DNA of 64,000 bases, taken from NCBI GenBank assembly GCA_965262115.1, contig OZ253496.1:800001-864000 (forward strand), given 5' to 3'. The stretch is from Nitrospinales bacterium. Its GTDB lineage: Bacteria; Nitrospinota; Nitrospinia; Nitrospinales; VA-1. Made by a program: the position numbers and the translations under genes. The notes beneath the pieces were generated by a model. The model was not told where the DNA came from. It searched no databases and worked only from the letters and a program-made list of their open reading frames with translations. This document shows, piece by piece, positions 1 to 64,000 of this stretch; position 1 is the first letter of the stretch, and every line of letters begins with the position of its first letter.

Positions 1-1
1 G

Positions 2-532
2 TGGGAGAGATCTTACATCCCCGAAATCATAAAAGGGATGTTGCTCACCTCCCGACGCTTCTTTCATAACTTGTTTGGTTTTGTTCCTTTTTTCCTGGGC
101 ACCACAAAGGAAAGACCGATCAGTACCGTGTATTACCCGGAAGAACAGGTCCAGTATCCCATAGCTTACCGGGGTCGGCCGGTGCTGGCCCAAAACGAGG
201 ACGGGATGCCAGCATGCGTTGCCTGCGGCCTTTGCGAAATCGCCTGCCCGGCTTATTGCATCCACATTGAACCCGCTGAGGATAGTGGGAAACAAAACCA
301 ATATGAACGATGGCCTGAGGTGTTCGACATCGATTACGCCATTTGTATTTTTTGTGGGAACTGTGAAGAGGCCTGCCCTGAAGAAGCCATCTTCATGAGT
401 GACGATTGCGAAATTTCCATGTTGGATCGAAAACAAATGCTTTACACTAAGGAACAACTTTTGGTGCCGGTTGCCGATTTACAAAAGCGCATTGAGTTCA
501 CCCGAAACATGTACGCGAAATGGAACTACTGA
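2..532 (+). CDS. nuoI: NADH-quinone oxidoreductase subunit I (probably 5'-partial; frame open to window edge)
   Basis: Two CxxCxxCxxxCP 4Fe-4S motifs (CVACGLCEIACP, CIFCGNCEEACP); first gene of the nuoI-N run. Confidence 0.95.
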   Translation, partial: WERSYIPEIIKGMLLTSRRFFHNLFGFVPFFLGTTKERPISTVYYPEEQVQYPIAYRGRPVLAQNEDGMPACVACGLCEIACPAYCIHIEPAEDSGKQNQYERWPEVFDIDYAICIFCGNCEEACPEEAIFMSDDCEISMLDRKQMLYTKEQLLVPVADLQKRIEFTRNMYAKWNY

Positions 533-1029
533 TCTTTTATCCGCTAGCCGGGTTTTGTGTGGTGCTGGCCCTCGGTGTTGTCTTGAACAACAGTCCTGTG
601 GGTTCAGCCATCTCACTGATCGGCATGATGCTTGGCCTTGCCGGCATATTTGTTTTGCAACAGGCACATTTCCTCGCCATTTTGCAGATCATCATTTATG
701 CCGGAGCCATTATGGTTCTGTTCATGTTCGTGATCATGCTCCTTAATTTGAAAGAGGGCAATGACACTGGCTGGATCGCCCGAGAACGCAATTTACTGCT
801 CTCCGTTTTGACGGGGCTTCTAGCGGTGGGAATTCTATATAAGATATCAGGCATCCTGTTTACGGCAGAAATGGATACGCCCGCAATCCTCCCGGACAGT
901 TTCGGGACGGTGGCTACTATTGGGGAAACTTTGTTTACAGATTTCGTGCTGCCTTTTGAGGTGGCATCGATTCTTTTACTGGCGGCAATGGTCGGGGCGG
1001 TGGTTCTGGCTAAAACTAAACTGGACTGA
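520..1029 (+). CDS. nuoJ: NADH-quinone oxidoreductase subunit J
   Basis: Hydrophobic protein with QIIIYAGAIMVLFMF and LPFEVASILLLAAMVGAV motifs. Confidence 0.95.
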   Translation: MELLIFYPLAGFCVVLALGVVLNNSPVGSAISLIGMMLGLAGIFVLQQAHFLAILQIIIYAGAIMVLFMFVIMLLNLKEGNDTGWIARERNLLLSVLTGLLAVGILYKISGILFTAEMDTPAILPDSFGTVATIGETLFTDFVLPFEVASILLLAAMVGAVVLAKTKLD

Positions 1030-1031
1030 TT

Positions 1032-1346
1032 ATGCTCGAAGATTCTGTTCCCTTATCGCATTACCTGATGTTGAGCGCGACTCTGTTCGTGATCGGCATC
1101 GTCGGCGTCTTAATACGTAGGAATGTCATCGTCGTGTTCATGTCCATTGAAATCATGTTGAATGCGGTAAATATTTCGTTGATCGCGTTTGACAACTACA
1201 TGAACCTTTCGAACGGACAGATTTTCAGTTTTATGGTGATATGTGTCGCAGCCGCCGAAGTTTCGGTGGGGCTGGCTATTATCATCGCTGTGCATCGGAA
1301 TAAACCGACTGTCAACCTCGACGAATTTAACCTGTTAAAGTGGTAA
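1032..1346 (+). CDS. nuoK: NADH-quinone oxidoreductase subunit K
   Basis: RRN..MSIEIMLNAVN and AAAEVSVGLAI motifs. Confidence 0.96.
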   Translation: MLEDSVPLSHYLMLSATLFVIGIVGVLIRRNVIVVFMSIEIMLNAVNISLIAFDNYMNLSNGQIFSFMVICVAAAEVSVGLAIIIAVHRNKPTVNLDEFNLLKW

Positions 1347-1353
1347 AAACAGT

Positions 1354-3321
1354 ATGCTGCTAAAATTGACCTGCTTGGTCCCTCTTTTCCCGTTGATCGG
1401 GTCCATCATCAACGGTTTTTTTGGGTTAAAAATTGGCAAAAACGCCGTTGGGCTGATTGCTTGCGGTAGCATACTTCTGTCTTTTTTGACCTCCGTCCTG
1501 ATCTTTATCGGATTCCTCATGTTGCCGGAAGGCCAACATGTGTTTGAACAGGTTGTCTGGACCTGGTTCGGAGCCGGTGATTTCAACGTTGATTTCGGTT
1601 TTCAAATCGACCCCCTCACTCTGGTCATGATGTTTGTCGTGACCGGTGTCGGTTTCATCATTCATGTCTATGCCATCGGCTACATGCATGAAGAATTCAG
1701 CTACTACCGGTTCTTTGCTTATTTCAACCTGTTTGCCTCTGCCATGTTGCTTCTGGTTATGGGCAACAACTTCCTGCTCATGTTCATCGGTTGGGAAGGC
1801 GTGGGGTTATGTTCCTATTTTCTCATTGGTTATTATTTTGAGAAAAAATCGGCGTGCGATGCCGGCACCAAAGCATTCATCGTCAACCGTGTGGGTGATT
1901 TTGCCTTTTTGTTGGCGGTCATGTACATCTTTAATGTTTTTGGCACCATCGATTTTACCGATGTCATGCACGCCGCTCCGGAAAAACTGACTTATGGTGG
2001 AGAGATAGTAACCATCATCACCATGTTGCTGTTTGTCGGCGCAACAGGTAAGTCGGCACAGATCCCACTTTACACCTGGCTCCCGGATGCTATGGAAGGT
2101 CCGACACCCGTCAGTGCCCTGATCCACGCGGCCACCATGGTTACGGCTGGGGTCTATATGGTCGTCCGCTGCAACGTGTTGTTCAACCTGTCGCCCCTGA
2201 CCATGACCGTCGTCGCGTTCATCGGCGGAGGCACTGCAATAATGGCGGCTACCATTGGCATGACACAATTTGATATCAAACGTGTTCTGGCCTATTCCAC
2301 AGTCAGTCAGATCGGCTATATGTTCCTGGCTTGTGGTGTCGGTGCTTACACCGCCGCAATTTTCCATCTCGTGACCCATGCGTTCTTTAAAGCCTGTCTC
2401 TTCCTTGGTTCCGGTAGCGTCATTCACGGTATCCATGGCGAACAGGACATGCGCAAGATGGGCGGACTCAAAAGGCATATGCCTGTCACATACTGGACAT
2501 TCCTGGTTTCAACTCTGGCGATTGCCGGAATATTCCCGTTAGCAGGGTTCTTCAGTAAAGACGAAATTCTGTATCACTCCTTAATGGATGGAAATATTAT
2601 ATTCTGGGGAATGGGGATTTCTGCCGCCCTGTTGACCGCATTTTACATGTTCCGGCTGGTGTTCATGACTTTCCACGGGGAATCCCGGGTAGATCCTGCT
2701 GTCCACCCGCATGAATCTCCAAAAGTGATGACCATGCCTCTGGTGGCTCTGGCCGGACTCGCCACCGTGGGCGGCCTGCTGGGCATCCCGCTCATTCACG
2801 GTTGGCATATTCTGCACAACTGGCTCCAGCCAGTTCTTCACTTTGATCTTGCGAACGCTCTCAAACATTCCGAGCATATGCTTCATGAGGCAGGTCGACA
2901 CGCACCCTCATGGGCACATCTGCTGGAACCGAAGGAACACAACCTCTGGATCGAATCTTCGTTGATGCTGTTTTCCCTTGTCGTCGCCATCGTCGGTATT
3001 GCCAGCGCCTACATATTCTATATCAAGCGTCCTGACCTTCCGGAAAAATTCACGAAAGGACAGTGGGGATTCGACCTGGTGCAAAACAAATATTATGTGG
3101 ACGAACTTTATGACGATTCGATCGTGCAACCCACAATTAAAGCTTCCAAATTGTTATGGAAGGAATGTGATGCCAAGGCCATTGATGGCACAGTGAACGG
3201 CGCCGCCAAGGCCATCGGCTGGTTCAGTCGCCAGGCCCAGGTGTTCCAGTCCGGTTTCGTCCGCAATTACGCCTTATTTATGGTGGTTGGATTTATTAGT
3301 CTTCTGCTGGTGATGTTTTAA
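1354..3321 (+). CDS. nuoL: NADH-quinone oxidoreductase subunit L
   Basis: GKSAQIPLYTWLPDAMEGPTPVSALIHAATMV and HAFFKA motifs. Confidence 0.97.
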   Translation: MLLKLTCLVPLFPLIGSIINGFFGLKIGKNAVGLIACGSILLSFLTSVLIFIGFLMLPEGQHVFEQVVWTWFGAGDFNVDFGFQIDPLTLVMMFVVTGVGFIIHVYAIGYMHEEFSYYRFFAYFNLFASAMLLLVMGNNFLLMFIGWEGVGLCSYFLIGYYFEKKSACDAGTKAFIVNRVGDFAFLLAVMYIFNVFGTIDFTDVMHAAPEKLTYGGEIVTIITMLLFVGATGKSAQIPLYTWLPDAMEGPTPVSALIHAATMVTAGVYMVVRCNVLFNLSPLTMTVVAFIGGGTAIMAATIGMTQFDIKRVLAYSTVSQIGYMFLACGVGAYTAAIFHLVTHAFFKACLFLGSGSVIHGIHGEQDMRKMGGLKRHMPVTYWTFLVSTLAIAGIFPLAGFFSKDEILYHSLMDGNIIFWGMGISAALLTAFYMFRLVFMTFHGESRVDPAVHPHESPKVMTMPLVALAGLATVGGLLGIPLIHGWHILHNWLQPVLHFDLANALKHSEHMLHEAGRHAPSWAHLLEPKEHNLWIESSLMLFSLVVAIVGIASAYIFYIKRPDLPEKFTKGQWGFDLVQNKYYVDELYDDSIVQPTIKASKLLWKECDAKAIDGTVNGAAKAIGWFSRQAQVFQSGFVRNYALFMVVGFISLLLVMF

Positions 3322-4923
3322 ATGTTTTTAACTTTTATTACATTTCTACCATTTCTCGGGGCAGTGTTCCTGGCCTTCATGCCAAAGGAAAATGAAAACG
3401 CGATCAAGCAGACCGCTCTCGCTATCGCGTTGACAGATTTTCTGCTCTCGTTAATGTTGTGGACGAATTTCGACAATAGCACCCATAAAATGCAGTTTGA
3501 GTTGAACGTTCCCTGGATCGAAGCGTGGGGCATCAACTTCCACGTGGGTCTGGATGGCATTTCACTTCTGCTTTATGTGATGACCACCTTTCTGACCATG
3601 ATCTGCATCATCGCTTCCTGGGATGTCAAAAAACATGTCCGCGAATACATGATGGCCATGCTGGCTCTTTCAACCGGCATGTTGGGAGTATTCATCGCCC
3701 TTGACCTTTTCATGTTTTATGTTTTCTGGGAGTTCCAACTGGTTCCCATGTACATCATTATCGGTGTATGGGGAGGCCCGCGCCGAATTTATGCATCCAT
3801 CAAGTTCTTCTTGTTCACCGCTGTGGGCTCTCTGCTCATGCTGGTAGCCATCGTCTGGATTTATTTCCATATTCAACAAACGACCGGAGTGGCCACAGCA
3901 GACATTATTTATATTACCGAACACCTCGACGTTTCTCTGGACATCCAGAAATGGCTGTGGCTGGCCTTTTTTCTGGCTTTTGCTATCAAGGTGCCGATGT
4001 TCCCGTTTCACACCTGGTTGCCAGATGCGCACGTTGAAGCGCCCACCGCAGGCTCCGTTATTCTGGCAGGTGTCTTGCTGAAAATGGGAACCTATGGCTT
4101 CCTGCGTTTCAACCTGCCCTTCTTTCCCGAGGCTTCTTACTATTTTGTCCCCATGGTGGCCTGGCTGTCGATCATCGGAATCATTTATGGGGCACTGGTG
4201 TCGATGGTGCAGGAAGACTTGAAGAAACTGGTTGCCTATTCCAGCGTCAGCCATCTCGGATTTGTGATGTTGGGAATTTTCGCGCTGAATCCTTATGGAA
4301 TTCAGGGTGCTTTAATCCAGAATATCAATCACGGCATCAGCACCGGCGCGCTCTTCCTTTTGGTCGGTATCATCTACGACCGACGTCATACAAGGTTGAT
4401 CAAAGAGTTTGGCGGGCTGGCTAAAAACATGCCAAAATACGCGGTTTGTTTCATGATCGTAGCTCTGTCTTCGATCGGGCTACCGGGTATGAACGGATTT
4501 GTCGGGGAATTACTGATACTACTGGGAGTATTTCAGGTCAACGGGCTCTGGGCAGCCTTTGCCACCTCTGGGATCATCCTCGCTGCCTGCTACATCCTCT
4601 GGATGTTCCAGCGCGTCATGTTCCTGGAGTTAAGTAATCCGAAAAATATGAATCTGAAAGACATGAATGTTCGGGAAATGATCACCATTGTTCCCTTGAT
4701 AGTATTAATTTTCTGGATCGGTTTGTATCCCAAACCTTTCATGGATACGTTTGATGCATCGGTCACGCATCTGGTCTCTAAAGTGAGCCCGGACAATTTT
4801 CGACCCGGCAATGAGCACCAGAGTGACTCCCATGGTGAACACACTCAACTCATTACTCCGAATGAAATGGCAAGTTTGAACCATAAGCTTCAAATGCCCA
4901 AAAAAGTTTTGATTAAGGAATAA
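3322..4923 (+). CDS. nuoM: NADH-quinone oxidoreductase subunit M
   Basis: KVPMFPFHTWLPDAHVEAPT and LKKLVAYSSVSH motifs. Confidence 0.97.
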   Translation: MFLTFITFLPFLGAVFLAFMPKENENAIKQTALAIALTDFLLSLMLWTNFDNSTHKMQFELNVPWIEAWGINFHVGLDGISLLLYVMTTFLTMICIIASWDVKKHVREYMMAMLALSTGMLGVFIALDLFMFYVFWEFQLVPMYIIIGVWGGPRRIYASIKFFLFTAVGSLLMLVAIVWIYFHIQQTTGVATADIIYITEHLDVSLDIQKWLWLAFFLAFAIKVPMFPFHTWLPDAHVEAPTAGSVILAGVLLKMGTYGFLRFNLPFFPEASYYFVPMVAWLSIIGIIYGALVSMVQEDLKKLVAYSSVSHLGFVMLGIFALNPYGIQGALIQNINHGISTGALFLLVGIIYDRRHTRLIKEFGGLAKNMPKYAVCFMIVALSSIGLPGMNGFVGELLILLGVFQVNGLWAAFATSGIILAACYILWMFQRVMFLELSNPKNMNLKDMNVREMITIVPLIVLIFWIGLYPKPFMDTFDASVTHLVSKVSPDNFRPGNEHQSDSHGEHTQLITPNEMASLNHKLQMPKKVLIKE

Positions 4924-4926
4924 ACT

Positions 4927-6363
4927 GTGGAACCCATTCTCGCACCTGAATCGATTGACCTGATTGCCTTGGCGCCTGTGATCGTTTTGAGCGTTTTCGC
5001 TATGATGGTACTGGTGTTAGACCTTTGGGGAGGACGAAACAAAACTCTGTTGGTGTTTATCAGCCTGGTTGGCCTTTTGATGACGGCTATCAGCGCGTTT
5101 GCCAAACATCCTCTTCCCGCCTATTCCTTCAACGACAGTTATATCGTCGACCACCTGTCGTTGTTTTTCATATGTATATTCACCCTCAGTTCCGCGCTGA
5201 CGATTCTTTTATCTGTGGAATACAACGAGCGGGAAGACATACGAGCCGGAGAGTATTACGCCCTCATCCTGTTCTGCACCGTGGGGATGATCCTTCTAGC
5301 CTCCTCCACCGACATGATCATGATTTTTCTGGGCATCGAAATTGTTTCGATCTGCCTTTATGTGCTGACGGGAATACGCCGAAACGATCATCGATCCAAC
5401 GAAGCGGCTCTTAAATATTTTCTGCTTGGAGCCTTTGCGACCGGGTTCCTGCTATACGGAATGACTCTGGTTTATGGTTCGACCGGTTCCACCAACCTGT
5501 TTAAAATCGCCGAGTTCATACAAAATCCATCGGCCCAGTCCAATCCCCTGCTGCTGATGGGACTGGTGCTTCTTATCATCGGGTTAGGTTTCAAAGTCGC
5601 CTCGGCACCCTTTCATATGTGGGCTCCTGATGTTTACCAAGGTGCTCCGACTCCTGTTACCGCTTTCATGGCAGTGGGCCCCAAGGCCGCCGCGTTTGCC
5701 GCTTTTTTCCGGGTATTTGCTGAAGCCTTCCCGGAGATGTCGCCATCCTGGGAAACGCTCCTGAGCATTATTGCCGTTCTCAGCATGTTCGTCGGTAATC
5801 TCGGCGCCATCATGCAGACCAATATCAAGCGGATGCTGGCGTTTTCCAGTATCTCGCACGCAGGTTACATCCTGATAGCGATCATCGCCAAAAGTTCTCT
5901 CGGCAGTTCAGCCCTGCTGTTTTATATGTTGTCCTATACCTTCATGACCTTTGGAGCTTTTGGCATCGTCATTATCCTGGGTCGAAAAGGTGAAGAGAAT
6001 CTGGAAATCGAGAATTATTCGGGCTTGGCCTACAAGCATCCAATTATCGCGTTGAGCATGACCATCTTCCTCCTGTCATTGGGCGGACTACCACCGTTTG
6101 CCGGGTTCGTCGCCAAGTTTTACATCTTCAGCGCCGCGATTCAGGAAGGGTTGCTCACGCTGGTTATCATCGCTGTGCTCAACAGTGCCATCTCGTTTTA
6201 CTACTACCTGAAAGTCGTGGTTTTCATGTATATGAAAGAATCGGAAGCGGAGTTTAAAATCTCCCTGACTCCCATGACCCTGTTTGTGATTCTGATCGGC
6301 GTGATCGGCACCATCAACCTCGGCATCTTCCCTAACACCATCATCGCCCTCGCCTCGCATTAG
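4927..6363 (+). CDS. nuoN: NADH-quinone oxidoreductase subunit N
   Basis: EAALKYFLLG, FKVASAPFHMWAPDVYQGAP, KRMLAFSSI motifs. Confidence 0.97.
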   Translation: MEPILAPESIDLIALAPVIVLSVFAMMVLVLDLWGGRNKTLLVFISLVGLLMTAISAFAKHPLPAYSFNDSYIVDHLSLFFICIFTLSSALTILLSVEYNEREDIRAGEYYALILFCTVGMILLASSTDMIMIFLGIEIVSICLYVLTGIRRNDHRSNEAALKYFLLGAFATGFLLYGMTLVYGSTGSTNLFKIAEFIQNPSAQSNPLLLMGLVLLIIGLGFKVASAPFHMWAPDVYQGAPTPVTAFMAVGPKAAAFAAFFRVFAEAFPEMSPSWETLLSIIAVLSMFVGNLGAIMQTNIKRMLAFSSISHAGYILIAIIAKSSLGSSALLFYMLSYTFMTFGAFGIVIILGRKGEENLEIENYSGLAYKHPIIALSMTIFLLSLGGLPPFAGFVAKFYIFSAAIQEGLLTLVIIAVLNSAISFYYYLKVVVFMYMKESEAEFKISLTPMTLFVILIGVIGTINLGIFPNTIIALASH

Positions 6364-6367
6364 CACT

Positions 6368-6406
6368 TGTGATATTTAACCTTTGCCTTCATGCCCCGAA
6401 GGGGTA
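6368..6406 (-). mobile_element. 39-nt mini-element copy, inside a partial ~97-bp element
   Basis: Reverse complement taccccttcggggcatgaaggcaaaggttaaatatcaca matches the family consensus. Confidence 0.85.
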
Positions 6407-6527
6407 ATAACTTTCATTGGCTAGCAAAGAGTTTTCTCGGCTGAATAATAAGCCCGTTTCTTCCCCTGCTAAGGGGTGTTATAATTCTTTCTCTAAACAC
6501 AAACGACTTAAAGGGCAAGCTCGCGTT

Positions 6528-6866
6528 ATGAAAATGCATCATCTGGACAAGGAACAAGTAGAAGCGGTCATGCAGAAGGTAAAGGAAGTGGTCGATTCAG
6601 GACAATACCCACCCGATACTATCGAAGCAATTTTTAAGCTTTCGGAAGTGGATGGAGAAAAGTTCCTGGAATCCAAGGCCCACTCCGTTCAGAAGGAAAA
6701 GGTGAATTTTGAAATCGATCCGGAAAAAGGAGTGCGGTTTTTTGATCCTTTCAACTTTTTCACACGCGGAATCTATAAGGATATGGACGGCCTGACCATC
6801 TGGACCACAGACAATCTTAAAGAACCTTGGGAATATGACGAGGACAAAGAAAAGCCATCTCTATAA
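6528..6866 (+). CDS. Hypothetical protein
   Basis: Protein-like ORF; ATG at 6528 chosen because the upstream extension is repeat-derived. Confidence 0.75.
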   Translation: MKMHHLDKEQVEAVMQKVKEVVDSGQYPPDTIEAIFKLSEVDGEKFLESKAHSVQKEKVNFEIDPEKGVRFFDPFNFFTRGIYKDMDGLTIWTTDNLKEPWEYDEDKEKPSL

Positions 6867-6923
6867 ATAGGGTAAGGTAAAACATAACACTTTATGCAGG
6901 CTACGTCCGCATAAAGGCAGGTA

Positions 6924-6974
6924 AAATAATTCCTCCCCTCTCATGAGAGGGTCATGAGAGGGGAGGAATTATTT
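6924..6974. repeat. Perfect 23-bp-arm inverted repeat
   Basis: aaataattcctcccctctcatga-gaggg-tcatgagaggggaggaattattt, between convergent genes. Confidence 0.9.
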
Positions 6975-7027
6975 GCATGTGTGCCAAAGGGATGGCAAAT
7001 TCCAACCAATTAAATTTCCCTCTAAAT

Positions 7028-7064
7028 AAAAAAACCCCCCCGCGCCTGCTGGCACGGGGGGTTT
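7028..7064 (-). terminator. Rho-independent terminator after tatA
   Basis: GC-rich stem (cccccc..gggggg) followed by a U-tract on the minus strand. Confidence 0.75.
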
Positions 7065-7085
7065 AATAATTCAGTACTTTTCTCT

Positions 7086-7469
7086 TTAGCTTTTCTCTTT
7101 AGCTTTTTCCTGATCTTTGCTGTAGTCGTAGGATCCTTTTCTAGGAAGTGCCGCGGTGAAAATATCGGCCTCATCCTTCATAGCTTTATCTTTGGCCTCG
7201 CCTTCTTCCTGAGCTTTCTTGCGAATCGCGGCTTCTTTTTCTTCTTCAGTCATATCTTCTTCGGCTTTGCCTTCTTCAATTTGGGCAGCCTGCTCGCCCT
7301 CTTCAACCTCAGAAGCTTCATCCTCTTCCTGCGCATCCTTCATAGAAGTTTTGAAGTTTTTAATGCTGCGCCCAAAAGCACTGCCGATTTCGGGAAGTTT
7401 TCCCGCCCCGAAAATAATCATAATGATGATCAGAATGACCATCAACTCAGGAAAACCAATTCCCATCAT
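7086..7469 (-). CDS. tatA: Twin-arginine translocase TatA/E subunit
   Basis: [30 protein letters not shown] plus acidic tail. Confidence 0.93.
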
Positions 7470-7612
7470 AATTCATACCCTCCCAGTATTTGATAACAGG
7501 TGTACATCCACCTATAGAAACGATAAATTAATTAGAAGAAGCTCAGTTTATCCCTTTTATATAAGCAATTACAAGGGGGAATAGCCCTGATCGAGGAAAA
7601 ACAGAAAGGTTT

Positions 7613-8278
7613 TCAGCCTGCACGAAGGGAATCGATCGCCTTTTTATAGTCTTTCGCGTTAAAAACCGCCGACCCGGCGACTAACACACCGGCTCCCGCT
7701 TTCGCGATCTCTCCGGCATTTTCGGGATTGATGCCACCATCGACTTCCAGTGCAATCGTATTTTCGTAATGGCTTATGATTTCGCTCAGGTTCTGGATTT
7801 TATCCAGCATGGATGGAATGAATTTCTGCCCACCAAACCCAGGGTTGACCAACATCAGCAAAACAATGTCGATCTCGTGCAAAATTTCCTCCAGTGAAGA
7901 AAGAGGCGTGGCCGGATTCAGCACAACCCCCGCCATCACATCCTTTTCTTTGATCAATTGAATGGTGCGATTCAAATGCGGGCAGGCTTCAACATGAACG
8001 GTGATGATATCAGAACCTGCGGATATGAAGTCGGCAATATAGTTGTCAGCATTTTCAATCATCAAATGCACATCTAACGGCAATTCGGTCACTTTTCGGA
8101 CAGCCTCCACCACCGCCGGGCCAATAGTGATATTGGGCACAAAATGACCGTCCATCACATCCACATGAATCCAGTCAGCTCCCGCCTGTTCTACTGCTTT
8201 GACTTCATCCCCCAACCGGGCAAAATCCGCGGAGAGGATGGAAGGCGCGATGATTACCCCGTCGTTCTTCTCGGCCAT
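7613..8278 (-). CDS. rpe: Ribulose-phosphate 3-epimerase
   Basis: [32 protein letters not shown] motifs. Confidence 0.96.
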
Positions 8279-8385
8279 TGGCTCAATCAACCCCCATTTA
8301 GAAAATAAATCGACCCGAAGCATAGCATAAGCTGATAATTCCTTCCATTTTTATAGGCCGTATCTGGCAAACCCTCTGGCACTCA

Positions 8386-10191
8386 ATGGCTTCTTTCATT
8401 ATAATAATGGGCTTTATGTCTACTATTTTTAAGCCCATGCAGACCACACTCGAAAATCTCCGTGCGAAGATCAAGCACCTCTTGATGCAGGACCACAATA
8501 TGCTATTGCTGGCGGCAGTGATCGGATTTTTGGCCGGGTTGGCATCGACCCTATTTCGCTGGCTGATCGGATTTTTCGGAGATGTTTTTTCCTCCGAGGG
8601 GCTGTCATGGATTGTAATAACCGGTTCTACGATTCCTTTCCTGTTGCCGCTCATGCCAATGATAGGCGGAATCATCACCGGTGTTATCTGCCATTTTTTT
8701 CCCGATGCAGTAAAAGAAAATGGCGTGCACCGGGTCATGCATGCGGTCACCTTGAAAGCCGGAAAGATTCGCAAACGCACCTTACTGACCTGTTCTACCA
8801 CCTCGGCTCTCACCATTGGGTCCGGCGGTTCAGCAGGGCGCGAGGGACCTACCGTGCAGATCGGATCGGCAGTGGGTTCGGCCCTAGGAAACTTGTTCCA
8901 TCTTTCTCATGAACGAGTCCAGGTCTTAGTCGGATGTGGTGCGGCGGCGGGAATCGCCGCCTCCTTCAATGCTCCTTTAGCCGGGGTTCTGTTCGCTCTG
9001 GAGATCATTCTCACGGATTTCACCATCCACACGTTCAGTCCCATCGTTGTTGCATCCGTCATTGGTACGGCGACCGGACGGGCTCTGGAGGGCAACGAAA
9101 TTACTTTCCATGTGCCGGTTCATGAACTGGTCAGCTATTCCGAAATTATTTTTTATGTATTTCTGGGGCTCCTTTGCGGAGTGGTTTCAAAATTGTTCAC
9201 TTTCGCCTATTTCAAGGCTCATGATATTTTTGAAAAAAAGATTCAACTTCCGAAACCCTTGAAACCTGCCCTCGGTGGGCTGATCGTTGGATTCATCGCC
9301 ATATTTTTTCCGGCGGTTCTGGGTAACGGCTACGAGTTCATGGAAAAGGCTCTGCACGGGGATATGTTCTGGGGACTGGCTTTCGCGCTGATTTTTTTGA
9401 AAATCATCAGCACTTCCACAACCCTGGGTTCGGGGGGACTGGGAGGAATCTTCGCACCCTCTTTGTTTGTAGGGGCTATGCTGGGCTCTGCCTATGGAAC
9501 CCTGGTGCACGCGATCAATCCCAGCTTCACGGCTTCGCCAGAGACTTATGCTCTGGTGGGAATGGGAGCCGTAGCAGGAGCAGTGATGCAGGCTCCTTTG
9601 ACCAATATTTTGATGCTGTTTGAGTTGACCAACGATTACACCATTATTTTGCCGATCATGATCACCTGCATCGTTTCGACCTATACCTTTCGCGCCTTCG
9701 ATAAAAATTCCATTTATATCCAGAAACTGCTGAAGGAAGGCATTAATATCAAACATGGTCGGGAAGTTTCCATTCTCAACTCCATCAAGGTCAATGATGT
9801 TTTGAGCAAGGATGTCACGACGGTCCCCGAAGGCATGCCGTTCAGAAAAATTATGGAAACCATTTCATATTCTAAGAACTTTTACTTTCCTGTGGTAAAT
9901 GGTCAGGGAGAGATGTCGGGCATTTTGTCGTTCCACATGGTTCGGGAAATGATTTTTGAAAAAGAACTGGGTGATCTGGTGGTCGCCAACGATTTAAAAG
10001 TCGAATCTGTGATGACCCTCACGCCGGAAAACAACCTCAACGAGGCCATGGAAATGTTCGCCAAACTCGATGTAGAACAGCTTCCCGTAGTCCGCCGGGA
10101 TGATCCCAAGCGAGTGATCGGCATGGTCAATCGAGGCGAAGTGGTCGCCGCTTACAACCGCGAAGTGCTGGTCTCCGGATTTGACCGGTAG
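8386..10191 (+). CDS. ClC-family chloride channel/antiporter with C-terminal CBS pair (start uncertain)
   Basis: GREGP, GGIFAP, FNAPLAG motifs and CBS domains. Confidence 0.93.
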   Translation: MASFIIIMGFMSTIFKPMQTTLENLRAKIKHLLMQDHNMLLLAAVIGFLAGLASTLFRWLIGFFGDVFSSEGLSWIVITGSTIPFLLPLMPMIGGIITGVICHFFPDAVKENGVHRVMHAVTLKAGKIRKRTLLTCSTTSALTIGSGGSAGREGPTVQIGSAVGSALGNLFHLSHERVQVLVGCGAAAGIAASFNAPLAGVLFALEIILTDFTIHTFSPIVVASVIGTATGRALEGNEITFHVPVHELVSYSEIIFYVFLGLLCGVVSKLFTFAYFKAHDIFEKKIQLPKPLKPALGGLIVGFIAIFFPAVLGNGYEFMEKALHGDMFWGLAFALIFLKIISTSTTLGSGGLGGIFAPSLFVGAMLGSAYGTLVHAINPSFTASPETYALVGMGAVAGAVMQAPLTNILMLFELTNDYTIILPIMITCIVSTYTFRAFDKNSIYIQKLLKEGINIKHGREVSILNSIKVNDVLSKDVTTVPEGMPFRKIMETISYSKNFYFPVVNGQGEMSGILSFHMVREMIFEKELGDLVVANDLKVESVMTLTPENNLNEAMEMFAKLDVEQLPVVRRDDPKRVIGMVNRGEVVAAYNREVLVSGFDR

Positions 10192-10198
10192 AACCCTG

Positions 10199-11257
10199 AT
10201 GTCTCACTCCCTCACTTCCCGAATTCCCCGAACCTCCCGAACCTCTTTAACTTTTCTTCTCTGTTTATTTATCCTTATCTCCGGTTGCAGCAAGCCTGAA
10301 TCGTTGATCCACCGAAGATCGCAGTTCTTGATGGGAACTCTGATCGAGATTTCCGTTTTTGAAAAAGATGAAAGCATCGTCCAGACTGCCATCCAGAGTG
10401 CTTTCGACGAAATTCAACAGTTGGAAGGATTGATGAGCACCCATATTCCCGGCTCAGAAGTTTCCAAAATCAATCAAGCCGCAGGAATCAAGCCAATACC
10501 CGTATCTCCCGAGGTGTTCGAGGTGATCGACCGGGCTATTTATTGGGCCGAGAAAACAAATGGAGCCTTGGATATAAGTGTAGGCCCGATTCAGGAGCTT
10601 TGGGAGTTCGAGGACGAACACCCTTCTCTGCCTGGCAAGAGAGCTCTTGAGCAGGCACTTTCCCAAGTGGGCTACGGTAAAATCCGGTTAGAAAACCAGA
10701 CAGTATTTTTAACAGAAAAAGGAATGCGTCTTCATCTCGGCGCCATCGCCAAAGGATACGCCGTGGACCGGGCTATAAATATATTGCAGGAAAAAAATAT
10801 TCATCATGCTTTCATCAATGCGGGAGGCGACCTGAAAACCCTCGGCGGCAGACCCGATAAATCGGCCTGGAAAATCGGCCTGCAACATCCCAGAAAACCC
10901 GAGTCGATCCTGGCGTCCTTTTCCCTTTCAGGAAAAGCTGTCGCCACCTCCGGTGACTACCAGAAATATTTTGATCATGAAGGAACTCGCTACCATCACA
11001 TCCTGAACCCAAAAACAGGATATCCGGTCATCGGTCTGATGTCCGCCACGGTCGTTACCGATACCGTGATGGATGCGGATGCTCTTTCCACAGCCCTGTT
11101 CGTCATGGGCGCAAAAAAAGGTTTGGCTTTTATCGACTCCCTGAAAAACACCGAAGGCCTCCTCGTCAATCAGAACAAAGTTCCCCACTTGTCCCAGGGC
11201 ATGGGGGATTTAGGAAATTTCTCCCTTGAAAGTTTCAAAGAGAACCTCAGCCATTAG
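10199..11257 (+). CDS. apbE: FAD:protein FMN transferase (lipoprotein)
   Basis: Lipobox ISGC; LGAIAKGYAVD, ATSGDY, HHILNPKTGYP, ADALSTA. Confidence 0.95.
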   Translation: MSHSLTSRIPRTSRTSLTFLLCLFILISGCSKPESLIHRRSQFLMGTLIEISVFEKDESIVQTAIQSAFDEIQQLEGLMSTHIPGSEVSKINQAAGIKPIPVSPEVFEVIDRAIYWAEKTNGALDISVGPIQELWEFEDEHPSLPGKRALEQALSQVGYGKIRLENQTVFLTEKGMRLHLGAIAKGYAVDRAINILQEKNIHHAFINAGGDLKTLGGRPDKSAWKIGLQHPRKPESILASFSLSGKAVATSGDYQKYFDHEGTRYHHILNPKTGYPVIGLMSATVVTDTVMDADALSTALFVMGAKKGLAFIDSLKNTEGLLVNQNKVPHLSQGMGDLGNFSLESFKENLSH

Positions 11258-11538
11258 ACTATGCCCAATTTCGTTTGGGTGGCAACGGTCGGGAAACAAG
11301 AAGGCGAGCATGGGGTTCGCTTCCATACCCTCTCCATAAGCTTCAAAGTAAGTGACAAACAAGTCGGGAAAGCGGTCGTGAACGAAGGAATGGCATAGGA
11401 TTTATAGTGGAATACCGGCTCAAACCTGGAAAACCTGAGAACCAACTCGACAAACCCGAAAAAGAAAAAGACCACACCTACGGAGAACCAAAAAGACTGA
11501 ACGGTTTTTAATCTTTCTCGTGGGGCCACAAGCCACCC

Positions 11539-14007
11539 CTAAAGTTTGGAAGGAGAAAATCGTTTTAACAAAAGAGAGTTTCCAACTACCGAAACAGAAC
11601 TCAAAGACATGGCTATAGCGGAAAACACAGGTTTCAGGAGGACACCATAAAAAGGATACAAGACCCCCGCCGCTATAGGAATTCCCAGCACATTATAAAA
11701 GAAAGCCCAGAAAAGATTTTGCCGGATTTTCGCCAGGGTTTGTCGGCTCAACTCAATAGCCTGGGGCACAGCCTGAAGGTCGGAGGTGACCAGAGTGACG
11801 TCGGAAGCCTCCATCGCGACATCCGTACCGCTCCCCAAAGCAATGCCAACAGTGGATTCGGCCAATGCAGGAGCGTCATTGATTCCATCGCCCACCATCG
11901 CGACCTTGCGGCCTTCTGCCATCTGTTTTCTAATTTCATCCCGCTTCCCCGAAGGCAGGACTTCCGAGATCACATCATCAATACCCAATTGCCGGGCAAC
12001 TGCCTGTGCGGTTTTCCGGTTATCACCCGTCACCATCATCACTTTCAGGCCCATCTTTTTGAGACGGTGAACGCATTCTTTGGCATGGGGTTTTAATTTA
12101 TCGGTGGTAGTGATGATGCCCTCAATCTTTCCATCAACACTTAATATCATCGGCGTTTTTCCCTGCCCGGACAGCTTTTCCAGTTCATCGCTCATAGAGG
12201 AAAAATCAATTTGTTGTTCCTGCATTAGTTTAATATTGCCCAGGAATACATTTTGACCGTCTATTTTTCCCTGCACCCCGAAACCGGGCAGAGCTTCAAA
12301 ATCGACAACTGTTTCAAATCGGAGGTTGTGCTTTCTCGCTTCAGCAACTACAGCCTGAGCTAAAGGGTGTTCCGATTTTTTTTCCAGAGAACCGGCCAGC
12401 ACCAGCAAATGGTCCGCATCCAATACAGATGTAGGAGACAAAAGCACATCGGCCACTTCTGGTTTGCCACAAGTGAGGGTTCCCGTTTTATCAAACACAA
12501 TCGTATCCAATTTTTCTGCCTGCTCCAAAGCCTCCCCTCCCTTGATCAGGATGCCCATCTCCGCACCCTTTCCGGTTCCGACCATGATCGCTGTAGGAGT
12601 GGCAAGGCCCAATGCGCAGGGACAGGCAATGATCATGACAGAAATTAATACCATCAAGGCAAAGAGAAACGGCGTAGTCGGTAAGGGACCAAATGCATTT
12701 CCAAATCCCCACCAGAATGCGAAAGCCAGAAGAGCCAGGCCAATCACCACCGGCACAAAGATTCCGGCAATTTTATCCACAAGCCTTTGCACAGGTGCTT
12801 TCGATCCTTGCGCTTGTTCCACCAGTTGAATGATCTGTGCCAGCACAGTATCTTTACCCATGCGGGTCACACGCATTTTAAAAAATCCGGTTTTGTTGAG
12901 GCTGGCCCCGATCACTTCATCGCCGGATTTTTTTTCTACCGGAACACTTTCACCCGTCAACATCGACTCATCAATAGAAGATTGTCCCTCAACCAGAATT
13001 CCATCCACAGGAATTTTTTCTCCGGGCCGGACCAGGACCACATCTCCCTGGACCAAATCCTCCACGCTGATTTCAAGCTCCCTACCCTCTCGTTCAACAT
13101 GGGCGGTTTTAGGCTGGAGCCCCATTAATTTCTTGATAGCGGAAGAAGCACTGTGCTTGGCACGCGCTTCCATCCAACGCCCAAGCAGGACAAGAGCGAT
13201 GATCATGACCGAGGTATCGTAATAAACTTCAGAAAATCCCACCAAGCTCGGGAAAAAGGTAACCCAAACGCTGTAAAGATATGCCGCCGAAGTGCCTACG
13301 GCAATCAGCGTGTTCATATCGGCGTAACCATGACGGAACCCGTTGAACGCCCCACGATAAAACTGCCAGCCACCAAAAAACTGCACCGGAGTTGCCAAGA
13401 TGAATAAAGTGATATTCAGCGTATTCGATTCGATATTGAACAACGCACTCATGGAAAGAAACATGACCACCAGGCTGGTCAGTCCACTAAAAATCAGTTT
13501 CAGTTTAAGCTCAGCCAGGTTTTTGAGATAGCGTCCCTCATCCCCTTCCGATGAAACATCTTGAGATTTTTCAGGCAAAAGGCGATAGCCGGCTTCTTCC
13601 AAAGCGGATTGCAAGATTTTAAAATCGACCAGAGCAGGGATGTAATCAACCAGCACCTGTTCGGTCGCCAGGTTCACATCGACTTCATGAACCCCTTCCA
13701 CAGACGCAAGTTTTTTCTCGACCCTTGAGACGCAGGAGGCGCAGGTCATACCTTCTATAGCAAACGTCGTGCTCTGCCGGGGAACTTCAAATCCCAGTTT
13801 TGCGATTGTCTCGGGGAACTGGCTGGCCGATATTTTTTGTGGATCAAACTCAATGGAGGCCGCCTCTGCGGCAAAATTGACATGGACAGAGTCCACTCCT
13901 TCCAGTTCGCCAACCTTCTTTTCGATCCGTGCGGAACAACTGGAGCAACTCATGCCCTTAACCGGCAGGGTTATGTTCTCTTTATTTTTGGATTTAAGAC
14001 CCGTCAT
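11539..14007 (-). CDS. copA: Copper-translocating P1B-type ATPase
   Basis: Two GMxCxxC HMA domains, [23 protein letters not shown] and MxxSS motifs. Confidence 0.96.
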
Positions 14008-14123
14008 GACGAACCTATATTAATGAATAATACTGTATCAGGATACACACTTTCGAGAACCGAATCTAATAACTATATTTGGAAAATTGGGAAGGTTGCT
14101 TGGTAGAATTAAAGAAAGAGGCC

Positions 14124-14522
14124 CTATTTATTACTAAACAGGGTTTTCAGGGTAACCACTCCATAACCAATAAGCAGGAGGGCGATCAGTCCACTGGAAA
14201 AAGAGTTCTGGCTCATAGCGCTGGTGAACACAAAAACACCCACTGCGCTCAAAATCACACCGAGGACAAAAAAACTAAATGTGCGATAAATCGGGATTTT
14301 GCTTTCCAGAGAATCGCGTTTTTGTTTGAGTTGCCACCGCCAACGAAGGATATAATAGGTCTGGCGAACCCAGTTGAACAATCCACTGTCTTCAATCAGG
14401 CTGGTCTTACAATACATGCAATGGGTGTCCGTATTGCGATTGGGGAACCCGCAATTCAGGCATATTTTGCTGTCCTGGTTTTGATTTAAAATCACAGGTT
14501 CTTTTTCCGGCTTATCCATCAA
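14124..14522 (-). CDS. Hypothetical membrane protein with N-terminal zinc-ribbon-like CxxC..CxxC
   Basis: CLNC/CMYC and two C-terminal hydrophobic helices. Confidence 0.75.
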   Translation of the reverse strand: MMDKPEKEPVILNQNQDSKICLNCGFPNRNTDTHCMYCKTSLIEDSGLFNWVRQTYYILRWRWQLKQKRDSLESKIPIYRTFSFFVLGVILSAVGVFVFTSAMSQNSFSSGLIALLLIGYGVVTLKTLFSNK

Positions 14523-14637
14523 AACTCCCAGGCGAAGAACCTCCGCCGGCCAGCATGACGCTGGACTCAGTTAGCAATAGCTTTTTACCGCTAGCAATCA
14601 TTCTTCATTGGCCCCGCGCCTAGTGGCCCTCTAGCGA

Positions 14638-14766
14638 GAGACCTTTGCGTAAGTCTATAAATCAGAAAAGCGAGATGCTTCGACAAGCTCAGCATGACAA
14701 TAAAAGGCTATTTTGTCATTCTGAGGAGCTATTGCAACGAAGAATCTTGGGTTATGCAAAGGTCTC
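14638..14766. mobile_element. 129-bp MITE with 15-bp TIRs and 9-bp target duplication
   Basis: TIRs gagacctttgcgtaa / ttatgcaaaggtctc (14 of 15 match); direct repeats ctctagcga at 14629-14637 and 14767-14775. Confidence 0.9.
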
Positions 14767-14858
14767 CTCTAGCGAGGGAGGTAACTGGGCAGGGGTTTCT
14801 TTAAGCCGCGAAACCCTTTGCTCACCAAATAAAATTATTACCCCTTCGGGGCACGAAA

Positions 14859-15055
14859 TACCCGTGCCGGGCATGAAGGCAAAGGTAAAATATCACATAC
14901 CCGTGCCGGGCATGAAGGCAAAGGTAAAATATCACATACCCGTGCCGGGCATGAAGGCAAAGGTAAAATATCACATACCCGTGCCGGGCATGAAGGCAAA
15001 GGTAAAATATCACATACCCGTGCCGGGCATGAAGGCGAATGAAGAGGACATCACA
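14859..15055 (+). repeat. Head-to-tail array of the mini-element: 4 identical 39-nt units plus one 41-nt variant
   Basis: tacccgtgccgggcatgaaggcaaaggtaaaatatcaca x4, then tacccgtgccgggcatgaaggcgaatgaagaggacatcaca; lies inside another copy (14839-15074). Confidence 0.95.
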
Positions 15056-15229
15056 TCTGAGGAAGAATATCACGTGCTCATTGGCCACACGCTTAGTGGA
15101 TCGGCACATTTCGCCAAAAAGATTAAAAAAATCACGCTTAACGGGTAAGTTTAAATTTTATTACTTATGGAAAGCACTGTCAATCTCCATCGTTGAGAAT
15201 AAATCTATCCCCGCGGAGATCTATTAATC

Positions 15230-16087
15230 ATGATTGAACCGGAAGGCTCAATTGCCTATAATCCAGTTCCCTTTAAAAAAATTAAAAACTCCATGGTAAT
15301 GAAACAGATTCTTTTCTTCCTTTTATCGCTTTGTATGGTTTCGCCCGGTTTTGCCGCGCCCTCTTCCGAAGAAATGGCGCTCATTCCGGCTGGAAAATCT
15401 CAGATGGGGAGCCGGAAATCCCTGTTGGAACTCAAACCCCACGATTTATTCAACACTGACCGACACACCCTGGGCCCGGAAAACCCAGCTCATGAGGTTT
15501 ATCTTGATGCGTTCTACATAGATATTTATGAAATGACTCACAAAAAATATAGAAAGTATGTCGACGCTACCGGAGCCAAAAAACCCCAGAGCTGGAAAAA
15601 TCCCAAATTCAACGGTGACCAGCAACCGGTGGTCGGCGTTTCCTGGAAGGAAGCAGTCGCTTATTGCGAATGGAGCGATAAAAGGCTTCCCACAGAAGCT
15701 GAGTGGGAAAAAGCGGGCCGGGGCAAACGACCGGTCAAATACCCCTGGGGGGATTCTCCACCCGATTCAGAAAAACTGAACTATAACGAAGAGAAGATGA
15801 ACACCACCCCGGTGGGTTCCTATGAAAAAGGCAAATCGGATTACGGCATCTATGATCTTTCCGGCAACGCTTCCGAATGGGTTCATGACTGGCATTACCC
15901 GGAGTACTACCTGTTTTCTCCCAAAGAAAATCCGCAGGGTCCGGAAAAAGGACAATATAAAATCATTCGCGGGGGAAACTGGAGAAACAATGCCGATGAT
16001 GTCGACCTGACCTACCGCAATGCAACCACACCCCGCCTGAAGAGTAACGGTGTAGGATTTCGTTGCGCTAAAAACGCATCGGAATAA
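15230..16087 (+). CDS. Formylglycine-generating enzyme (SUMF1) domain protein, secreted; true start may be ~15293-15299
   Basis: PVVGVSW, KRLPTEAEWEKA, YDLSGNASEW, RGGNW, GFRC motifs; signal peptide. Confidence 0.92.
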   Translation: MIEPEGSIAYNPVPFKKIKNSMVMKQILFFLLSLCMVSPGFAAPSSEEMALIPAGKSQMGSRKSLLELKPHDLFNTDRHTLGPENPAHEVYLDAFYIDIYEMTHKKYRKYVDATGAKKPQSWKNPKFNGDQQPVVGVSWKEAVAYCEWSDKRLPTEAEWEKAGRGKRPVKYPWGDSPPDSEKLNYNEEKMNTTPVGSYEKGKSDYGIYDLSGNASEWVHDWHYPEYYLFSPKENPQGPEKGQYKIIRGGNWRNNADDVDLTYRNATTPRLKSNGVGFRCAKNASE

Positions 16088-16103
16088 AGAGCAAACTTTA
16101 TAA

Positions 16104-17303
16104 TTAAGGGCGTTTGAGCCGGGTGAGAATTCTATCGAGCAGGAGATCGGCAATTTCCCGCTTCGGTTTCAAAGGAAGGTGTTCCATATTTTCCTCACGG
16201 TCAATGATCGTCACCTGATTGGAATCGTACTGAAATCCGATTCCCGGTGCACTGATATCGTTGGCAACAATGAGATCAAGGTTCTTTTTTTTCAATTTGT
16301 GAAAAGCGCTCTCCAGCAGGTTCTGGCTTTCAGCGGCAAAACCCACTATCAGTTTACCTGAGTCACGTTTTGCCACTTCCAGCAAAATATCTGTAGTGGG
16401 AACCAGCTTGAGAACCAAGCATCCATCATCCTGTTTTTTAATCTTTTCCTTTTCCAGTTTTTCTGCGGCAAAGTCACCCACTGCGGCAGACATCACCAGG
16501 ACATCGCAGTTTTCAAGATGCTCCTGAACCAAAGCATTCATCTCATCCGCCCTTTTACAGGGTTTAAAGTCCACATCCAGTGGCGGCTTTAAATGAGTGG
16601 GACCGCTGATGAGAACCACTTCCCCTCCCCGCGCCTTAACCTGCTCGGCCACGGCGTAGCCCATTTTCCCTGAAGATGGATTAGATAGGTATCGCACAGG
16701 ATCTATGGCTTCATAAGTGGGCCCAGCTGTGATGAGAAACCGTATGCCAGTCAGGTCATCACGTTGGTCAAAATAACTCCTGACCTTGTCAAGAATAACG
16801 GTGGTGTCAGCCAAACGACCGGGTCCGACCACCCCGCAAGCGAGTTCTCCGGATTCGGGATCGACAAACTCAACACCTCTGGATTTCAGCAGAGCAATAT
16901 TTTCTTTCACGGCGGGGTGTCCCCACATTCCTTCGTTCATGGCCGGGGCAACCAGCACCGGGCCTTTAAACGCCAGATGCAAACATGACAGGGCATCGTC
17001 GGCAAGGCCATGCGCCATTTTGCCCAGCATGGAGGCGGTAGCCGGAGCCACAACCAGAAGATCCGCCTTCTCTGCAACGCGGATGTGCTCCATCTCCGCA
17101 GAATTTTGCGAATCAAACAACGTGTGATAAACCGGATTTCCGGAAAGCGCCTCAAAAGTCAGCGGGGTCACAAATTGGCCAGCATTGGCACTCATCACCA
17201 CCCTCACCTCGGCTCCTTCTTTCACCAACAGGCGCACTAACTCCACAGCCTTGTAGGCGGCTATACCGGTCGAGACACCCAATACAATCTTTGCGTTTTT
17301 CAT
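16104..17303 (-). CDS. coaBC: Phosphopantothenoylcysteine decarboxylase/ligase
   Basis: GIAAYKA, APAMN, LACG, TAGPT.EAIDPVRYLSNPSSGKMG, VGFAAE. Confidence 0.96.
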   Translation of the reverse strand: MKNAKIVLGVSTGIAAYKAVELVRLLVKEGAEVRVVMSANAGQFVTPLTFEALSGNPVYHTLFDSQNSAEMEHIRVAEKADLLVVAPATASMLGKMAHGLADDALSCLHLAFKGPVLVAPAMNEGMWGHPAVKENIALLKSRGVEFVDPESGELACGVVGPGRLADTTVILDKVRSYFDQRDDLTGIRFLITAGPTYEAIDPVRYLSNPSSGKMGYAVAEQVKARGGEVVLISGPTHLKPPLDVDFKPCKRADEMNALVQEHLENCDVLVMSAAVGDFAAEKLEKEKIKKQDDGCLVLKLVPTTDILLEVAKRDSGKLIVGFAAESQNLLESAFHKLKKKNLDLIVANDISAPGIGFQYDSNQVTIIDREENMEHLPLKPKREIADLLLDRILTRLKRP

Positions 17304-17455
17304 AGTCCAATTATAAGTGTTAATTTTGGAGCAAGCAATGTTTTTAGACAGGCTGAGCGATTGACTTTCCACCCTTCATTTCCTAAAGTATCGCCATTAT
17401 TTCCTATAGGAATCCAGCTGCTTTCAACGCTTTCACCGTACCTGGGGCACACGCT

Positions 17456-17971
17456 ATGGAAGAAAAGTTCAGGATAGCTATCCGAGTTCCAGAAGTTTTT
17501 TATGTCCTCAGGCACCATGAATCACGCGAACCCGACAGGTTTGTAGCCGAAGCAGAGTTGATAAAAAAACACCAGTCGGAGGAAGAAAGCGAAGAATCCG
17601 TTTCAGAAGAAGTTCAATTGGGACGTGACCAGATAGATGCAATTTGCAGGACGCTTAAATCAGATTTCACGACCGAGACAAAAAACATAACCTCATTCAA
17701 AAGCTATATTTATAACTTGAAATCAAATGCCCGGGAAGCAGCAATACAGGAGACTAAAAGTTTTCTTCAAGAAATGAGAAATATTGAACAGAACTATAAA
17801 GGCGATAATATATCTAAATTTTTTCTAAATCACTGGGCTCGATACGGAGAGAATTTTTATTTCATTTTAAAAAGCATTGATCTTGCCGGAATCAGGGTGA
17901 CGCGGGACAGCCATCTGCTCAAGCACCTGACTGATGAACAAAAAATCGACATCTATCTCGAATCCTATTGA
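17456..17971 (+). CDS. Hypothetical protein
   Basis: 171-aa ORF with no recognised motif. Confidence 0.7.
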   Translation: MEEKFRIAIRVPEVFYVLRHHESREPDRFVAEAELIKKHQSEEESEESVSEEVQLGRDQIDAICRTLKSDFTTETKNITSFKSYIYNLKSNAREAAIQETKSFLQEMRNIEQNYKGDNISKFFLNHWARYGENFYFILKSIDLAGIRVTRDSHLLKHLTDEQKIDIYLESY

Positions 17972-18008
17972 AACATCAAAAAAAAATCCACCCAGGGGAG
18001 CTGAGTGG

Positions 18009-18187
18009 CCCTCTAGCGAGGGAGGCAACTGGGCAGGGGCTTCTTTAAGCCGCGAAACCCTTTGCTCGCCAAATAAAGTTATTACCCCTTCGGGGCACGA
18101 AATACCCGTGCCGGGCATGAAGTTTAAGGAAGAGGACATCACAGCTACGGAAGAATATCACGTGCTCATTGGCCCCACGCCTAGTGG
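18009..18187 (-). mobile_element. ~97-bp element with two nested mini-element copies (18083-18162 containing 18103-18143)
   Basis: Near-identical to the composite at 14627-15099, without the MITE and the tandem array. Confidence 0.88.
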
Positions 18188-18215
18188 CAATCTTAGCGAT
18201 CCCCCCCTACCTCCA

Positions 18216-18316
18216 AATGAGCAACCCTGCCGCAAGCAGACGGAGCATCCCGGATAAAACTCTGTTTTAAGCGACGTGCCAAGACACAGGGAACAAAACC
18301 CACTTGTGGGGTTCAA
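18216..18316 (+). mobile_element. ~100-bp non-autonomous element with IS200/IS605-like hairpin ends
   Basis: aatgagcaaccctgccgcaagcagacgg...aaaacccacttgtggggttcaa; related copies at 26203-26235, 31665-31704(-), 34193-34384. Confidence 0.65.
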
Positions 18317-18507
18317 TCCGATTTTTTTTCTATTCCCTTGACGATAGAGCGTCCTTTTGGCGCGTGGTTTCTCAAGTGTTCACGCACAAGCATCACTGCA
18401 TGATTGTCATCCATAGCCGTGATGAAGATGCTAAAATCCTCTTCGGAATTATCCTTCTCATTTATTAAAACACCTTTTACTTTAAAACTATAATGTTTGG
18501 GTGGCAT
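18313..18507 (-). CDS. Small hypothetical protein
   Basis: MPPKHYSFKVKGVL...; protein-like composition; stop codon falls in the repeat end. Confidence 0.7.
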   Translation of the reverse strand: MPPKHYSFKVKGVLINEKDNSEEDFSIFITAMDDNHAVMLVREHLRNHAPKGRSIVKGIEKKSD

Positions 18508-18598
18508 GGTATTCTCAAATCGGTTTAAAACAACATTATATGATATCAACCCTACTTAAAAAACCCGCCGAAATTCTTCGGGGAGCCCGGATAGAAAC

Positions 18599-20041
18599 AT
18601 GCAACTGAAAATCCTTTTAGTCTCCGCCGAAGTCCATCCTTTCGCCAAAACCGGAGGTTTGGCAGATGTCAGTGGCGCATTGCCCCCGGCCCTGAAAAAA
18701 CTCGGGCACGACATCCGGGTCATCATGCCAAAATATCCCTGCACTGCCAAAGCAGGACGAAAAATACAGTCTCTCAAGATTGATCTAAAACTCCCCGGCT
18801 TCAGCCAGAAAGGCTCCCTGTTCAAATCTGAACTTTCTGGTGGCGTTCCAGTTTATCTGATCAAACACGACGGATACTTCAAGCGGAAATACATTTATGG
18901 CAAACCCGGCACAGATTATCCCGACAGCGTTGAGCGGTTTGCTTTTTTCTCCCAGGCTGTTCTGGAGGCCGTCAAAAATCTCCACTTCAAACCGGATATT
19001 ATTCATTGCAACGACTGGCATACCGGACTGATACCGGTGTATCTAAAATCGCTTTACCGTAAAGACTCATGGTTTTCCAACACTAAAACTCTTTTCTCGA
19101 TTCACAATCTCGGTTACCAGGGTAACTTTCCTCATTCTCACTTGAAAAAAACTGGGCTGGGCGAGTCTTTGTTCCGAGAAGACGGCATTGAGTTTTACGG
19201 CCAGATCAGTTTTTTAAAAGGCGGATTGATGTTTGCCGACACCTTGAGCACAGTGAGTCCCTCCTACAGCCAGGAAATCCAAACTACGGAACTGGGTTTT
19301 GGCATGGAAGGAATTTTGCAAAAACGTTCCAGCAGCCTGTACGGGATTTTGAACGGCGTCGACTATACTGTCTGGAATCCGAAAACCGACTCGTTGATTG
19401 CGGCTAACTATGGGCCGAAATCCCTGTCACAAAAAAAACAATGCCGCGATGACCTGATCAAAACGTTTTCTCTCCGGCTCAATAAAAGGACACCCATTCT
19501 CTGCATGATCACCCGGCTTTCAGAGCAAAAGGGAATCGATTTGATCATGGAAGCCAAAGACACGCTCGATGAACAGGACATATCTTTATTGATTCTTGGA
19601 ACAGGTTCGGCCCAATACGAATCCTTTTTTCAGCAATGGAGCCGGGACCGGCCTGACCGTATCGCTACAGCATTGAAGTTTGATGAATCTCTGGGACACC
19701 GTATTCTTGCAGGCAGTGACATGCTCCTCATGCCGTCCCGTTATGAGCCTTGTGGACTCACTCAGATGTATGCCCTGAAATATGGCACGGTTCCTATCGT
19801 CCGGGCCGTCGGCGGTTTGAAAAACTCTGTCCAGGAATTCAGTCCTAAAACGGGAAAAGGAACCGGGTTTAAATTCAAAATTCCACAAGAAAAATTTTTC
19901 CTACAATCTCTGCAAAAAGCCTTATCCTGTTTCGACCAAAGCAAAACTTGGAAAAAGCTGATGTTAAATGGGATGGCAAAAGACAATAGTTGGGAGTCTG
20001 CCGCCAAAAAGCATTTATGTCTTTACAGGAAATCCCCCTGA
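18599..20041 (+). CDS. glgA: Glycogen synthase
   Basis: KTGGLADV, HCNDWHT, IHNLGYQG, PSRYEPCGLTQ. Confidence 0.96.
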   Translation: MQLKILLVSAEVHPFAKTGGLADVSGALPPALKKLGHDIRVIMPKYPCTAKAGRKIQSLKIDLKLPGFSQKGSLFKSELSGGVPVYLIKHDGYFKRKYIYGKPGTDYPDSVERFAFFSQAVLEAVKNLHFKPDIIHCNDWHTGLIPVYLKSLYRKDSWFSNTKTLFSIHNLGYQGNFPHSHLKKTGLGESLFREDGIEFYGQISFLKGGLMFADTLSTVSPSYSQEIQTTELGFGMEGILQKRSSSLYGILNGVDYTVWNPKTDSLIAANYGPKSLSQKKQCRDDLIKTFSLRLNKRTPILCMITRLSEQKGIDLIMEAKDTLDEQDISLLILGTGSAQYESFFQQWSRDRPDRIATALKFDESLGHRILAGSDMLLMPSRYEPCGLTQMYALKYGTVPIVRAVGGLKNSVQEFSPKTGKGTGFKFKIPQEKFFLQSLQKALSCFDQSKTWKKLMLNGMAKDNSWESAAKKHLCLYRKSP

Positions 20042-20065
20042 CACACCGGAAGGAGTCCCATTCAA

Positions 20066-21971
20066 TGACGGAAAGCAATCTCGGCCTGGAAATTCTTCAG
20101 GAAGTTACACGGATCGCCAACTCCACTCTGGACCTAGATGAAACTCTGGAGAAAATAATCCCGGTGATCAGGAATAAAATGCATATGGATGCCTGCGCCA
20201 TATACCTGATCAACGAATCGGACAGGCTCCTGCACCTTAAAGCCTCCATGGGCCTTCCTGATAAAGCCATGCATATTAATCTGGAAATCGGCCAGGGGGT
20301 AACAGGCTGGGTCGCCCAGCAGGGAAAGTCCTTGGCCTTGAGTGAAGCCATGCAGGACCCTCGGTTCGTCTATTTTCCAGAAATCGAAGAAGAAAAGTTT
20401 AACTCCATGCTTTCGGTGCCAATTCTGGCCAACTGCCCACCCCTGGGTGTCATCAATGTTCATAGCATTGAAAAGAGAGTTTTCAGTCCGGAGGAAATCT
20501 CTGTCCTGGAAACGATTGCCGGTCAGGTCACCGGTTGCCTGAGAAACGCCATTCAGTTTCACCAAAACCAGATGACATTAAAAGAAACCCGAATTCTATA
20601 CGACATCAGTTTGGCGGTTCAATCCACCCTCAAACTGGAGCACGGATTGTGGATCATTCTCAGTGCCATCACTATGGGAGAAGCGGGAGGATTCAACCGT
20701 GCCATGCTGTTCACCCTTAACGAAAAAAGCCAGCGACTTCAAGGGATCATGGGACTAGGTCCCGATTCTCAGGAGGATGCTGTGAGAGTCTGGACTGAGC
20801 TGGATAAAAAAAAGGCGACTTACTACAATGGGTCATCAAGGAAGCCCAGCGTGACTTGCATAGAGACTCCCCGTTCCACAACTTTGTTTGCGGATTAAGT
20901 TATCCGGTCACTGCCAACGATAATATTCTTTCGGAAACCGTGCTGCAAAAAAAGCCATTCAATATTAGGAAAGCCAAAGAACATCCACTCGTCAGCCAGG
21001 AGTTCATCGATGCGCTGGAGGTGGACTCCTTCGCCACCGTCCCCCTTATCGCGCATGAAGAAGTGCTGGGAGTCATCCTGGTCGACAACCGTTATGACCA
21101 AAAACCCGTCACCGAAGAAAACCTGCGGTTTTTGACACGATTTACCGTTTACGCCAGCTGGGTCATCGAAAACTCCAGGCTTTTCTCTAAACTGCTGGAC
21201 ACCAACCGCGAACTGCTTTCCATGAAAGAACAACTAGTCCAGGCCGAAAGATTGTCTGCCCTGGGAGAAATGGCCGCAGAAGTCGCCCATGAAATTAAAA
21301 ACCCCCTGGTTTCAATTGGCGGATTCGTCCGCAGGCTAAAAGATAAAATGACCCACCTTTCACAAAAGTGGGAAGACAATAACGATTTAAAATCAGCCGC
21401 TAATTATTCTGAAATTATTCCCAGCGAAGTAGATCGCCTTGAAAGATTGCTCAAAAACACCTTGATCTATTCCAAGTCCGGAGCGCTAGAAACGGAAGAG
21501 TGCCAGCTCAACAAATTGATTGAAGAAGCCCTCTACCTGTTCAAATCGGGGCTCTATGAAAAAAATATACACATGGTGACCGATCTACAAGCAGACCTTC
21601 CCTTGTTAAACCTCGACCGGCAGAAAATAAAACAGGTCCTGATAAACCTCTTCTATAACGCACTCGAGTCTCTCTCTCTGGGCGGACTACTGAAAGTTGA
21701 AACCTTTCAGGAAGAATACGCCCAGAAACAGAAAATGATCACAGTGCGGGTTGAGGACACAGGAGGAGGCATTCCCCAGGAAGTTTTTGAAAATATTTTT
21801 AATCCCTTTTTCACCACCAAACATACGGGAACCGGGCTCGGACTTTCCATCTGCCGGAAAATTATAGAGAATCATGGCGGAACAATTCGGGTGGAAAACC
21901 AATTAGGTAAGGGGGTTATCGTCTATCTCCATTTACCGTTGCAAAACAGCCCCGATTATTATAAAAACTAG
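20066..21971 (+). CDS. Double-GAF sensor histidine kinase, split by a one-base frameshift at 20806-20813
   Basis: GAF domains in ORF 19990-20898; H-box AHEIKNPL and G-boxes in ORF 20856-21971; frames join at an A8 run. Confidence 0.88.
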
Positions 21972-22046
21972 TGTCCTTCTGTCATGGTGAATCCATTTTC
22001 TTTTTTCCGGGATCCTTGACCTGAACCCATAAAAGCAAAACTAAAC

Positions 22047-22412
22047 ATGAAAACCATCCTCGTTGTTGATGACGAACAAAATATCAGGTTTCTTTATAAA
22101 GAAGAGCTTGAAGATGCCGGTTACCGGGTTTCGGTGGCTGCCACCGGCGAGGAAGCCCTGAAAATGTTAGACAAGCAGGCTCCGGACCTCATTATCCTGG
22201 ACATCAAAATTCCTGGAATGGACGGCATTGAGGTCATGCGGAAAATCAAGAGTGAAAAGGGCGATATTCCCATAATACTTTGTTCTGCTTATGGCCAGTA
22301 CAAGCAGGACTTTAGAGTATGGGCCTCGGATGCCTATGTGGTCAAATCGGCGGATCTCAGGGAACTGAAACTCACCATCAAGGAGATTTTCAATCAGCTA
22401 AAAGCGGGTTGA
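22047..22412 (+). CDS. Single-domain response regulator
   Basis: ILVVDDE, LDIKIPGMDG, K-S motif. Confidence 0.93.
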   Translation: MKTILVVDDEQNIRFLYKEELEDAGYRVSVAATGEEALKMLDKQAPDLIILDIKIPGMDGIEVMRKIKSEKGDIPIILCSAYGQYKQDFRVWASDAYVVKSADLRELKLTIKEIFNQLKAG

Positions 22413-22422
22413 TCAGAATAAA

Positions 22423-23073
22423 ATGGCCAAGCAAACCATCGAACCCAGGTTCATTGCTGTTGAAGGCGCTATAGGCGCGGGCAAAACATCTTTGGTCAGC
22501 CTCCTTGAACAACAATATGGCGCCCGGGTAATTCTGGAGGAGAACGATTCCAATCCCTTTATCGCGAAATTTTATGAGGATCAGGAAACCTACTCCTTTC
22601 AAACCCAGATTTTTTTTTTACTGAACCGTTACAATCAGTATATGGAGCTAGCGCAGAGAGACCTGTTTAACTCCGTGGTCGTGATCGACTACCTGTTTCA
22701 ACGCGACAAAATATTCGCCCAGCTCAACCTGGAAGATCACGAGTATCGCCTGTATGAACAAATCTTCAACCTACTCGGTCCCAAAGCTCCGAAACCCGAT
22801 TTAGTCATTTTTTTGCAGGCCAGCACCGAAGTGTTGATGGAGAGAGTTTCCAAAAGAGGCCGGGATTATGAAGCTTTTATGGACCCCGATTATCTTGGTT
22901 CGGTGAACAAGGCTTTCAATAATTTCTTTTTTTACTACTCCGACACACCGCTTTTGGTCATAAATACCAATGAGATCGACTTTGTTGAAAAAAAATGTGA
23001 CCTGGAAGAGTTGATTAACAAGATCAACAGCCATAAAATAGGCAGAGAATATTATAACCCGCTTGGATCCTAA
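22423..23073 (+). CDS. Deoxynucleoside kinase
   Basis: IAVEGAIGAGKT P-loop, FQTQIFFL, KPDLVIFL, RGRDYE. Confidence 0.92.
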   Translation: MAKQTIEPRFIAVEGAIGAGKTSLVSLLEQQYGARVILEENDSNPFIAKFYEDQETYSFQTQIFFLLNRYNQYMELAQRDLFNSVVVIDYLFQRDKIFAQLNLEDHEYRLYEQIFNLLGPKAPKPDLVIFLQASTEVLMERVSKRGRDYEAFMDPDYLGSVNKAFNNFFFYYSDTPLLVINTNEIDFVEKKCDLEELINKINSHKIGREYYNPLGS

Positions 23074-23086
23074 CGGACCGGGACGG
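23059..23086 (+). ncRNA. Candidate pan RNA motif hairpin in the panB leader
   Basis: ccgcttggatcc-taac-ggaccgggacgg folds into a stem with two bulged A; directly upstream of panBCD. Confidence 0.5.
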
Positions 23087-23249
23087 AGTGAGCTTCATAA
23101 ATCAAGGCGAACGTAATTCGGGGACCCCATTGGCGGCCTCAAAATTTTTCATAGCGTTCTCCATGCTACGCTGCTCCCACAGCATTTGCTGCTGGTTTCA
23201 TTTTTTGATTCCCCCCGTTTGGCCTCAAGCCTTATCCGTATAAAAGACC

Positions 23250-24095
23250 ATGGATAACAGGCCTGTCACCGTCCCTGAAGTTTCAGGGAGAAAAAATTCA
23301 GGGAAAAAGATCACCGCCCTGACCGCTTACGATTACAGCTTCGCGAAACTCCTCGACGCAACAGATTTAGACATCATTCTGGTGGGAGATTCCTTAGGGA
23401 TGGTTTCCCTAGGCCATGAGAACACCCTCGCAGTGACTATGGAAAACATGGTCGACCATATCCGTGCCGTCAAACAAGGCGCCCAGCGCGCATTGGTTGT
23501 GGGCGATATGCCGTTCATGTCCTATCAGGTTTCAGTGGAACAGGCAGTGACTAACGCTGGCCGCCTGATTCAGGAAGGCGGGGCCTCCGCCGTCAAACTC
23601 GAAGGGGGAGTCCGCGTGTCCGACAGGGTTCAGGCGATTGTTCAGACGGGAATTCCCGTCATGGGCCATATTGGCTTGACCCCGCAATCCGTCCATCAAT
23701 TTGGCGGCTATAAAGTGCAGGGCAAAAACTATCTCGACTCCCGGCAAATCAAGCAGGATGCGCACGAGCTGCAAAACGCCGGCATCTTTGCTCTGGTTCT
23801 GGAGGGCATCCCCGGTGGACTTGCAGAAGAAATCACTGCCGAACTAAAAATACCGACCATCGGTATTGGGGCCGGCTCTAAATGTGACGGACAGATTCTG
23901 GTGCTTCACGACCTGCTCGGACTGAATCAGGACTTCGTGCCCAAATTCGTAAAACAATACGCCCAACTGGCTGATAGTCTGAAGGACGCGGTTTCCGAAT
24001 ACATACAGGACGTCAGGAGCGAAACCTTTCCGGGGCAGGAACATACCTATCATTCAAAACAGGGAAAACTCAAACAGGTCAACGATGGGGACTAA
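23250..24095 (+). CDS. panB: 3-methyl-2-oxobutanoate hydroxymethyltransferase
   Basis: LTAYD, LVGDSLGMV, DMPFMSY, KLEGG, GHIGLTPQ. Confidence 0.97.
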   Translation: MDNRPVTVPEVSGRKNSGKKITALTAYDYSFAKLLDATDLDIILVGDSLGMVSLGHENTLAVTMENMVDHIRAVKQGAQRALVVGDMPFMSYQVSVEQAVTNAGRLIQEGGASAVKLEGGVRVSDRVQAIVQTGIPVMGHIGLTPQSVHQFGGYKVQGKNYLDSRQIKQDAHELQNAGIFALVLEGIPGGLAEEITAELKIPTIGIGAGSKCDGQILVLHDLLGLNQDFVPKFVKQYAQLADSLKDAVSEYIQDVRSETFPGQEHTYHSKQGKLKQVNDGD

Positions 24096-24960
24096 AATTA
24101 AATCTAGAACCTTGCGAGAAATATCCTCCATTTCCGAAATGAAAGATATTTCTCAATCGTTGCGGAAACAGAACCTGACTATAGGTATTGTGCCGACTAT
24201 GGGTTGCCTCCATGCAGGTCATTTAAACCTGGTCAAAAGATCATTGGAAACCTGTGACCGAACCGTGGTCAGTATTTTTATCAACCCCACCCAGTTTGGT
24301 CCCAACGAAGATATTGATACCTACCCACGCCAGTTGGAGAGCGACATCGAGAAGCTGGAGACAATAGGCGCCGACATTATGTTCCATCCGACCAAAGAGG
24401 AGATGTATCCACCTGACTACAAAACCTATGTAGAAGTGCAGAGCATCACCGAACAGTTATGCGGCAAAAGTCGGCCCGATCTTTTTGCGGGAGTCAGCAC
24501 AGTAGTGTTAAAACTGTTCAATATCGTGCGACCCCATCATGCTTACTTTGGCGAAAAAGACTGGCAACAGCTTGCCGTCATCGAGGCTCTGGTCGACGAT
24601 TTAAACCTTGATGTTGCCATCATCCGTGTCCCAATTGTAAGGGAACCTGATGGACTTGCCATGAGTTCCAGAAACCGCTATTTGTCACCTCAAGAGAGAC
24701 AATCCGCGCTGTCTTTATCGCGTTCGCTTCAGCAGGCCCGGGACAATATTCGCCGGGGGACGACTTCGGCAAAAGTGATCCACGATTCAATCCGGCAATG
24801 CCTGTCTGAGGAAGAAGGAACAGAAATCGACTATATTTCCATTTGCGATCCAGAAAGTTTCAAGGAAAAAGAACAAATACGTGGTAGAACGCTGATCGCC
24901 CTCGCGGTGAAGGTCGGCCCGTCACGGCTCATTGACAATTGCATTATCGAGGAGTTCTGA
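24085..24960 (+). CDS. panC: Pantoate-beta-alanine ligase
   Basis: PTMGxLHAGH, FGEKDWQQ, REPDGLAMSSRN, RLIDN. Confidence 0.97.
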   Translation: MGTKIKSRTLREISSISEMKDISQSLRKQNLTIGIVPTMGCLHAGHLNLVKRSLETCDRTVVSIFINPTQFGPNEDIDTYPRQLESDIEKLETIGADIMFHPTKEEMYPPDYKTYVEVQSITEQLCGKSRPDLFAGVSTVVLKLFNIVRPHHAYFGEKDWQQLAVIEALVDDLNLDVAIIRVPIVREPDGLAMSSRNRYLSPQERQSALSLSRSLQQARDNIRRGTTSAKVIHDSIRQCLSEEEGTEIDYISICDPESFKEKEQIRGRTLIALAVKVGPSRLIDNCIIEEF

Positions 24961-25313
24961 TGCAAAGAATTATGCTTAAATCCAAACTTCACCGCGCCCG
25001 GGTAACGGCAACAGAGATTGATTATGAAGGCAGTATCGCCATTGATGAAGACCTGTTGGAAAGGGTCGGCATTCTGCCTCTTGAACAGGTCCATATCTAT
25101 AACATTAACACCGGAGGCCGGTTCGTCACCTATGTCATCACCGCCGAACGGGGGTCCGGAATTTTTTCAATCAATGGCGCAGCCGCCCGTCTGGCGCAGA
25201 TAAATGATCGTATCATCGTCGCGGCTTATGGTATGATAGATACCGAACAAGAAAGCCATAATGCCCAGGTCGTTCTTCTCGACGAGAGCAATAAAATCGT
25301 CGAAGGCCAATGA
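24960..25313 (+). CDS. panD: Aspartate 1-decarboxylase
   Basis: KSKLHRA, YEGS self-cleavage site, NGAAAR. Confidence 0.97.
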   Translation: MQRIMLKSKLHRARVTATEIDYEGSIAIDEDLLERVGILPLEQVHIYNINTGGRFVTYVITAERGSGIFSINGAAARLAQINDRIIVAAYGMIDTEQESHNAQVVLLDESNKIVEGQ

Positions 25314-25363
25314 GCATTTATTAAGTTTGTCCCAATAGTCCCTTTTACAAAAAAGAGGTTATC

Positions 25364-26113
25364 TTGCCCGATCTTTTTATATATGGCGCCGCCGGATTCA
25401 TGGTCTGGATGTGTCTGGACTGCATCCAGCGCCGCGAGCATTTTATCTGGATCATCATCATGATCATCCTCTTCCCCGTAGGGGCGGTGGCCTATTTCTT
25501 TGTGGTGAAAAACCGCGCTGGTGAAGGTAAAACTGGGTTCTCCATCACTCCTATCCGTAAAGAAGCTGAAACAGAAGAAACCCTGCAACTCAAGGAGCTG
25601 ATCGGAAAACACCACAAAGCCTACCACTACGAAAAACTTGGGCAGGTCTACATCGAGCGGAAAAAGTTTGAGCAGGCAATTCCCGAGTTTGAGGAAGCCA
25701 TCCAACGCGACCCGGAAATGCTGGAAGCCCGTTATGGTCTGGCCAAAAGCCTTCACGGAATGGGCAACTATGCAGAAGCCGCCGTTGCTCTGGAAAAACT
25801 GACCGCCATCGACAAAAAATACGATTATGGCAATGCCATTTTCGGCCTCGCAGAAAGCTATCGTTTGTCCGGCAATGAAGAAAAAGCTCTGGAAAAATAT
25901 CGTGAGGTCATAAACTCCTTCCACTTTTTTAAGGCCTATTACCACTACGCCCGTCTTCTCGACAAAAGAGGTAAAAAACAGGAAGCCATCGACCATATGA
26001 AAAGTATTGTCGGCTCTTCCAAAGACCTGCCCGACTACAAACTTGAAAAAGAGCGGTTCTGGATTGATGAGGCTTATAAATTTCTAAGAAAAAATGGAAT
26101 TGAGTTGGCCTGA
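25364..26113 (+). CDS. Membrane-anchored TPR protein
   Basis: Two N-terminal TM helices followed by TPR-like repeats. Confidence 0.85.
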   Translation: MPDLFIYGAAGFMVWMCLDCIQRREHFIWIIIMIILFPVGAVAYFFVVKNRAGEGKTGFSITPIRKEAETEETLQLKELIGKHHKAYHYEKLGQVYIERKKFEQAIPEFEEAIQRDPEMLEARYGLAKSLHGMGNYAEAAVALEKLTAIDKKYDYGNAIFGLAESYRLSGNEEKALEKYREVINSFHFFKAYYHYARLLDKRGKKQEAIDHMKSIVGSSKDLPDYKLEKERFWIDEAYKFLRKNGIELA

Positions 26114-26240
26114 GCGGAAAACCTCCGCTGGCATAAGTAATAGCTTTTTAAGCCGGGAGCACTAGTTAGCCAGACAAATCTAGGCTTATTGGCCCCACCT
26201 GAGCGGGGGAAGTAAAACCCACTTATGGGTTTCAAAAACA

Positions 26241-26792
26241 ATGACAGTCCTTTCTGAAAATCTAAAGACCCTCAGAAAAAAACTCAACTGCACACAGATG
26301 GCCCTTTCAGAAGTCCTTGAAATCGGATTCAGTACCTATGTCCGATACGAAGCGGGGGAAAGAGACGCGCCGGTCTCGGTCATGGTCAAACTTGCCAAAC
26401 TGGGGAACGTGTCGCTCGACCGCCTGCTGACCACTAAAATCCTGCCGGAAGACCTCGACACCCCGGACCAGGAAAAACCTCAATCCACCATCCACAACGC
26501 AGAAGTGACCGGTGGTGGCATTGAAGAAGGACGGTTGATGCTCAAAGGATTTCTGACCGACAATCTGGTCACCAATAATAAAGAAGAGCAAAAATTGCTC
26601 ACCCTGTTTAGAAAAACCAACCGCCCTAATCGGGAAAAGTTCCTGCTCGACCTGGAATGGGTGTTCAGCAATACCCGAAGGTCACGACTCACCAGCGCAA
26701 AAAAAATTCCCCGCAAACTGGAAAAAGCCCAGACCGCCGTCAAACTGAAAAAACTCGCCAAAAATATCAAAAAAATTACCGTCCGCGGCTGA
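26241..26792 (+). CDS. XRE-family HTH transcriptional regulator
   Basis: LKTLRKK..TQ..LSE..YVRYEAGER..LAK..VSLD.L. Confidence 0.88.
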   Translation: MTVLSENLKTLRKKLNCTQMALSEVLEIGFSTYVRYEAGERDAPVSVMVKLAKLGNVSLDRLLTTKILPEDLDTPDQEKPQSTIHNAEVTGGGIEEGRLMLKGFLTDNLVTNNKEEQKLLTLFRKTNRPNREKFLLDLEWVFSNTRRSRLTSAKKIPRKLEKAQTAVKLKKLAKNIKKITVRG

Positions 26793-26962
26793 CCGGCGAG
26801 CCGCCGGGGGCAACTGCAATAGCGTTAATGACCTAACAACGGGTTAACTCGGCTTAAAAAGGCTTTGCCCCCTCTTTTTAAAGAGGGTCGGGGTAATTTT
26901 ACATTCAGGGAGTTGAATTCCCACAGTCGCGACCACCGAAAGCGTGGAGGTCGACTTACGGC

Positions 26963-27081
26963 CATGGTATTTGTGCTATCCACTTCCTTAAACTTCATGA
27001 GCGTATGATATTTCCAACCTCGGACTCATCCCCGCAAGGGGTAGCACGGGTACTTCCTAAACTTCGTGCCTCAGAGGGGTA
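26963..27081 (-). mobile_element. Three mini-element copies nested in one another
   Basis: Inner 27004-27043, middle 26972-27052, outer 26963-27081; each rejoins to a 38-41 nt family member. Confidence 0.85.
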
Positions 27082-27128
27082 TGACCCCTTTACTTTATCT
27101 GACAATACAAATAACTTGAGGAACGTTC

Positions 27129-27724
27129 ATGCAAACTATTTCACTACCAGAACTGAGCATCGTCTTCATTCCAGCGGCTTTTCTGCTGGCTGTAATGTTC
27201 CACTGGCAACTCAAAGCCTGGGTTGGCCTGTACGCGAATGTCCGTATGCTCCTCCAGCTACTATTGGTTGGCTATTTTATCACTTACGTCTTCGACACCA
27301 CACAACCCCTGGTCATTGTTGTAGTGGTGGCCATAATGATAGCGGTCTCTGCGTGGATCGCACTCAGATCGCTCGACGAGCACGGACCCAAAAACTCTAC
27401 CTCATCGTTCTGGTCTCAATCGGGGGGCCTGGGTTGGTCCTGCTGGCGGTTGTGACACAACTTGTGTTGGAGATGCCACGATGGTTCGAGCCAAGCCTGG
27501 TAATTCCAATTGCCGGAATGATCTTTGCGAATTCAATGAACACGGTTAGCCTGGCAGCAGAACGTTTTGAATCGGAATTCAAACGGGGCGAAAACACCAT
27601 AATCGCAAGGCGGACTGCTTTGGATGCCGCTCTTATACCGCAGATCAATAGTCTTTTTGCTGTCGGATTGGTTGCGCTACCTGGAATGGACGGGACAGAT
27701 TCTTTCCGGCGTGGGGCCAAATAG
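27129..27724 (+). pseudogene. FetB/YbbM-type ABC permease, frameshifted and 3'-truncated
   Basis: RMLLQLLLVGY in frame 1; IPIAGMIFANSM and GLVALPGM in frame 2; TGQILSG in another frame; ends in repeats. Confidence 0.85.
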
Positions 27725-27732
27725 GGCGGTGA

Positions 27733-27772
27733 TAACCCTGCGGGGCATGAAGGCCAGGGTAGGAACATGACA
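27733..27772 (+). mobile_element. 40-nt mini-element inserted in a gggcggtgacgc..gcgaccgcc palindrome
   Basis: Empty host copies at ~28295-28319 and ~29791-29814. Confidence 0.8.
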
Positions 27773-27929
27773 CGCACTCGCGACCGCCTTCTTCTGCGGA
27801 CCCAATTGGTTGCCGTTGCGAGCCGCAGAGCGGCGCGGCGACCCAGTTTAATTTGTTTATATTGATAAGTTAAAACTGTTATTCTTAATAAACAGGTTTC
27901 ATCCCCGACATAAACTCCAGGAGATCAAA

Positions 27930-28295
27930 ATGAAAAAGATATTTTTTGCGGTTCTATTGCTAGTGACGGGAATCTTATTTTCTTCCACCGCTTTTGCCCA
28001 CGATGGTGAAGCCCATGCTAAAGATATGTATGAAGAAGGCAGTGGCGGTTCCTCAATGGATATGGGCCACAAAGCTGGTGCAACGGATCATGAATATAAA
28101 GGTGAACATGCCGGTGGAGCGGAGCATTCCAAAGAATATTATGAAAAGAAATACGGCAAATACGAACATGAAAAACAAGGAATGCAGGAAGAAGGTAGCG
28201 GTATGAAAGAAGAAGCCATGAAGATGAGAGAAATGGAACATCAACGCATGGAAGAAGGCAGCAGAATGCAACCCGCTAGCGAGGGAGGCCAATAG
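27930..28295 (+). CDS. Secreted low-complexity His/Met/Glu-rich protein with repeated EEGS motifs
   Basis: RBS AGGAG, signal peptide ending AFA, three EEGS repeats. Confidence 0.85.
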   Translation: MKKIFFAVLLLVTGILFSSTAFAHDGEAHAKDMYEEGSGGSSMDMGHKAGATDHEYKGEHAGGAEHSKEYYEKKYGKYEHEKQGMQEEGSGMKEEAMKMREMEHQRMEEGSRMQPASEGGQ

Positions 28296-28446
28296 GGCGG
28301 TGACGCTACCGCGACCGCCTTTGAACCGGTTTTAATAATTCCTCTCCCCTTGAGGGAGAGGATTAAGGTGAGGGGGATTGCAAAAAATTCTCATAATTTC
28401 TAGTAGGCTTAAAAGTGGATCGTCTGTTTCATAGCAGAGTCGGCTA

Positions 28447-29232
28447 TTAATGCCTTAAATGAAAATCAACTATCCCAGCTTTACCCGGCCCAAAATGACA
28501 AGTAGCCGTATAAGGCAGTTCTGCACCAAGCAGATTTTTGGCATCAAAATTAATTTTCACCACAACGTTGTGAATTGTAGGAGCCTTATATACACTTGTT
28601 CCTATAAAGTGATGGATATCTAACTCACTGGGAAGTGTTGCGCTGGATTTTATTGTATCTATGCAAGCCGCCCTCGCCATTTACTTATTCCACGATCTAT
28701 CAGCTTGAGTCATTACTTTTTTGCCTTTAGCAATTTCTTTTTCATTAAGAAATACCCTATGCCCATTACGGCAGTCGGCAAAAAATGTTAAGTTGTTTAT
28801 TGGACTCTTCAAAGATAATTCTACAAATTCTATAAATTTGCACTTACGGCTATCTAATACCATTTCAGCGGTACGCCTTCTAAAATGCTCAATTTCTTTC
28901 AAACGAGTTTTATATTTCGTCACTGTCTCAGGATAACCTTTCATTGTATAAGGCCATAAGCCACTAGGGCCGATCCTATTACGATACTTGTCCAGGGAGG
29001 CCTCTTCCAGCATGTTAGTATACTTTGTTGAATAACTAAGAAAATCACGAGTGCATTCTTCCATGTCCAGAGGAAGGTTATAACCATGACCGCTGCTTGC
29101 TAAAAATTTACAAGTCGAATAGCGGTTTGATTCTCTTGTTTTCTCGGCGTTTTCCCCAAATGATAAACTGGTAAAAAACAAGAAAATAAAAGACCCAAAA
29201 ACAACTCGCCTGATATCCGCTGATATTTTCAC
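28447..29232 (-). pseudogene. AT-rich secreted hypothetical protein interrupted by an in-frame TAA
   Basis: ORFs 28681-29232 and 28447-28680 are contiguous in one frame, separated by a single stop. Confidence 0.6.
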
Positions 29233-29439
29233 AAATCCTCCCTATGTTTTGTTGAAAAAAATAACTTTAGCATCTATAAAATAAAGCGTAACCTTATGAA
29301 GGATTAAGACACAGGCCTTCATACTCCCCCGGCTTCGTTTCAGTCAGCTTGAAAGTGATACCGTTGATGGAGGTTGCGGTTTGCTTTTCTAAGTTAATTT
29401 TGTAGGAACCCATCACTCACTAAAGGGGTAAAGGGGTCA

Positions 29440-29478
29440 TACCCCTCTGGGGCACGAGAGTTAATGAAGAATATCACG
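29440..29478 (+). mobile_element. 39-nt mini-element copy
   Basis: tacccctctggggcacgagagttaatgaagaatatcacg. Confidence 0.88.
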
Positions 29479-29619
29479 AGATTCTTGACTACAACTTGCA
29501 GCGAACCCTTCTTTATATCCCTGAAACAAATTCCCCAGACGAAATCATACCACATCCTTCGAGGACCTCAGGATGACAACTAACCCTCTCCCTTATCTGG
29601 GAGACCCGTAAACTAGATT

Positions 29620-29740
29620 CGTCATCGCGAGCGACAGAAAGGAGCGCGGCGATCCAGTCTTTCTGGATTTACCCCTGCGGGGCACGAAAATTAATTAGGA
29701 GATATCACGGCTTCGTCGCCTCTGGCTCCCCGCAATGACG
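29620..29740. repeat. REP-like palindrome cgtcatcgcg...cgcaatgacg carrying a 40-nt mini-element (29670-29709)
   Basis: Second copy at 44339-44484; partial copy at ~27811-27846. Confidence 0.85.
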
Positions 29741-29838
29741 AATAGAGCAACCCCCTCAATCCCCCTTATCAGGGAAAAGTTTTTTATTTTGGCGGTCGCG
29801 TCAGCGTCACCGCCTCACTGCCCGCCCCTGCTAAGGGG

Positions 29839-31656
29839 CTACTTGCGGAGGAATTTTTTGAGAATGGTATCCATATCGAACAGGAGGGAGATGGGTCGTC
29901 CGTGCGGACAGGTGTAAGGCATGGAAGTCTGTTCCAGATCGGAGATCAGTTTCCTTATCTGGTCGAGGTTGAGAGTGTGGTTGACCTTGATGGCGTTGCG
30001 GCACGACATCATGATGAGCACATCCTCGTATTTTTCATTGAGGACATCGTCATGCGCTTCTCGTGGGAGCGCTTCGAGAGTTTCGCGCAAAAGTTTTTCG
30101 TGGTCGCCGTTTTTGAGTATTGCTGGAACGGATCGCAATAAAAACTCATTTTTGCCGAACGGTTCCAGTTCTAATCCCAAATCGAGCAATCGTGTTAGGT
30201 GGGGCGTTAAAACTTCCGTTTCTTCGGGAGAAAGTTCTATGGGAAGCGGAAACAAAAGTTTCTGGATTTCTACTTTGCGGTTTTTAGCGGCACCGCGAAA
30301 CCGTTCATAGAGAATCCGTTCATGGGCGACGTGCTGGTCGATGACCAGAATTCCTGCTTTGCCCTGCATGATGATGAAAGATCGGTCCAACTGTCCTAAT
30401 GGTTCGAACTCCGAATAGATCAGGTCGGCAACCGGGGTTGGAGCTTTATCGAACCAGGTAACTTGTTGTGATACGGAGTCGGCTTCAGGTTTCAGTATGC
30501 TCCGCAAAGCTTGTGACAAATCGCCCCGCACCGGAGGATGCGATTTATCGATCCACTGCGGTGGCTGGTAGTTGGCTCGCGACGGTTGTCTCGATTCGTC
30601 CAAGGGGATGTCGGTTTCGTCCCGCGCCGTTAAGTCGACTTGCTGGTTTTTTTCCAGAGCCGCGCGAACACCGTGCGCCACAAACTGGTGCACATCCTGC
30701 TGAAACGCAAAGCGCACTTCTGCCTTGGAGGGATGGACATTCACATCGAGCAGTTTGGGGTCCATCGTCAAATATAGGAACATCGCCGGGTGTTGCCCTT
30801 TCGGCAACAAATGACTATAGCCCTGCTGGGTGGCATGCAGAATAACTTTGTCCCGCACAAAACGGCCATTGATAAAACAATACTGGGCATTGCGGTTAGA
30901 GCGAGTATAAACGGGGCTCGAGACAAATCCTTTTAATTGGTAGTCACCGGAATGCGCTTCAACCTCGAGCAGGGATTTGCCAAGATCGGGCCCGAATAAT
31001 TCAGCGATCCTGTAATGCAGTTGATCGGTGGGCAGGGTGTTGATCACCTCACGTCCGTTATGGGTTAAATGGAACTGGATGTGGGGATAAGCCAGCGCCT
31101 GTTGCGTGACCACCTGGGTGATGTGGGAAAATTCTGTTGAGTCGCCTTTCAGGAATTTACTGCGTGCGGGGGTCACATAAAAAAGCTGGGCCACCTCAAT
31201 GGTCGTTCCCTGGGGGCAGGCCGCATCCTTTTCTTCCAGAATCTCTCCCCCTTCGACGACGATCAACCTGCCGCCTTCACTTTCGCTGCGGGCGCTGGTG
31301 CAACGCACTTTAGCCACGGACGCGATACTGGGTAGGGCTTCGCCGCGAAACCCTAATGACTGGATGCTCTCAATATCTTCGAACCGGGAGATTTTGCTGG
31401 TCGCATGGCGGGAAAAAGCCAGACTGCATTCTTCCGGCACCATACCCGTTCCATTATCCATGATGCGGATTTTCTTTTTCCCGCCGCCTTCAATATCGAG
31501 CCGGATCAGGGTCGCCCCGGCGTCAATGGAGTTTTCAACAAGCTCCTTGACCACGGAAGCAGGGCGTTCCACCACTTCCCCGGCGGCAATCTGGTTGGCC
31601 AGGTCGTCGGAAAGGACGCGGATTTGCGGGTGTGTTTTTTGAGAGGAAACAGGCAT
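29839..31656 (-). CDS. mutL: DNA mismatch repair protein MutL
   Basis: IAAGEVVERPASVVKELVENSIDA, GFRGEAL, DQHVAHER, CPHGRP. Confidence 0.97.
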   Translation of the reverse strand: MPVSSQKTHPQIRVLSDDLANQIAAGEVVERPASVVKELVENSIDAGATLIRLDIEGGGKKKIRIMDNGTGMVPEECSLAFSRHATSKISRFEDIESIQSLGFRGEALPSIASVAKVRCTSARSESEGGRLIVVEGGEILEEKDAACPQGTTIEVAQLFYVTPARSKFLKGDSTEFSHITQVVTQQALAYPHIQFHLTHNGREVINTLPTDQLHYRIAELFGPDLGKSLLEVEAHSGDYQLKGFVSSPVYTRSNRNAQYCFINGRFVRDKVILHATQQGYSHLLPKGQHPAMFLYLTMDPKLLDVNVHPSKAEVRFAFQQDVHQFVAHGVRAALEKNQQVDLTARDETDIPLDESRQPSRANYQPPQWIDKSHPPVRGDLSQALRSILKPEADSVSQQVTWFDKAPTPVADLIYSEFEPLGQLDRSFIIMQGKAGILVIDQHVAHERILYERFRGAAKNRKVEIQKLLFPLPIELSPEETEVLTPHLTRLLDLGLELEPFGKNEFLLRSVPAILKNGDHEKLLRETLEALPREAHDDVLNEKYEDVLIMMSCRNAIKVNHTLNLDQIRKLISDLEQTSMPYTCPHGRPISLLFDMDTILKKFLRK

Positions 31657-31824
31657 GAAAATCCTTCAGCCCCACCAGTGGGGTTTTACTCCCCATGACT
31701 TGGCTATGTCTTTTAAAATAACTCTTTATCAGGATACTCCATCCGCTTGCGGCGGGATTGTCACTCTGAAGCTCCGATCAATTTTTTAAAGCAATTCGGA
31801 AACGATTGCAAGTCAATTGGTGAT

Positions 31825-32382
31825 ATGATGGTACCGATGCAATACGGAGACGCCCCGTTGGACAATCATTTCTTCGAAAAAAACCTCCAATCGTTGAAAA
31901 CTCGAACTCTTCAGTCGGGAAACCTTCCTGATATCCTATCTGGAAAAATATCCGTGATATCAACCTCCTCCGGCCAGCCCACCCTGCGCTTTGAAAATAC
32001 CCTGCTCCACAGCAGCTATGACCCGGAGAAAGAGGCTCATCAGTTCGCCGAAAAACTAAAATCCGGAGCCCGTATCTGCCTGTATGGTTTTGGGCTGGGT
32101 TACCATCTGAAAACGATTCTTGATAAAATGGTGCCTCTCAGAAAATTGCATCAGGAAAAATCCCAAGAGAAAAAACAACTGTCGGTAAAAAGCACTCAGG
32201 GGAATCCCCTGCTCACCGACCAAGTCATGTATAGTTATTTACGGACACTGGAATACATCATCCAGGCCAATCCAGATACCCGTGTTTTTAACCTTTATTC
32301 ACACGGCGCTGAAATTGAACAGGCATCGATTTCAGGTTCGGCTAGCGGATTAAAGTGCCGGGCTTTTTTTCCAGCGACTTGA
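31825..32382 (+). pseudogene. Internally deleted Maf/DUF115-type protein
   Basis: N-terminal LHSSYDPEKEA..YGFGLGYH joined directly to a C-terminal-like segment (VFNLYSHGAEI); central domain absent. Confidence 0.6.
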
Positions 32383-32387
32383 GAGCT

Positions 32388-32999
32388 ATGTCACCTTTCA
32401 CAAAATACTTACCCCATCTTGGCGTGACCGCCGTCATCGTTTTTCTTGCAGCGGATTATTTTCTTCCAGCCGAGAAACCTGCCTCACTCAATCCAGAAAA
32501 AAGCATGGTAGAAGGGAGTCATAAGGAAGGCAGTCACAAGGAAGAAGGCAGTAATGGGAGCAATCTTTCACAGGAAGAGCGGGAGCGTCGAATGGCGATC
32601 TTCCACTATAACGAAGGGAACAAGTTTTATAAGGAAGGAAATTATGGTGAGGCCATCATTCGCTACGAAAAAGCTCTGCACCATAACAAGGGATTTAAGG
32701 AAACCCTCATTAACCTGAGCACCGCTTATATGAAAAACAAATTGTTCGATAAAGCGTTGGAAACACTTCAGACGGGTCAAAAGAAATTCCCGCAGGAACC
32801 TCTATTCGATTACAACTTTGCCTGCTATTATTCTTTGACAGAAAGCCTGGAACCAAGCCTCTCAGCTCTTAAACAAGCGGTAGGAAAAGGGTTCAAACAA
32901 TTTAAACAAATGGGAAGCGACTCCGATCTTAACAATTTGAGGCAATCGGATGAATATAAAGTCTGGAAAGAAAAGATACCCTCTGCGACCGCGACCTGA
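32388..32999 (+). CDS. Membrane-anchored TPR protein
   Basis: N-terminal TM, TPR repeats, YNFACYYS..D.DL.NLR C-terminal TPR cap. Confidence 0.88.
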   Translation: MSPFTKYLPHLGVTAVIVFLAADYFLPAEKPASLNPEKSMVEGSHKEGSHKEEGSNGSNLSQEERERRMAIFHYNEGNKFYKEGNYGEAIIRYEKALHHNKGFKETLINLSTAYMKNKLFDKALETLQTGQKKFPQEPLFDYNFACYYSLTESLEPSLSALKQAVGKGFKQFKQMGSDSDLNNLRQSDEYKVWKEKIPSATAT

Positions 33000-33001
33000 T
33001 T

Positions 33002-34162
33002 TTACGACTCCATCACACGAACCTGGCCGGAAGGGCCAATCCTGAGTCCCACCTTGCCACTCAACAAAGAAAACATGGGCGTGCCTATTAATTCTTTCCT
33101 CCACCCCTGAAACAGAAAGTGTTCTTCCATATCTTCCTTTTGTTCAAAGTGGGCTACAAAACTGTGAATCTGCTTTCGGTCTGCCAAAACACTCGGCTCA
33201 ATTTTCAATTCTTCAGACCGAATCTGCACATAAGCCGAAAGCAACTCCTCCACTCCCCTGGTCGTGGCGTGGCCATTGCTTTCTGGGAGAACCGTAAGCT
33301 CCTCTTCCTGAATTTTCATAGCCTTTTCAATCGCAGACAAAATGGCTGCCCCGCCTTTACTCAGTTCCTTTTGGTAAAAACCACGAATTCCGGATAACGC
33401 TTTTGAGTCCCTGGGAATTTTGCGGACTATTTCCAGTAATGTTTCATCCCGGATGATGGCCTTGGCCAGACAATCTCTCTTGACCGCTTCCCCTTCCCGC
33501 CAGGCAGCGATTTCTTGAAGCACCGTCAGGTTCCTGGGATTCAAGCTACGCAGGTTTTTAATTTTCATGAATCGTTGTCGTGGATCGGGCAAAGCAAATG
33601 TTTTGGGGTCTTCCCAATTCTGAACCTCACCTTTCACCCAATCCAGACGATTCATCTTTTTCAATCGCTCAATCAGTTTGTTGTACACCGGAACCAGATA
33701 GCGGACATCGTCAATGGCATATTCAATCTGGTTGTTACTTAAAGGGCGGCGACACCAGTCTGTATAGGTTTCTGTTTTATGAATCTTTTTTCCTATAGCT
33801 TTATAGACAATTTTTGCGAAGGAAATCTGAGTCCCCCATCCCACCAGGGCAGCGGCGATCTGGGTATCAAACACCGGAGGAATTACCTGACCGCAGAGGC
33901 GCACCAGAATTTCAAGGTCCTGTCTGGCAGCGTGAAAGATTTTTATTTTTGCGGGATCTTTTAACAACTCCAGCAACGGAGTCAAATCCGAAAGCAAAAC
34001 AGGGTCGATGGCGGCGAAGTGCTCTCCGCTACCCACCTGAATCAGTCCGATACGGTGAAAATAAGTTCTTTCCCGGACAAACTCAGTATCTACCGCTAGA
34101 ATTTCAGCAGACTGGAGGTTTTCACAGAATGCTTTTAACTGGTCCGCAGACGTGATGTACAT
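33002..34162 (-). CDS. rnd: Ribonuclease D
   Basis: AVDTEFVRERTY, FHAARQD, FDTQIAA, TDW.RRPL, YAIDDV, HRDC domain. Confidence 0.96.
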   Translation of the reverse strand: MYITSADQLKAFCENLQSAEILAVDTEFVRERTYFHRIGLIQVGSGEHFAAIDPVLLSDLTPLLELLKDPAKIKIFHAARQDLEILVRLCGQVIPPVFDTQIAAALVGWGTQISFAKIVYKAIGKKIHKTETYTDWCRRPLSNNQIEYAIDDVRYLVPVYNKLIERLKKMNRLDWVKGEVQNWEDPKTFALPDPRQRFMKIKNLRSLNPRNLTVLQEIAAWREGEAVKRDCLAKAIIRDETLLEIVRKIPRDSKALSGIRGFYQKELSKGGAAILSAIEKAMKIQEEELTVLPESNGHATTRGVEELLSAYVQIRSEELKIEPSVLADRKQIHSFVAHFEQKEDMEEHFLFQGWRKELIGTPMFSLLSGKVGLRIGPSGQVRVMES

Positions 34163-34192
34163 AAATTAACTCGAAAAACCGGTTTAAATCCT

Positions 34193-34384
34193 AATGAACG
34201 ATCCCGCCGCAAGCAGACAGGGTCTCCGACAAAGATTTTTATTAAAATGGCGTGGCACAAGGCTATGCCTTGAGAAATATATTCGAACTAGAGTTAAATA
34301 GGCAAAAACACCCGTTTTCTTTATGGGCATCGACTTATTGGCCCCACGCCGAGTGGGGGAATAAAACCCACTTGTGGGATTCAA
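34193..34384 (+). mobile_element. IS200/IS605-like mini element with an end of the ~97-bp element nested inside
   Basis: Same ends as 18216-18316; internal ttggccccacgccgagtgg. Confidence 0.6.
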
Positions 34385-34471
34385 TTCTCAAAATTAGAAT
34401 TATAGGGGAATTGACTCCAGAAGAATAGGATGAAAAAAATAACAGAATAAAGCCATTACTGCTCCGGGCAT

Positions 34472-34506
34472 AAAAAATGGCACAGAGCTTAGCTCCATGC
34501 CATTTT
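34472..34506. terminator. Probable bidirectional intrinsic terminator
   Basis: aaaaaatggca-cagagc-tta-gctcca-tgccatttt. Confidence 0.65.
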
Positions 34507-34538
34507 GATTCGATCAGAGTTCGTTAAAACATTTTGAA

Positions 34539-34733
34539 TCAACAACATTCCAACTGATACTCGTCCTTTATAATTTTTTTATTTTCCCAGTCCGACGAGG
34601 ACCGGGTCTCCTTATCACCAAAGTCGATCAAATTCTGTTCACCGTGCTTCCAAAATCGGTTGCTTAGCCTTTTGGGGGATAAAACTTTTTTCAGTTCTCC
34701 TTTGGCGTCGAAAATCCTGACTTCATAGAACAT
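34539..34733 (-). CDS. Small hypothetical protein
   Basis: RBS GGAGG; MFYEVRIFDAKG...; followed by a terminator. Confidence 0.75.
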   Translation of the reverse strand: MFYEVRIFDAKGELKKVLSPKRLSNRFWKHGEQNLIDFGDKETRSSSDWENKKIIKDEYQLECC

Positions 34734-35165
34734 AACGCGCCCTGCCTCCAAAAAAAAGTCCTCAATGCCTATTTTCTGGTGTCCCCTCCGCTTACAAAAT
34801 AAACCAAAAAATAAGATTTACCCTGCAACTAACATTCACCATAAATTCAACATCGATGTTTGTCAAGCAAATAAAGCTAATTTTTTAAATGCTCCGGATC
34901 AGTTCCTCCTAACGGGCATCAGATTTACCTCATAATTAATTTTGGCAATTAAAATATTCGGCCTTTAAAAAGCACGTCTTTTCTAATGTTTTTCAGGGAA
35001 ATTTAGCGGACATTTTAAAAGCCGCCATCGCAAAAAAGAATTTTCGCGACCACATCACGGCTATTACGCAGGAGGGACTTTTAACTTATTGGAAAAATTG
35101 AAAGTACTCTATTTACTAGGTTGGAAGGGGCAGTTGCCCACCCTATTCCCGGAAATGAAACAGTT

Positions 35166-35880
35166 TCAGCCTTTATTCTCATAATAATCCAGACCGGAGT
35201 GGTCGATCACTTTTTCTCCCATAATGATCCGCAAGGTATTGCGAAGTTTATCATCCTGATCGAACAGGGAGTTCACCGGCTTGAGATTGGGTCTGCATTG
35301 GGGCGATTTAAAATAAAACGAAAGCCATTCCTGCACGCCTCTCATTCCCGTCCGTTGCGCCAGGTCGAGAAATAACACCAGGCCCAGAGCTACAGGTGCC
35401 GCAAGAATAGAATCGCGGCAAAGAAAATTGATTTTCAATTGCATTTTTTGACCCAACCAACCCTGGATATCTATATTGTCCCAGCCCTCTTTCGCATCTC
35501 CTCTTGGGGGATAACATTCGATACGGATTTTATGGTAGTAGTCTCCATAGAGATCGGGGTAGAGGTCATCCTGAAGGATGCTTTCCAAAACCGCTCCCTT
35601 GGTCACTTCCTTGGATCGAAAGGAATCCGGGTTATCCAGCACTTCACCATCACGATTACCCAATATATTGCTGGAGAACCAACCCTCAAGGCCCAGCATC
35701 CGAGCCTTAAGACCCGGAGCCACAATGGTCTTCATCAGGGTTTGCCCGGTTTTGAAATCTTTGCCCCGATAGGAGTGTTGTTTTTGATAGACAGTTCCAC
35801 CAGCGCCGGAATATCCACGTTCAGGTTTGGAGAACCATTGGCAAAGGGGATTCCCATTTTCAGCAACGCATAAGCATAGA
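35166..35880 (-). pseudogene. ino1: Myo-inositol-1-phosphate synthase, 5'-truncated and frameshifted
   Basis: GKDFKTGQT, NILGNRDG, CRDSILAAP, LSFYFKSP; upstream YAYA..PFANGSPN in another frame; N-terminal part absent. Confidence 0.88.
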
Positions 35881-36194
35881 TCGCGGCGCAATTTTTTTCG
35901 CCAAGCCGCTATATTTGCCGCTGGTCTCAGTCATTAAGTCCTACTCCTCTCAAGTCAGATCATGACTCTAGCGGTTGTAAATGGGTTCAACTGGAAGGCC
36001 CGAAGGTACAAACCATGCGAGTGGCAAACTTGTTGGTTCTGTGCAAGAATAGCAGCCTGTATTGGATAGTTTTTTCCCAATCCAGGGGCCTGAACAAACT
36101 GACTTAAAAACCAACTCCCATAAACAAATAGCCCCTATCGGGTAAGGCTAGATTTTGTTTAATATTACAATACGTTTTACAGGCTAACAGCCGC

Positions 36195-37409
36195 ATGAAC
36201 CCCAACACCAACCCTCCAAATTCCGAAGCTTCACTGCAAAGTACATCTGGTATCCTTTACTTACCGCCTCCTCCGGAACCTTGGGAAGCCGCAGAGTGGT
36301 ATGCCTTATCCATTGCCGGCGTACCTTTCCTTTTAAGAAATATTCTGACTCTTCAGCGTTCCGGACTGCATGACATAACCATCCTTATGGATGCCGGGGA
36401 AACAGAAAAATTAACCCTCGCCATTGAGAAAGATTCTCGCATCACTGCAAAGATTCATTGGATGACAAAATCCAGCCAGTTAAAAGAAACGCTGCAAAAC
36501 CACCGGGTTCTTTTTTTTAACGGATCTACTCTTCACGACAAAAAAGAGGTTCGTACTCTTTTAGAAGCTGAAGAAACAAAAACTCCTGAAACTTTACCCA
36601 TCAGCAACGAGCAGCTCGAGTCATTGATAGAAAAAATCCAAACGAATGGCGAAAAAGAATCAGGAGAACCCTTGGAAAACACACGCTCCTTTATATATGT
36701 ACCCGGGATGGAAAAAACCCATGTGCGGGAACAAAAAGATTTTAATACTCTAAACGAACGATTACTTAAAGGTTCCGGCCAAAACCATGACAGCACCATA
36801 ACCCGACTTCTATCCCGTCCAGTTTCCAGAAAACTGACCCGCTTTTTTTTGAATACGCCGATTCACCCCAACCAGATCACGCTGTTTAGTTTTGCCATGG
36901 GCTTGGGCTCGGCTCTGTGTTTTGCGCAAGGAACATATCAGACAAACATATTTGGCGGCCTCTTGTTATTATTTTCAACCTGGGTGGATGGAGCAGACGG
37001 AGAAATCGCCAGATTGAAATTTATGGAAACGGCATTGGGAGGCACGCTAGACATTGTTTGCGACAACATTGTCCACTTCTTCGTATTCGGAGCTATCGGC
37101 TGGGGGTTGAGCGAGGCAACAGGCGACAAAACCTACATATATGCAGGGGGGTTGGCCGCATTCGCCAGCTTAACTTCCTTTATGCTTCTGGGCGCATCCC
37201 TTCTCAAGAAAAACTCCAACGCCGCCACTCCGTTGCCGGAATCGCAGCCCTCTCTGGCCGACAAACTCGCCAACCGGGACTTTATTCATTTTCTTATGTT
37301 GATGGCTTTGATCGATTTGGTGCAAGTGTTTATATTCATCGCCGATGTAGGCGCCACCGTTTTCACCACCTATCTGATTTACCTGCGCCTCTCTCAGCGA
37401 TCTCATTAA
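36195..37409 (+). CDS. CDP-alcohol phosphatidyltransferase with degenerate N-terminal NTP-transferase-like domain
   Basis: PNQIT and DGADGEIAR..G..LD..D signature. Confidence 0.88.
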   Translation: MNPNTNPPNSEASLQSTSGILYLPPPPEPWEAAEWYALSIAGVPFLLRNILTLQRSGLHDITILMDAGETEKLTLAIEKDSRITAKIHWMTKSSQLKETLQNHRVLFFNGSTLHDKKEVRTLLEAEETKTPETLPISNEQLESLIEKIQTNGEKESGEPLENTRSFIYVPGMEKTHVREQKDFNTLNERLLKGSGQNHDSTITRLLSRPVSRKLTRFFLNTPIHPNQITLFSFAMGLGSALCFAQGTYQTNIFGGLLLLFSTWVDGADGEIARLKFMETALGGTLDIVCDNIVHFFVFGAIGWGLSEATGDKTYIYAGGLAAFASLTSFMLLGASLLKKNSNAATPLPESQPSLADKLANRDFIHFLMLMALIDLVQVFIFIADVGATVFTTYLIYLRLSQRSH

Positions 37410-37433
37410 AAAATTAGGGTCATGACCCAAAAA

Positions 37434-38156
37434 TTATTTTGAGGAATTGGCAATCAAATAACTTTCGGCTTGTTTGTACCTTTCGGGGTCATCAATATCG
37501 ATCCAAAACATGCCATCGACCAGCATGGTGCGTGCCCGACCTTCCCGGGCCATGATACGAACCCCTCCGGACAGTGAGTCATCCCCAGAGTCCCGCAAAG
37601 ATTGCTCCAAGGCCGAAAACAAAGCAGGATTACAAAGAAAGATTCCCGTATCAAAACAGTTGTATTCCTCAATCCCCTTACCTATGTTCTGAATAAGGCC
37701 CTTCTCTTCCATCACCCGAGTCACATCATCCAGATCAACCATGGGGTTTTTCAGGTCTTGATCCACCGCTAAAACGATTTCATCATCAGCCAAGGGATAG
37801 TCGATCATTTTGCGAGCAATACCGGGATCAAAAAGATGGTCTCCCATTAACAGGAAAAAAGGCTCCTCTAAAAATTCCTTTGCTTTAAGTACCGACAAGC
37901 CGTTGGCCTTTTCCCAATCATCATTTTCAATCACCGTGACAGGCACATCAATTTTTCCAGCTAAATCTTCAAGAAAAGCGCGAACCTGATCCCCTCGATA
38001 CCCCACCACCGCATAAAACCCATCCACTCCCGCCTCTAAAGCAGAACGAATGACCCGTTCAACAAGAGGAACATCCAAAAGGGAAGCCAGCGGCTTACTA
38101 TCGGCCAAAGATTTTAAGCGACTCCCTTTTCCAGCAATAATGATTAAACATTTCAT
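37434..38156 (-). CDS. Sugar/inositol-1-phosphate nucleotidyltransferase (IPCT-like)
   Basis: AGKGSRL..KPL, NGLSVL, LMGDH, DTGIF, WIDID. Confidence 0.85.
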   Translation of the reverse strand: MKCLIIIAGKGSRLKSLADSKPLASLLDVPLVERVIRSALEAGVDGFYAVVGYRGDQVRAFLEDLAGKIDVPVTVIENDDWEKANGLSVLKAKEFLEEPFFLLMGDHLFDPGIARKMIDYPLADDEIVLAVDQDLKNPMVDLDDVTRVMEEKGLIQNIGKGIEEYNCFDTGIFLCNPALFSALEQSLRDSGDDSLSGGVRIMAREGRARTMLVDGMFWIDIDDPERYKQAESYLIANSSK

Positions 38157-38208
38157 AATACGAACGACCCATTTCAGCGAAAAAAATTTCTATCAAAACA
38201 AAAACATC

Positions 38209-39216
38209 CTAGTTAGAATCTTCCTGAGCGACTTTAACCAGATCAAAAGGCTTTTGTGAATATTCCAGGCCTATGGAAAATCCCCAAACCAACCAGACGA
38301 TTTCCCGAACCCTCCTGATGAGAGCCGCAGCAACGCCCAATGCAGGTTGGTCCGCTATCGCCTCCGTGGCGATCATAAAAACAGCTTCCATACTGCCCAA
38401 CCCAGAAGGAATAAAAAATGTGCCTGCCCGAACCAGTTCAATGAGTGTTTCCAGAATTATGGCCTCAACAATTGTAATAGGATGGCCTAAAAAATAAAAA
38501 ATGACGAATATTTCCAAGGCACCCAAATACCAGTTAAAAAGATTCAAAAATAGCGCGGAGATGAAGCGTCCCTTGTCACAGGTATAAAATTGCACCAGCC
38601 GCTCATCCATATCATGGATTTGGTGGAGGAATTTTTCCAGCCGTTGGCCAAACTTTCTCTGGCTAAGCCAAGTACCAGTCAATGATGTGATCTTATAACG
38701 CTGAACGATGTAGAACAAAAATATTCCAAGAGTGATTGCACCCAAGCTAAGAATCGCAAAGAGATGAAAGCTCTCAGGAAGGTCTGAACCCATGATTATA
38801 AGGAAAACACCCGTTGCCGCAAATATAACCAGGGAGATCATATGGGTGGATTCGGCAAGGATCATAGATGCCGTTCCTTCCCGGTAACGGATTCCATAAT
38901 GATGCTTGAGAATATAACCTTTAACAGGGACTCCTCCCCATGAACTGAAAGGCATCACTTTGGAAAAAGCCGAACCCACCATGCGAACCTTCCAAAGGTC
39001 ATACAGCCATCGTTTAGTGAATTGCGTGCTGGGCAAAGTAAACTGCCATGCAAAAGTGTCCACAATAAAGGCTATTTTATAAACGACCAACACAACTACA
39101 ATGCCCCAGCCTATTTCTTTTAACTGGGACCAAACCGAAGCAAGGTCTGTATGGTTCAATACAAAAACAAGCAGACCAATACCTATTAATAAATAAAGAA
39201 TTTTCAAAGATTTCAT
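38209..39216 (-). CDS. Lysylphosphatidylglycerol-synthase TM / flippase-like membrane protein
   Basis: Multi-TM, GGxPxK and PSGLGSME motifs. Confidence 0.82.
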   Translation of the reverse strand: MKSLKILYLLIGIGLLVFVLNHTDLASVWSQLKEIGWGIVVVLVVYKIAFIVDTFAWQFTLPSTQFTKRWLYDLWKVRMVGSAFSKVMPFSSWGGVPVKGYILKHHYGIRYREGTASMILAESTHMISLVIFAATGVFLIIMGSDLPESFHLFAILSLGAITLGIFLFYIVQRYKITSLTGTWLSQRKFGQRLEKFLHQIHDMDERLVQFYTCDKGRFISALFLNLFNWYLGALEIFVIFYFLGHPITIVEAIILETLIELVRAGTFFIPSGLGSMEAVFMIATEAIADQPALGVAAALIRRVREIVWLVWGFSIGLEYSQKPFDLVKVAQEDSN

Positions 39217-39221
39217 AGCTG

Positions 39222-39845
39222 TCACACATGCCAGCGACGCGCACTGCGGGTGAACTGCAGGCACCAATAGGCCTGGGCGCCAATCGCAGTCGGAGGGAGA
39301 ATGTACCAAAGCACGCCTCCCATACTCATAAACGATACGATGAAACAAAAATCGCTGCGGACAACACGTGTGTTGAGCACAAATCGATCCATCCTGGTGT
39401 CGTCATCCCTCGTCATCGCATCTTCGGGAGGACGTTGGCTGGCATGCAGTTTGGTTCTGTTCTGATAAAGCTCCAGGCCGTAATTAATGGTGCCGCCTAA
39501 CCCCGCAGCGATACCAGTCCACAACCACCATTTCTGCCCTGTCACTGAGGTTGCCCCCCACCCCAGGCAAACAAAGAAAAAACTATGGACAACCCAATCG
39601 ATGAAGGTGTCGAATCTCATTCCAAAAATACTGCGCATATCCTTGAAGCGGGCAATCTCGCCATCGCAGTTGTCAAGCACATAGCAACCAAACAACAAAA
39701 ATGCGCCAATAAGTGTCGAGGTATAGGTTAGACAGGCCACTCCAGCGGCCAGGCCAAACAGCAAAGACAAGGAGGTGATCTGGTTCGGCGTGATCGGTGT
39801 GCGTATCAATAGCCCGGTAAGCCGATAGGAAAAATGTCGGATCAA
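39222..39845 (-). CDS. CDP-alcohol phosphatidyltransferase (start uncertain)
   Basis: TPNQIT, DNCDGEIAR..G..FD..D. Confidence 0.88.
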   Translation of the reverse strand: MIRHFSYRLTGLLIRTPITPNQITSLSLLFGLAAGVACLTYTSTLIGAFLLFGCYVLDNCDGEIARFKDMRSIFGMRFDTFIDWVVHSFFFVCLGWGATSVTGQKWWLWTGIAAGLGGTINYGLELYQNRTKLHASQRPPEDAMTRDDDTRMDRFVLNTRVVRSDFCFIVSFMSMGGVLWYILPPTAIGAQAYWCLQFTRSARRWHV

Positions 39846-40386
39846 TGGCGACCATGCCTTGGGCGCCTTTAACCTTTGCTCAGGCGGGTTCTTAAAAGGT
39901 TCAGAAATGATATTTGCTATCCGGTTGGAATTATTTGATGTTTAAAAATTGCGAATCAGGAAAACTTTCAATCTTAAGAAACGAAGTTCCTCCCTTGTCA
40001 GAAAACCCTAAAACTCATAGTTTTTCAGCCTGATCAAACCTTACTTTCAAGGCCCTCGTTTTGCAATGAAAAATTGCAGCCGAATGTTTGACCTAACCGA
40101 TATTCCTCATAATCGCTCTTTTCATTTTAATCATTTTATTCTTAAATGGGAATATGAGTTAAGTTAGTTTTTTTCAAGAGCTTGAAGAAATCGTGCTGCT
40201 CGGTCTTTTGTCTTGTTTCCTTAAACCTATGAATTTTAAAGCAAAACCCCACCCTTTTTGAGACTTGAAAATGCCGGTTTTTCATTGACTTTCCCCAACC
40301 TATCCCCTATGTTTAAATTAAGTCTTCAGGAGTGATCCAATGTCCCTATCGTTGCAATTTCATCTTCATTTCCCGAACGTAAAACG

Positions 40387-41094
40387 ATGATCATATTAGG
40401 GCTTGATGCCTCCACGCCTAAAGGAAGTGTTGCTCTTCTGGATGGCGAACACATCATTGCCGAGTCTGCCAGTTCTTCAGTATTTTCTGACCAGCTTCTG
40501 GTCATGGTGGATGAAGTTTTAGGAAAATTGGAGGGGAGACTCGATAAAGTGGATGGGTTCTGCGTCACGACAGGTCCCGGTTCTTTTACCGGACTCCGGG
40601 TTGGCGTCAGCCTGATAAAAGGTTTGGTACTGGCCACAGAAAAGCCTTTCTGGGGAATCAACACGCTGGAAGCATATGCGAACCTAGTCAAACCCGTTAC
40701 CCAACCGATTTGCCCACTCCTGGATGCTAGAAAGAAAGAAGTTTATACCGCGAAGTTTAAATATACAGGTGAACAATTAGTCAGGGAGACCCCGGACCAG
40801 GCCATTTCTCCCCAGGAATTATGTGACCAGACCCAGGAACCCACTGTCTTTTTAGGAGGTGGGTTAGAGCCCTATGGAGAAACCCTTTCTTCCCAGTTGG
40901 GAGACAGGTTTATCGATCAGGCTCCGGTCAAAAACCAAACGGTTGCCGCCAGCGCAGCGCAACTTGCCTTCAATCAATTCGGGGCAAATCCCTGTTTTGA
41001 TCTGGATGCCTTGACCATCCATTATGTCAGGAAACCGGAAGCAGAATTAAACCGCAAAATATTTAATCAGGAGGTTGTAAAGCATGGACATTAA
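40387..41094 (+). CDS. tsaB: tRNA threonylcarbamoyladenosine biosynthesis protein TsaB
   Basis: ILGLDAS, GPGSFTGLRVG, DARKKEVY, YVR..EAE. Confidence 0.95.
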   Translation: MIILGLDASTPKGSVALLDGEHIIAESASSSVFSDQLLVMVDEVLGKLEGRLDKVDGFCVTTGPGSFTGLRVGVSLIKGLVLATEKPFWGINTLEAYANLVKPVTQPICPLLDARKKEVYTAKFKYTGEQLVRETPDQAISPQELCDQTQEPTVFLGGGLEPYGETLSSQLGDRFIDQAPVKNQTVAASAAQLAFNQFGANPCFDLDALTIHYVRKPEAELNRKIFNQEVVKHGH

Positions 41095-41311
41095 TCCCGC
41101 TTTGCTTGAAAAAGTCAAACAGGAAAATAGTGAATTTCGTGATCTCTATGAAGAACACACTACCCTCAAATTCAAAGTTGATGAATTCAACAAAATGAAG
41201 CTCATCACTCCCGAACAGGAGCTCGAAAAGAAAAAACACCAGAAACAAAAACTAAGCCTCAAAGATCGCATGGAGAAAATTTTAAGTCTCTATGAAGAAA
41301 CGATTCACTAA
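41084..41311 (+). CDS. DUF465/YdcH-like small coiled-coil protein
   Basis: EF..L.EEH..L and KKxKL.LKD pattern. Confidence 0.8.
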   Translation: MDINPALLEKVKQENSEFRDLYEEHTTLKFKVDEFNKMKLITPEQELEKKKHQKQKLSLKDRMEKILSLYEETIH

Positions 41312-41343
41312 CAACCCTCGGCCCACCCAAACGCGAAGAATCT

Positions 41344-41443
41344 ATGAAAAAAAACTGATCGCCTTGATCGAGGAGAAAGGCGATCTCCCGCCTCTTCCCG
41401 ATATCCTCATGAACCTGGAAAATAAAATCAACGGATCGCCTTA
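41344..41443 (+). pseudogene. N-terminal remnant of an HDOD-domain protein
   Basis: Encodes GDLPPLPDILMNL after a one-base shift in an A8 run, then stops. Confidence 0.55.
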
Positions 41444-41445
41444 AG

Positions 41446-42774
41446 TCACAGCACCTTTCTCAAATCCAACATCGCTTTTCCTTTGAAAGTTGCAACGAGA
41501 AGTTGTGACAGAAACTTCAAACAAACCACTCTTTTGGCAGGCAGGATATCTCCGATCACACCTACCAGGGTTTCAGCGAGAACCCGATTTGCAGAAAGGC
41601 TTTTAATCACCCGGTCACATAAAACCCGGTTATAAATCAGCCCTTGAAGAATCCGGCTCAACAAAAACTTGCCGCCAAACTCTTGCTTTCGCCTCTCGTC
41701 ATAAACGGAGAGAAAATTCCTGGAAAAATTTGAATTTTGAAATCCAGAGTGGATCACCTCACCTGCCAGCTGAGAGCTTCTCAATGACAGATAAATACCT
41801 TCACCGGTAAACGGATCGATAAAGCCTGTCGCATCCCCGACCAACATCAGTCCGCCACAAGGAACCGGCTTAACCGCAAATGCCAAAGACTCCACCGAAC
41901 GCACAGGTTCCACCCGCTCCCCACCCTCAAGCATTTTACGGCGACGGGAGTTCTGCATCAGCACGCGATGATAAAACGCTTCCGGCTTATCACCACCAAG
42001 AGCAGAACCCTCCACCACTCGCCGTGGGGGCAACTGACTCATGCCGGGTAGCACCTTCTGGTTCTGGTTCAAGCTTTTTTCCCGAGCCTCTACCACCAGC
42101 ACCACATTGGCCCGACCGTTTCCGACAGAAGATATTCCCGTATAGCCCGGACGGCTGACATGCATATAACAATAGTCTTGCGGCAAACACACGCCCTGCC
42201 AATGCGCGGAAAAAGCAATTTTCGAATTGCCTTTGGGTTCCCGCTTTAAATTAAATTTCCTCAAAGAGACCGCATTGCGTCCCCCGGCATCCACCACCAG
42301 TTTGCCATTCAGGGAAAAGGAGGTTTTCGTTTCATCCCAGCCCTTCACCCCAACAACACATCCATCATCGAAAATGAAATCTGTTATTTTATGCTGCTCA
42401 AAAACTTTCACCCCAGCACTTTGAACCTGCTTCAAAAATAGCGCGTCCAACTGGTAACGCGGCACCGACAAACTGGTCAGGCTCAATCCCGTCTCTGTTG
42501 AAGTAGGGTAGTCAATTTCCAACTCCGCGCTTTCATAAGACGAGATCGCTACACCTTTTAGCCGTTTAGGCGACAAAGCCTCTATGGAACTGAGCACGCC
42601 CAACTGCTCAAGAATCGGGTCGGCACCCGGACTGATGAACTCCCCACACACCTTGTCGCGGGGGAATTTTGCCTGATCCAAAAGCGCCACGTCATAACCA
42701 CGACGGTTAAGGTCCAACGCCATGGCGCAACCTGCCGGCCCGCCACCAATGACCAGGACATCGTAGGAATTCAT
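41446..42774 (-). CDS. FAD-dependent oxidoreductase (geranylgeranyl-reductase-like) with a probable repeat-derived in-frame insertion
   Basis: GGGPAG, FPRDKVCGE, VGDA.GFIDPFTGEGI. Confidence 0.9.
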   Translation of the reverse strand: MNSYDVLVIGGGPAGCAMALDLNRRGYDVALLDQAKFPRDKVCGEFISPGADPILEQLGVLSSIEALSPKRLKGVAISSYESAELEIDYPTSTETGLSLTSLSVPRYQLDALFLKQVQSAGVKVFEQHKITDFIFDDGCVVGVKGWDETKTSFSLNGKLVVDAGGRNAVSLRKFNLKREPKGNSKIAFSAHWQGVCLPQDYCYMHVSRPGYTGISSVGNGRANVVLVVEAREKSLNQNQKVLPGMSQLPPRRVVEGSALGGDKPEAFYHRVLMQNSRRRKMLEGGERVEPVRSVESLAFAVKPVPCGGLMLVGDATGFIDPFTGEGIYLSLRSSQLAGEVIHSGFQNSNFSRNFLSVYDERRKQEFGGKFLLSRILQGLIYNRVLCDRVIKSLSANRVLAETLVGVIGDILPAKRVVCLKFLSQLLVATFKGKAMLDLRKVL

Positions 42775-43553
42775 GGTCGGTCCTTTCGGCTAACCAAAGC
42801 AATACGGTAAGGAAAGTGGCGGTAGATTTCAAAAGGATCTATTTCCGCCTCTCGGGCTAACTCACGAAACTCGTCGGGCGTGAAAGCGTTCATCACCGAA
42901 ACTGGCGCGTCATAACGGGTCAACCGGTTGCGGGTAAAGATTCGGGTCAACAAAAAAATCGCGGCATGCGCCACCCGACTGCGGTGCAGATCATTGACCA
43001 CCACCCCCAACCGCCCGGCCCTATAAATCGCCCGTAAAATCGCTACCGCCTTCTCCCAACTGAAATGATGCAGGGACAAAGAGTTGACCGCCAAATCGAA
43101 TCCGCCTTCTCGGAATGGCAACGAAAGAACATCGCACTGCACCAACTGGATTTCTGGATAAGAGGCAATCTCCTCCCGGGCCAGTTTCAGCATCTTGGCG
43201 TTGATATCAATAGCAGTGATATGGATCGGCACCCCCAAACGGCGCGCCAGCTGGACCAGCGCCACCGGCTGGTCGGCAGACCCGGTGGCCGCGTCCAGCA
43301 CCCTGAACGGACGATCCGCTTTATGGGATTTCAAGAAAGGCTCCACATGCCGAAGCAGAACCCGGTATCCGCTCAAATAACGGTTGACCGTGGCAACATC
43401 CTGCAGACTGTCCCGGACCTCTTCATAAGGCGCTTCGTCCAAGTCCAGCAATTCATCTCTGAGGTTTCGGGGAGGAAAAAAAGCACTCGGCGTGCAGCCG
43501 GTGAGCAATCGCTTTATCTTGTGGGCAAACGTCATCTCGGCTTTATGAGCCAT
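42771..43553 (-). CDS. Class I SAM-dependent methyltransferase; N-terminus repeat-derived
   Basis: VLDAATGSAD, SLSLHHF, VNDL.R, R.DAPVSV..AF. Confidence 0.9.
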   Translation of the reverse strand: MAHKAEMTFAHKIKRLLTGCTPSAFFPPRNLRDELLDLDEAPYEEVRDSLQDVATVNRYLSGYRVLLRHVEPFLKSHKADRPFRVLDAATGSADQPVALVQLARRLGVPIHITAIDINAKMLKLAREEIASYPEIQLVQCDVLSLPFREGGFDLAVNSLSLHHFSWEKAVAILRAIYRAGRLGVVVNDLHRSRVAHAAIFLLTRIFTRNRLTRYDAPVSVMNAFTPDEFRELAREAEIDPFEIYRHFPYRIALVSRKDRP

Positions 43554-43681
43554 TGCTATCTGCCTCTACGGCTATTGGGCGGACCCCGCCGCCGTGGGAA
43601 GGAAATAGAAAGAACTTGTTCAGCCGAGCTAACTCTTTGCTAGCTTGACAGGCTATTGCTAGCTGGCCCCACGCCTAGTGG
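43483..43681. mobile_element. Two ~97-bp elements in inverted (tail-to-tail) arrangement
   Basis: 43483-43578(+) and 43585-43681(-) both align to 52441-52538. Confidence 0.8.
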
Positions 43682-44088
43682 TCTTTGAAGAAGAAGTACG
43701 GTTGTCCTGATTGAATTCTATCCTTGGTAATGTCTAAAGCAATTTGCTTGAAGATTCCACGGGTGAGCGGAGTCATGATGAGGAGTCCAATCATATCCGT
43801 CACCACGCCGGGAGTGATGAGGAGCATGCTGGCCACCCCCATCACCGCGCCGTTCAGGGCCTCGTCACCGGGGGCTTCGCGCGACTTGAGTTGTCTCTGC
43901 ATTTTCTCAAAGACCTCTTTGCCATAACTGCGGCTGACAACAATTCCCACCAGAAAAGTGAACATGATCAATGAAACTGTGTTGAGAATACTGATCGCGT
44001 CGCTCAAATATTTCAATCCATAAAGTTCGATCCCTGTACCCAGGGCAAAAACAGCCGTCACCGGTAAAGACATTTCAAATACCTGCAA
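43675..44088 (-). CDS. fxsA: FxsA-family membrane protein
   Basis: LLITPGVVTD..GL...P.TR motif. Confidence 0.85.
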   Translation of the reverse strand: MQVFEMSLPVTAVFALGTGIELYGLKYLSDAISILNTVSLIMFTFLVGIVVSRSYGKEVFEKMQRQLKSREAPGDEALNGAVMGVASMLLITPGVVTDMIGLLIMTPLTRGIFKQIALDITKDRIQSGQPYFFFKDH

Positions 44089-44338
44089 ATAGTTAAACGA
44101 GTAAATATAAAGGCCTTAACCATAGCATGGCCAAAGATTCCCGGAAAGTAAAAATCCGGCAAAGTTCGAAAACTTTTTTTACCCCTGTTGACTCTGATTT
44201 ATCAAGAAATAAGAAGCTTTCATGAGCATAAACAAGGGTGTAACCCTTCCCATTACCTTGTATTTTAGCTATACTCCCATTGATATTTCTCGGTAAAGGA
44301 ATCCAGCCCCCCACAAGGTTAGCGGAGAACCTCCGCTA

Positions 44339-44484
44339 CGTCATCGCGAGCGACTGTGTGAAATTCTTCATTTGCCTTCACGCCCCAAAGGGGTAAAAGG
44401 AGCGCGGCGATCCAGTCTCTCTTGCTTTATCGAGGCTAAGGAAAAATATCACGCCTTCATCGCCAGAGGCTCTTCGCAATGACG
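44339..44484. repeat. REP-like palindrome with a mini-element (44357-44395, minus) and a partial copy (44431-44453)
   Basis: Host aligns to 29620-29740. Confidence 0.85.
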
Positions 44485-44506
44485 ATTCATAAAAGTCTTC
44501 TCCTGA

Positions 44507-45319
44507 TCACCGGCTATTCTGAGCCTGCAAAAGATAATCGACAATACGCTCCAGTTTTCCCTCGGTGACGAACTGTTCAACATCCTGTTTATCTGCATTG
44601 TCTTTATGATGAAATTTTGGAAAGTCCGCCAAAAACCTTTTTCGATCTGAGTCAATCGCAAAGGTGTACTCCTGTAGGAGTCGTACTCCTTTATTGCCGC
44701 CCCTGCCTTTTAAGGAATGGCAGAACAGGCAGTTGTTTTTGAAAACTTCCAATCCCTCTCGAACCTGCGGCGAATCCCCGGCGATTTTTTCCAGCGGTGC
44801 ATAGTAGTCGTTGAGCCGGACGAACTTCAACTCGCGAATGTTCGCCGTCATGAAGCGCTCCTGAAACGGCGGTCGTTTTCCATCCGGCACTAAAATAAGG
44901 AGCGGATTCAACCAGTCCGGCCTGGAACTCGTTTTTATCTTTGTCGCGAGGCGCAGATCATAACGATAAACATCATCGAGAGATAAAATCCCCTGATAGT
45001 CATCAAAGCAGTTCAACAACACGGCATCTTCGCCGCGTTTCAAGGCAAACCCTTTCACCAACCGAGAAAAGGATATGGCCGAAAACCGCGAGTCACTCAT
45101 GTGCATGGCCCGGTCAAAATATTCGCTGGAAATTTCCCGCGACCCTAAGGACTCCAGTTTCGGTGCGGTCCAGATTTCCGAAACCATCTGACCTGCGGAA
45201 TCGGCATGGGTGATGCGAAAAATCCTCTGCTCCCCCAGCTCCGGCTTTTCCGGAGCGGAGCAGGCTGAAACCCAGATCCCGGTGAGCAGGGCCAAAAACC
45301 CGCAAAATATTTGTTTCAT
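44507..45319 (-). CDS. Lipoprotein with C-terminal c-type cytochrome domain
   Basis: Lipobox VSAC; CLFCH heme-binding motif. Confidence 0.8.
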   Translation of the reverse strand: MKQIFCGFLALLTGIWVSACSAPEKPELGEQRIFRITHADSAGQMVSEIWTAPKLESLGSREISSEYFDRAMHMSDSRFSAISFSRLVKGFALKRGEDAVLLNCFDDYQGILSLDDVYRYDLRLATKIKTSSRPDWLNPLLILVPDGKRPPFQERFMTANIRELKFVRLNDYYAPLEKIAGDSPQVREGLEVFKNNCLFCHSLKGRGGNKGVRLLQEYTFAIDSDRKRFLADFPKFHHKDNADKQDVEQFVTEGKLERIVDYLLQAQNSR

Positions 45320-45403
45320 TGGGGAAAACCCTCTATAATGGGGAAAATATTTTATCAACTGCTAATTTTTATCAGGAAAAGGCCGTCTGGCCCCTAATTT
45401 AAC

Positions 45404-46744
45404 ATGGAAACGAGCCCCACTTTAGAATTCAGCCCGGAAAAAATGGACTTCCGCGCTTACTCAATATCCTGGAACCTCACCAAGCGGTGCAACCTCAATT
45501 GTGACCACTGCTATCTTGACGCCGACTTTCGCGGTGGCCTCAAAACCGATGAACTCAACACCGAAGAATGTTTCCGGGTCATCGACCAAATCGCGGAAGT
45601 TAATCCTAACGCGTTTCTGATCCTAACCGGTGGCGAACCACTACTTCGTCCCGACATCTACGAAATCATCCGCTACGCTGCCGACAGAAAATTCATGGTT
45701 GTGCTGGGCACCAACGGCACCATGATCAATCGTGTCAACGCCGAAAAAATAAAAGCCGCAGGAGCCCACGGTGTAGGAATCAGTATCGACTCGATGAATC
45801 CGGACAAACATAACAAGTTTCGCGGAGTGGAAAAAGCCTGGGAACTTTCCATGGCCGCCTTCGATATTCTGAACGAAGTGGGTGTCGACTTTCTCGTGCA
45901 GATGTCAGTCTCGGATATGAACTATAAGGAAATCCCTGAGGTGGTCGAGTTCACCGAAAAAATTGGTGCCATCGCTTTCAATTTGTATTTTCTGGTCTGC
46001 ACCGGACGCGGACAAGGCAACACCGATATTTCCAACGCCGCTTATGAAGAAGCTTTGAAAATGTTGTATGAGCAGCAGATGAAATATAAAGGAAAGTTGA
46101 TGATCAACTCCAAATGCGCCCCGCAGTACAAGCGCGTGGTTTACGAGAATGATCCCGAATCGGTTTACACCCGCACCTATTCCGGCGGCTGCCCTGCGGC
46201 CACGCATTACAGCCGCATTTCACCGGAAGGCAACCTGACCCCCTGCCCCTTCATCGAAGAGTCAGTGGGCAATTTGAAATCCAGAACATTTAAAGACCTG
46301 TGGGAAAACGCGCCGTTGATGATCAAGTTGCGCGACCGCAAACAACTTGAAGGCAAATGCGGCACCTGTGAATTCTCCACCATGTGTTCCGGCTGTAGGG
46401 CACGAGCTTTTGCCGAAACCGGAAACTATATGGACCCGGACCCCTCCTGCGATTACGAACCGGGAAAATATGGCGGCAAAGCCATCACCCTAAAAGTCGA
46501 AGACACACTTGGACTCGAAGTCGAGTTCCAGATCCAATGGACCCCGGAAGCCAAAGGCCGACTCGACCGAATTCCCTCTTTCGCCCGCGGTATGGTGGTG
46601 AAAGGTATCGAGAAATTTGCCGCCGAACGCGACATCCGCCTCATCGACGAAGCAGTGGTGAAAAAATCACGCGAAGAAATGATCGAGAAACGCGGCGCCA
46701 TGTTCCCCTTCCTGAAAAAATTCATCAACTCGGAAAATCAATAG
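45404..46744 (+). CDS. Radical SAM/SPASM enzyme (NirJ/Ahb-like) with C-terminal PCP_red-like domain
   Basis: CNLNCDHC, TGGEPLLR, SPASM CxxCxxxxxCxGC, WT.EA..RL..IP.F.R. Confidence 0.88.
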   Translation: METSPTLEFSPEKMDFRAYSISWNLTKRCNLNCDHCYLDADFRGGLKTDELNTEECFRVIDQIAEVNPNAFLILTGGEPLLRPDIYEIIRYAADRKFMVVLGTNGTMINRVNAEKIKAAGAHGVGISIDSMNPDKHNKFRGVEKAWELSMAAFDILNEVGVDFLVQMSVSDMNYKEIPEVVEFTEKIGAIAFNLYFLVCTGRGQGNTDISNAAYEEALKMLYEQQMKYKGKLMINSKCAPQYKRVVYENDPESVYTRTYSGGCPAATHYSRISPEGNLTPCPFIEESVGNLKSRTFKDLWENAPLMIKLRDRKQLEGKCGTCEFSTMCSGCRARAFAETGNYMDPDPSCDYEPGKYGGKAITLKVEDTLGLEVEFQIQWTPEAKGRLDRIPSFARGMVVKGIEKFAAERDIRLIDEAVVKKSREEMIEKRGAMFPFLKKFINSENQ

Positions 46745-46781
46745 CCGCCACTAGGCGTGGGGCCAGCGTGTCGCCCGTGGC

Positions 46782-46820
46782 CGTGATATTCTTCCTAAGC
46801 TCTCGTGCCCCGAAGGGGTA
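46782..46820 (-). mobile_element. 39-nt mini-element copy
   Basis: cgtgatattcttcctaagctctcgtgccccgaaggggta. Confidence 0.9.
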
Positions 46821-46866
46821 AAACGCTCCGCGAGCCACTAGCAGATCATACTTTGCCACCGGTGGA

Positions 46867-47250
46867 TCACCGGTTTTTATAAAGATCTCCAACACGGAAA
46901 CCGCCGCGGTCTTCCTGATCAATGCTGCTCTGGCGGGTGTCTTCCACATCGAGTTTGCCAAGAGCTTCCGACACTTCGACCTGGTAGTTTTTGACCTTTC
47001 GATAAAGGGGGTGGGTAATATCGAGTTTCAGGTTGGTGAGCGCGGCAGTGAACTCGCCTTTCCCATCCGGACTCAGTTTGCAGACCAGTTCGCCGGAATT
47101 GTCATCGCGGTAAACATCGATCACTTCAAGCGGGGTTTTATTTTTGACCGGGAACCCCATTTCCCGGAGCAAGGTCAACACAGCTCCGCGCCCATAAACA
47201 CGAAGTGGCAGGTGCGGTAAAAGTTCGTTTAACAAAGACTGTGCGCTCAA
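46867..47250 (-). CDS. Hypothetical protein
   Basis: RBS-like GGAAGGA upstream; protein-like ORF. Confidence 0.7.
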   Translation of the reverse strand: MSAQSLLNELLPHLPLRVYGRGAVLTLLREMGFPVKNKTPLEVIDVYRDDNSGELVCKLSPDGKGEFTAALTNLKLDITHPLYRKVKNYQVEVSEALGKLDVEDTRQSSIDQEDRGGFRVGDLYKNR

Positions 47251-47805
47251 AATCTATTCCTTCCCAATGAGGACCAACTATTGAGACCAGTATATACGCC
47301 CACTCGGCGTGGGGCCAGCTAATCCTCTAGCGAGGGAGGCAGATAACAATGACTTGGTGGACCAAGATACATCCTTGAGCGCAGAAAAAAGCCAGGGTCA
47401 GTGGGTGGTTCGTTACGCCGTATTGGGGGGCTCTGCTCGGGTTCCTTTGCATGACAAGGGTGATCAATATTGCGTTTTTTGCCCTGTTTGCGGTGGACCT
47501 GTTATGGAGTTTTCGCGCAGACTTGAAATCAGCGGCCACTGTTAAAAAAATAACCGTACTGGGCGTGGCTATGCTGGGCGGATTTTCCTTGGTCATGCTT
47601 CCCTAAATAGTGTGTTGGTACCAGTTAAACGGGGTGCCTTTTCCGCCGCGGCATATGAAATTTGCCGTCGAGGGGTTATCTGGTACAGTCCCAAAAGTTA
47701 TCTTATGCGGGTTCAGGTTTGTAATCTTGATCTTGTGAAATGGTAGACGCCAAACCTTTTGTTTCTACCTGGCAATGGAGCCTCCCACAGGAGGCTCCAT
47801 TGATC

Positions 47806-47922
47806 TGCCCTGCACTTACCTCAATCTGTCGTTCAACAACGCAATTCGTGCACTTCTGTCCAGGTGATACCCTTCCATTTCTGCAGTTTTCTAACTGGAC
47901 ACTACTGAGCTCATACAGGGCA
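47806..47922 (-). ncRNA. Candidate ~117-nt structured RNA
   Basis: Closing stem tgccctg/cagggca, inner stems ctcagt/attgag and tgtccag/ctggaca; mismatches are G-U on the minus strand. Confidence 0.45.
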
Positions 47923-48075
47923 AAAACCCCATAAAGTGCTTGAAATCAGGGCCAATCTCAAGCATAGTGGGTGTTCTTTTATTCTACAATTCCCTTTCGT
48001 GCGCATTTGTCTCCTGGCATGCGCAGGGGCCATTCCAAAGGAAGCGGATTAGGACACCAGATTCCCGGGGTTGAA

Positions 48076-49002
48076 ATGATTAAATCCAAATTTGTGAATA
48101 GTTTAGAGTTGATCGGTGGCACCCCTTTGGTTAAACTGAACAACGTTATCCCTTCAAATGGCGCCAATATTTTCGCTAAGCTGGAATTCTTCAATCCAGG
48201 GGGCAGTGTCAAGGATCGTATCGCACTGGCCATGGTGAAAGATGCAGAAAAAAAGGGCCTGCTGAAACCCGGTTCCACGATCATTGAACCCACAAGTGGA
48301 AATACAGGGATCGGCCTCGCTCTGGTGGGTGCCATAAAGGGCTACAATGTCATACTGGTCATGTCTGAGAACATGAGCTCCGAACGAAGGATGATTCTGG
48401 AAAGTTTTGGCGCAAAAACTGAATTGAGCCGCGCCGAATTCGGGATGGAAGGCACCATCCAGAGGGCAGAAGAAATGCTGGCTGAAAATCCGGGTTATTT
48501 CATGCCCCAGCAGTTCAACAACCCCGCCAACCCGGAAGTGCATCGGCAAACAACCGGACCAGAAATCGTTGCCGCCATGAATGGTGAATCGGTTGACGGT
48601 TTTGTGGCCGGCATTGGAACCGGGGGAACCATCACCGGAGCTGGGGAAGTCTTAAAACAACATTATGAGCAGGTTAAAGTGGTAGGTGTCGAACCGGCAA
48701 CCTCGGCAGTGTTATCGGGAAAGCCACCCGGCCCCCACAAAATCCAGGGAATTGGCGCAGGGTTTAAACCCAATGTTCTGAACTTTGATCTGCTGGATCG
48801 CATTTTGCCTGTTTCCGATGAGGACGCCTTTCTATTTGCCAAGAGGCTTGGGAAAGAAGAAGGTCTTCTCGCTGGCATTTCTTCCGGAGCCGCATGTTTT
48901 GCCGCCAATGAAGTGGCCAAAGAGTTAGGCCCCGACAAAAATGTGGTTGTGGTTTTACCAGATACGGGCGAACGCTATCTCAGTTTTAATCAGTACTTCT
49001 AA
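48076..49002 (+). CDS. cysK: Cysteine synthase A
   Basis: NPGGSVKDR, EPTSGNTG, GTGGT, GPHKIQGIGAG, DTGERYLS. Confidence 0.95.
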   Translation: MIKSKFVNSLELIGGTPLVKLNNVIPSNGANIFAKLEFFNPGGSVKDRIALAMVKDAEKKGLLKPGSTIIEPTSGNTGIGLALVGAIKGYNVILVMSENMSSERRMILESFGAKTELSRAEFGMEGTIQRAEEMLAENPGYFMPQQFNNPANPEVHRQTTGPEIVAAMNGESVDGFVAGIGTGGTITGAGEVLKQHYEQVKVVGVEPATSAVLSGKPPGPHKIQGIGAGFKPNVLNFDLLDRILPVSDEDAFLFAKRLGKEEGLLAGISSGAACFAANEVAKELGPDKNVVVVLPDTGERYLSFNQYF

Positions 49003-49050
49003 AATAAACAGGATTTTGTTTTCCTGTAAAAAAACTAAGGGAATGTTGGA

Positions 49051-50289
49051 ATGGGTTATGTTAAAGGATTAATCTGTAAAGAATGCAAAAAAGAGTATCC
49101 CAAAGACCCGATTCACGTTTGTGAATTCTGTTTTGGGCCTCTGGAAGTCGATTACGATTACGAAGCCATCAAAAAGGTCGTGACCAAAAAGTCCATTGAG
49201 TCCGGCCCGCCCTCCATGTGGCGCTATGAGGCCCTTTTGCCTCTGGATGAGCCCCCCAAAGTAGGTCATCACACCGGTTTCACCCCTTTAATCAGGGCGA
49301 AGAACCTGGGCAAGGCATTGGGACTGAAACATCTTTATCTGAAAAACGACTCCGTCAATCATCCCACTTTTTCTTTTAAGGATCGGGTTGTTTCGGTAGC
49401 GGTTTCCAAAGCCATAGAGTTTGGGTTCGACACCATTTCCTGCGCCTCCACAGGTAATTTGGCAAACTCAGTGGCCGCCCATGCGGCGGAAGCCGGCCTG
49501 AAAAGTTGCATCTTCATTCCAGATGGATTGGAAGCAGGAAAAATTCTTGGGACTTTGATTTACGGAACGCAGTTGATTGCCGTCAAGGGCAGTTATGATG
49601 ACGTGAACCGGCTTTGCAGTGAAATTGGAGCCAACCATGACTGGGCCTTCGTGAATATTAACATCCGGCCTTATTATGGCGATGGGTCTAAATCTTACGG
49701 TTATGAAATTGCCGAGCAACTGGGCTGGAAAACACCGGACAATGTTGTGGTTCCCGTGGCAGGCAGTTCGCTGATCACAAAAATATGGAAAGCTTTTCAT
49801 GAGTTTGAAATGCTGGGGCTGGTCGATAAGGTACAAACCAAAATTTTTGCGGCCCAGGCCACTGGCTGTTCCCCCGTCACCACAGCCATAAAAAATGGCA
49901 GTGAAAACATCATACCGGTCAAGCCGAATACCATTGCCAAGTCCATCGCCATTGGAAATCCGGCAGATGGGTACTACGGGATCAAAACCGCAAACACCAG
50001 CGGTGGCTACGGAGAAGACATCTCTGACGAAGAGGTGGTCACTGCTATGAGACTGCTGGCCGAGACCGAAGGCGTATTCACGGAAACTGCAGGAGGCGTT
50101 ACTGTAGGCGTCACGCAAAAACTGATCCAGCAAGGCCGGATCAAACCAGATGAAGTAACCGTCATTTGTATTACCGGCAACGGATTAAAAACCCAGGAAG
50201 CTCTGGCAGGTTGTTTTCCAGCGCCTACGGTGATCGAACCTAAAATAGATAGTTTTGAAGAAATTTTTGCCAACGGTTTAACAGTTTAA
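49051..50289 (+). CDS. thrC: Threonine synthase (or ThrC-like PLP enzyme) with N-terminal Zn ribbon
   Basis: PTFSFKDR, CASTGNLA, ITGNGLK. Confidence 0.85.
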   Translation: MGYVKGLICKECKKEYPKDPIHVCEFCFGPLEVDYDYEAIKKVVTKKSIESGPPSMWRYEALLPLDEPPKVGHHTGFTPLIRAKNLGKALGLKHLYLKNDSVNHPTFSFKDRVVSVAVSKAIEFGFDTISCASTGNLANSVAAHAAEAGLKSCIFIPDGLEAGKILGTLIYGTQLIAVKGSYDDVNRLCSEIGANHDWAFVNINIRPYYGDGSKSYGYEIAEQLGWKTPDNVVVPVAGSSLITKIWKAFHEFEMLGLVDKVQTKIFAAQATGCSPVTTAIKNGSENIIPVKPNTIAKSIAIGNPADGYYGIKTANTSGGYGEDISDEEVVTAMRLLAETEGVFTETAGGVTVGVTQKLIQQGRIKPDEVTVICITGNGLKTQEALAGCFPAPTVIEPKIDSFEEIFANGLTV

Positions 50290-50301
50290 AAGGAGCAAAG
50301 C

Positions 50302-50583
50302 ATGGCAGTAAAAGTAAGAGTACCCACCCCGTTAATGAAGTTGACCAATAACAAGAGCGAGGTGACGGCAGAAGGCGCCACCATCAGCGAAATTCTCAAC
50401 AATCTGGAAAGCCAGTTTGCTGGAATTAAAGAGCGCATTTGCGAAGAAAGCGGCGCTCCCCGGCGTTTCATTAATATCTATTTGAACGAAGAAGACATCC
50501 GGTTTCTTGAGGGCGAAAGCACCGCTGTTAAAGATGGCGATGAAATCTCTATCATACCGGCAATAGCGGGCGGCACTAGATGA
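50302..50583 (+). CDS. MoaD/ThiS/CysO-family sulfur carrier
   Basis: Beta-grasp pattern; DGDEISIIPAIAGG followed by TR. Confidence 0.92.
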   Translation: MAVKVRVPTPLMKLTNNKSEVTAEGATISEILNNLESQFAGIKERICEESGAPRRFINIYLNEEDIRFLEGESTAVKDGDEISIIPAIAGGTR

Positions 50584-51386
50584 TTGATTTTACCGATGAG
50601 CAGATAGAGCGCTACAGTCGCCACATCATCCTTCCTGAAGTGGGAGGTGAGGGACAAAGCCACCTTTTAGAATCAAAAGTTCTTTTGGTGGGCGCGGGTG
50701 GACTGGGCTCTCCTGCCGCGTTTTATCTCGCCGCCGCTGGTATCGGCAACATGGGAATCATCGACTTCGATACCGTGGACCTCAGCAATCTGCAAAGGCA
50801 GATCATTCATAATACCGAGCGCATCGGCATGCTCAAAACCGAGTCCGCAAAAAAAACCATTTCAGCACTCAACCCGGATGTCAATGTCACGGTTTTTAAT
50901 GAGAGACTGAATTCGGAAAACATCATGCGCCTGTTCGAAGGCTATGATTATATTCTCGATGGCACCGACAATTTTGCCACGCGTTATCTCATCAATGACG
51001 CCTGTGTGATGACTGGAAAAACCAATATCCATGGCAGTATATTCCGTTTTGAAGGACAGGTAACCGTTTTTAAGTCTGACGAAGGCCCCTGCTACCGTTG
51101 CCTCTATCCGGAACCGCCCCCACCGGGTCTGGTTCCCAATTGTCAGGAAGGCGGCGTTTTGGGTGTGCTGGCAGGAGTGATCGGAAACCTGCAAGTGGTC
51201 GAGACCCTGAAACTAATTCTAGGGAAAGGAGAAACCCTGGTCGGTTCTCTGCTTATTTATGACGCACTGAAAACAGAATTCAGGAAACTGAAATTAAAGA
51301 AAGATCCGAAGTGTCCTATTTGTAGCGACCAACCCACGATCACCGAATTGGTTGACTATGAAGAATTTTGTGGTTTGTCGCGCTGA
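50580..51386 (+). CDS. moeB: MoeB/ThiF-family adenylyltransferase
   Basis: RYSRH, GAGGLG, SNLQRQ, CYRC, CPIC. Confidence 0.92.
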   Translation: MIDFTDEQIERYSRHIILPEVGGEGQSHLLESKVLLVGAGGLGSPAAFYLAAAGIGNMGIIDFDTVDLSNLQRQIIHNTERIGMLKTESAKKTISALNPDVNVTVFNERLNSENIMRLFEGYDYILDGTDNFATRYLINDACVMTGKTNIHGSIFRFEGQVTVFKSDEGPCYRCLYPEPPPPGLVPNCQEGGVLGVLAGVIGNLQVVETLKLILGKGETLVGSLLIYDALKTEFRKLKLKKDPKCPICSDQPTITELVDYEEFCGLSR

Positions 51387-51467
51387 TAAAAGAATATAAA
51401 AAATACCGGTAATTTTTTGCACCGTAACCGGTTTAAAAGATATCTAATATCTGAAATGTCAAAATCG

Positions 51468-52469
51468 ATGAGATTTCCCATTCCCTTTGAGGTTCAGGCA
51501 CCAACTTGCCCTGTCATCACCGACCAATCGGTGTTGAAGGCGATCGGCAACACCCCTCTGATACGCATTCATAACTTGGGAAAAGAGTTCAAGGATGTGG
51601 ATATTTACGCTAAGGCCGAGTGGAAAAACGCCGGCGGTTCAGTAAAGTCTCGCCCTGCCCTGAGAATGATCGAAGATGGTGAAAAATCCGGCAAGCTCAC
51701 CAAAGATAAAATCATCCTCGATTCCACATCCGGCAACACCGGCATCTCCTATGCACTGATCGGCAAGGTAAAAGGCTATAAGGTCAAGCTGGTCATGCCA
51801 GCGAATGTCTCCAAAGAACGCAAAGGACTCATGGCTGATTTTTACGGCGCTGAAATTGTGACCTCCAGTCCCTTCGAAGGCTCCGATGGCGCGATCATCA
51901 TGGCCAAGAAAATCTATGAGGAAAATCCCGATATTTACTTCATGCCGGACCAGTACAACAACGACTCCAACTGGCAAGCGCATCAGGAAACCACGGCCCC
52001 TGAAATCTGGAACCAGACCAATCATCGGGTAACCCATTTTCTGGCGGGTATCGGAACCGGAGGTACCATTATGGGAACCAGCCGGGGCCTGCGCCAACTG
52101 AATCCTGATATCAAATGCTACGCGGTGGAACCGGCAGAATCCCTGCACGGTCTGGAAGGCCTCAAACATATGGAGACTTCCATCGTACCCGGAATTTATA
52201 AAGAAGAAGAACTGGATGGCAAAATTAGCATCCCGACCGATGAGGCCTATGACATGGTCGAAACCCTGGAAAAGCAGGAAGGTATTCTGGTCGGGCAATC
52301 TTCTGCCGCCGCCTTGGTGGGAGCCCTAAGGCTCGCCTCGCAGATTGGAAGAGGAGTGATTGTTACCGTGTTTCCAGACAGTTGTGAAAGATGTTACGTC
52401 AACTTCGGGCAATTCAAGCAGAATTACGAAACCCACTCCAGCACTAGGCGTGAGGCCAACGAGCAATAG
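51468..52469 (+). CDS. CysM-like PLP-dependent cysteine synthase
   Basis: GSVKSR, TSGNTG, GTGGT, GLEGLKHM; last residues are repeat-derived. Confidence 0.88.
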   Translation: MRFPIPFEVQAPTCPVITDQSVLKAIGNTPLIRIHNLGKEFKDVDIYAKAEWKNAGGSVKSRPALRMIEDGEKSGKLTKDKIILDSTSGNTGISYALIGKVKGYKVKLVMPANVSKERKGLMADFYGAEIVTSSPFEGSDGAIIMAKKIYEENPDIYFMPDQYNNDSNWQAHQETTAPEIWNQTNHRVTHFLAGIGTGGTIMGTSRGLRQLNPDIKCYAVEPAESLHGLEGLKHMETSIVPGIYKEEELDGKISIPTDEAYDMVETLEKQEGILVGQSSAAALVGALRLASQIGRGVIVTVFPDSCERCYVNFGQFKQNYETHSSTRREANEQ

Positions 52470-52538
52470 CTCTATTTGGCGAGCAAGAGGTATGGGCGGA
52501 TTGACAAGCCTTTGCTATCTGCCTTCCCTGCCAAGGGG
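52441..52538 (+). mobile_element. Uninterrupted ~97-bp MITE-like element
   Basis: gcactaggcgtgaggccaacgagcaatagc...ccttccctgccaagggg; used as the reference empty copy. Confidence 0.8.
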
Positions 52539-52559
52539 CAGCGAGTGGATCGATCAACC

Positions 52560-52886
52560 ATGCCACGTTTTCAAAAACATATTTTTATATGCATCAACGA
52601 AAGAAAAACCGATTATGCGAGAGGTTGTTGTCACGCACGCGGTTCCCAAGAGCTTCTGGATTACATGAAAAGTCGTGTCCACGAACTGGGGCTGAAAGGG
52701 AAAGTGCGCGTTAACAAAGCCGGGTGTCTGGATGCCTGCGCCCAAGGGCCATCCATGGTGGTTTATCCCGATGACGTCTGGTATTCCCCAAAGACGAAAG
52801 AAGACATGGAAGAAATCCTCACCGAACATATCCAGAACAACCGCCCCGTTGACCGACTAACCCTTCCCTTCAAGCCAAAAGCCTAG
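52560..52886 (+). CDS. Thioredoxin-like [2Fe-2S] ferredoxin
   Basis: HIFIC..GCC..GCLDACAQGP.MVVYP..VWY. Confidence 0.92.
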   Translation: MPRFQKHIFICINERKTDYARGCCHARGSQELLDYMKSRVHELGLKGKVRVNKAGCLDACAQGPSMVVYPDDVWYSPKTKEDMEEILTEHIQNNRPVDRLTLPFKPKA

Positions 52887-52904
52887 AGAAACAGGTCCCT
52901 GGTT

Positions 52905-53285
52905 TCAGGAGCCCTCTCTTTTCATAGGAGCGTGAGAATTGAGAATCCCGGAACTTAGAATTGCTTGATTCCCGTTAGCATATTTTCTGGCAGCGTAAAA
53001 ATGGTTGGTTGCATCGCCGTGCCGGCCTAGTTTATCTAAACACAATGCCTCATTGTAATGCGACTCACCCACACCAGAATCAATGCTCGATGCCATTTGG
53101 AAATGCTTCAAAGCCACATCGTAATGCCCTTGATTGTAATGGGAGATGCCTTCTTCATTGTGTTCATGCGCGCTGGCACTGGACCCTTCACGCATGGTAA
53201 ACTTCAAGGCCGCTTCATCCGCAAATACGGGTGCTGACAGAAAAACAAAAAGTACTACCACTAAAGCATAAATCAATTTTCTCAT
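52905..53285 (-). CDS. Secreted TPR protein
   Basis: Signal peptide ending VFA; TPR-like helices. Confidence 0.82.
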   Translation of the reverse strand: MRKLIYALVVVLFVFLSAPVFADEAALKFTMREGSSASAHEHNEEGISHYNQGHYDVALKHFQMASSIDSGVGESHYNEALCLDKLGRHGDATNHFYAARKYANGNQAILSSGILNSHAPMKREGS

Positions 53286-53307
53286 CGGTCTCACCTTATT
53301 GATCAAC

Positions 53308-53355
53308 AGGGTTACAGAATACATTGTCCTTAGGGTTACAGAATACATTGTCCTT
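53308..53355. repeat. Exact 24-bp tandem duplication
   Basis: agggttacagaatacattgtcctt x2. Confidence 0.95.
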
Positions 53356-53410
53356 ATTGCGTCGCTTAATGCGTCTATTCCTTACGGTTTTTTACGTTAA
53401 CACCCGGTAT

Positions 53411-54004
53411 TTAGCGAATCAGCCCGTCAATGGTGTCATTGATAGTGGCAAAAACATCTTTCATAGTCTTGCCGTATTTGAGAATCTTGTCGAATTCCGC
53501 TTCATATTCCATCGCCGCATGGCCAATTGCTTCCATTTCCACTTTCAAACGGACTAGCGACGTGTTCATTTCACTGATCCGGTTCACAAGGACTGCGATG
53601 AACTCATCCTTAAGTTTTTCCCGGGTCTCAGGATTGAGCTTTTCAAAAATCTTCGGATCCAACTGCAAAACTTTAGCCTTGGATTTAGCATAGATATTTG
53701 TAGTTCCAGGGGTTCTCGTTAGAAATGACACTTCGCCAAATAAAGCTCCCTCGGCAAGAGTGTTAATGGTTACTTTAGGCAAATCGTTTCGGGTCACGAT
53801 AGCCCCACCCTTAAGAAGTATGAATACCGCCATATCCGTCTGACCTTCCTCGACGATCGCCACTTTATCGGGGTATTCAATGACCTGGTTACTTAGCGCG
53901 GCAAACTCCTGCCTTTCAGTCACATTGAAAGACTTAAAAAAAGGAATATTATTGATCAACCTCAATGTTTCCTGAGGGGTTTTATTTTGAGTTTTTATAT
54001 CCAT
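53411..54004 (-). CDS. Cyclic-nucleotide-binding domain protein
   Basis: IVEEG, FILLKG, GALFGEVSFL. Confidence 0.85.
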   Translation of the reverse strand: MDIKTQNKTPQETLRLINNIPFFKSFNVTERQEFAALSNQVIEYPDKVAIVEEGQTDMAVFILLKGGAIVTRNDLPKVTINTLAEGALFGEVSFLTRTPGTTNIYAKSKAKVLQLDPKIFEKLNPETREKLKDEFIAVLVNRISEMNTSLVRLKVEMEAIGHAAMEYEAEFDKILKYGKTMKDVFATINDTIDGLIR

Positions 54005-55791
54005 TATTCTCCCATATTATCTGATGTTAAGCGTTGCGACTGGCAAAGTTTATAAAAAACTCCTTTTTGCTGCAACAGCTCCTTTCGAGGGCCGAATTCC
54101 AATATTTTTCCCTGCTTTAATACAAGAATTTTGTCGGCGTGCAGAAGGGTGGATATCCGATGTGCAATTATAATGCTGGTTCTTCCACGCGTCAATTCCC
54201 GGATTCCATTCTGGATATGGCTCTCGGTTTCAGGGTCAACGCTGGAGGTCGCTTCATCCAGCACCAGTATGCGTGGATTGCTGGCCAAAGCCCGGGCAAA
54301 AGACAATAATTGCCGCTGGCCGGAGGAAATCCCAACCCCGCCTTCCTTTAGCTCCTGCTCGTATTTAAAAGGAATACTACTGATAAAATTATGTGAACTG
54401 ACGGCTTGCGAAATGGACTCGATTTCTTCCTGTCCCATCTGTTGGTTTCCCAGTCGAATATTATCCAAAATATTTCCTGAGAATAAAAATACATCCTGTT
54501 GAACAAGAGCAATTTGGCGGCGCAAGTCGTATTTATTAATATCACTGATGGATTTACCGTCAAATTGAATATCGCCTTTTTGAATATCATAAAAACGGCA
54601 AAGGGCATTGATGAGGGTGGATTTTCCCGAACCCGTCGCGCCAACAATGGCAAGGCTCTCCCCTTCTGACAGGAAAAAATTGATGTCCTCCAAGATAAAG
54701 TTTTCATCATTATAGGCGAACCAGACATTCTTAAACTCAACCGCCCCCTTTATTTTGAAATCTGGGTGAGACGGAACCTTGTCGGGCAATTGTTCAGGCG
54801 TGTCCAGCAGCTCAAAAATCCGTTCAGAAGATGCCATAGCCGTTTGAATGATATTGAATTTTTCCGCAAGGTCTCTTACTGGCTCAAAAAATTTCTGCAG
54901 GTACTGGATGAATGCCACCAGAATTCCCAACTGGATTTCATCCTGAACAAATCGCCCTCCCCCATACCAGATAACCATCCCCACAGCCAGCGAGTTGAAC
55001 AAATCGATGGAGGGCATATAAAGGGAATTGTAATAAACGGTTCTTAAGTCCTCTTGAAGCCGGTTACGGTTTATGCCGGTAAAGTTTTCCAGATTCGCCT
55101 TTTCCAGATTGAAGCATTGAACCGTATCCACACCTGATAAGTTTTCCTGCAGATAGGAATTGAGCTCCGAAACATGCGCCCGATTTTTTCTAAGCGCGTC
55201 ACGCGCCCGAATCCTGTACAAACGCGTGCCCCACGCCAGCAACGGGAAAACCGTGCAAACCACAAGCGTCAACCGCCAGTCCAGATAAAGCATGACAGCA
55301 AAAATTCCCGTCAATGTGAACAGGTCGCTGAAAATAAGGATGAGCCCGGAAGTCAACATTTCATTGAGAACCTCAACATCGTTCACCACCCGGGTGATCA
55401 TTTTCCCAATGGGGTTCTTGTCAAAATAGGAAAATGACATCTTATGGAGATGGGCAAACACTTTAGAACGCAGGTCAAACATGACTTTCTGGCCGATGTA
55501 CTGCATCAAATAATTCTGGAAAAACTGGAATACGAATGAAGCGATCAATACAGCCAGGTACAAACCCGCGACGACATCCAGCCCATTAAGGTCAGAAACT
55601 TTTATATAATCGTCAATAACGATCTTGGTGAAGTAGGGGCCTGCCAGATTGAGCAGAGAAACTCCTAAAAGCAGGAATATAGCGAGCGCCACCCACTGGC
55701 TATAAGGTTTCAGATAAACAAGCACCCGCTTAAATAAAACCCGCTCGCGGTACCGGTCTTTCATGTTTTCCATGTAAGTTCCACTCATCAA
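54004..55791 (-). CDS. ABC exporter, fused TMD-NBD (MdlB-like)
   Basis: GATGSGKS, ISSGQRQ, LDEATSSVD, IAHR. Confidence 0.93.
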   Translation of the reverse strand: MMSGTYMENMKDRYRERVLFKRVLVYLKPYSQWVALAIFLLLGVSLLNLAGPYFTKIVIDDYIKVSDLNGLDVVAGLYLAVLIASFVFQFFQNYLMQYIGQKVMFDLRSKVFAHLHKMSFSYFDKNPIGKMITRVVNDVEVLNEMLTSGLILIFSDLFTLTGIFAVMLYLDWRLTLVVCTVFPLLAWGTRLYRIRARDALRKNRAHVSELNSYLQENLSGVDTVQCFNLEKANLENFTGINRNRLQEDLRTVYYNSLYMPSIDLFNSLAVGMVIWYGGGRFVQDEIQLGILVAFIQYLQKFFEPVRDLAEKFNIIQTAMASSERIFELLDTPEQLPDKVPSHPDFKIKGAVEFKNVWFAYNDENFILEDINFFLSEGESLAIVGATGSGKSTLINALCRFYDIQKGDIQFDGKSISDINKYDLRRQIALVQQDVFLFSGNILDNIRLGNQQMGQEEIESISQAVSSHNFISSIPFKYEQELKEGGVGISSGQRQLLSFARALASNPRILVLDEATSSVDPETESHIQNGIRELTRGRTSIIIAHRISTLLHADKILVLKQGKILEFGPRKELLQQKGVFYKLCQSQRLTSDNMGE

Positions 55792-57560
55792 AGAAAAATC
55801 TCCATTTCTCTGGCCAATGACTGGTTCTGGAACAGGCCCGCATAGACTCTACCTGCACGCGTCAGCGAAACATGACTGCCCTGTTCAAGTATTTTTCCCG
55901 CATCCATCACGATTATCTGGTCCGCATCACGAACAGCCGATAATCGGTGGGAAATAATCAGGGTGGTGGTTTGACTCGGCTGGCCTTGGATATTCCTTAA
56001 AATTTCTTCTTCGGTGTCCGAGTCCAGGTTTGAAAACGCGTCATCGAGAATCAGCACTTCGGGTTTCTTGATCAAAGCACGGGCCAGGGCCACCCTTTGC
56101 TTCTGGCCTCCCGACAACGAAACCCCACGCTCGCCGATCAACGTCTCCAATCCCTCCGGGAACCGTGCCACATCTTTGCTCAATCCGGCGATCCGGATAA
56201 TTTCTTCCAACTCAAGGTCTGTGGCAGGTCCCCTTCCCAACACGATATTGTCACGAATGGATGTAGAAAATAAAAAGGGTTCCTGACTCACATAACCTAT
56301 GGATTCTCGTAGTTTTTGCAGAGAGATTTCTTTTATGTGGCGGTTTCCTATCAATAAAGCACCTGCAGTCGGATCATAAAAACGTAAAAGCATTTGAGCC
56401 AAAGTGGTTTTTCCAGAACCGATCACACCCACCACTCCCAGCGTCTGGCCTCTGGGAATTTTAATATCGACTCCCCTTAAACTTGGTGTTTCTGCATCGG
56501 GGTAGGTAAACTGCAGTCCTTGAAACTCTATGTCACCCATTGGCTCCAGAGAACCAGCTCCTTCAAGGGCCGGTTTTATTTCAGGCTGGGCCTTAAAGAT
56601 TTCATGAATACGACTCATGGCCGCCATCCCTTTCTGGGTGAGGTTAAAAACATATCCGATTCCCATCATGGGCCATGAAAGAAGCATCAAATAACCATTA
56701 AATGCGACAAAAGATCCCAACGTCATGGAGCCGCCAATCACTGCCTTTCCTCCCAACCACAAAGAAAGCATCGCCGCCACCCCCATAACAAACACCATGG
56801 TGGGCGTGAAAATTCCAAACATTCGCGTGACATGCAGGTTTTTTTTGATGTATTCGTTATTCAGTTCTGCAAATTTTCTTTTTTCATTTTCCTCCTGGAC
56901 AAATGCGTGAAGAACCCGGATGCCAGCAAGGTTTTCCTGAACGTGACCTGTTATCAAAGCCAAATGCTCCTGCACCGCTTTATGACGCTTGCCGATTTCC
57001 TTAACAAAATAAAAAAACAAGAACGAAATAAAAGGTAGCGGCAGTAAAACCTTGAGAGCCAGATCAGCATTGATCCAGCTCATCATGCTCATGGCGGTGA
57101 TAATGACAAAAACCGCATCGATGAGAATCAACACCCCCAGCCCGATAAATTCCCTAACCGCCCGCAGATCATTGGTGGCGCGCGACATGATATCCCCTGT
57201 CGTTTGTTTCAGGTACCAGGCACGGTCTAAAGTTAAAAGATGGCTGAACAGCCGGTTCAGGATATCAAATTCAATTTTTCGGGAGGCTCCGAACATATAC
57301 ATCCTCCAGCCATAACGGCCCACCACAAGAAATAGAGCAATCAGCAAAAGAAGGAACGTATATTTCAAAAGAATTTCTGAAGAAGGCTTCCCCGGCAGGA
57401 CATCAATAAACTCCTTGATCAACCAGGGCACAACCAACGTCATGGAGTCCGTAATGATTAAAGCCACAATGCCTAATACCAGTTCCCTCTGGTATTTGGA
57501 TATATACGGCCAGAATGATTTTAAGTTTTCCAATTTGAATTCTTTTCCTCTTCCCACCAA
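55788..57560 (-). CDS. ABC exporter, fused TMD-NBD (MdlA-like, degenerate site)
   Basis: GSGKT, LSGGQKQR, LDDAFS, ISHR. Confidence 0.93.
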   Translation of the reverse strand: MVGRGKEFKLENLKSFWPYISKYQRELVLGIVALIITDSMTLVVPWLIKEFIDVLPGKPSSEILLKYTFLLLLIALFLVVGRYGWRMYMFGASRKIEFDILNRLFSHLLTLDRAWYLKQTTGDIMSRATNDLRAVREFIGLGVLILIDAVFVIITAMSMMSWINADLALKVLLPLPFISFLFFYFVKEIGKRHKAVQEHLALITGHVQENLAGIRVLHAFVQEENEKRKFAELNNEYIKKNLHVTRMFGIFTPTMVFVMGVAAMLSLWLGGKAVIGGSMTLGSFVAFNGYLMLLSWPMMGIGYVFNLTQKGMAAMSRIHEIFKAQPEIKPALEGAGSLEPMGDIEFQGLQFTYPDAETPSLRGVDIKIPRGQTLGVVGVIGSGKTTLAQMLLRFYDPTAGALLIGNRHIKEISLQKLRESIGYVSQEPFLFSTSIRDNIVLGRGPATDLELEEIIRIAGLSKDVARFPEGLETLIGERGVSLSGGQKQRVALARALIKKPEVLILDDAFSNLDSDTEEEILRNIQGQPSQTTTLIISHRLSAVRDADQIIVMDAGKILEQGSHVSLTRAGRVYAGLFQNQSLAREMEIFL

Positions 57561-57712
57561 CCAAAGTTATTTTCCTAGTCCTTTGATGGCTTTTTAGCTA
57601 GAATAGGTGCGGGTTTGAGTAAAATTCAAATGCTTCTCAAAGCAAACATTGTATCCTGTTTAATCCTTAGAGACCCACAATCACCTGAACCATCAAAAAG
57701 AAAGACCGTCTT

Positions 57713-59137
57713 ATGTACGGAGTAATATTGGCCGGGGGAAGCGGCACCCGGTTCTGGCCTAAAAGCCGCGAACAAAGCCCAAAACAATTGCAAAAAATCG
57801 TTGGCACCGGGACCATGCTTCAAAACACCGTTCAACGCTTACTGCCCTTGATTTCTATTGAAAATTTATACCTGGGCACCAACCATCAGCAAGCGGACGA
57901 GACTCTTCGCCAGCTAGATTCCTACGGTTTTTTTCCCGATCATCTCATGGCAGAACCCTGTAGCAGAAATACCGCATTAGCAATCGGTTTGATGGCAAAA
58001 GTAATCATCGAAAAAGATCCTGATGCGGTCATGGGTGTTTTTTCTGCTGACCATGTTGTAGCGAACTCCGAGAACTTTATCAAGACACTTCAAAAAGCAG
58101 AAACTATAGCCAAAAAGAGTTATCTCGTTACCCTTGGTATCCCGCCGACCCGGCCCGAAACCGGATTCGGTTACTTGCAACAGGGAGCTGAAATAGAAGA
58201 GGGAATCTATCAGGTAGTACGTTTTGTAGAAAAACCTGGGCGGCCTGAGGCTGAACAATATTTAAAGAATGGTCATTACTTTTGGAATTGCGGAATCTTC
58301 GTCTGGAAGGCTTCTACCATTCTTGAGGAATTGCAACAGCATGCAGAAAATATTTATTCACAGCTTGAAACTATTGCCAACTGCATCCAGAACGCAAAAG
58401 GAAAATCCGCCTATCTGGAACTGGATGAAAGAGGGCGCAACCTTTTTTCTTCCCTGCCTAGTCTTTCCATCGACTATGCGGTCATGGAAAATTCATCAAA
58501 GGTAGCCCTCATCCCCGCAGATATCGACTGGAACGATGTCGGTGCCTGGAACGCTTTGGACGATGTATCCAAAAAAGATTCTAAAGGCAATATCATCAGC
58601 GGAAATGTTCTGGCCCAAGATTGTAGCAACTCCATAATCCAGGCACAAAACCGGCTCATCGCTGTATTGGGATTAAAAGACACAATCGTGGTGGACAGTC
58701 CCGACGCCCTCCTGGTCTGCGCCAAGGAGCGTTCCCAGGATGTAAAAAAACTGGTCGAGTCCCTTAATGAAAACGGCCACCCTGAAGGCAAACAGTCCGC
58801 TACCGTTAATAAACCCTGGGGATCTTATACCGTATTGGAGTCTGGTTCCTCTTATGTGCTAAAGCGTATCGAAGTCTTGCCTGGAGAAGCACTCAGCCTG
58901 CAATCCCATCAGCACCGCAGTGAACATTGGACTGTTGTCTCAGGTTCAGCAGAAGTGGTACTGAACGAAGAAACTTTTCAATTAAAAAGCAATGACACCA
59001 TCACCATCCCCAAAAATGCCAAACACAGACTGGGAAACCCCGGTTCTGATCTGCTAGTAATTATTGAAATTCAGGTTGGCCATCTCCTGGATGAATCCGA
59101 CATCTCACGTTACGAAGACCGCTACGGTCGTTGCTGA
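57713..59137 (+). CDS. manC: Mannose-1-phosphate guanylyltransferase/mannose-6-phosphate isomerase
   Basis: LAGGSGTRFWP, FVEKP, DVGAW, KPWG, SLQSHQHRSEHW cupin. Confidence 0.95.
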   Translation: MYGVILAGGSGTRFWPKSREQSPKQLQKIVGTGTMLQNTVQRLLPLISIENLYLGTNHQQADETLRQLDSYGFFPDHLMAEPCSRNTALAIGLMAKVIIEKDPDAVMGVFSADHVVANSENFIKTLQKAETIAKKSYLVTLGIPPTRPETGFGYLQQGAEIEEGIYQVVRFVEKPGRPEAEQYLKNGHYFWNCGIFVWKASTILEELQQHAENIYSQLETIANCIQNAKGKSAYLELDERGRNLFSSLPSLSIDYAVMENSSKVALIPADIDWNDVGAWNALDDVSKKDSKGNIISGNVLAQDCSNSIIQAQNRLIAVLGLKDTIVVDSPDALLVCAKERSQDVKKLVESLNENGHPEGKQSATVNKPWGSYTVLESGSSYVLKRIEVLPGEALSLQSHQHRSEHWTVVSGSAEVVLNEETFQLKSNDTITIPKNAKHRLGNPGSDLLVIIEIQVGHLLDESDISRYEDRYGRC

Positions 59138-59176
59138 TCTATTCCGCCCTTAAAATAGCGTGCGATGACCGGAACT

Positions 59177-60709
59177 TTAATTTTTCGGCAGTGAAATCAA
59201 AAAATAGTTTTTAATGGACTTTGAATCGACCAGTCGGTTGGCGTGTGCGCCGGCTTGATCCTTGGCCGGGAATTGTCCGACCCTGATTTTATACCAGTGG
59301 CCTCCGGCTCTTCGGACGGCCTTGACGACGTAGAGGCCTTCGACCCCTTTCTTTTTAAGACGCCGGATCATCCTATCCGCTTGTTTGGCAGAAATGACCG
59401 CGGCAATTTGAATGGTGTAGACCCTGTCTTCCTTCTTTGTTTGTGCTAGTTTTGATGCAGGCATCGATGTTAAAGATGAAAGCGACAGTTTATCCTCATT
59501 TTTCGAAACCAATTCACTGAAGCCAAGAACCAGCATAATTAAAACGGAAAGAACCGCAAAGCTGACCAGTTTGGCCCTCAACGAGAGTTCTCCGAACTGG
59601 ATGAGGCCTTCAAGAACCTGAAGAAGAACCCATTTAAATCCAATTAAAATTTTGCGGGTCAGCCAACCGAACCCTCTCCTTAATATTGTCATTCGGCCTG
59701 CAACCAGACCCATCTCCACTTTCAGGCGTTTCAAATCCTGAAGATCTTCCCGGCGGAAAAGTTTTATCTTTTTCAGTTTGGAAGCGATCCGGTTTTCCTC
59801 AGACTGTCTTCTAGCCTCCGCCTGCTGGTCAGAACTCAAGCCCGCAAACACTTCTCCGCATTTCTGGTGCAATTCAGGCGCGACCCCGGCAAGGTTTCCC
59901 TCACAATAACTATGGGCAAGATAATTCTTAATTTCTTCTTCCTCTTTTACTGAATAATTCAATGCAAACAGGTAAAACCTCAAAGCCAACTCATCCGTTC
60001 TTTTGTGAGCCAGGTAAATAGGCAGGGCAAATTGGATAATTTTACTGGAAAGCTCACTCTGATCTTCCAACGCACTCAAAAATAGCGGTTCGACTTTTCC
60101 GGACCATTGTCCAGCCTCAAGAAACAGACTGGACAGGTAATGAGTTAAAGTGGGGTCATGAATTTCCTCCTGCTGCACCATGACGAGAAGCAGATCCATT
60201 TCCTCCCGGGTGAGTTCCCGACCCTGGTTCAGAATAGCAAGGAGCGGCTTGCGAAAACGCGAATCCCTGGGGCTTTGCAAAAAGGCCTGCACATAAATAT
60301 TCAAGGCCCTGGGGGTTTCATCCCCAATTGATAGCAGGTAGTCCGCGTATAACAGAACTCCAAGAATTCGATACTGTTTTCCCGTTTCCGGTAAAAAATA
60401 AGAGGAGTAGGTAAAATTCAGGAGATTCTCATACTGGTTTTTAATATCGTCTGGGTTCGACTGAGGAGGAACATTTTTAATAAAGTGCAGAGCGTTAAAA
60501 AAACGTTGTTCCCCCACCATCCCATACGCAATGAACCCAAAAAACAGGCAGACGAGTAAGATCGCCCATTGGATCGGAACATCGTCAAACAGAACGTTTG
60601 GAAGCGCCACCTCGTGCAGAAAAAACAGAAGCGTAAAACCCAATCCAAAAATCAGGATTAACGAGACTGCAATTCGGGCCAGATAAAATTTAAGGGTCTG
60701 GTACAGCAT
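59177..60709 (-). CDS. Membrane protein with C-terminal SPOR domain
   Basis: TM helices; YTIQIAA..WYKIRVGQF. Confidence 0.85.
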   Translation of the reverse strand: MLYQTLKFYLARIAVSLILIFGLGFTLLFFLHEVALPNVLFDDVPIQWAILLVCLFFGFIAYGMVGEQRFFNALHFIKNVPPQSNPDDIKNQYENLLNFTYSSYFLPETGKQYRILGVLLYADYLLSIGDETPRALNIYVQAFLQSPRDSRFRKPLLAILNQGRELTREEMDLLLVMVQQEEIHDPTLTHYLSSLFLEAGQWSGKVEPLFLSALEDQSELSSKIIQFALPIYLAHKRTDELALRFYLFALNYSVKEEEEIKNYLAHSYCEGNLAGVAPELHQKCGEVFAGLSSDQQAEARRQSEENRIASKLKKIKLFRREDLQDLKRLKVEMGLVAGRMTILRRGFGWLTRKILIGFKWVLLQVLEGLIQFGELSLRAKLVSFAVLSVLIMLVLGFSELVSKNEDKLSLSSLTSMPASKLAQTKKEDRVYTIQIAAVISAKQADRMIRRLKKKGVEGLYVVKAVRRAGGHWYKIRVGQFPAKDQAGAHANRLVDSKSIKNYFLISLPKN

Positions 60710-62768
60710 TTCTTTTTTCAGGTTGTTTGGAATTCATGGACCCATTTATCGGATCTGGAAGAAGCCCGGTTTCATCCGGCTCCGTGTCTTCAGGCAAAAC
60801 AGGAGGCACAGAAAGGTCCACACCTTCTTTAACCGCGACCTGCAAAGTCTCAAGGGAAAACTCATCGGCAAGATAACCTGTCTGCACATCCACGATGGCA
60901 AATTTAACTTTTTCTGGAACGGGAAATTTCACCGGGCTTTTCCCCTCCAGCACCTTCTGCATAAAAAACACCCAGATGGGAGCGGCGGCACTGGCACCGG
61001 TCAAACCTTTACCAGATTTGACTTTCATGGGTTCATTATTATCAAAGCCCACCCAGACCGAAGCTGAGATGTCTTTTGTAAAAGCATTGAACCACGCATC
61101 CTTAAAGTCATTGGTCGTTCCCGTTTTGCCCCCGGCGGGGTGACGAAAACCCATCCTTCTTACCACCCGTCCGGTGCCTCCATCTATCACTCCTTGCATC
61201 ATGTTCAGAAGCGGCAAAAGGGAATCAGGCAAAAACTGTTGCACCCCCTGATAGTAATGCTCATAAAGCCGGTTGCCCTGGAAATCCTCAATGCGCTGGA
61301 TCAAATAAGGTTCATTATAAATTCCCAGGTTGGCGATAACACTGTAGGCGGATGCCATTTCATAAGGGGATAAACCGGAAGTCCCCAGAGCAAGGGAAAG
61401 GTTTTTACCTAACGGACTTTTAATACCAAACTGCCGTGCCGTACGAATCACTTTTTCCGACCCGACCTCATTAATCAGTTTCGCAGAAATAATGTTAATG
61501 GATTTCATCAGAGCTTTTTTAAGAATAATACTTCCTGCAAACTCTTCATCGAAATTCTGTGGACTCCAAGGTTCGCTACCGGGAACATCCATGGTCAGCG
61601 GCTCGTCCACCACCACTGTAGCGGGTGAATAACCCAACTCCTCCATAGCCGTAAAATACACAAACGGTTTGAAGGAAGAACCAGGAAGGCGATTGTTCGA
61701 TACCGCCCGATTGAATTGACTGTAGGAGTAGTCTCTTCCACCAAGCATGGCCCGCACAGCGCCGCTTTTGTTTTCTATCGCCACTAATGCCACCTGAAGT
61801 GGACCAGCACCCGGCTCCTTGACGACCCTGCCTTCCAAAGCCTCCAAATGATTGCGGGCACTTTTAAAAGCAAGCTTCTGATAACGCGAATCCAATGTGG
61901 TGAGAATTTTTAAGCCGCCAAAATGCACAAATTCTTTGCCATAATCCCTTTCGATTTGCTCCAGCACCTGATCAACAAAATAAAGATTGGGATCCGAATC
62001 TACCCGGGGATTAACCAGATCAATATTGGACTGAAGGGCCAACTCTTTCTCTTCAACGGTAATCAGGTTTTCACTGACCATCCGGTTCAACACATACTCC
62101 GTTCTTTTCATCGCTCTTTCATAATGCGAGAACGGATTGGCATTATTGGGAGAGTTGGGGAGGCCAGCAAGAAGAGCCGATTGCAGCAAAGTCAGATCCT
62201 TGGCACGTTCTCTAAAATAGACTTGCGCCGCCTCTTCCACGCCATAAGCGCCGCTACCGAAATATATCTGATTGCAATAGGCTTGAAGAATCTGGTCTTT
62301 ATTGAAAGTCGCCTCCAATTGGAAAGCAATCAAAAGCTCCTTGATCTTACGTACCCAATTTCTCTCGAATGAAAAAAACAGGTTTTTGGAAAGTTGCTGG
62401 GTGATCGTGCTTCCCCCCTGAGCAATCCTTTTTTCACGAAGGTTGGTCAATAACGCACGCACCAATCCCCTGTGGTCTATTCCGCTATGTTGATAAAACC
62501 GGGAATCTTCAACGGCAATGATGGCTTTTGTAAAAAAGGGCGCAATATCCTCAAGAGCGATGGGGTGCCTCTCACCAAGAACCTTAATGCGCTCCCCATC
62601 CGAAGAATAAATTTCTGTCGGAAGGCTCAGGTTGATATGTTGCAGGTTTTTGGGAAGCTGGGGCAAGTCCTGGTTTAACCAGTAATACAGACCCGCTACA
62701 ACCAGAACCACAAAAAGAATTAAAGTTACCAGAACCAGATTCAGGGTATGGAGTAAGCGACCGGTCAA
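60690..62768 (-). CDS. Class A penicillin-binding protein (PBP1A family)
   Basis: EDSRF, GGSTITQQ, RKIKE, SSFK, SIN, KTG. Confidence 0.95.
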   Translation of the reverse strand: MTGRLLHTLNLVLVTLILFVVLVVAGLYYWLNQDLPQLPKNLQHINLSLPTEIYSSDGERIKVLGERHPIALEDIAPFFTKAIIAVEDSRFYQHSGIDHRGLVRALLTNLREKRIAQGGSTITQQLSKNLFFSFERNWVRKIKELLIAFQLEATFNKDQILQAYCNQIYFGSGAYGVEEAAQVYFRERAKDLTLLQSALLAGLPNSPNNANPFSHYERAMKRTEYVLNRMVSENLITVEEKELALQSNIDLVNPRVDSDPNLYFVDQVLEQIERDYGKEFVHFGGLKILTTLDSRYQKLAFKSARNHLEALEGRVVKEPGAGPLQVALVAIENKSGAVRAMLGGRDYSYSQFNRAVSNNRLPGSSFKPFVYFTAMEELGYSPATVVVDEPLTMDVPGSEPWSPQNFDEEFAGSIILKKALMKSINIISAKLINEVGSEKVIRTARQFGIKSPLGKNLSLALGTSGLSPYEMASAYSVIANLGIYNEPYLIQRIEDFQGNRLYEHYYQGVQQFLPDSLLPLLNMMQGVIDGGTGRVVRRMGFRHPAGGKTGTTNDFKDAWFNAFTKDISASVWVGFDNNEPMKVKSGKGLTGASAAAPIWVFFMQKVLEGKSPVKFPVPEKVKFAIVDVQTGYLADEFSLETLQVAVKEGVDLSVPPVLPEDTEPDETGLLPDPINGSMNSKQPEKRNAVPDP

Positions 62769-63664
62769 GGGCTTTCTCTCAAGGAAGGTGGAGTTCCATT
62801 AGAACTTGAATCAGAAATATCCGCTTTTTCAATTTGGGACATCATATTGTTGGCCAATTCCACAGCCACAGGAATCAAGAGAATCCCCGTGTAGTAATCG
62901 GTGTCGTACTCAACCCCAAACAGCAAGTGTTGGACAGGTTCTCCAGCAGGCAAATCCGAAATGCCCACACGGGTGACATGATAATTCTTTCCCAAAAACC
63001 AGCGGGGTTCCGGGAAAACTGCTTTTTGGGTGGTTGCGTCCAGGGATTTTAAAACAGGAAGAAACTCGAAAATTGAGAAAATCCGGTTTTCAGTAAAATT
63101 CGCATCTTCAAGGGTTCCCCGTTTAACGGTCCGCGTGGCCTGAACCTCAAATAACGTATCTACAGATAAGAACAATTCATGAATGGGAATATTTTGGCGA
63201 TCAATGAATTGCAGGGTGATCCAGGGACCAAATCGTTTCAAGAAAACCCGATCCCAGTTTCTCCTTGAGTCCAGATCAACCAGGTCGTAAGAAGAAATGA
63301 TTTGCTCCGACCACGGCCCAGGAAAATCATAATAGAGTTGGAGAAACTTTTCCCGGGAAACAACAAGGGGAAACCCTGGAGACAGCCCTTCAAACAAATG
63401 CTTGAAGGAAGAAATTCCCAAAGCCGTTTCTTCCTGAAGATCCAGCGAGGATCGAATGGACTTTATCTTGGCTTGCGCTACCAGAGACTGCCGGTCCCGC
63501 TCCCACATTCTACCCAATTGAGGCCTTTTGTGGTTTTGCCATTTTAAGTAATAACCGACACTTTTTTCAAACAGGTTGGTATAAAACTCAAGGGAAAGGA
63601 ATGCGGAAAGAACAATCAACCCGGCGGCAACATGCCATAGCTTTCGGACACCGGCAAATTTCAC
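62765..63664 (-). CDS. Hypothetical membrane-anchored protein
   Basis: 299-aa ORF overlapping the PBP start; N-terminal TM. Confidence 0.78.
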   Translation of the reverse strand: MKFAGVRKLWHVAAGLIVLSAFLSLEFYTNLFEKSVGYYLKWQNHKRPQLGRMWERDRQSLVAQAKIKSIRSSLDLQEETALGISSFKHLFEGLSPGFPLVVSREKFLQLYYDFPGPWSEQIISSYDLVDLDSRRNWDRVFLKRFGPWITLQFIDRQNIPIHELFLSVDTLFEVQATRTVKRGTLEDANFTENRIFSIFEFLPVLKSLDATTQKAVFPEPRWFLGKNYHVTRVGISDLPAGEPVQHLLFGVEYDTDYYTGILLIPVAVELANNMMSQIEKADISDSSSNGTPPSLRESP

Positions 63665-63689
63665 TGAATATTATCTCACGGTAGTTTTA

Positions 63690-63730
63690 TACCACTCCGG
63701 GGCATGAGGTTTAAGGAAAAGGACATCACA
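63690..63730 (+). mobile_element. 41-nt mini-element copy
   Basis: taccactccggggcatgaggtttaaggaaaaggacatcaca. Confidence 0.82.
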
Positions 63731-64000
63731 TACTTCGGGTGAGCATTTTAAGCTTGTCTATCTTTTCTTGCAAAGCTTTTTTATACAGCTTCTTTCTGCC
63801 AGGTTTCCCTTTGGCCTTGGGTTGGCGTACAGAGGTTTGAGAAAATTTTTCGGGACTTTCCCCCTTTTTCTTCGTGCCGCGTTGCCCCTTCCCGGCTTTA
63901 TCCAATAATTTACTCGTGGTTTTGCCCGATTCCGCGATTTGCCCCAAGCTGGAAAGACAGTCTTTTTGCAGACGGGGGGCCATTTTTCTAAAAAACGTTA
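63726..64000 (-). CDS. Probable 3' end of a basic protein running off the window
   Basis: Lys-rich ORF; stop codon lies within the mini-element. Confidence 0.5.
   Translation of the reverse strand, partial: TFFRKMAPRLQKDCLSSLGQIAESGKTTSKLLDKAGKGQRGTKKKGESPEKFSQTSVRQPKAKGKPGRKKLYKKALQEKIDKLKMLTRSM

Follow-up and report, generated by a model that had tools for sequence, protein, structure and literature searches.

A 39–41-base mobile element of Nitrospina-type genomes that may move as a self-splinted single DNA strand

A non-coding DNA element of 39–41 bases is dispersed at hundreds of sites in marine Nitrospina-type (Nitrospinaceae) genomes. Its best reading is a minimal single-strand element that works like an IS200/IS605 PATE, yet fails the PATE target rule. 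We see about an even chance that it moves as a self-splinted single DNA strand, cut and rejoined by an enzyme from elsewhere, most likely a HUH nickase of the IS200/IS605/REP kind. The window analysed is a 64,000-nucleotide stretch of a Nitrospinales genome (contig OZ253496.1, positions 800,001 to 864,000), for which the original prediction had described a minimal, non-coding, mobile element without inverted ends or target duplication; this description is supported, and all of the copies it listed were present at their positions (Table 1). New relative to that reading are the likely reverse orientation of the active strand, a base pair between base 16 and the last base, altered flanks, and an IS110 targeting the element.

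A weight matrix retrieved 242 full copies from the source genome (255 with a looser tail threshold) and none from one block-shuffled genome. A relative's genome yielded 331 full copies in 86% of its sequence, and genome G007 contained 80 copies. The element was carried by 20 of 22 members of one genus and by 6 of 6 members of another; overall, 40 Nitrospinota genomes carried it and 80 did not. Its length was 39–41 bases in 576 of 586 copies, and 222 of the 242 copies lay outside long open reading frames. Head-only and tail-only pieces were truncations, not the ends of a long form. No match was found among 72,556 plasmids or 50,697 phages, and viral contigs contributed three element loci. No Rfam family matched in the window at the gathering score, one match (E 0.92, 21 of 50 bits) lying below it. 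A prior description for Nitrospina was not found in the literature searched, which lay outside subscription journals and ISfinder.

Table 1. Element copies in the window. Strands refer to the TACCCC-first orientation, opposite to the strand that is likely active.
Feature	Position	Strand	Remark
Full 39-base copy	6368..6406	-	
Outer copy	14839..15074 (14839-14858 + 15056-15074)	+	split after base 20 by five inner copies
Five inner copies, head to tail	14859..15055	+	four identical 39-base copies and one 41-base copy
Outer copy	18083..18162 (18083-18102 + 18144-18162)	+	split after base 20
Inner 41-base copy	18103..18143	+	
Three nested decayed copies	26963..27081	-	printed sequence read by eye
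Nest, outer copy	27081-27053 + 26971-26963	-	
Nest, middle copy	27052-27044 + 27003-26972	-	
Nest, inner copy	27043-27004	-	in hairpin loop of middle copy
40-base copy	27733..27772	+	in GGCGGT/ACCGCC hairpin repeat; empty paralogue ~28295
39-base copy	29440..29478	+	
40-base copy	29670..29709	+	in CGTC-type palindromic repeat
39-base copy	44357..44395	-	in CGTC-type repeat; empty paralogue ~29620
Tail-only remnant	44431..44453	+	
39-base copy	46782..46820	-	
41-base copy	63690..63730	+	followed by a decayed head

The active strand is likely the reverse of the TACCCC-first strand read originally, with a G-N-A triloop, and we infer its form as 5'-X GTGAT...(pyrimidine-rich loop)...TTC X' TG CCCC GNA GGGG TA-3'; in the consensus tables, the bases 5' of the stem on this strand are TTC-X'. 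The loop reads T-N-C, or G-N-A on the opposite strand, in 561 of 586 copies, and GNA triloops are specially stable in DNA. The hairpin shows compensatory changes. Its closing pair, bases 6 and 10, was complementary in 545 copies, with G at base 10 in only 423 of the 586, and an RNA UNCG tetraloop is therefore disfavoured. Base 16 and the last base were complementary in 553 of 586 copies (247 expected), although the copies are related and cannot be counted as 586 separate events. In near pairs, both bases had changed in 189 cases and only one of them in 63 and 49. The combinations T/A, C/G, and A/T occur here; the predicted fourth pair, G/C, occurred in all nine matching copies, from 3 of 120 genomes, and none of these ended in T. 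With the pair of base 16 and the last base, the hairpin continues over the joint between the two ends. Predicted DNA folding of 314 distinct sequences gave it a mean probability of 0.70 as a circle and 0.01 as a line, the latter value being understated because the program ignores coaxial stacking. Two of nine window copies lacked the pair even when folded as circles, and copies of G055 and G067 kept the X pair and lost the next one.

No extra base was found at any of 14 orthologous filled/empty pairs, and the orthologue of the 29670 site in G013 was empty, again with no extra base. The three empty-host comparisons made originally hold with one or two substitutions, but their hosts are paralogous repeats rather than orthologues. 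Consistent target duplication was not found among 144 site clusters: duplications of 3, 4, and at least 5 bases occurred at 2, 1, and 0 clusters, respectively, and flank matches of one base (46 vs 35.1 shuffled) and two bases (13 vs 8.0) were in slight excess. The original prediction of no fixed target stands as far as a 4–5-base word is concerned (the commonest flanking 4-mer reached 8/144 on the left and 7/144 on the right), but the element lands in other repeats, at a loose motif, and the preference for repeats is strong (44 of 70 vs 20 of 150 control points). The variable region gave no register-free signal as a target guide (5.16 vs 5.17), and a weak guide–target signal at one register (z ~3 among 13 registers) was not accepted. 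Average folding revealed no fixed hairpin position in empty sites. In contigs of six sequencing runs, no joint skipping exactly one copy was found among the matches listed for two stretches.

Of 77 head-to-tail junctions, 67 unite different variants and 6 near-identical ones; such concatemers, put forward originally as a rolling-circle trait, are therefore weak evidence for it, and repeated insertion fits the junctions better.

One junction of the element is clean and the other sometimes altered (mismatches 7/84 and 25/84, respectively). At hairpin-loop sites, host bases 3–5 beside one end were altered in 20 of 29 filled sites vs 0 of 527 empty ones. No difference between right and left emerged from a host-consensus test across the genome (31/107 vs 27/104). 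Within the window, the right part of the middle nested copy reads CGCTCA by eye where CGGGCA is expected. The right part of the outer copy at 18083 begins GCTACG; this form follows an inner copy in 23 cases and stands in an unsplit context in two.

Recognition of ends by the guide in IS608-type elements follows a cross-pairing rule, whereas the element has an antiparallel stem extension. The IS200/IS605 group is described, in the cited passages, as having a single-strand circle, no duplication, and a DNA guide that covaries with the terminal motif (PMC10055086, PMC8266576). With the ends of IS608 and ISGst, as these passages present them, the element shares a guide 5' of the hairpin that covaries with the terminal base, strand specificity, and a junction that a circle would restore; it differs in having one hairpin instead of two, a target not read by the guide, and no transposase gene. 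Haloquadratum PATEs of 52 bases with one palindrome appear mobile although IS200 transposases there are mostly pseudogenes (PMC3119063). According to the portions of that paper used here, such terminal-only PATEs share with the element the lack of inverted ends and duplication, a palindrome with a variable stretch beyond it, a conserved terminal oligonucleotide, strain polymorphism, apparent mobility with few or no intact transposases, and attack on the palindrome by other elements. The present element is smaller (39–41 bases), its terminal oligonucleotide is internal and not a target word, it has no fixed target, no parent IS605 with matching ends was found, and one arm would splint both of its ends. 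Of the properties by which PATEs are recognised, the internal guide covarying with the terminal motif is present; in place of palindromes related to IS605-type ends there is one hairpin, with no TnpB in four of five rich genomes, and neither a fixed 4–6-base target word next to the left end nor convincing guide–target covariation was found.

Size, hundreds of intergenic copies, a short stem with a 3-base loop, and use as an IS110 target are shared with REP/REPIN sequences and their RAYTs, as covered in the cited passages (PMC3733652, PMC3116915, PMC8266576). The element differs in lacking a GTAG or CGTC tag, in moving as a singlet with exact ends, and in landing inside CGTC-type and other repeats, and no RAYT was bracketed by it. 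The SDRs of Nostocaceae (via PMC5861425, PMC4390886, PMC2884548) are likewise very small, mobile, precisely inserted, and found in tandem, with the mover unidentified; by description alone, they are ~20 bases long, SDR5 has a fixed HIP1 target, and the cited passages report them only from Nostocaceae. An IS91/Helitron assignment is disfavoured by Y2 in one of five rich genomes and by the scarcity of near-identical tandem junctions, and the terminal inverted repeats and duplication of MITEs are absent.

In the mechanism we propose, the arm C X' TG CCCC would serve as pairing partner of both the 3' end (GGGGTA) and the 5' end (X G). The resulting nicked dumbbell could be closed into a circle by one strand transfer, which would also rejoin the donor. 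The reverse process, at single-stranded hairpin repeats, would give insertion; the hairpin-end junction would be made directly by the 3'-OH of the element, and the other sometimes completed by repair, which could account for the one-sided alteration of bases 3–5. Many copies afterwards hitchhike in MITEs and IS3. The enzyme would be supplied in trans and may visit a lineage only at times. Several observations run against the HUH part of this proposal: the guide does not choose the target and there is no fixed word, alteration of flank bases is not expected from plain HUH transfer, no Y1 gene was found in three element-rich genomes and no long form in those searched, as detailed below, and strand bias is absent. 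IS608-type elements show leading/lagging-strand bias; the element had none relative to replication (p 0.82) or to neighbouring genes (65 vs 67).

The original prediction of no enzyme in the window was borne out by a Pfam scan of its 47 open reading frames. None of eight candidate enzyme families follows the distribution of the element, absences meaning not found in those genomes searched, many of the relatives' being incomplete. Y1 transposases occurred in 16 of 70 family genomes and in none of the element-rich G000, G013, and G007. IS200-type TnpA proteins are found in G015, G030, G079, and G082, and there are longer Y1 proteins as well; 0 of 23 Y1 loci read were bracketed by the element, one having an element pair nearby, and no RAYT gene flanked by it was found among the genomes and Y1 loci examined. 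The absence of a Y1 gene is compatible with Y1 movement, because other repeats, including 95-base ones that we take to resemble IS200 ends, also differ between G000 and G013 with Y1 in neither. Reverse transcriptase was present in 13 of 41 genomes, DUF559 in 42 of 61 (including element-free families, and absent from G007), Cas1 in 9 of 70 (none of the 6 members of an element-rich genus had it, and two element-free genomes did), and IS110 in 11 of 41, with no match in G007. Among five element-rich genomes, Y2, integron-integrase-like proteins, and TnpB were found in 1, 3, and 1, respectively. A GIY-YIG search of G000 gave seven matches, and none of the four read was bracketed by the element. 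The long elements with the same ends around an open reading frame suggested originally were absent from G000 and the covered part of G013, and no gene family recurred between element copies in G000, G013, or the low-copy genomes. Of the two movers in trans predicted originally, HUH remains the best reading, with no enzyme found, and a reverse transcriptase is disfavoured.

A tentative alternative is that the same self-splinted strand is moved by an unrecognised or housekeeping enzyme outside the HUH class, its 3'-OH attacking the target and host repair completing the other junction. The failure of the eight mobile families to track the element, its presence in nearly all members of two genera, which fits a vertically kept gene, and the pairing of a clean with a sometimes altered junction argue for it; no candidate gene was found, however, with only XerC/XerD-like recombinases common to the five rich genomes searched. 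Equally tentative is a bolder combined reading, in which the element would rank among the smallest mobile DNA units complete in themselves: a 39-base strand, splinted at both ends by one arm into a dumbbell circle. An enzyme from a class with no known link to transposition would insert it without duplication at loose hairpin sites and rewrite host bases 3–5 beside one end, and the element would be successful enough to have its own bridge-RNA-guided IS110 parasite.

The element bears on the question of how tiny repeats can spread with no transposase linked to them. Other cases, as far as the cited passages go, are CGTC repeats (PMC3733652), which lack a dedicated transposase, PATEs and SMRs of Haloquadratum (PMC3119063), which move with few or no intact enzymes, and SDRs. 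The element offers exact ends, a covariation-fixed structure, filled/empty pairs at strain level, and a footprint on one side, and an oligonucleotide of 39 bases could therefore serve directly as bait and substrate for finding the enzyme. A scarless inserter that requires no more than 39 bases in cis could be attractive as a tool.

Short-homology homing is unlikely. In this reading, template switching or strand invasion would let an already filled repeat pass the element on to a similar empty one, together with a few donor flank bases, and most events would need no dedicated enzyme. It agrees with targets being repeats, with altered flanks that resemble natural flanks of other host families (e.g., NGCTC and GCTAC), and with changes that lean towards C at +3 and +5. 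Nevertheless, ends are exact and fixed across 144 distinct flank clusters, +1 and +2 mostly remain host-like while +3 to +5 change, and the end-to-guide pairing is left unexplained. The flank comparison across hosts did not support regular carriage of the donor's right flank, four of five right-flank bases being shared in only 12–17% of pairs of near-identical elements in different hosts vs 6–7%.

We give little credence to movement through an RNA that a reverse transcriptase would copy at a nicked target. Many copies allow the TACCCC-first strand to be interpreted as an RNA hairpin of UNCG-like form, and one-sided flank change, as seen here, is typical of target-primed copying. Against this, base 10 covaries with base 6 rather than staying G, the gene-strand bias is lacking, and reverse transcriptase is broken in G000 and was not found in G007 or G019.

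Twenty-four near-identical IS110 copies start with TACCCC and finish with the element tail. It is most improbable that the element is a deletion derivative (MITE) of this IS110: the CT-core junctions contradict it, the IS110 being inserted inside the element's hairpin with the CT core duplicated at both ends, its body is ~99% identical between copies while the element parts vary, its left-end guides match the element as a target, and G007, with no IS110 match, has 80 copies. On the left, 25 of 26 junctions continued into the element, and on the right all 26. The left end contains guide-like words matching the element, in internal loops of two predicted hairpins, and the IS110, with its matching predicted bridge-RNA guides, appears to use the element as its target. 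In the cited passages on the IS621-type IS110 with bridge RNA (PMC11208160), a CT core, a long left end holding guides for target and donor, and a repeat as landing site are similar; the target guide of the present IS110, seen from sequence alone, matches the element hairpin and not an enterobacterial REP. This IS110 carries a new natural predicted bridge RNA directed at a mini-element.

All copies of the 39-41-base element that the original prediction had named in the window were found, and a weight matrix located 242 full copies in the single 2.68-Mb contig of G000, the genome holding the window, against none in a block-shuffled genome; a looser tail threshold gave 255. The relative G013 held 331 copies (2.46 of 2.86 Mb covered), and the length was 39, 40 or 41 bases in 576/586 copies. 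The full pattern occurred in 20/22 genus genomes, 25/36 family genomes and 0/24 genomes of other families, and the head pattern in 40/120 phylum genomes, including 3/21 of one other family. Scanning species genomes yielded at least 124 loci, all from Nitrospinota among the 80 listed. No match was obtained in Rfam, plasmid or phage sequences, and no published description was found in the literature searched, which was largely non-subscription.

The element is real, mobile and unusual. On a grid of alternative boundaries, its exact removal most often yielded an existing empty word (63/242 at 9+9 bases, tandem contexts included). As predicted, insertion neither duplicated the target, duplications of three or more bases being at chance level, nor left an extra base on removal: the window copy at 29670-29709 was missing at the orthologous G013 site, with no added base. 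A stricter genome-wide test gave 14 filled/empty pairs (8/255 G000 and 6/331 G013 copies), most copies having no ortholog that reached both junctions. Copies were also present within an IS3 and in MITEs, and 73/255 (G000) and 124/331 (G013) were enclosed by paired MITE ends under a loose definition; hitchhiking therefore accounts for some of the copies.

The hairpin loop was T-N-C in 561/586 copies, that is, G-N-A on the opposite strand, where the second stem position forms a G.T wobble instead of an A.C mismatch; in DNA, triloops of the GNA type have unusual stability. Bases 6 and 10 were complementary in 545/586 copies, exceeding the 423 with G at base 10, so the loop has three bases rather than the four of RNA UNCG. 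Base 16 was complementary to the last base in 553/586 copies (247 expected from the columns), a count that overstates independence because the copies are related; among near pairs, both bases had changed in 189 and only one in 63 and 49. The combinations first seen were T/A, C/G and A/T, and the G/C form predicted from them held in 8/8 cases in five genomes and 9/9 in 120 genomes, none with a final T; one IS110-split G000 copy, G with G, was an exception. On the reverse strand, this pair prolongs the hairpin stem over the end-to-end junction. Its mean predicted probability across 314 distinct sequences was 0.70 as circles versus 0.01 as lines, with a program that leaves out coaxial stacking, and it was absent from the predicted fold of 2/9 window copies. 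By this covariation, the two ends meet on one arm, whether in a free circle or at a junction folded in place.

The claim that there is no fixed target held for a four-base word (the commonest in ≤8 of 144 distinct flank clusters), but a loose motif and a repeat preference exist. The motif comprised A/T at -2 (121), any base but T at +2 (141), C/T at +3 (109) and C at +5 (92); each of these positions had already exceeded all nearby offsets when 109 clusters were examined. Repeats flanked 44/70 G000 clusters versus 20/150 intergenic control points, and the hosts were what we in part take to be CGTC-type palindromes, CTAG-type hairpins and DUF559-associated repeats, and also the element itself, in either orientation. 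The labelling draws partly on passages of PMC3733652. Head-to-tail junctions joined different variants in 67/77 cases and near-identical ones in 6/77, the window's four identical units being an exception. Copies had no strand bias, and the variable middle gave no convincing signal as a target guide.

At +1 to +6 of the 14 filled/empty pairs, mismatches numbered 25/84 on the right, after the element's last base, versus 7/84 on the left, with backgrounds of 39/392 further out and 8/108 in filled/filled pairs. Three of these pairs were doubtful alignments, one resembled ordinary decay and four were robust, three of the latter changing GG to CT at +3/+4. In hairpin-loop sites, this CT occurred in 20/29 distinct filled versus 0/527 empty cases, spanning different inner variants and hosts (27003-26998 in the window). 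Bases absent from empty hosts occupied 24/171 positions at +3 to +5 versus 16/252 on the left (p 0.01). Against alteration, a cruder host-consensus test gave no difference between flanks, most sites were unchanged, filled sites are partly non-independent and near-identical elements seldom shared right flanks. No template for the new bases was found.

We judge the chances about even that one strand folds its two ends onto a single arm, whereupon an HUH-type enzyme supplied in trans would excise the element as a dumbbell circle that would be inserted at single-stranded hairpin repeats, one junction sometimes being finished by repair. Such an element works like a terminal-only PATE or IS200/IS605 end, but lacks two defining features, a fixed target word and related IS605 ends; it is not a REP, having no tag and no RAYT (comparison with portions of PMC3116915, PMC5861425, PMC4390886, PMC2884548, PMC3733652, PMC8266576, PMC11208160, PMC3184786, PMC3119063 and PMC10055086).

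Of eight enzyme families tested over the relatives (Y1 transposase, IS110, reverse transcriptase, DUF559, Y2, integron-integrase-like, TnpB and Cas1), none tracks the element, and neither a long form with its ends nor a gene bracketed by its copies was found. A visiting HUH enzyme may still be involved, because other repeats (93-101 and 95 bases) are likewise polymorphic between G000 and G013 and because, according to sections of PMC3119063, PATE and IS605 insertions in Haloquadratum differ between strains, with hardly any transposase left intact. That an unrecognised or host enzyme is the mover seems somewhat unlikely; short-homology homing is improbable, and an RNA route very much so.

Hardly credible is an IS110 MITE, although a 316-residue IS110 (24 long copies) at first seemed to have the element's ends. 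It is inserted within the element's hairpin, at a CT that is duplicated, its junctions running on into element sequence at 25/26 left and 26/26 right ends; these junctions, and the 80 element copies in the Nitrospinota genome G007, which has no IS110 match, rule it out as parent. Words in its left end, lying in the internal loops of two hairpins predicted there, match both halves of the element target and of the donor junction, a layout like that described for IS621 in part of PMC11208160. Inserted inside the element with target-matching guide words, this IS110 is thus its parasite; pieces carrying the same target guide occurred in G013, G016 and G019.

Features observed alongside the element (G, Nitrospinota genomes; C1, contig; L, loci in other sequences)
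Feature	Location	Remarks
IS110, reference copy	G000 C1 132063-133013	23 similar copies; IS621-like; predicted bridge RNA targets element hairpin; some copies frameshifted, carried inside an IS3 that contains the element
MITE	G000 and G013	Inverted ends start GAGA(C/G)CTTTGCATAA; direct repeats ~9 bases; ~100-145 ends per genome; carries the element and CGTC-type repeat arrays
Two-hairpin (REPIN-like) repeats, 93-101 bases	G000, alignments from 289357, 2175939, 1161131, 2043996	Missing in G013; several without duplication; no Y1 transposase match in G000 or G013
Repeats, 95 bases	G000, alignments from 2415534, 1909731, 2204459	Polymorphic versus G013; presumably resemble IS200-type ends
Integron-integrase-like tyrosine recombinase	G000 C1 2164651-2165382	288-residue open frame; repeats directly after; not found in G013 or G007
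cas1 genes (three)	G000 C1 765604-769545, 2126375, 2643996	Short CRISPR array adjoins only one (crude search)
Small coiled-coil-like gene set	G013 1840238-1840753	At least 6 further copies; among CGTC-type repeat arrays and the element
Small secreted-looking gene	Window 27930-28295	Beside DUF559 gene; not syntenic with G013
Related copy of that gene	Near G000 2140004	
Element copies in two viral contigs	L347-L349	One directly after a major capsid-like gene; possible route between lineages
Element variant in another family	L350-L352, L354 (G055, G067)	Altered tail ending CTTG or CTGG; base-16/last-base pair kept; every copy within one host repeat type

Follow-up and report, generated by a model that had tools for sequence, protein, structure and literature searches.

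How did four identical 39-nt units and a 41-nt variant come to stand head to tail inside a nested stack of repeats, and what moves a repeat so small? The stack lies at 14627–15099 of the window, the whole 64,000-nt stretch analysed here, with a heavy-metal P-type ATPase gene on one side and an FGE-sulfatase-domain gene on the other. How very small bacterial repeats such as REPs and small dispersed repeats (SDRs) spread is a long-standing open question. The literature searched, mostly open-access main texts, yielded no description of these repeats in Nitrospina. The window belongs to a 2.68-Mb genome in a single contig (G000), and G013, G007 and G019 are the relatives with which it was compared. 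Four kinds of small mobile DNA are nested in one another at the locus. The array itself is probably an ordinary local expansion, and the interest lies in the 39–41-nt mini-element of which it is made.

The stack landed, with no target duplication, at the 3′ hairpin end of an older member of a 99-bp family (14605–14626, plus strand, ending in CCTAGTGG). G013 and G007 both lack the whole inserted block (14627–15099, plus strand) at the orthologous site, and the empty alleles there hold this hairpin end once, keeping a single ...AGTGG end. The 22-nt direct repeat round the stack is therefore the older member's end plus the newcomer's end, and its reading as a target duplication is rejected. The outermost layer is a hairpin-ended element in three pieces (14627–14637, 14776–14838 and 15075–15099, plus strand). 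The first-pass annotation had recognised this element and its passengers correctly and had put its length at about 97 bp; reconstruction gives 99 bp. One passenger is a 129-bp MITE (14638–14766) with 15-nt terminal inverted repeats (TIRs; GAGACCTTTGCGTAA/TTATGCAAAGGTCTC) complementary at 14 of 15 positions. It is bounded by a 9-bp target duplication, CTCTAGCGA (plus strand; first copy 14629–14637, second copy 14767–14775). The other passenger is the outer mini-element, split into its first 20 nt, the head hairpin (14839–14858, plus strand), and its last 19 nt, the tail (15056–15074, plus strand), which make 39 nt when closed up. Inside it lie the four identical A-type units, 39 nt each and head to tail (14859–15014, plus strand; starts 14859, 14898, 14937 and 14976). 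They are followed by a 41-nt B-type unit (15015–15055, plus strand), which has its first 22 nt in common with the A units and is taken as the first resident nested in the outer mini-element.

The nested stack, the MITE, and the mini-element at 14839–15074 with its four units and one variant thus stand as first annotated. So does the remark that the four units differ from the fifth in their 3′ half and resemble a copy at 6368. That single mini-element (6368–6406, minus strand) differs by one base from the A tail and carries a hairpin of the other type. Elsewhere in G000 and G013, the A-type unit occurs single or double before another head. A sister composite at 18009–18187 (plus strand) consists of the 99-bp element, the outer mini-element and one nested B-type unit. 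It has the duplicated 9-mer once and is absent at the orthologous site of G013. Because it carries neither MITE nor A units, the composite would have formed first, with the MITE and the A units added later. Position 20 of the mini-element is a recurrent nesting site, with 20 head pairs 20 nt apart in two genomes. A 167-aa open reading frame over the stack (14645–15148) is taken as spurious, with one short Pfam match, to a repeated peptide, and comparison of 14400–15300 with the structured RNAs of Rfam gave no match with an E-value of 1 or lower. Members of the 99-bp family have a conserved core and vary in their hairpin ends; G000 has about 100–156 motif matches to the family, with about 156 ends like the one at 14605–14626. 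Here (14529–14626 and 18009–18187) it inserts directly after an AGTGG end without duplication, and it may share a mover with the mini-element. At 53308–53356 the window also has an exact 24-bp tandem duplication.

The 129-bp layer is an ordinary IS5-type MITE. It resembles IS5-family MITEs in its TIRs, in the 9-bp duplication and in having an autonomous partner, found in G013; the likeness holds for this layer only. Exact 9-bp duplications flank 36 of 60 such TIR pairs in G000 and 67 of 128 in G013. The partners are 1173-bp elements of G013 with the same TIR and a DDE_Tnp_1 plus DUF772 transposase; none between such TIRs was found in G000. The MITE interior holds two CGTC/TGTC-type palindromic repeats and resembles CGTC-tagged REPs (PMC3733652). 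At L174 7300–8700 in G013, kb-long clusters of CGTC-type repeats and mini-elements, apparently block-amplified, lie beside a full IS5-type element.

An array of identical units could be a single unit multiplied by the assembler, a possibility that read depth speaks against. Depth was taken from Logan contigs of public runs, which do not span the array, and runs X1–X3 come from one study that is possibly the source of the assembly. A 33-nt contig across the unit junction has an expected depth of 5 if the array has four units, 4 if it has three and 2 if it has one, and in the deepest run, X3, it stands at 4.7 times single-copy depth. In four runs a longer loop contig has roughly 6- to 10-fold depth, where the assembled array predicts 6.6 and a single unit 3.6. 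These depths fit an array of three to four units, rather than one.

The mini-element is a dispersed repeat of constant length, 39–41 nt. Its exact head motif occurs 198 times in G000 and 0–1 times in each of three shuffles. Allowing up to two mismatches, there are 334 head motifs in G000, 243 of them with an end at 37–43 nt; the corresponding figures for the 2.86 Mb of G013 read are 533 and 424. Precise empty sites without duplication were found at 12 orthologous positions between G000 and G013 (9 of 123 plus 3 of 192 elements with mappable flanks). Such precise insertion without duplication is new here. Of the 315 elements, 35 are filled in both genomes and 268 are unclassified because the host repeat itself differs between the genomes. 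The mini-element's ends are not inverted repeats and its 12 empty sites lack a target duplication, which sets it apart from MITEs.

What defines the ends of the mini-element emerges when they are placed side by side. Base 16 and the last base are Watson–Crick partners in 401 of 452 distinct sequences (TA 238, CG 141, AT 22), the departures being TG in 31, CA in 11 and others in 9. Their mutual information is 0.69, against at most 0.28 for any other partner. Among 173 flank-context clusters 155 keep the pair, and two or three different Watson–Crick types occur within 9 of 166 tail lineages. Position 17 pairs with the second-last base, which was fixed by the search pattern. Positions 6 and 10 covary as C-G, G-C and T-A and enclose a loop of three bases, GNA when read on the minus strand. 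Only if the end of the element is joined to its start do the two outer pairs lengthen the head hairpin to 8 bp. Of 452 computed junctions, 387 fold into this 8-bp stem on the minus strand and 339 on the plus. A real junction from the array also folds into it on the minus strand (14896–14914, a unit end plus the next head, with a GNA triloop and one G·T pair). The covariation of base 16 with the last base, making a continuous 8-bp hairpin only across an end-to-start junction, is new here.

We read the stack as a product of successive insertions of gene-less mobile repeats, whose 39–41-nt core would move singly as a single-stranded circle, closed at the 8-bp junction hairpin by an enzyme acting in trans. 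From the sequence evidence we put the probability of this reading at about 50%. It builds on the nesting, the empty orthologous sites, the lack of target duplications, the end-to-start register and the covariation across the junction. Against the single-strand circle stand the GG-to-CT change described below, which it leaves unexplained, and the failure to find a mover among the families searched.

The proposed pathway runs as follows. A 99-bp element would have received the outer mini-element, and the latter a B unit at its position 20. The composite would then have been copied to two places 3.2 kb apart. At the present locus only, an IS5-type transposase would have added the MITE with its 9-bp duplication, and an A unit would have entered before the B head. 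The one A unit may then have multiplied to four, either because identical 22-nt heads slipped or exchanged unequally, or because an active A type inserted repeatedly. In each movement, positions 16 and 17 would pair with the last two bases and hold the 3′ end against the 5′ end, so that a single HUH-like strand transfer would both circularise the element and reseal its flanks precisely. Run in reverse, the step would put the circle into hairpin-rich targets loosely like its own head, with any base but T at +2, a pyrimidine at +3 and C at +5. The joined form may be the working intermediate, or the pairing may instead align both ends in a single-stranded donor. At 39–41 nt a double-stranded circle is precluded by the stiffness of DNA. 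Signs of the acting strand are mixed: the GNA loop and a 2:14 G·T pair point to the minus strand, while the departures from the junction pair favour G·T on the plus strand, 31 to 11. Replichore bias is inconsistent, at 120/123 in G000 and 249/175 in G013. Transport within the MITE and recombination between repeats account for much of the copy number.

The mini-element lands mostly in other hairpin repeats. Of 135 flank contexts, 93 have C at +5, 99 have a pyrimidine at +3, 4 have T at +2, and 113 have A or T at −2. The mini-element's own head fits this bias, hence the head-to-tail chains. A programmable guide in the variable tail was considered and set aside. No Watson–Crick or identity signal linked tails to flanks over 173 contexts (best z 3.8 in about 2000 tests). 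Further tests gave a best z of 3.3 in a register scan, a z of −2.0 for duplex energy and p 0.05 for head-seeking tails. Between the A tail and the G-type head, 8 of 10 positions are complementary, and as a guide this did not generalise.

At two G-rich hairpin contexts, filled sites differ from empty ones in the target sequence. When the mini-element's own hairpin loop is the target, 21 of 27 filled sites carry CT at +3/+4, compared with 3 of 786 empty ones. The 27 filled loops represent 10 inner and 12 outer tail clusters, and the outer end pairing is intact in 14 of 16 scored. When the target is the hairpin of the 99-bp family, CT stands in 10 of 14 filled sites, which represent 2 tail clusters only, against 0 of 191 empty sites. 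Three orthologous empty sites retain GG. A third G-rich context has the change in 0 of 13 cases, and a search of the mini-element and the flanks for a template for CT found none. This change of GG to CT at target +3/+4 is a new observation. We lean slightly towards a change coupled to insertion, because spread of a founder by recombination needs repeated crossovers within two bases.

A mechanism that would account for the change directly is target-primed DNA synthesis. Here an RNA or single-stranded DNA template would be copied from a nick about 4–6 nt beyond the insertion point, rewriting +3/+4, and the junction pair would only position the template ends. The contrast between filled and empty sites in both hairpins and the GG kept at the three orthologous empty sites are what it predicts. 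It is nevertheless unlikely: the third context is unchanged, the second rests on two tail clusters, a template for CT turned up neither in the element nor in its flanks, and reverse transcriptase in G000 amounts to broken fragments.

The array is one of many chains. There are 20 head-to-tail chains in G000 and 64 in G013, together comprising 78 dimers, 5 trimers and one pentamer, the stack studied here. End-to-start junctions occur in 13 of 120 genomes of the phylum. The exact register that had been noticed in the stack extends genome-wide: of 95 head pairs spaced 36–44 nt in G000 and G013, 92 are joined end to start. Its use as a sign of concatemers is another matter. Slippage, concatemer formation and insertion at the element's own end all give this register, because A and B share a 22-nt head and one slip copies one unit. 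Adjacent units have the same tail in only 7 of 102 pairs and chains are mostly dimers; units therefore normally arrive singly before an existing head, and the data give no support to concatemers as the usual insertion product. Insertion at its own end gains support: A-like tails stand directly before another head in 20 of 22 copies, which need not be independent events, against 101 of 769 among all copies. Neighbouring units also agree in hairpin type in 96 of 102 pairs (null 61), or in 69 of 75 distinct combinations (null 45), which argues for homology-driven steps at heads, beyond plain transposition.

For growth from one A unit to four, our rough judgement gives slippage or unequal exchange about even odds and ranks repeated insertion of an active type well behind it, with rolling circle synthesis last. 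In the rolling circle account, the array arose in a single event: at the shared head a polymerase changed template to a 39-nt A circle, copied it four times over and came back. This would leave a run of identical units ended by an unlike one, a pattern seen in three cases, AAAAB here and two trimers in G013. The junction pair supports circles, and the hairpin agreement of neighbours fits homology-guided switching at heads. Yet dimers are 78 of the 84 chains, adjacent pairs with a common tail are only 7 of 102, three of the five trimers have unlike units, and slippage yields the same pattern without extra machinery. We regard the rolling circle as improbable. The first-pass annotation had named rolling circle and template jumping as routes to concatemers; a circular intermediate is independently supported by the cross-junction base pair, and jumping by a reverse transcriptase finds no support, the only fragments found in G000 being broken.

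Equally improbable is that the mini-element has no dedicated mover today and is an old REP-like repeat riding MITEs and phages and spread by ectopic recombination, its covariation being lineage history: many copies do sit at the same site of amplified hosts, chimeras are common, copies lie in four places on three phage contigs and mover searches found none, but insertions are precise at unrelated sites, including a phage gene end, the pair of base 16 and the last base switches within tail lineages, and near-identical units in several genera need sequence selection or active spread.

The search for a mover of the mini-element covered several enzyme families. No Y1 transposase was found in G000, G013 and G007, the three richest near-complete genomes. 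Y1 matches occur in 16 of 70 genomes of the family, including genera without the mini-element, and no mini-element head lies at 8 Y1 loci, up to 1.5 kb on each side. Y2 had no match in G000, where the test is limited by a control that matched nowhere either; Rep_trans had none in 5 genomes, with a control that matched once. A scan for HUH motifs yielded no mover. Two tyrosine recombinases of G013 were discarded, being of Xer size. No mover turned up among genes flanked by mini-element ends or among multicopy genes, with 21 of the candidate proteins scanned and Pfam scans covering a minor part of the proteome, and heads without an end were rejected as autonomous copies. G000 has no intact reverse transcriptase, only two broken RVT_1 pieces in a stretch without a G013 match. 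That stretch, positions 1–98700 of its contig C1, has no match in the G013 sequence read; its GC falls to 37–43%, it holds microsatellites besides the broken pieces, and it is possibly foreign DNA joined to the assembly.

GIY-YIG and DUF559 genes were likewise dismissed as movers of the mini-element, being flanked by other hairpin families. DUF559 has 9 Pfam matches in G000. Small DUF559 nuclease genes bracketed by their own inverted hairpin repeat lie on its contig C1 at 1582270–1582647, 660903–661280, 377376–377735, 735414–735788 and other places, and this nuclease is a candidate mover of its own bracketing repeat family. Small GIY-YIG genes are bracketed by CGTC-type palindromes at L010 1400–1900 and L012 1400–1750. 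No dedicated transposase is reported for CGTC repeats (PMC3733652).

Among known systems, the mini-element appears by analogy to work most like the single-stranded, hairpin-directed IS200/IS605 and REP/RAYT kind, yet it departs from it in guide, target and cognate enzyme. IS200/IS605 elements and REP/REPIN repeats, served by the Y1 HUH enzymes TnpA and TnpA-REP/RAYT, have a small end hairpin, insert without duplication and are intergenic, nested and clustered; for IS608 and ISDra2, DNA–DNA pairing sets the cleavage position and the intermediates are single-strand circles (PMC6006769, PMC8266576, PMC3116915). The mini-element shares the short hairpin near an end and the absence of duplication. 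Unlike these systems it lacks a GTAG/GTGG guide, and TTCR stands 5′ of its minus-strand hairpin. Nor has it a fixed target tetranucleotide, showing only a loose flank bias. It has one hairpin where they have two ends or a doublet, and its pairing partner is its own opposite end. The Y1 gene, finally, is missing from G000, G013 and G007. IS91/ISCR elements and Helitrons have polar ends, a terminal hairpin, no duplication and a target-like end that leads to tandem insertion. The mini-element is like them in polar ends, hairpin, lack of duplication and a target-like end, but is far shorter, has a loose target motif only and rarely forms homo-concatemers (7 of 102 pairs share a tail). The Nostoc SDRs, attributed to Elhai and colleagues in 2008, are reportedly very small mobile repeats of 21–27 nt with precise insertion and an unknown mover. 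The mini-element is like them in tiny size, precise insertion and orphan status, and differs in its 39–41 nt, its sequence and its phylum. One of them is SDR5 (PMC4390886).

IS110 enters as a lander on the mini-element. G000 has 24 Pfam PF01548 matches and 24–26 copies of an IS621-like IS110 (e.g. contig C1, 1212814–1214010). In all 26 of 26 right ends, the element is followed by CT and the right arm of the mini-element hairpin. In the non-coding left end, putative guides of 9 nt (left) and 7 nt (right) match the two halves of the mini-element head; in the example copy they lie at 1212927 and 1212953. The DEDD recombinase, CT core and paired putative guides in a non-coding end are as in IS621, whose bridge RNA layout has a CT core with left and right target guides (PMC11208160). 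The role here is that of a lander: the mini-element is the landing site of IS110 and is not moved by it. G013 has one frameshifted IS110 copy and G019 none, despite about 100–300 mini-elements; IS110 is therefore a parasite of the mini-element and is rejected as its mover. A non-autonomous IS110 passenger is rejected too, since the mini-element has no shared core at its ends, and the donor guide matches the insertion sequence's own end while the target guides match the mini-element head. Targeting of a repeat by IS110-type elements is itself a known pattern, described for REP repeats (PMC3184786), and the host is what is new. Several IS110 copies sit in a mini-element that is itself inside an IS3-like element.

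Within the family, 36 of 70 genomes, belonging to 5 of 12 genera, contain the mini-element pattern; it has no match among 16 genomes of three further families in the order. Near-identical units occur in several genera. Records with the repeat are titled Nitrospina, Nitrospinaceae or Nitrospinota at 126 of 129 loci. Of non-Nitrospina pattern matches, one is apparently a true copy in the usual host repeat and two are apparently chance. We tentatively raise, as possible and clearly less probable than the main reading, a new class of minimal mobile DNA. It would be a 39–41-nt single-strand circle that carries no signal but the hairpin made when its ends meet, with a mover outside Y1, Y2, Rep, DDE, IS110 and reverse transcriptase. 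It would insert without duplication, change two target bases at some G-rich hairpins, be able to form concatemers by rolling at its own head, be phage-borne across Nitrospinaceae genera and serve as the landing site of a bridge-RNA recombinase. With fixed ends, a compensatory pair meaningful only at the junction, polymorphic empty sites and a mutational scar in the target, the family is a sharply testable substrate; the circle and the scar, if confirmed, would point to an undescribed scarless single-strand insertion enzyme. Mini-elements occur in four places on three phage contigs. On one such contig (L303 1501–1580) there is a head-to-tail dimer, with an A tail that has C at position 16 and G at the end, and both units have the same hairpin. 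At L301 1501–1524, a mini-element supplies the last codons and the stop of a phage open reading frame.
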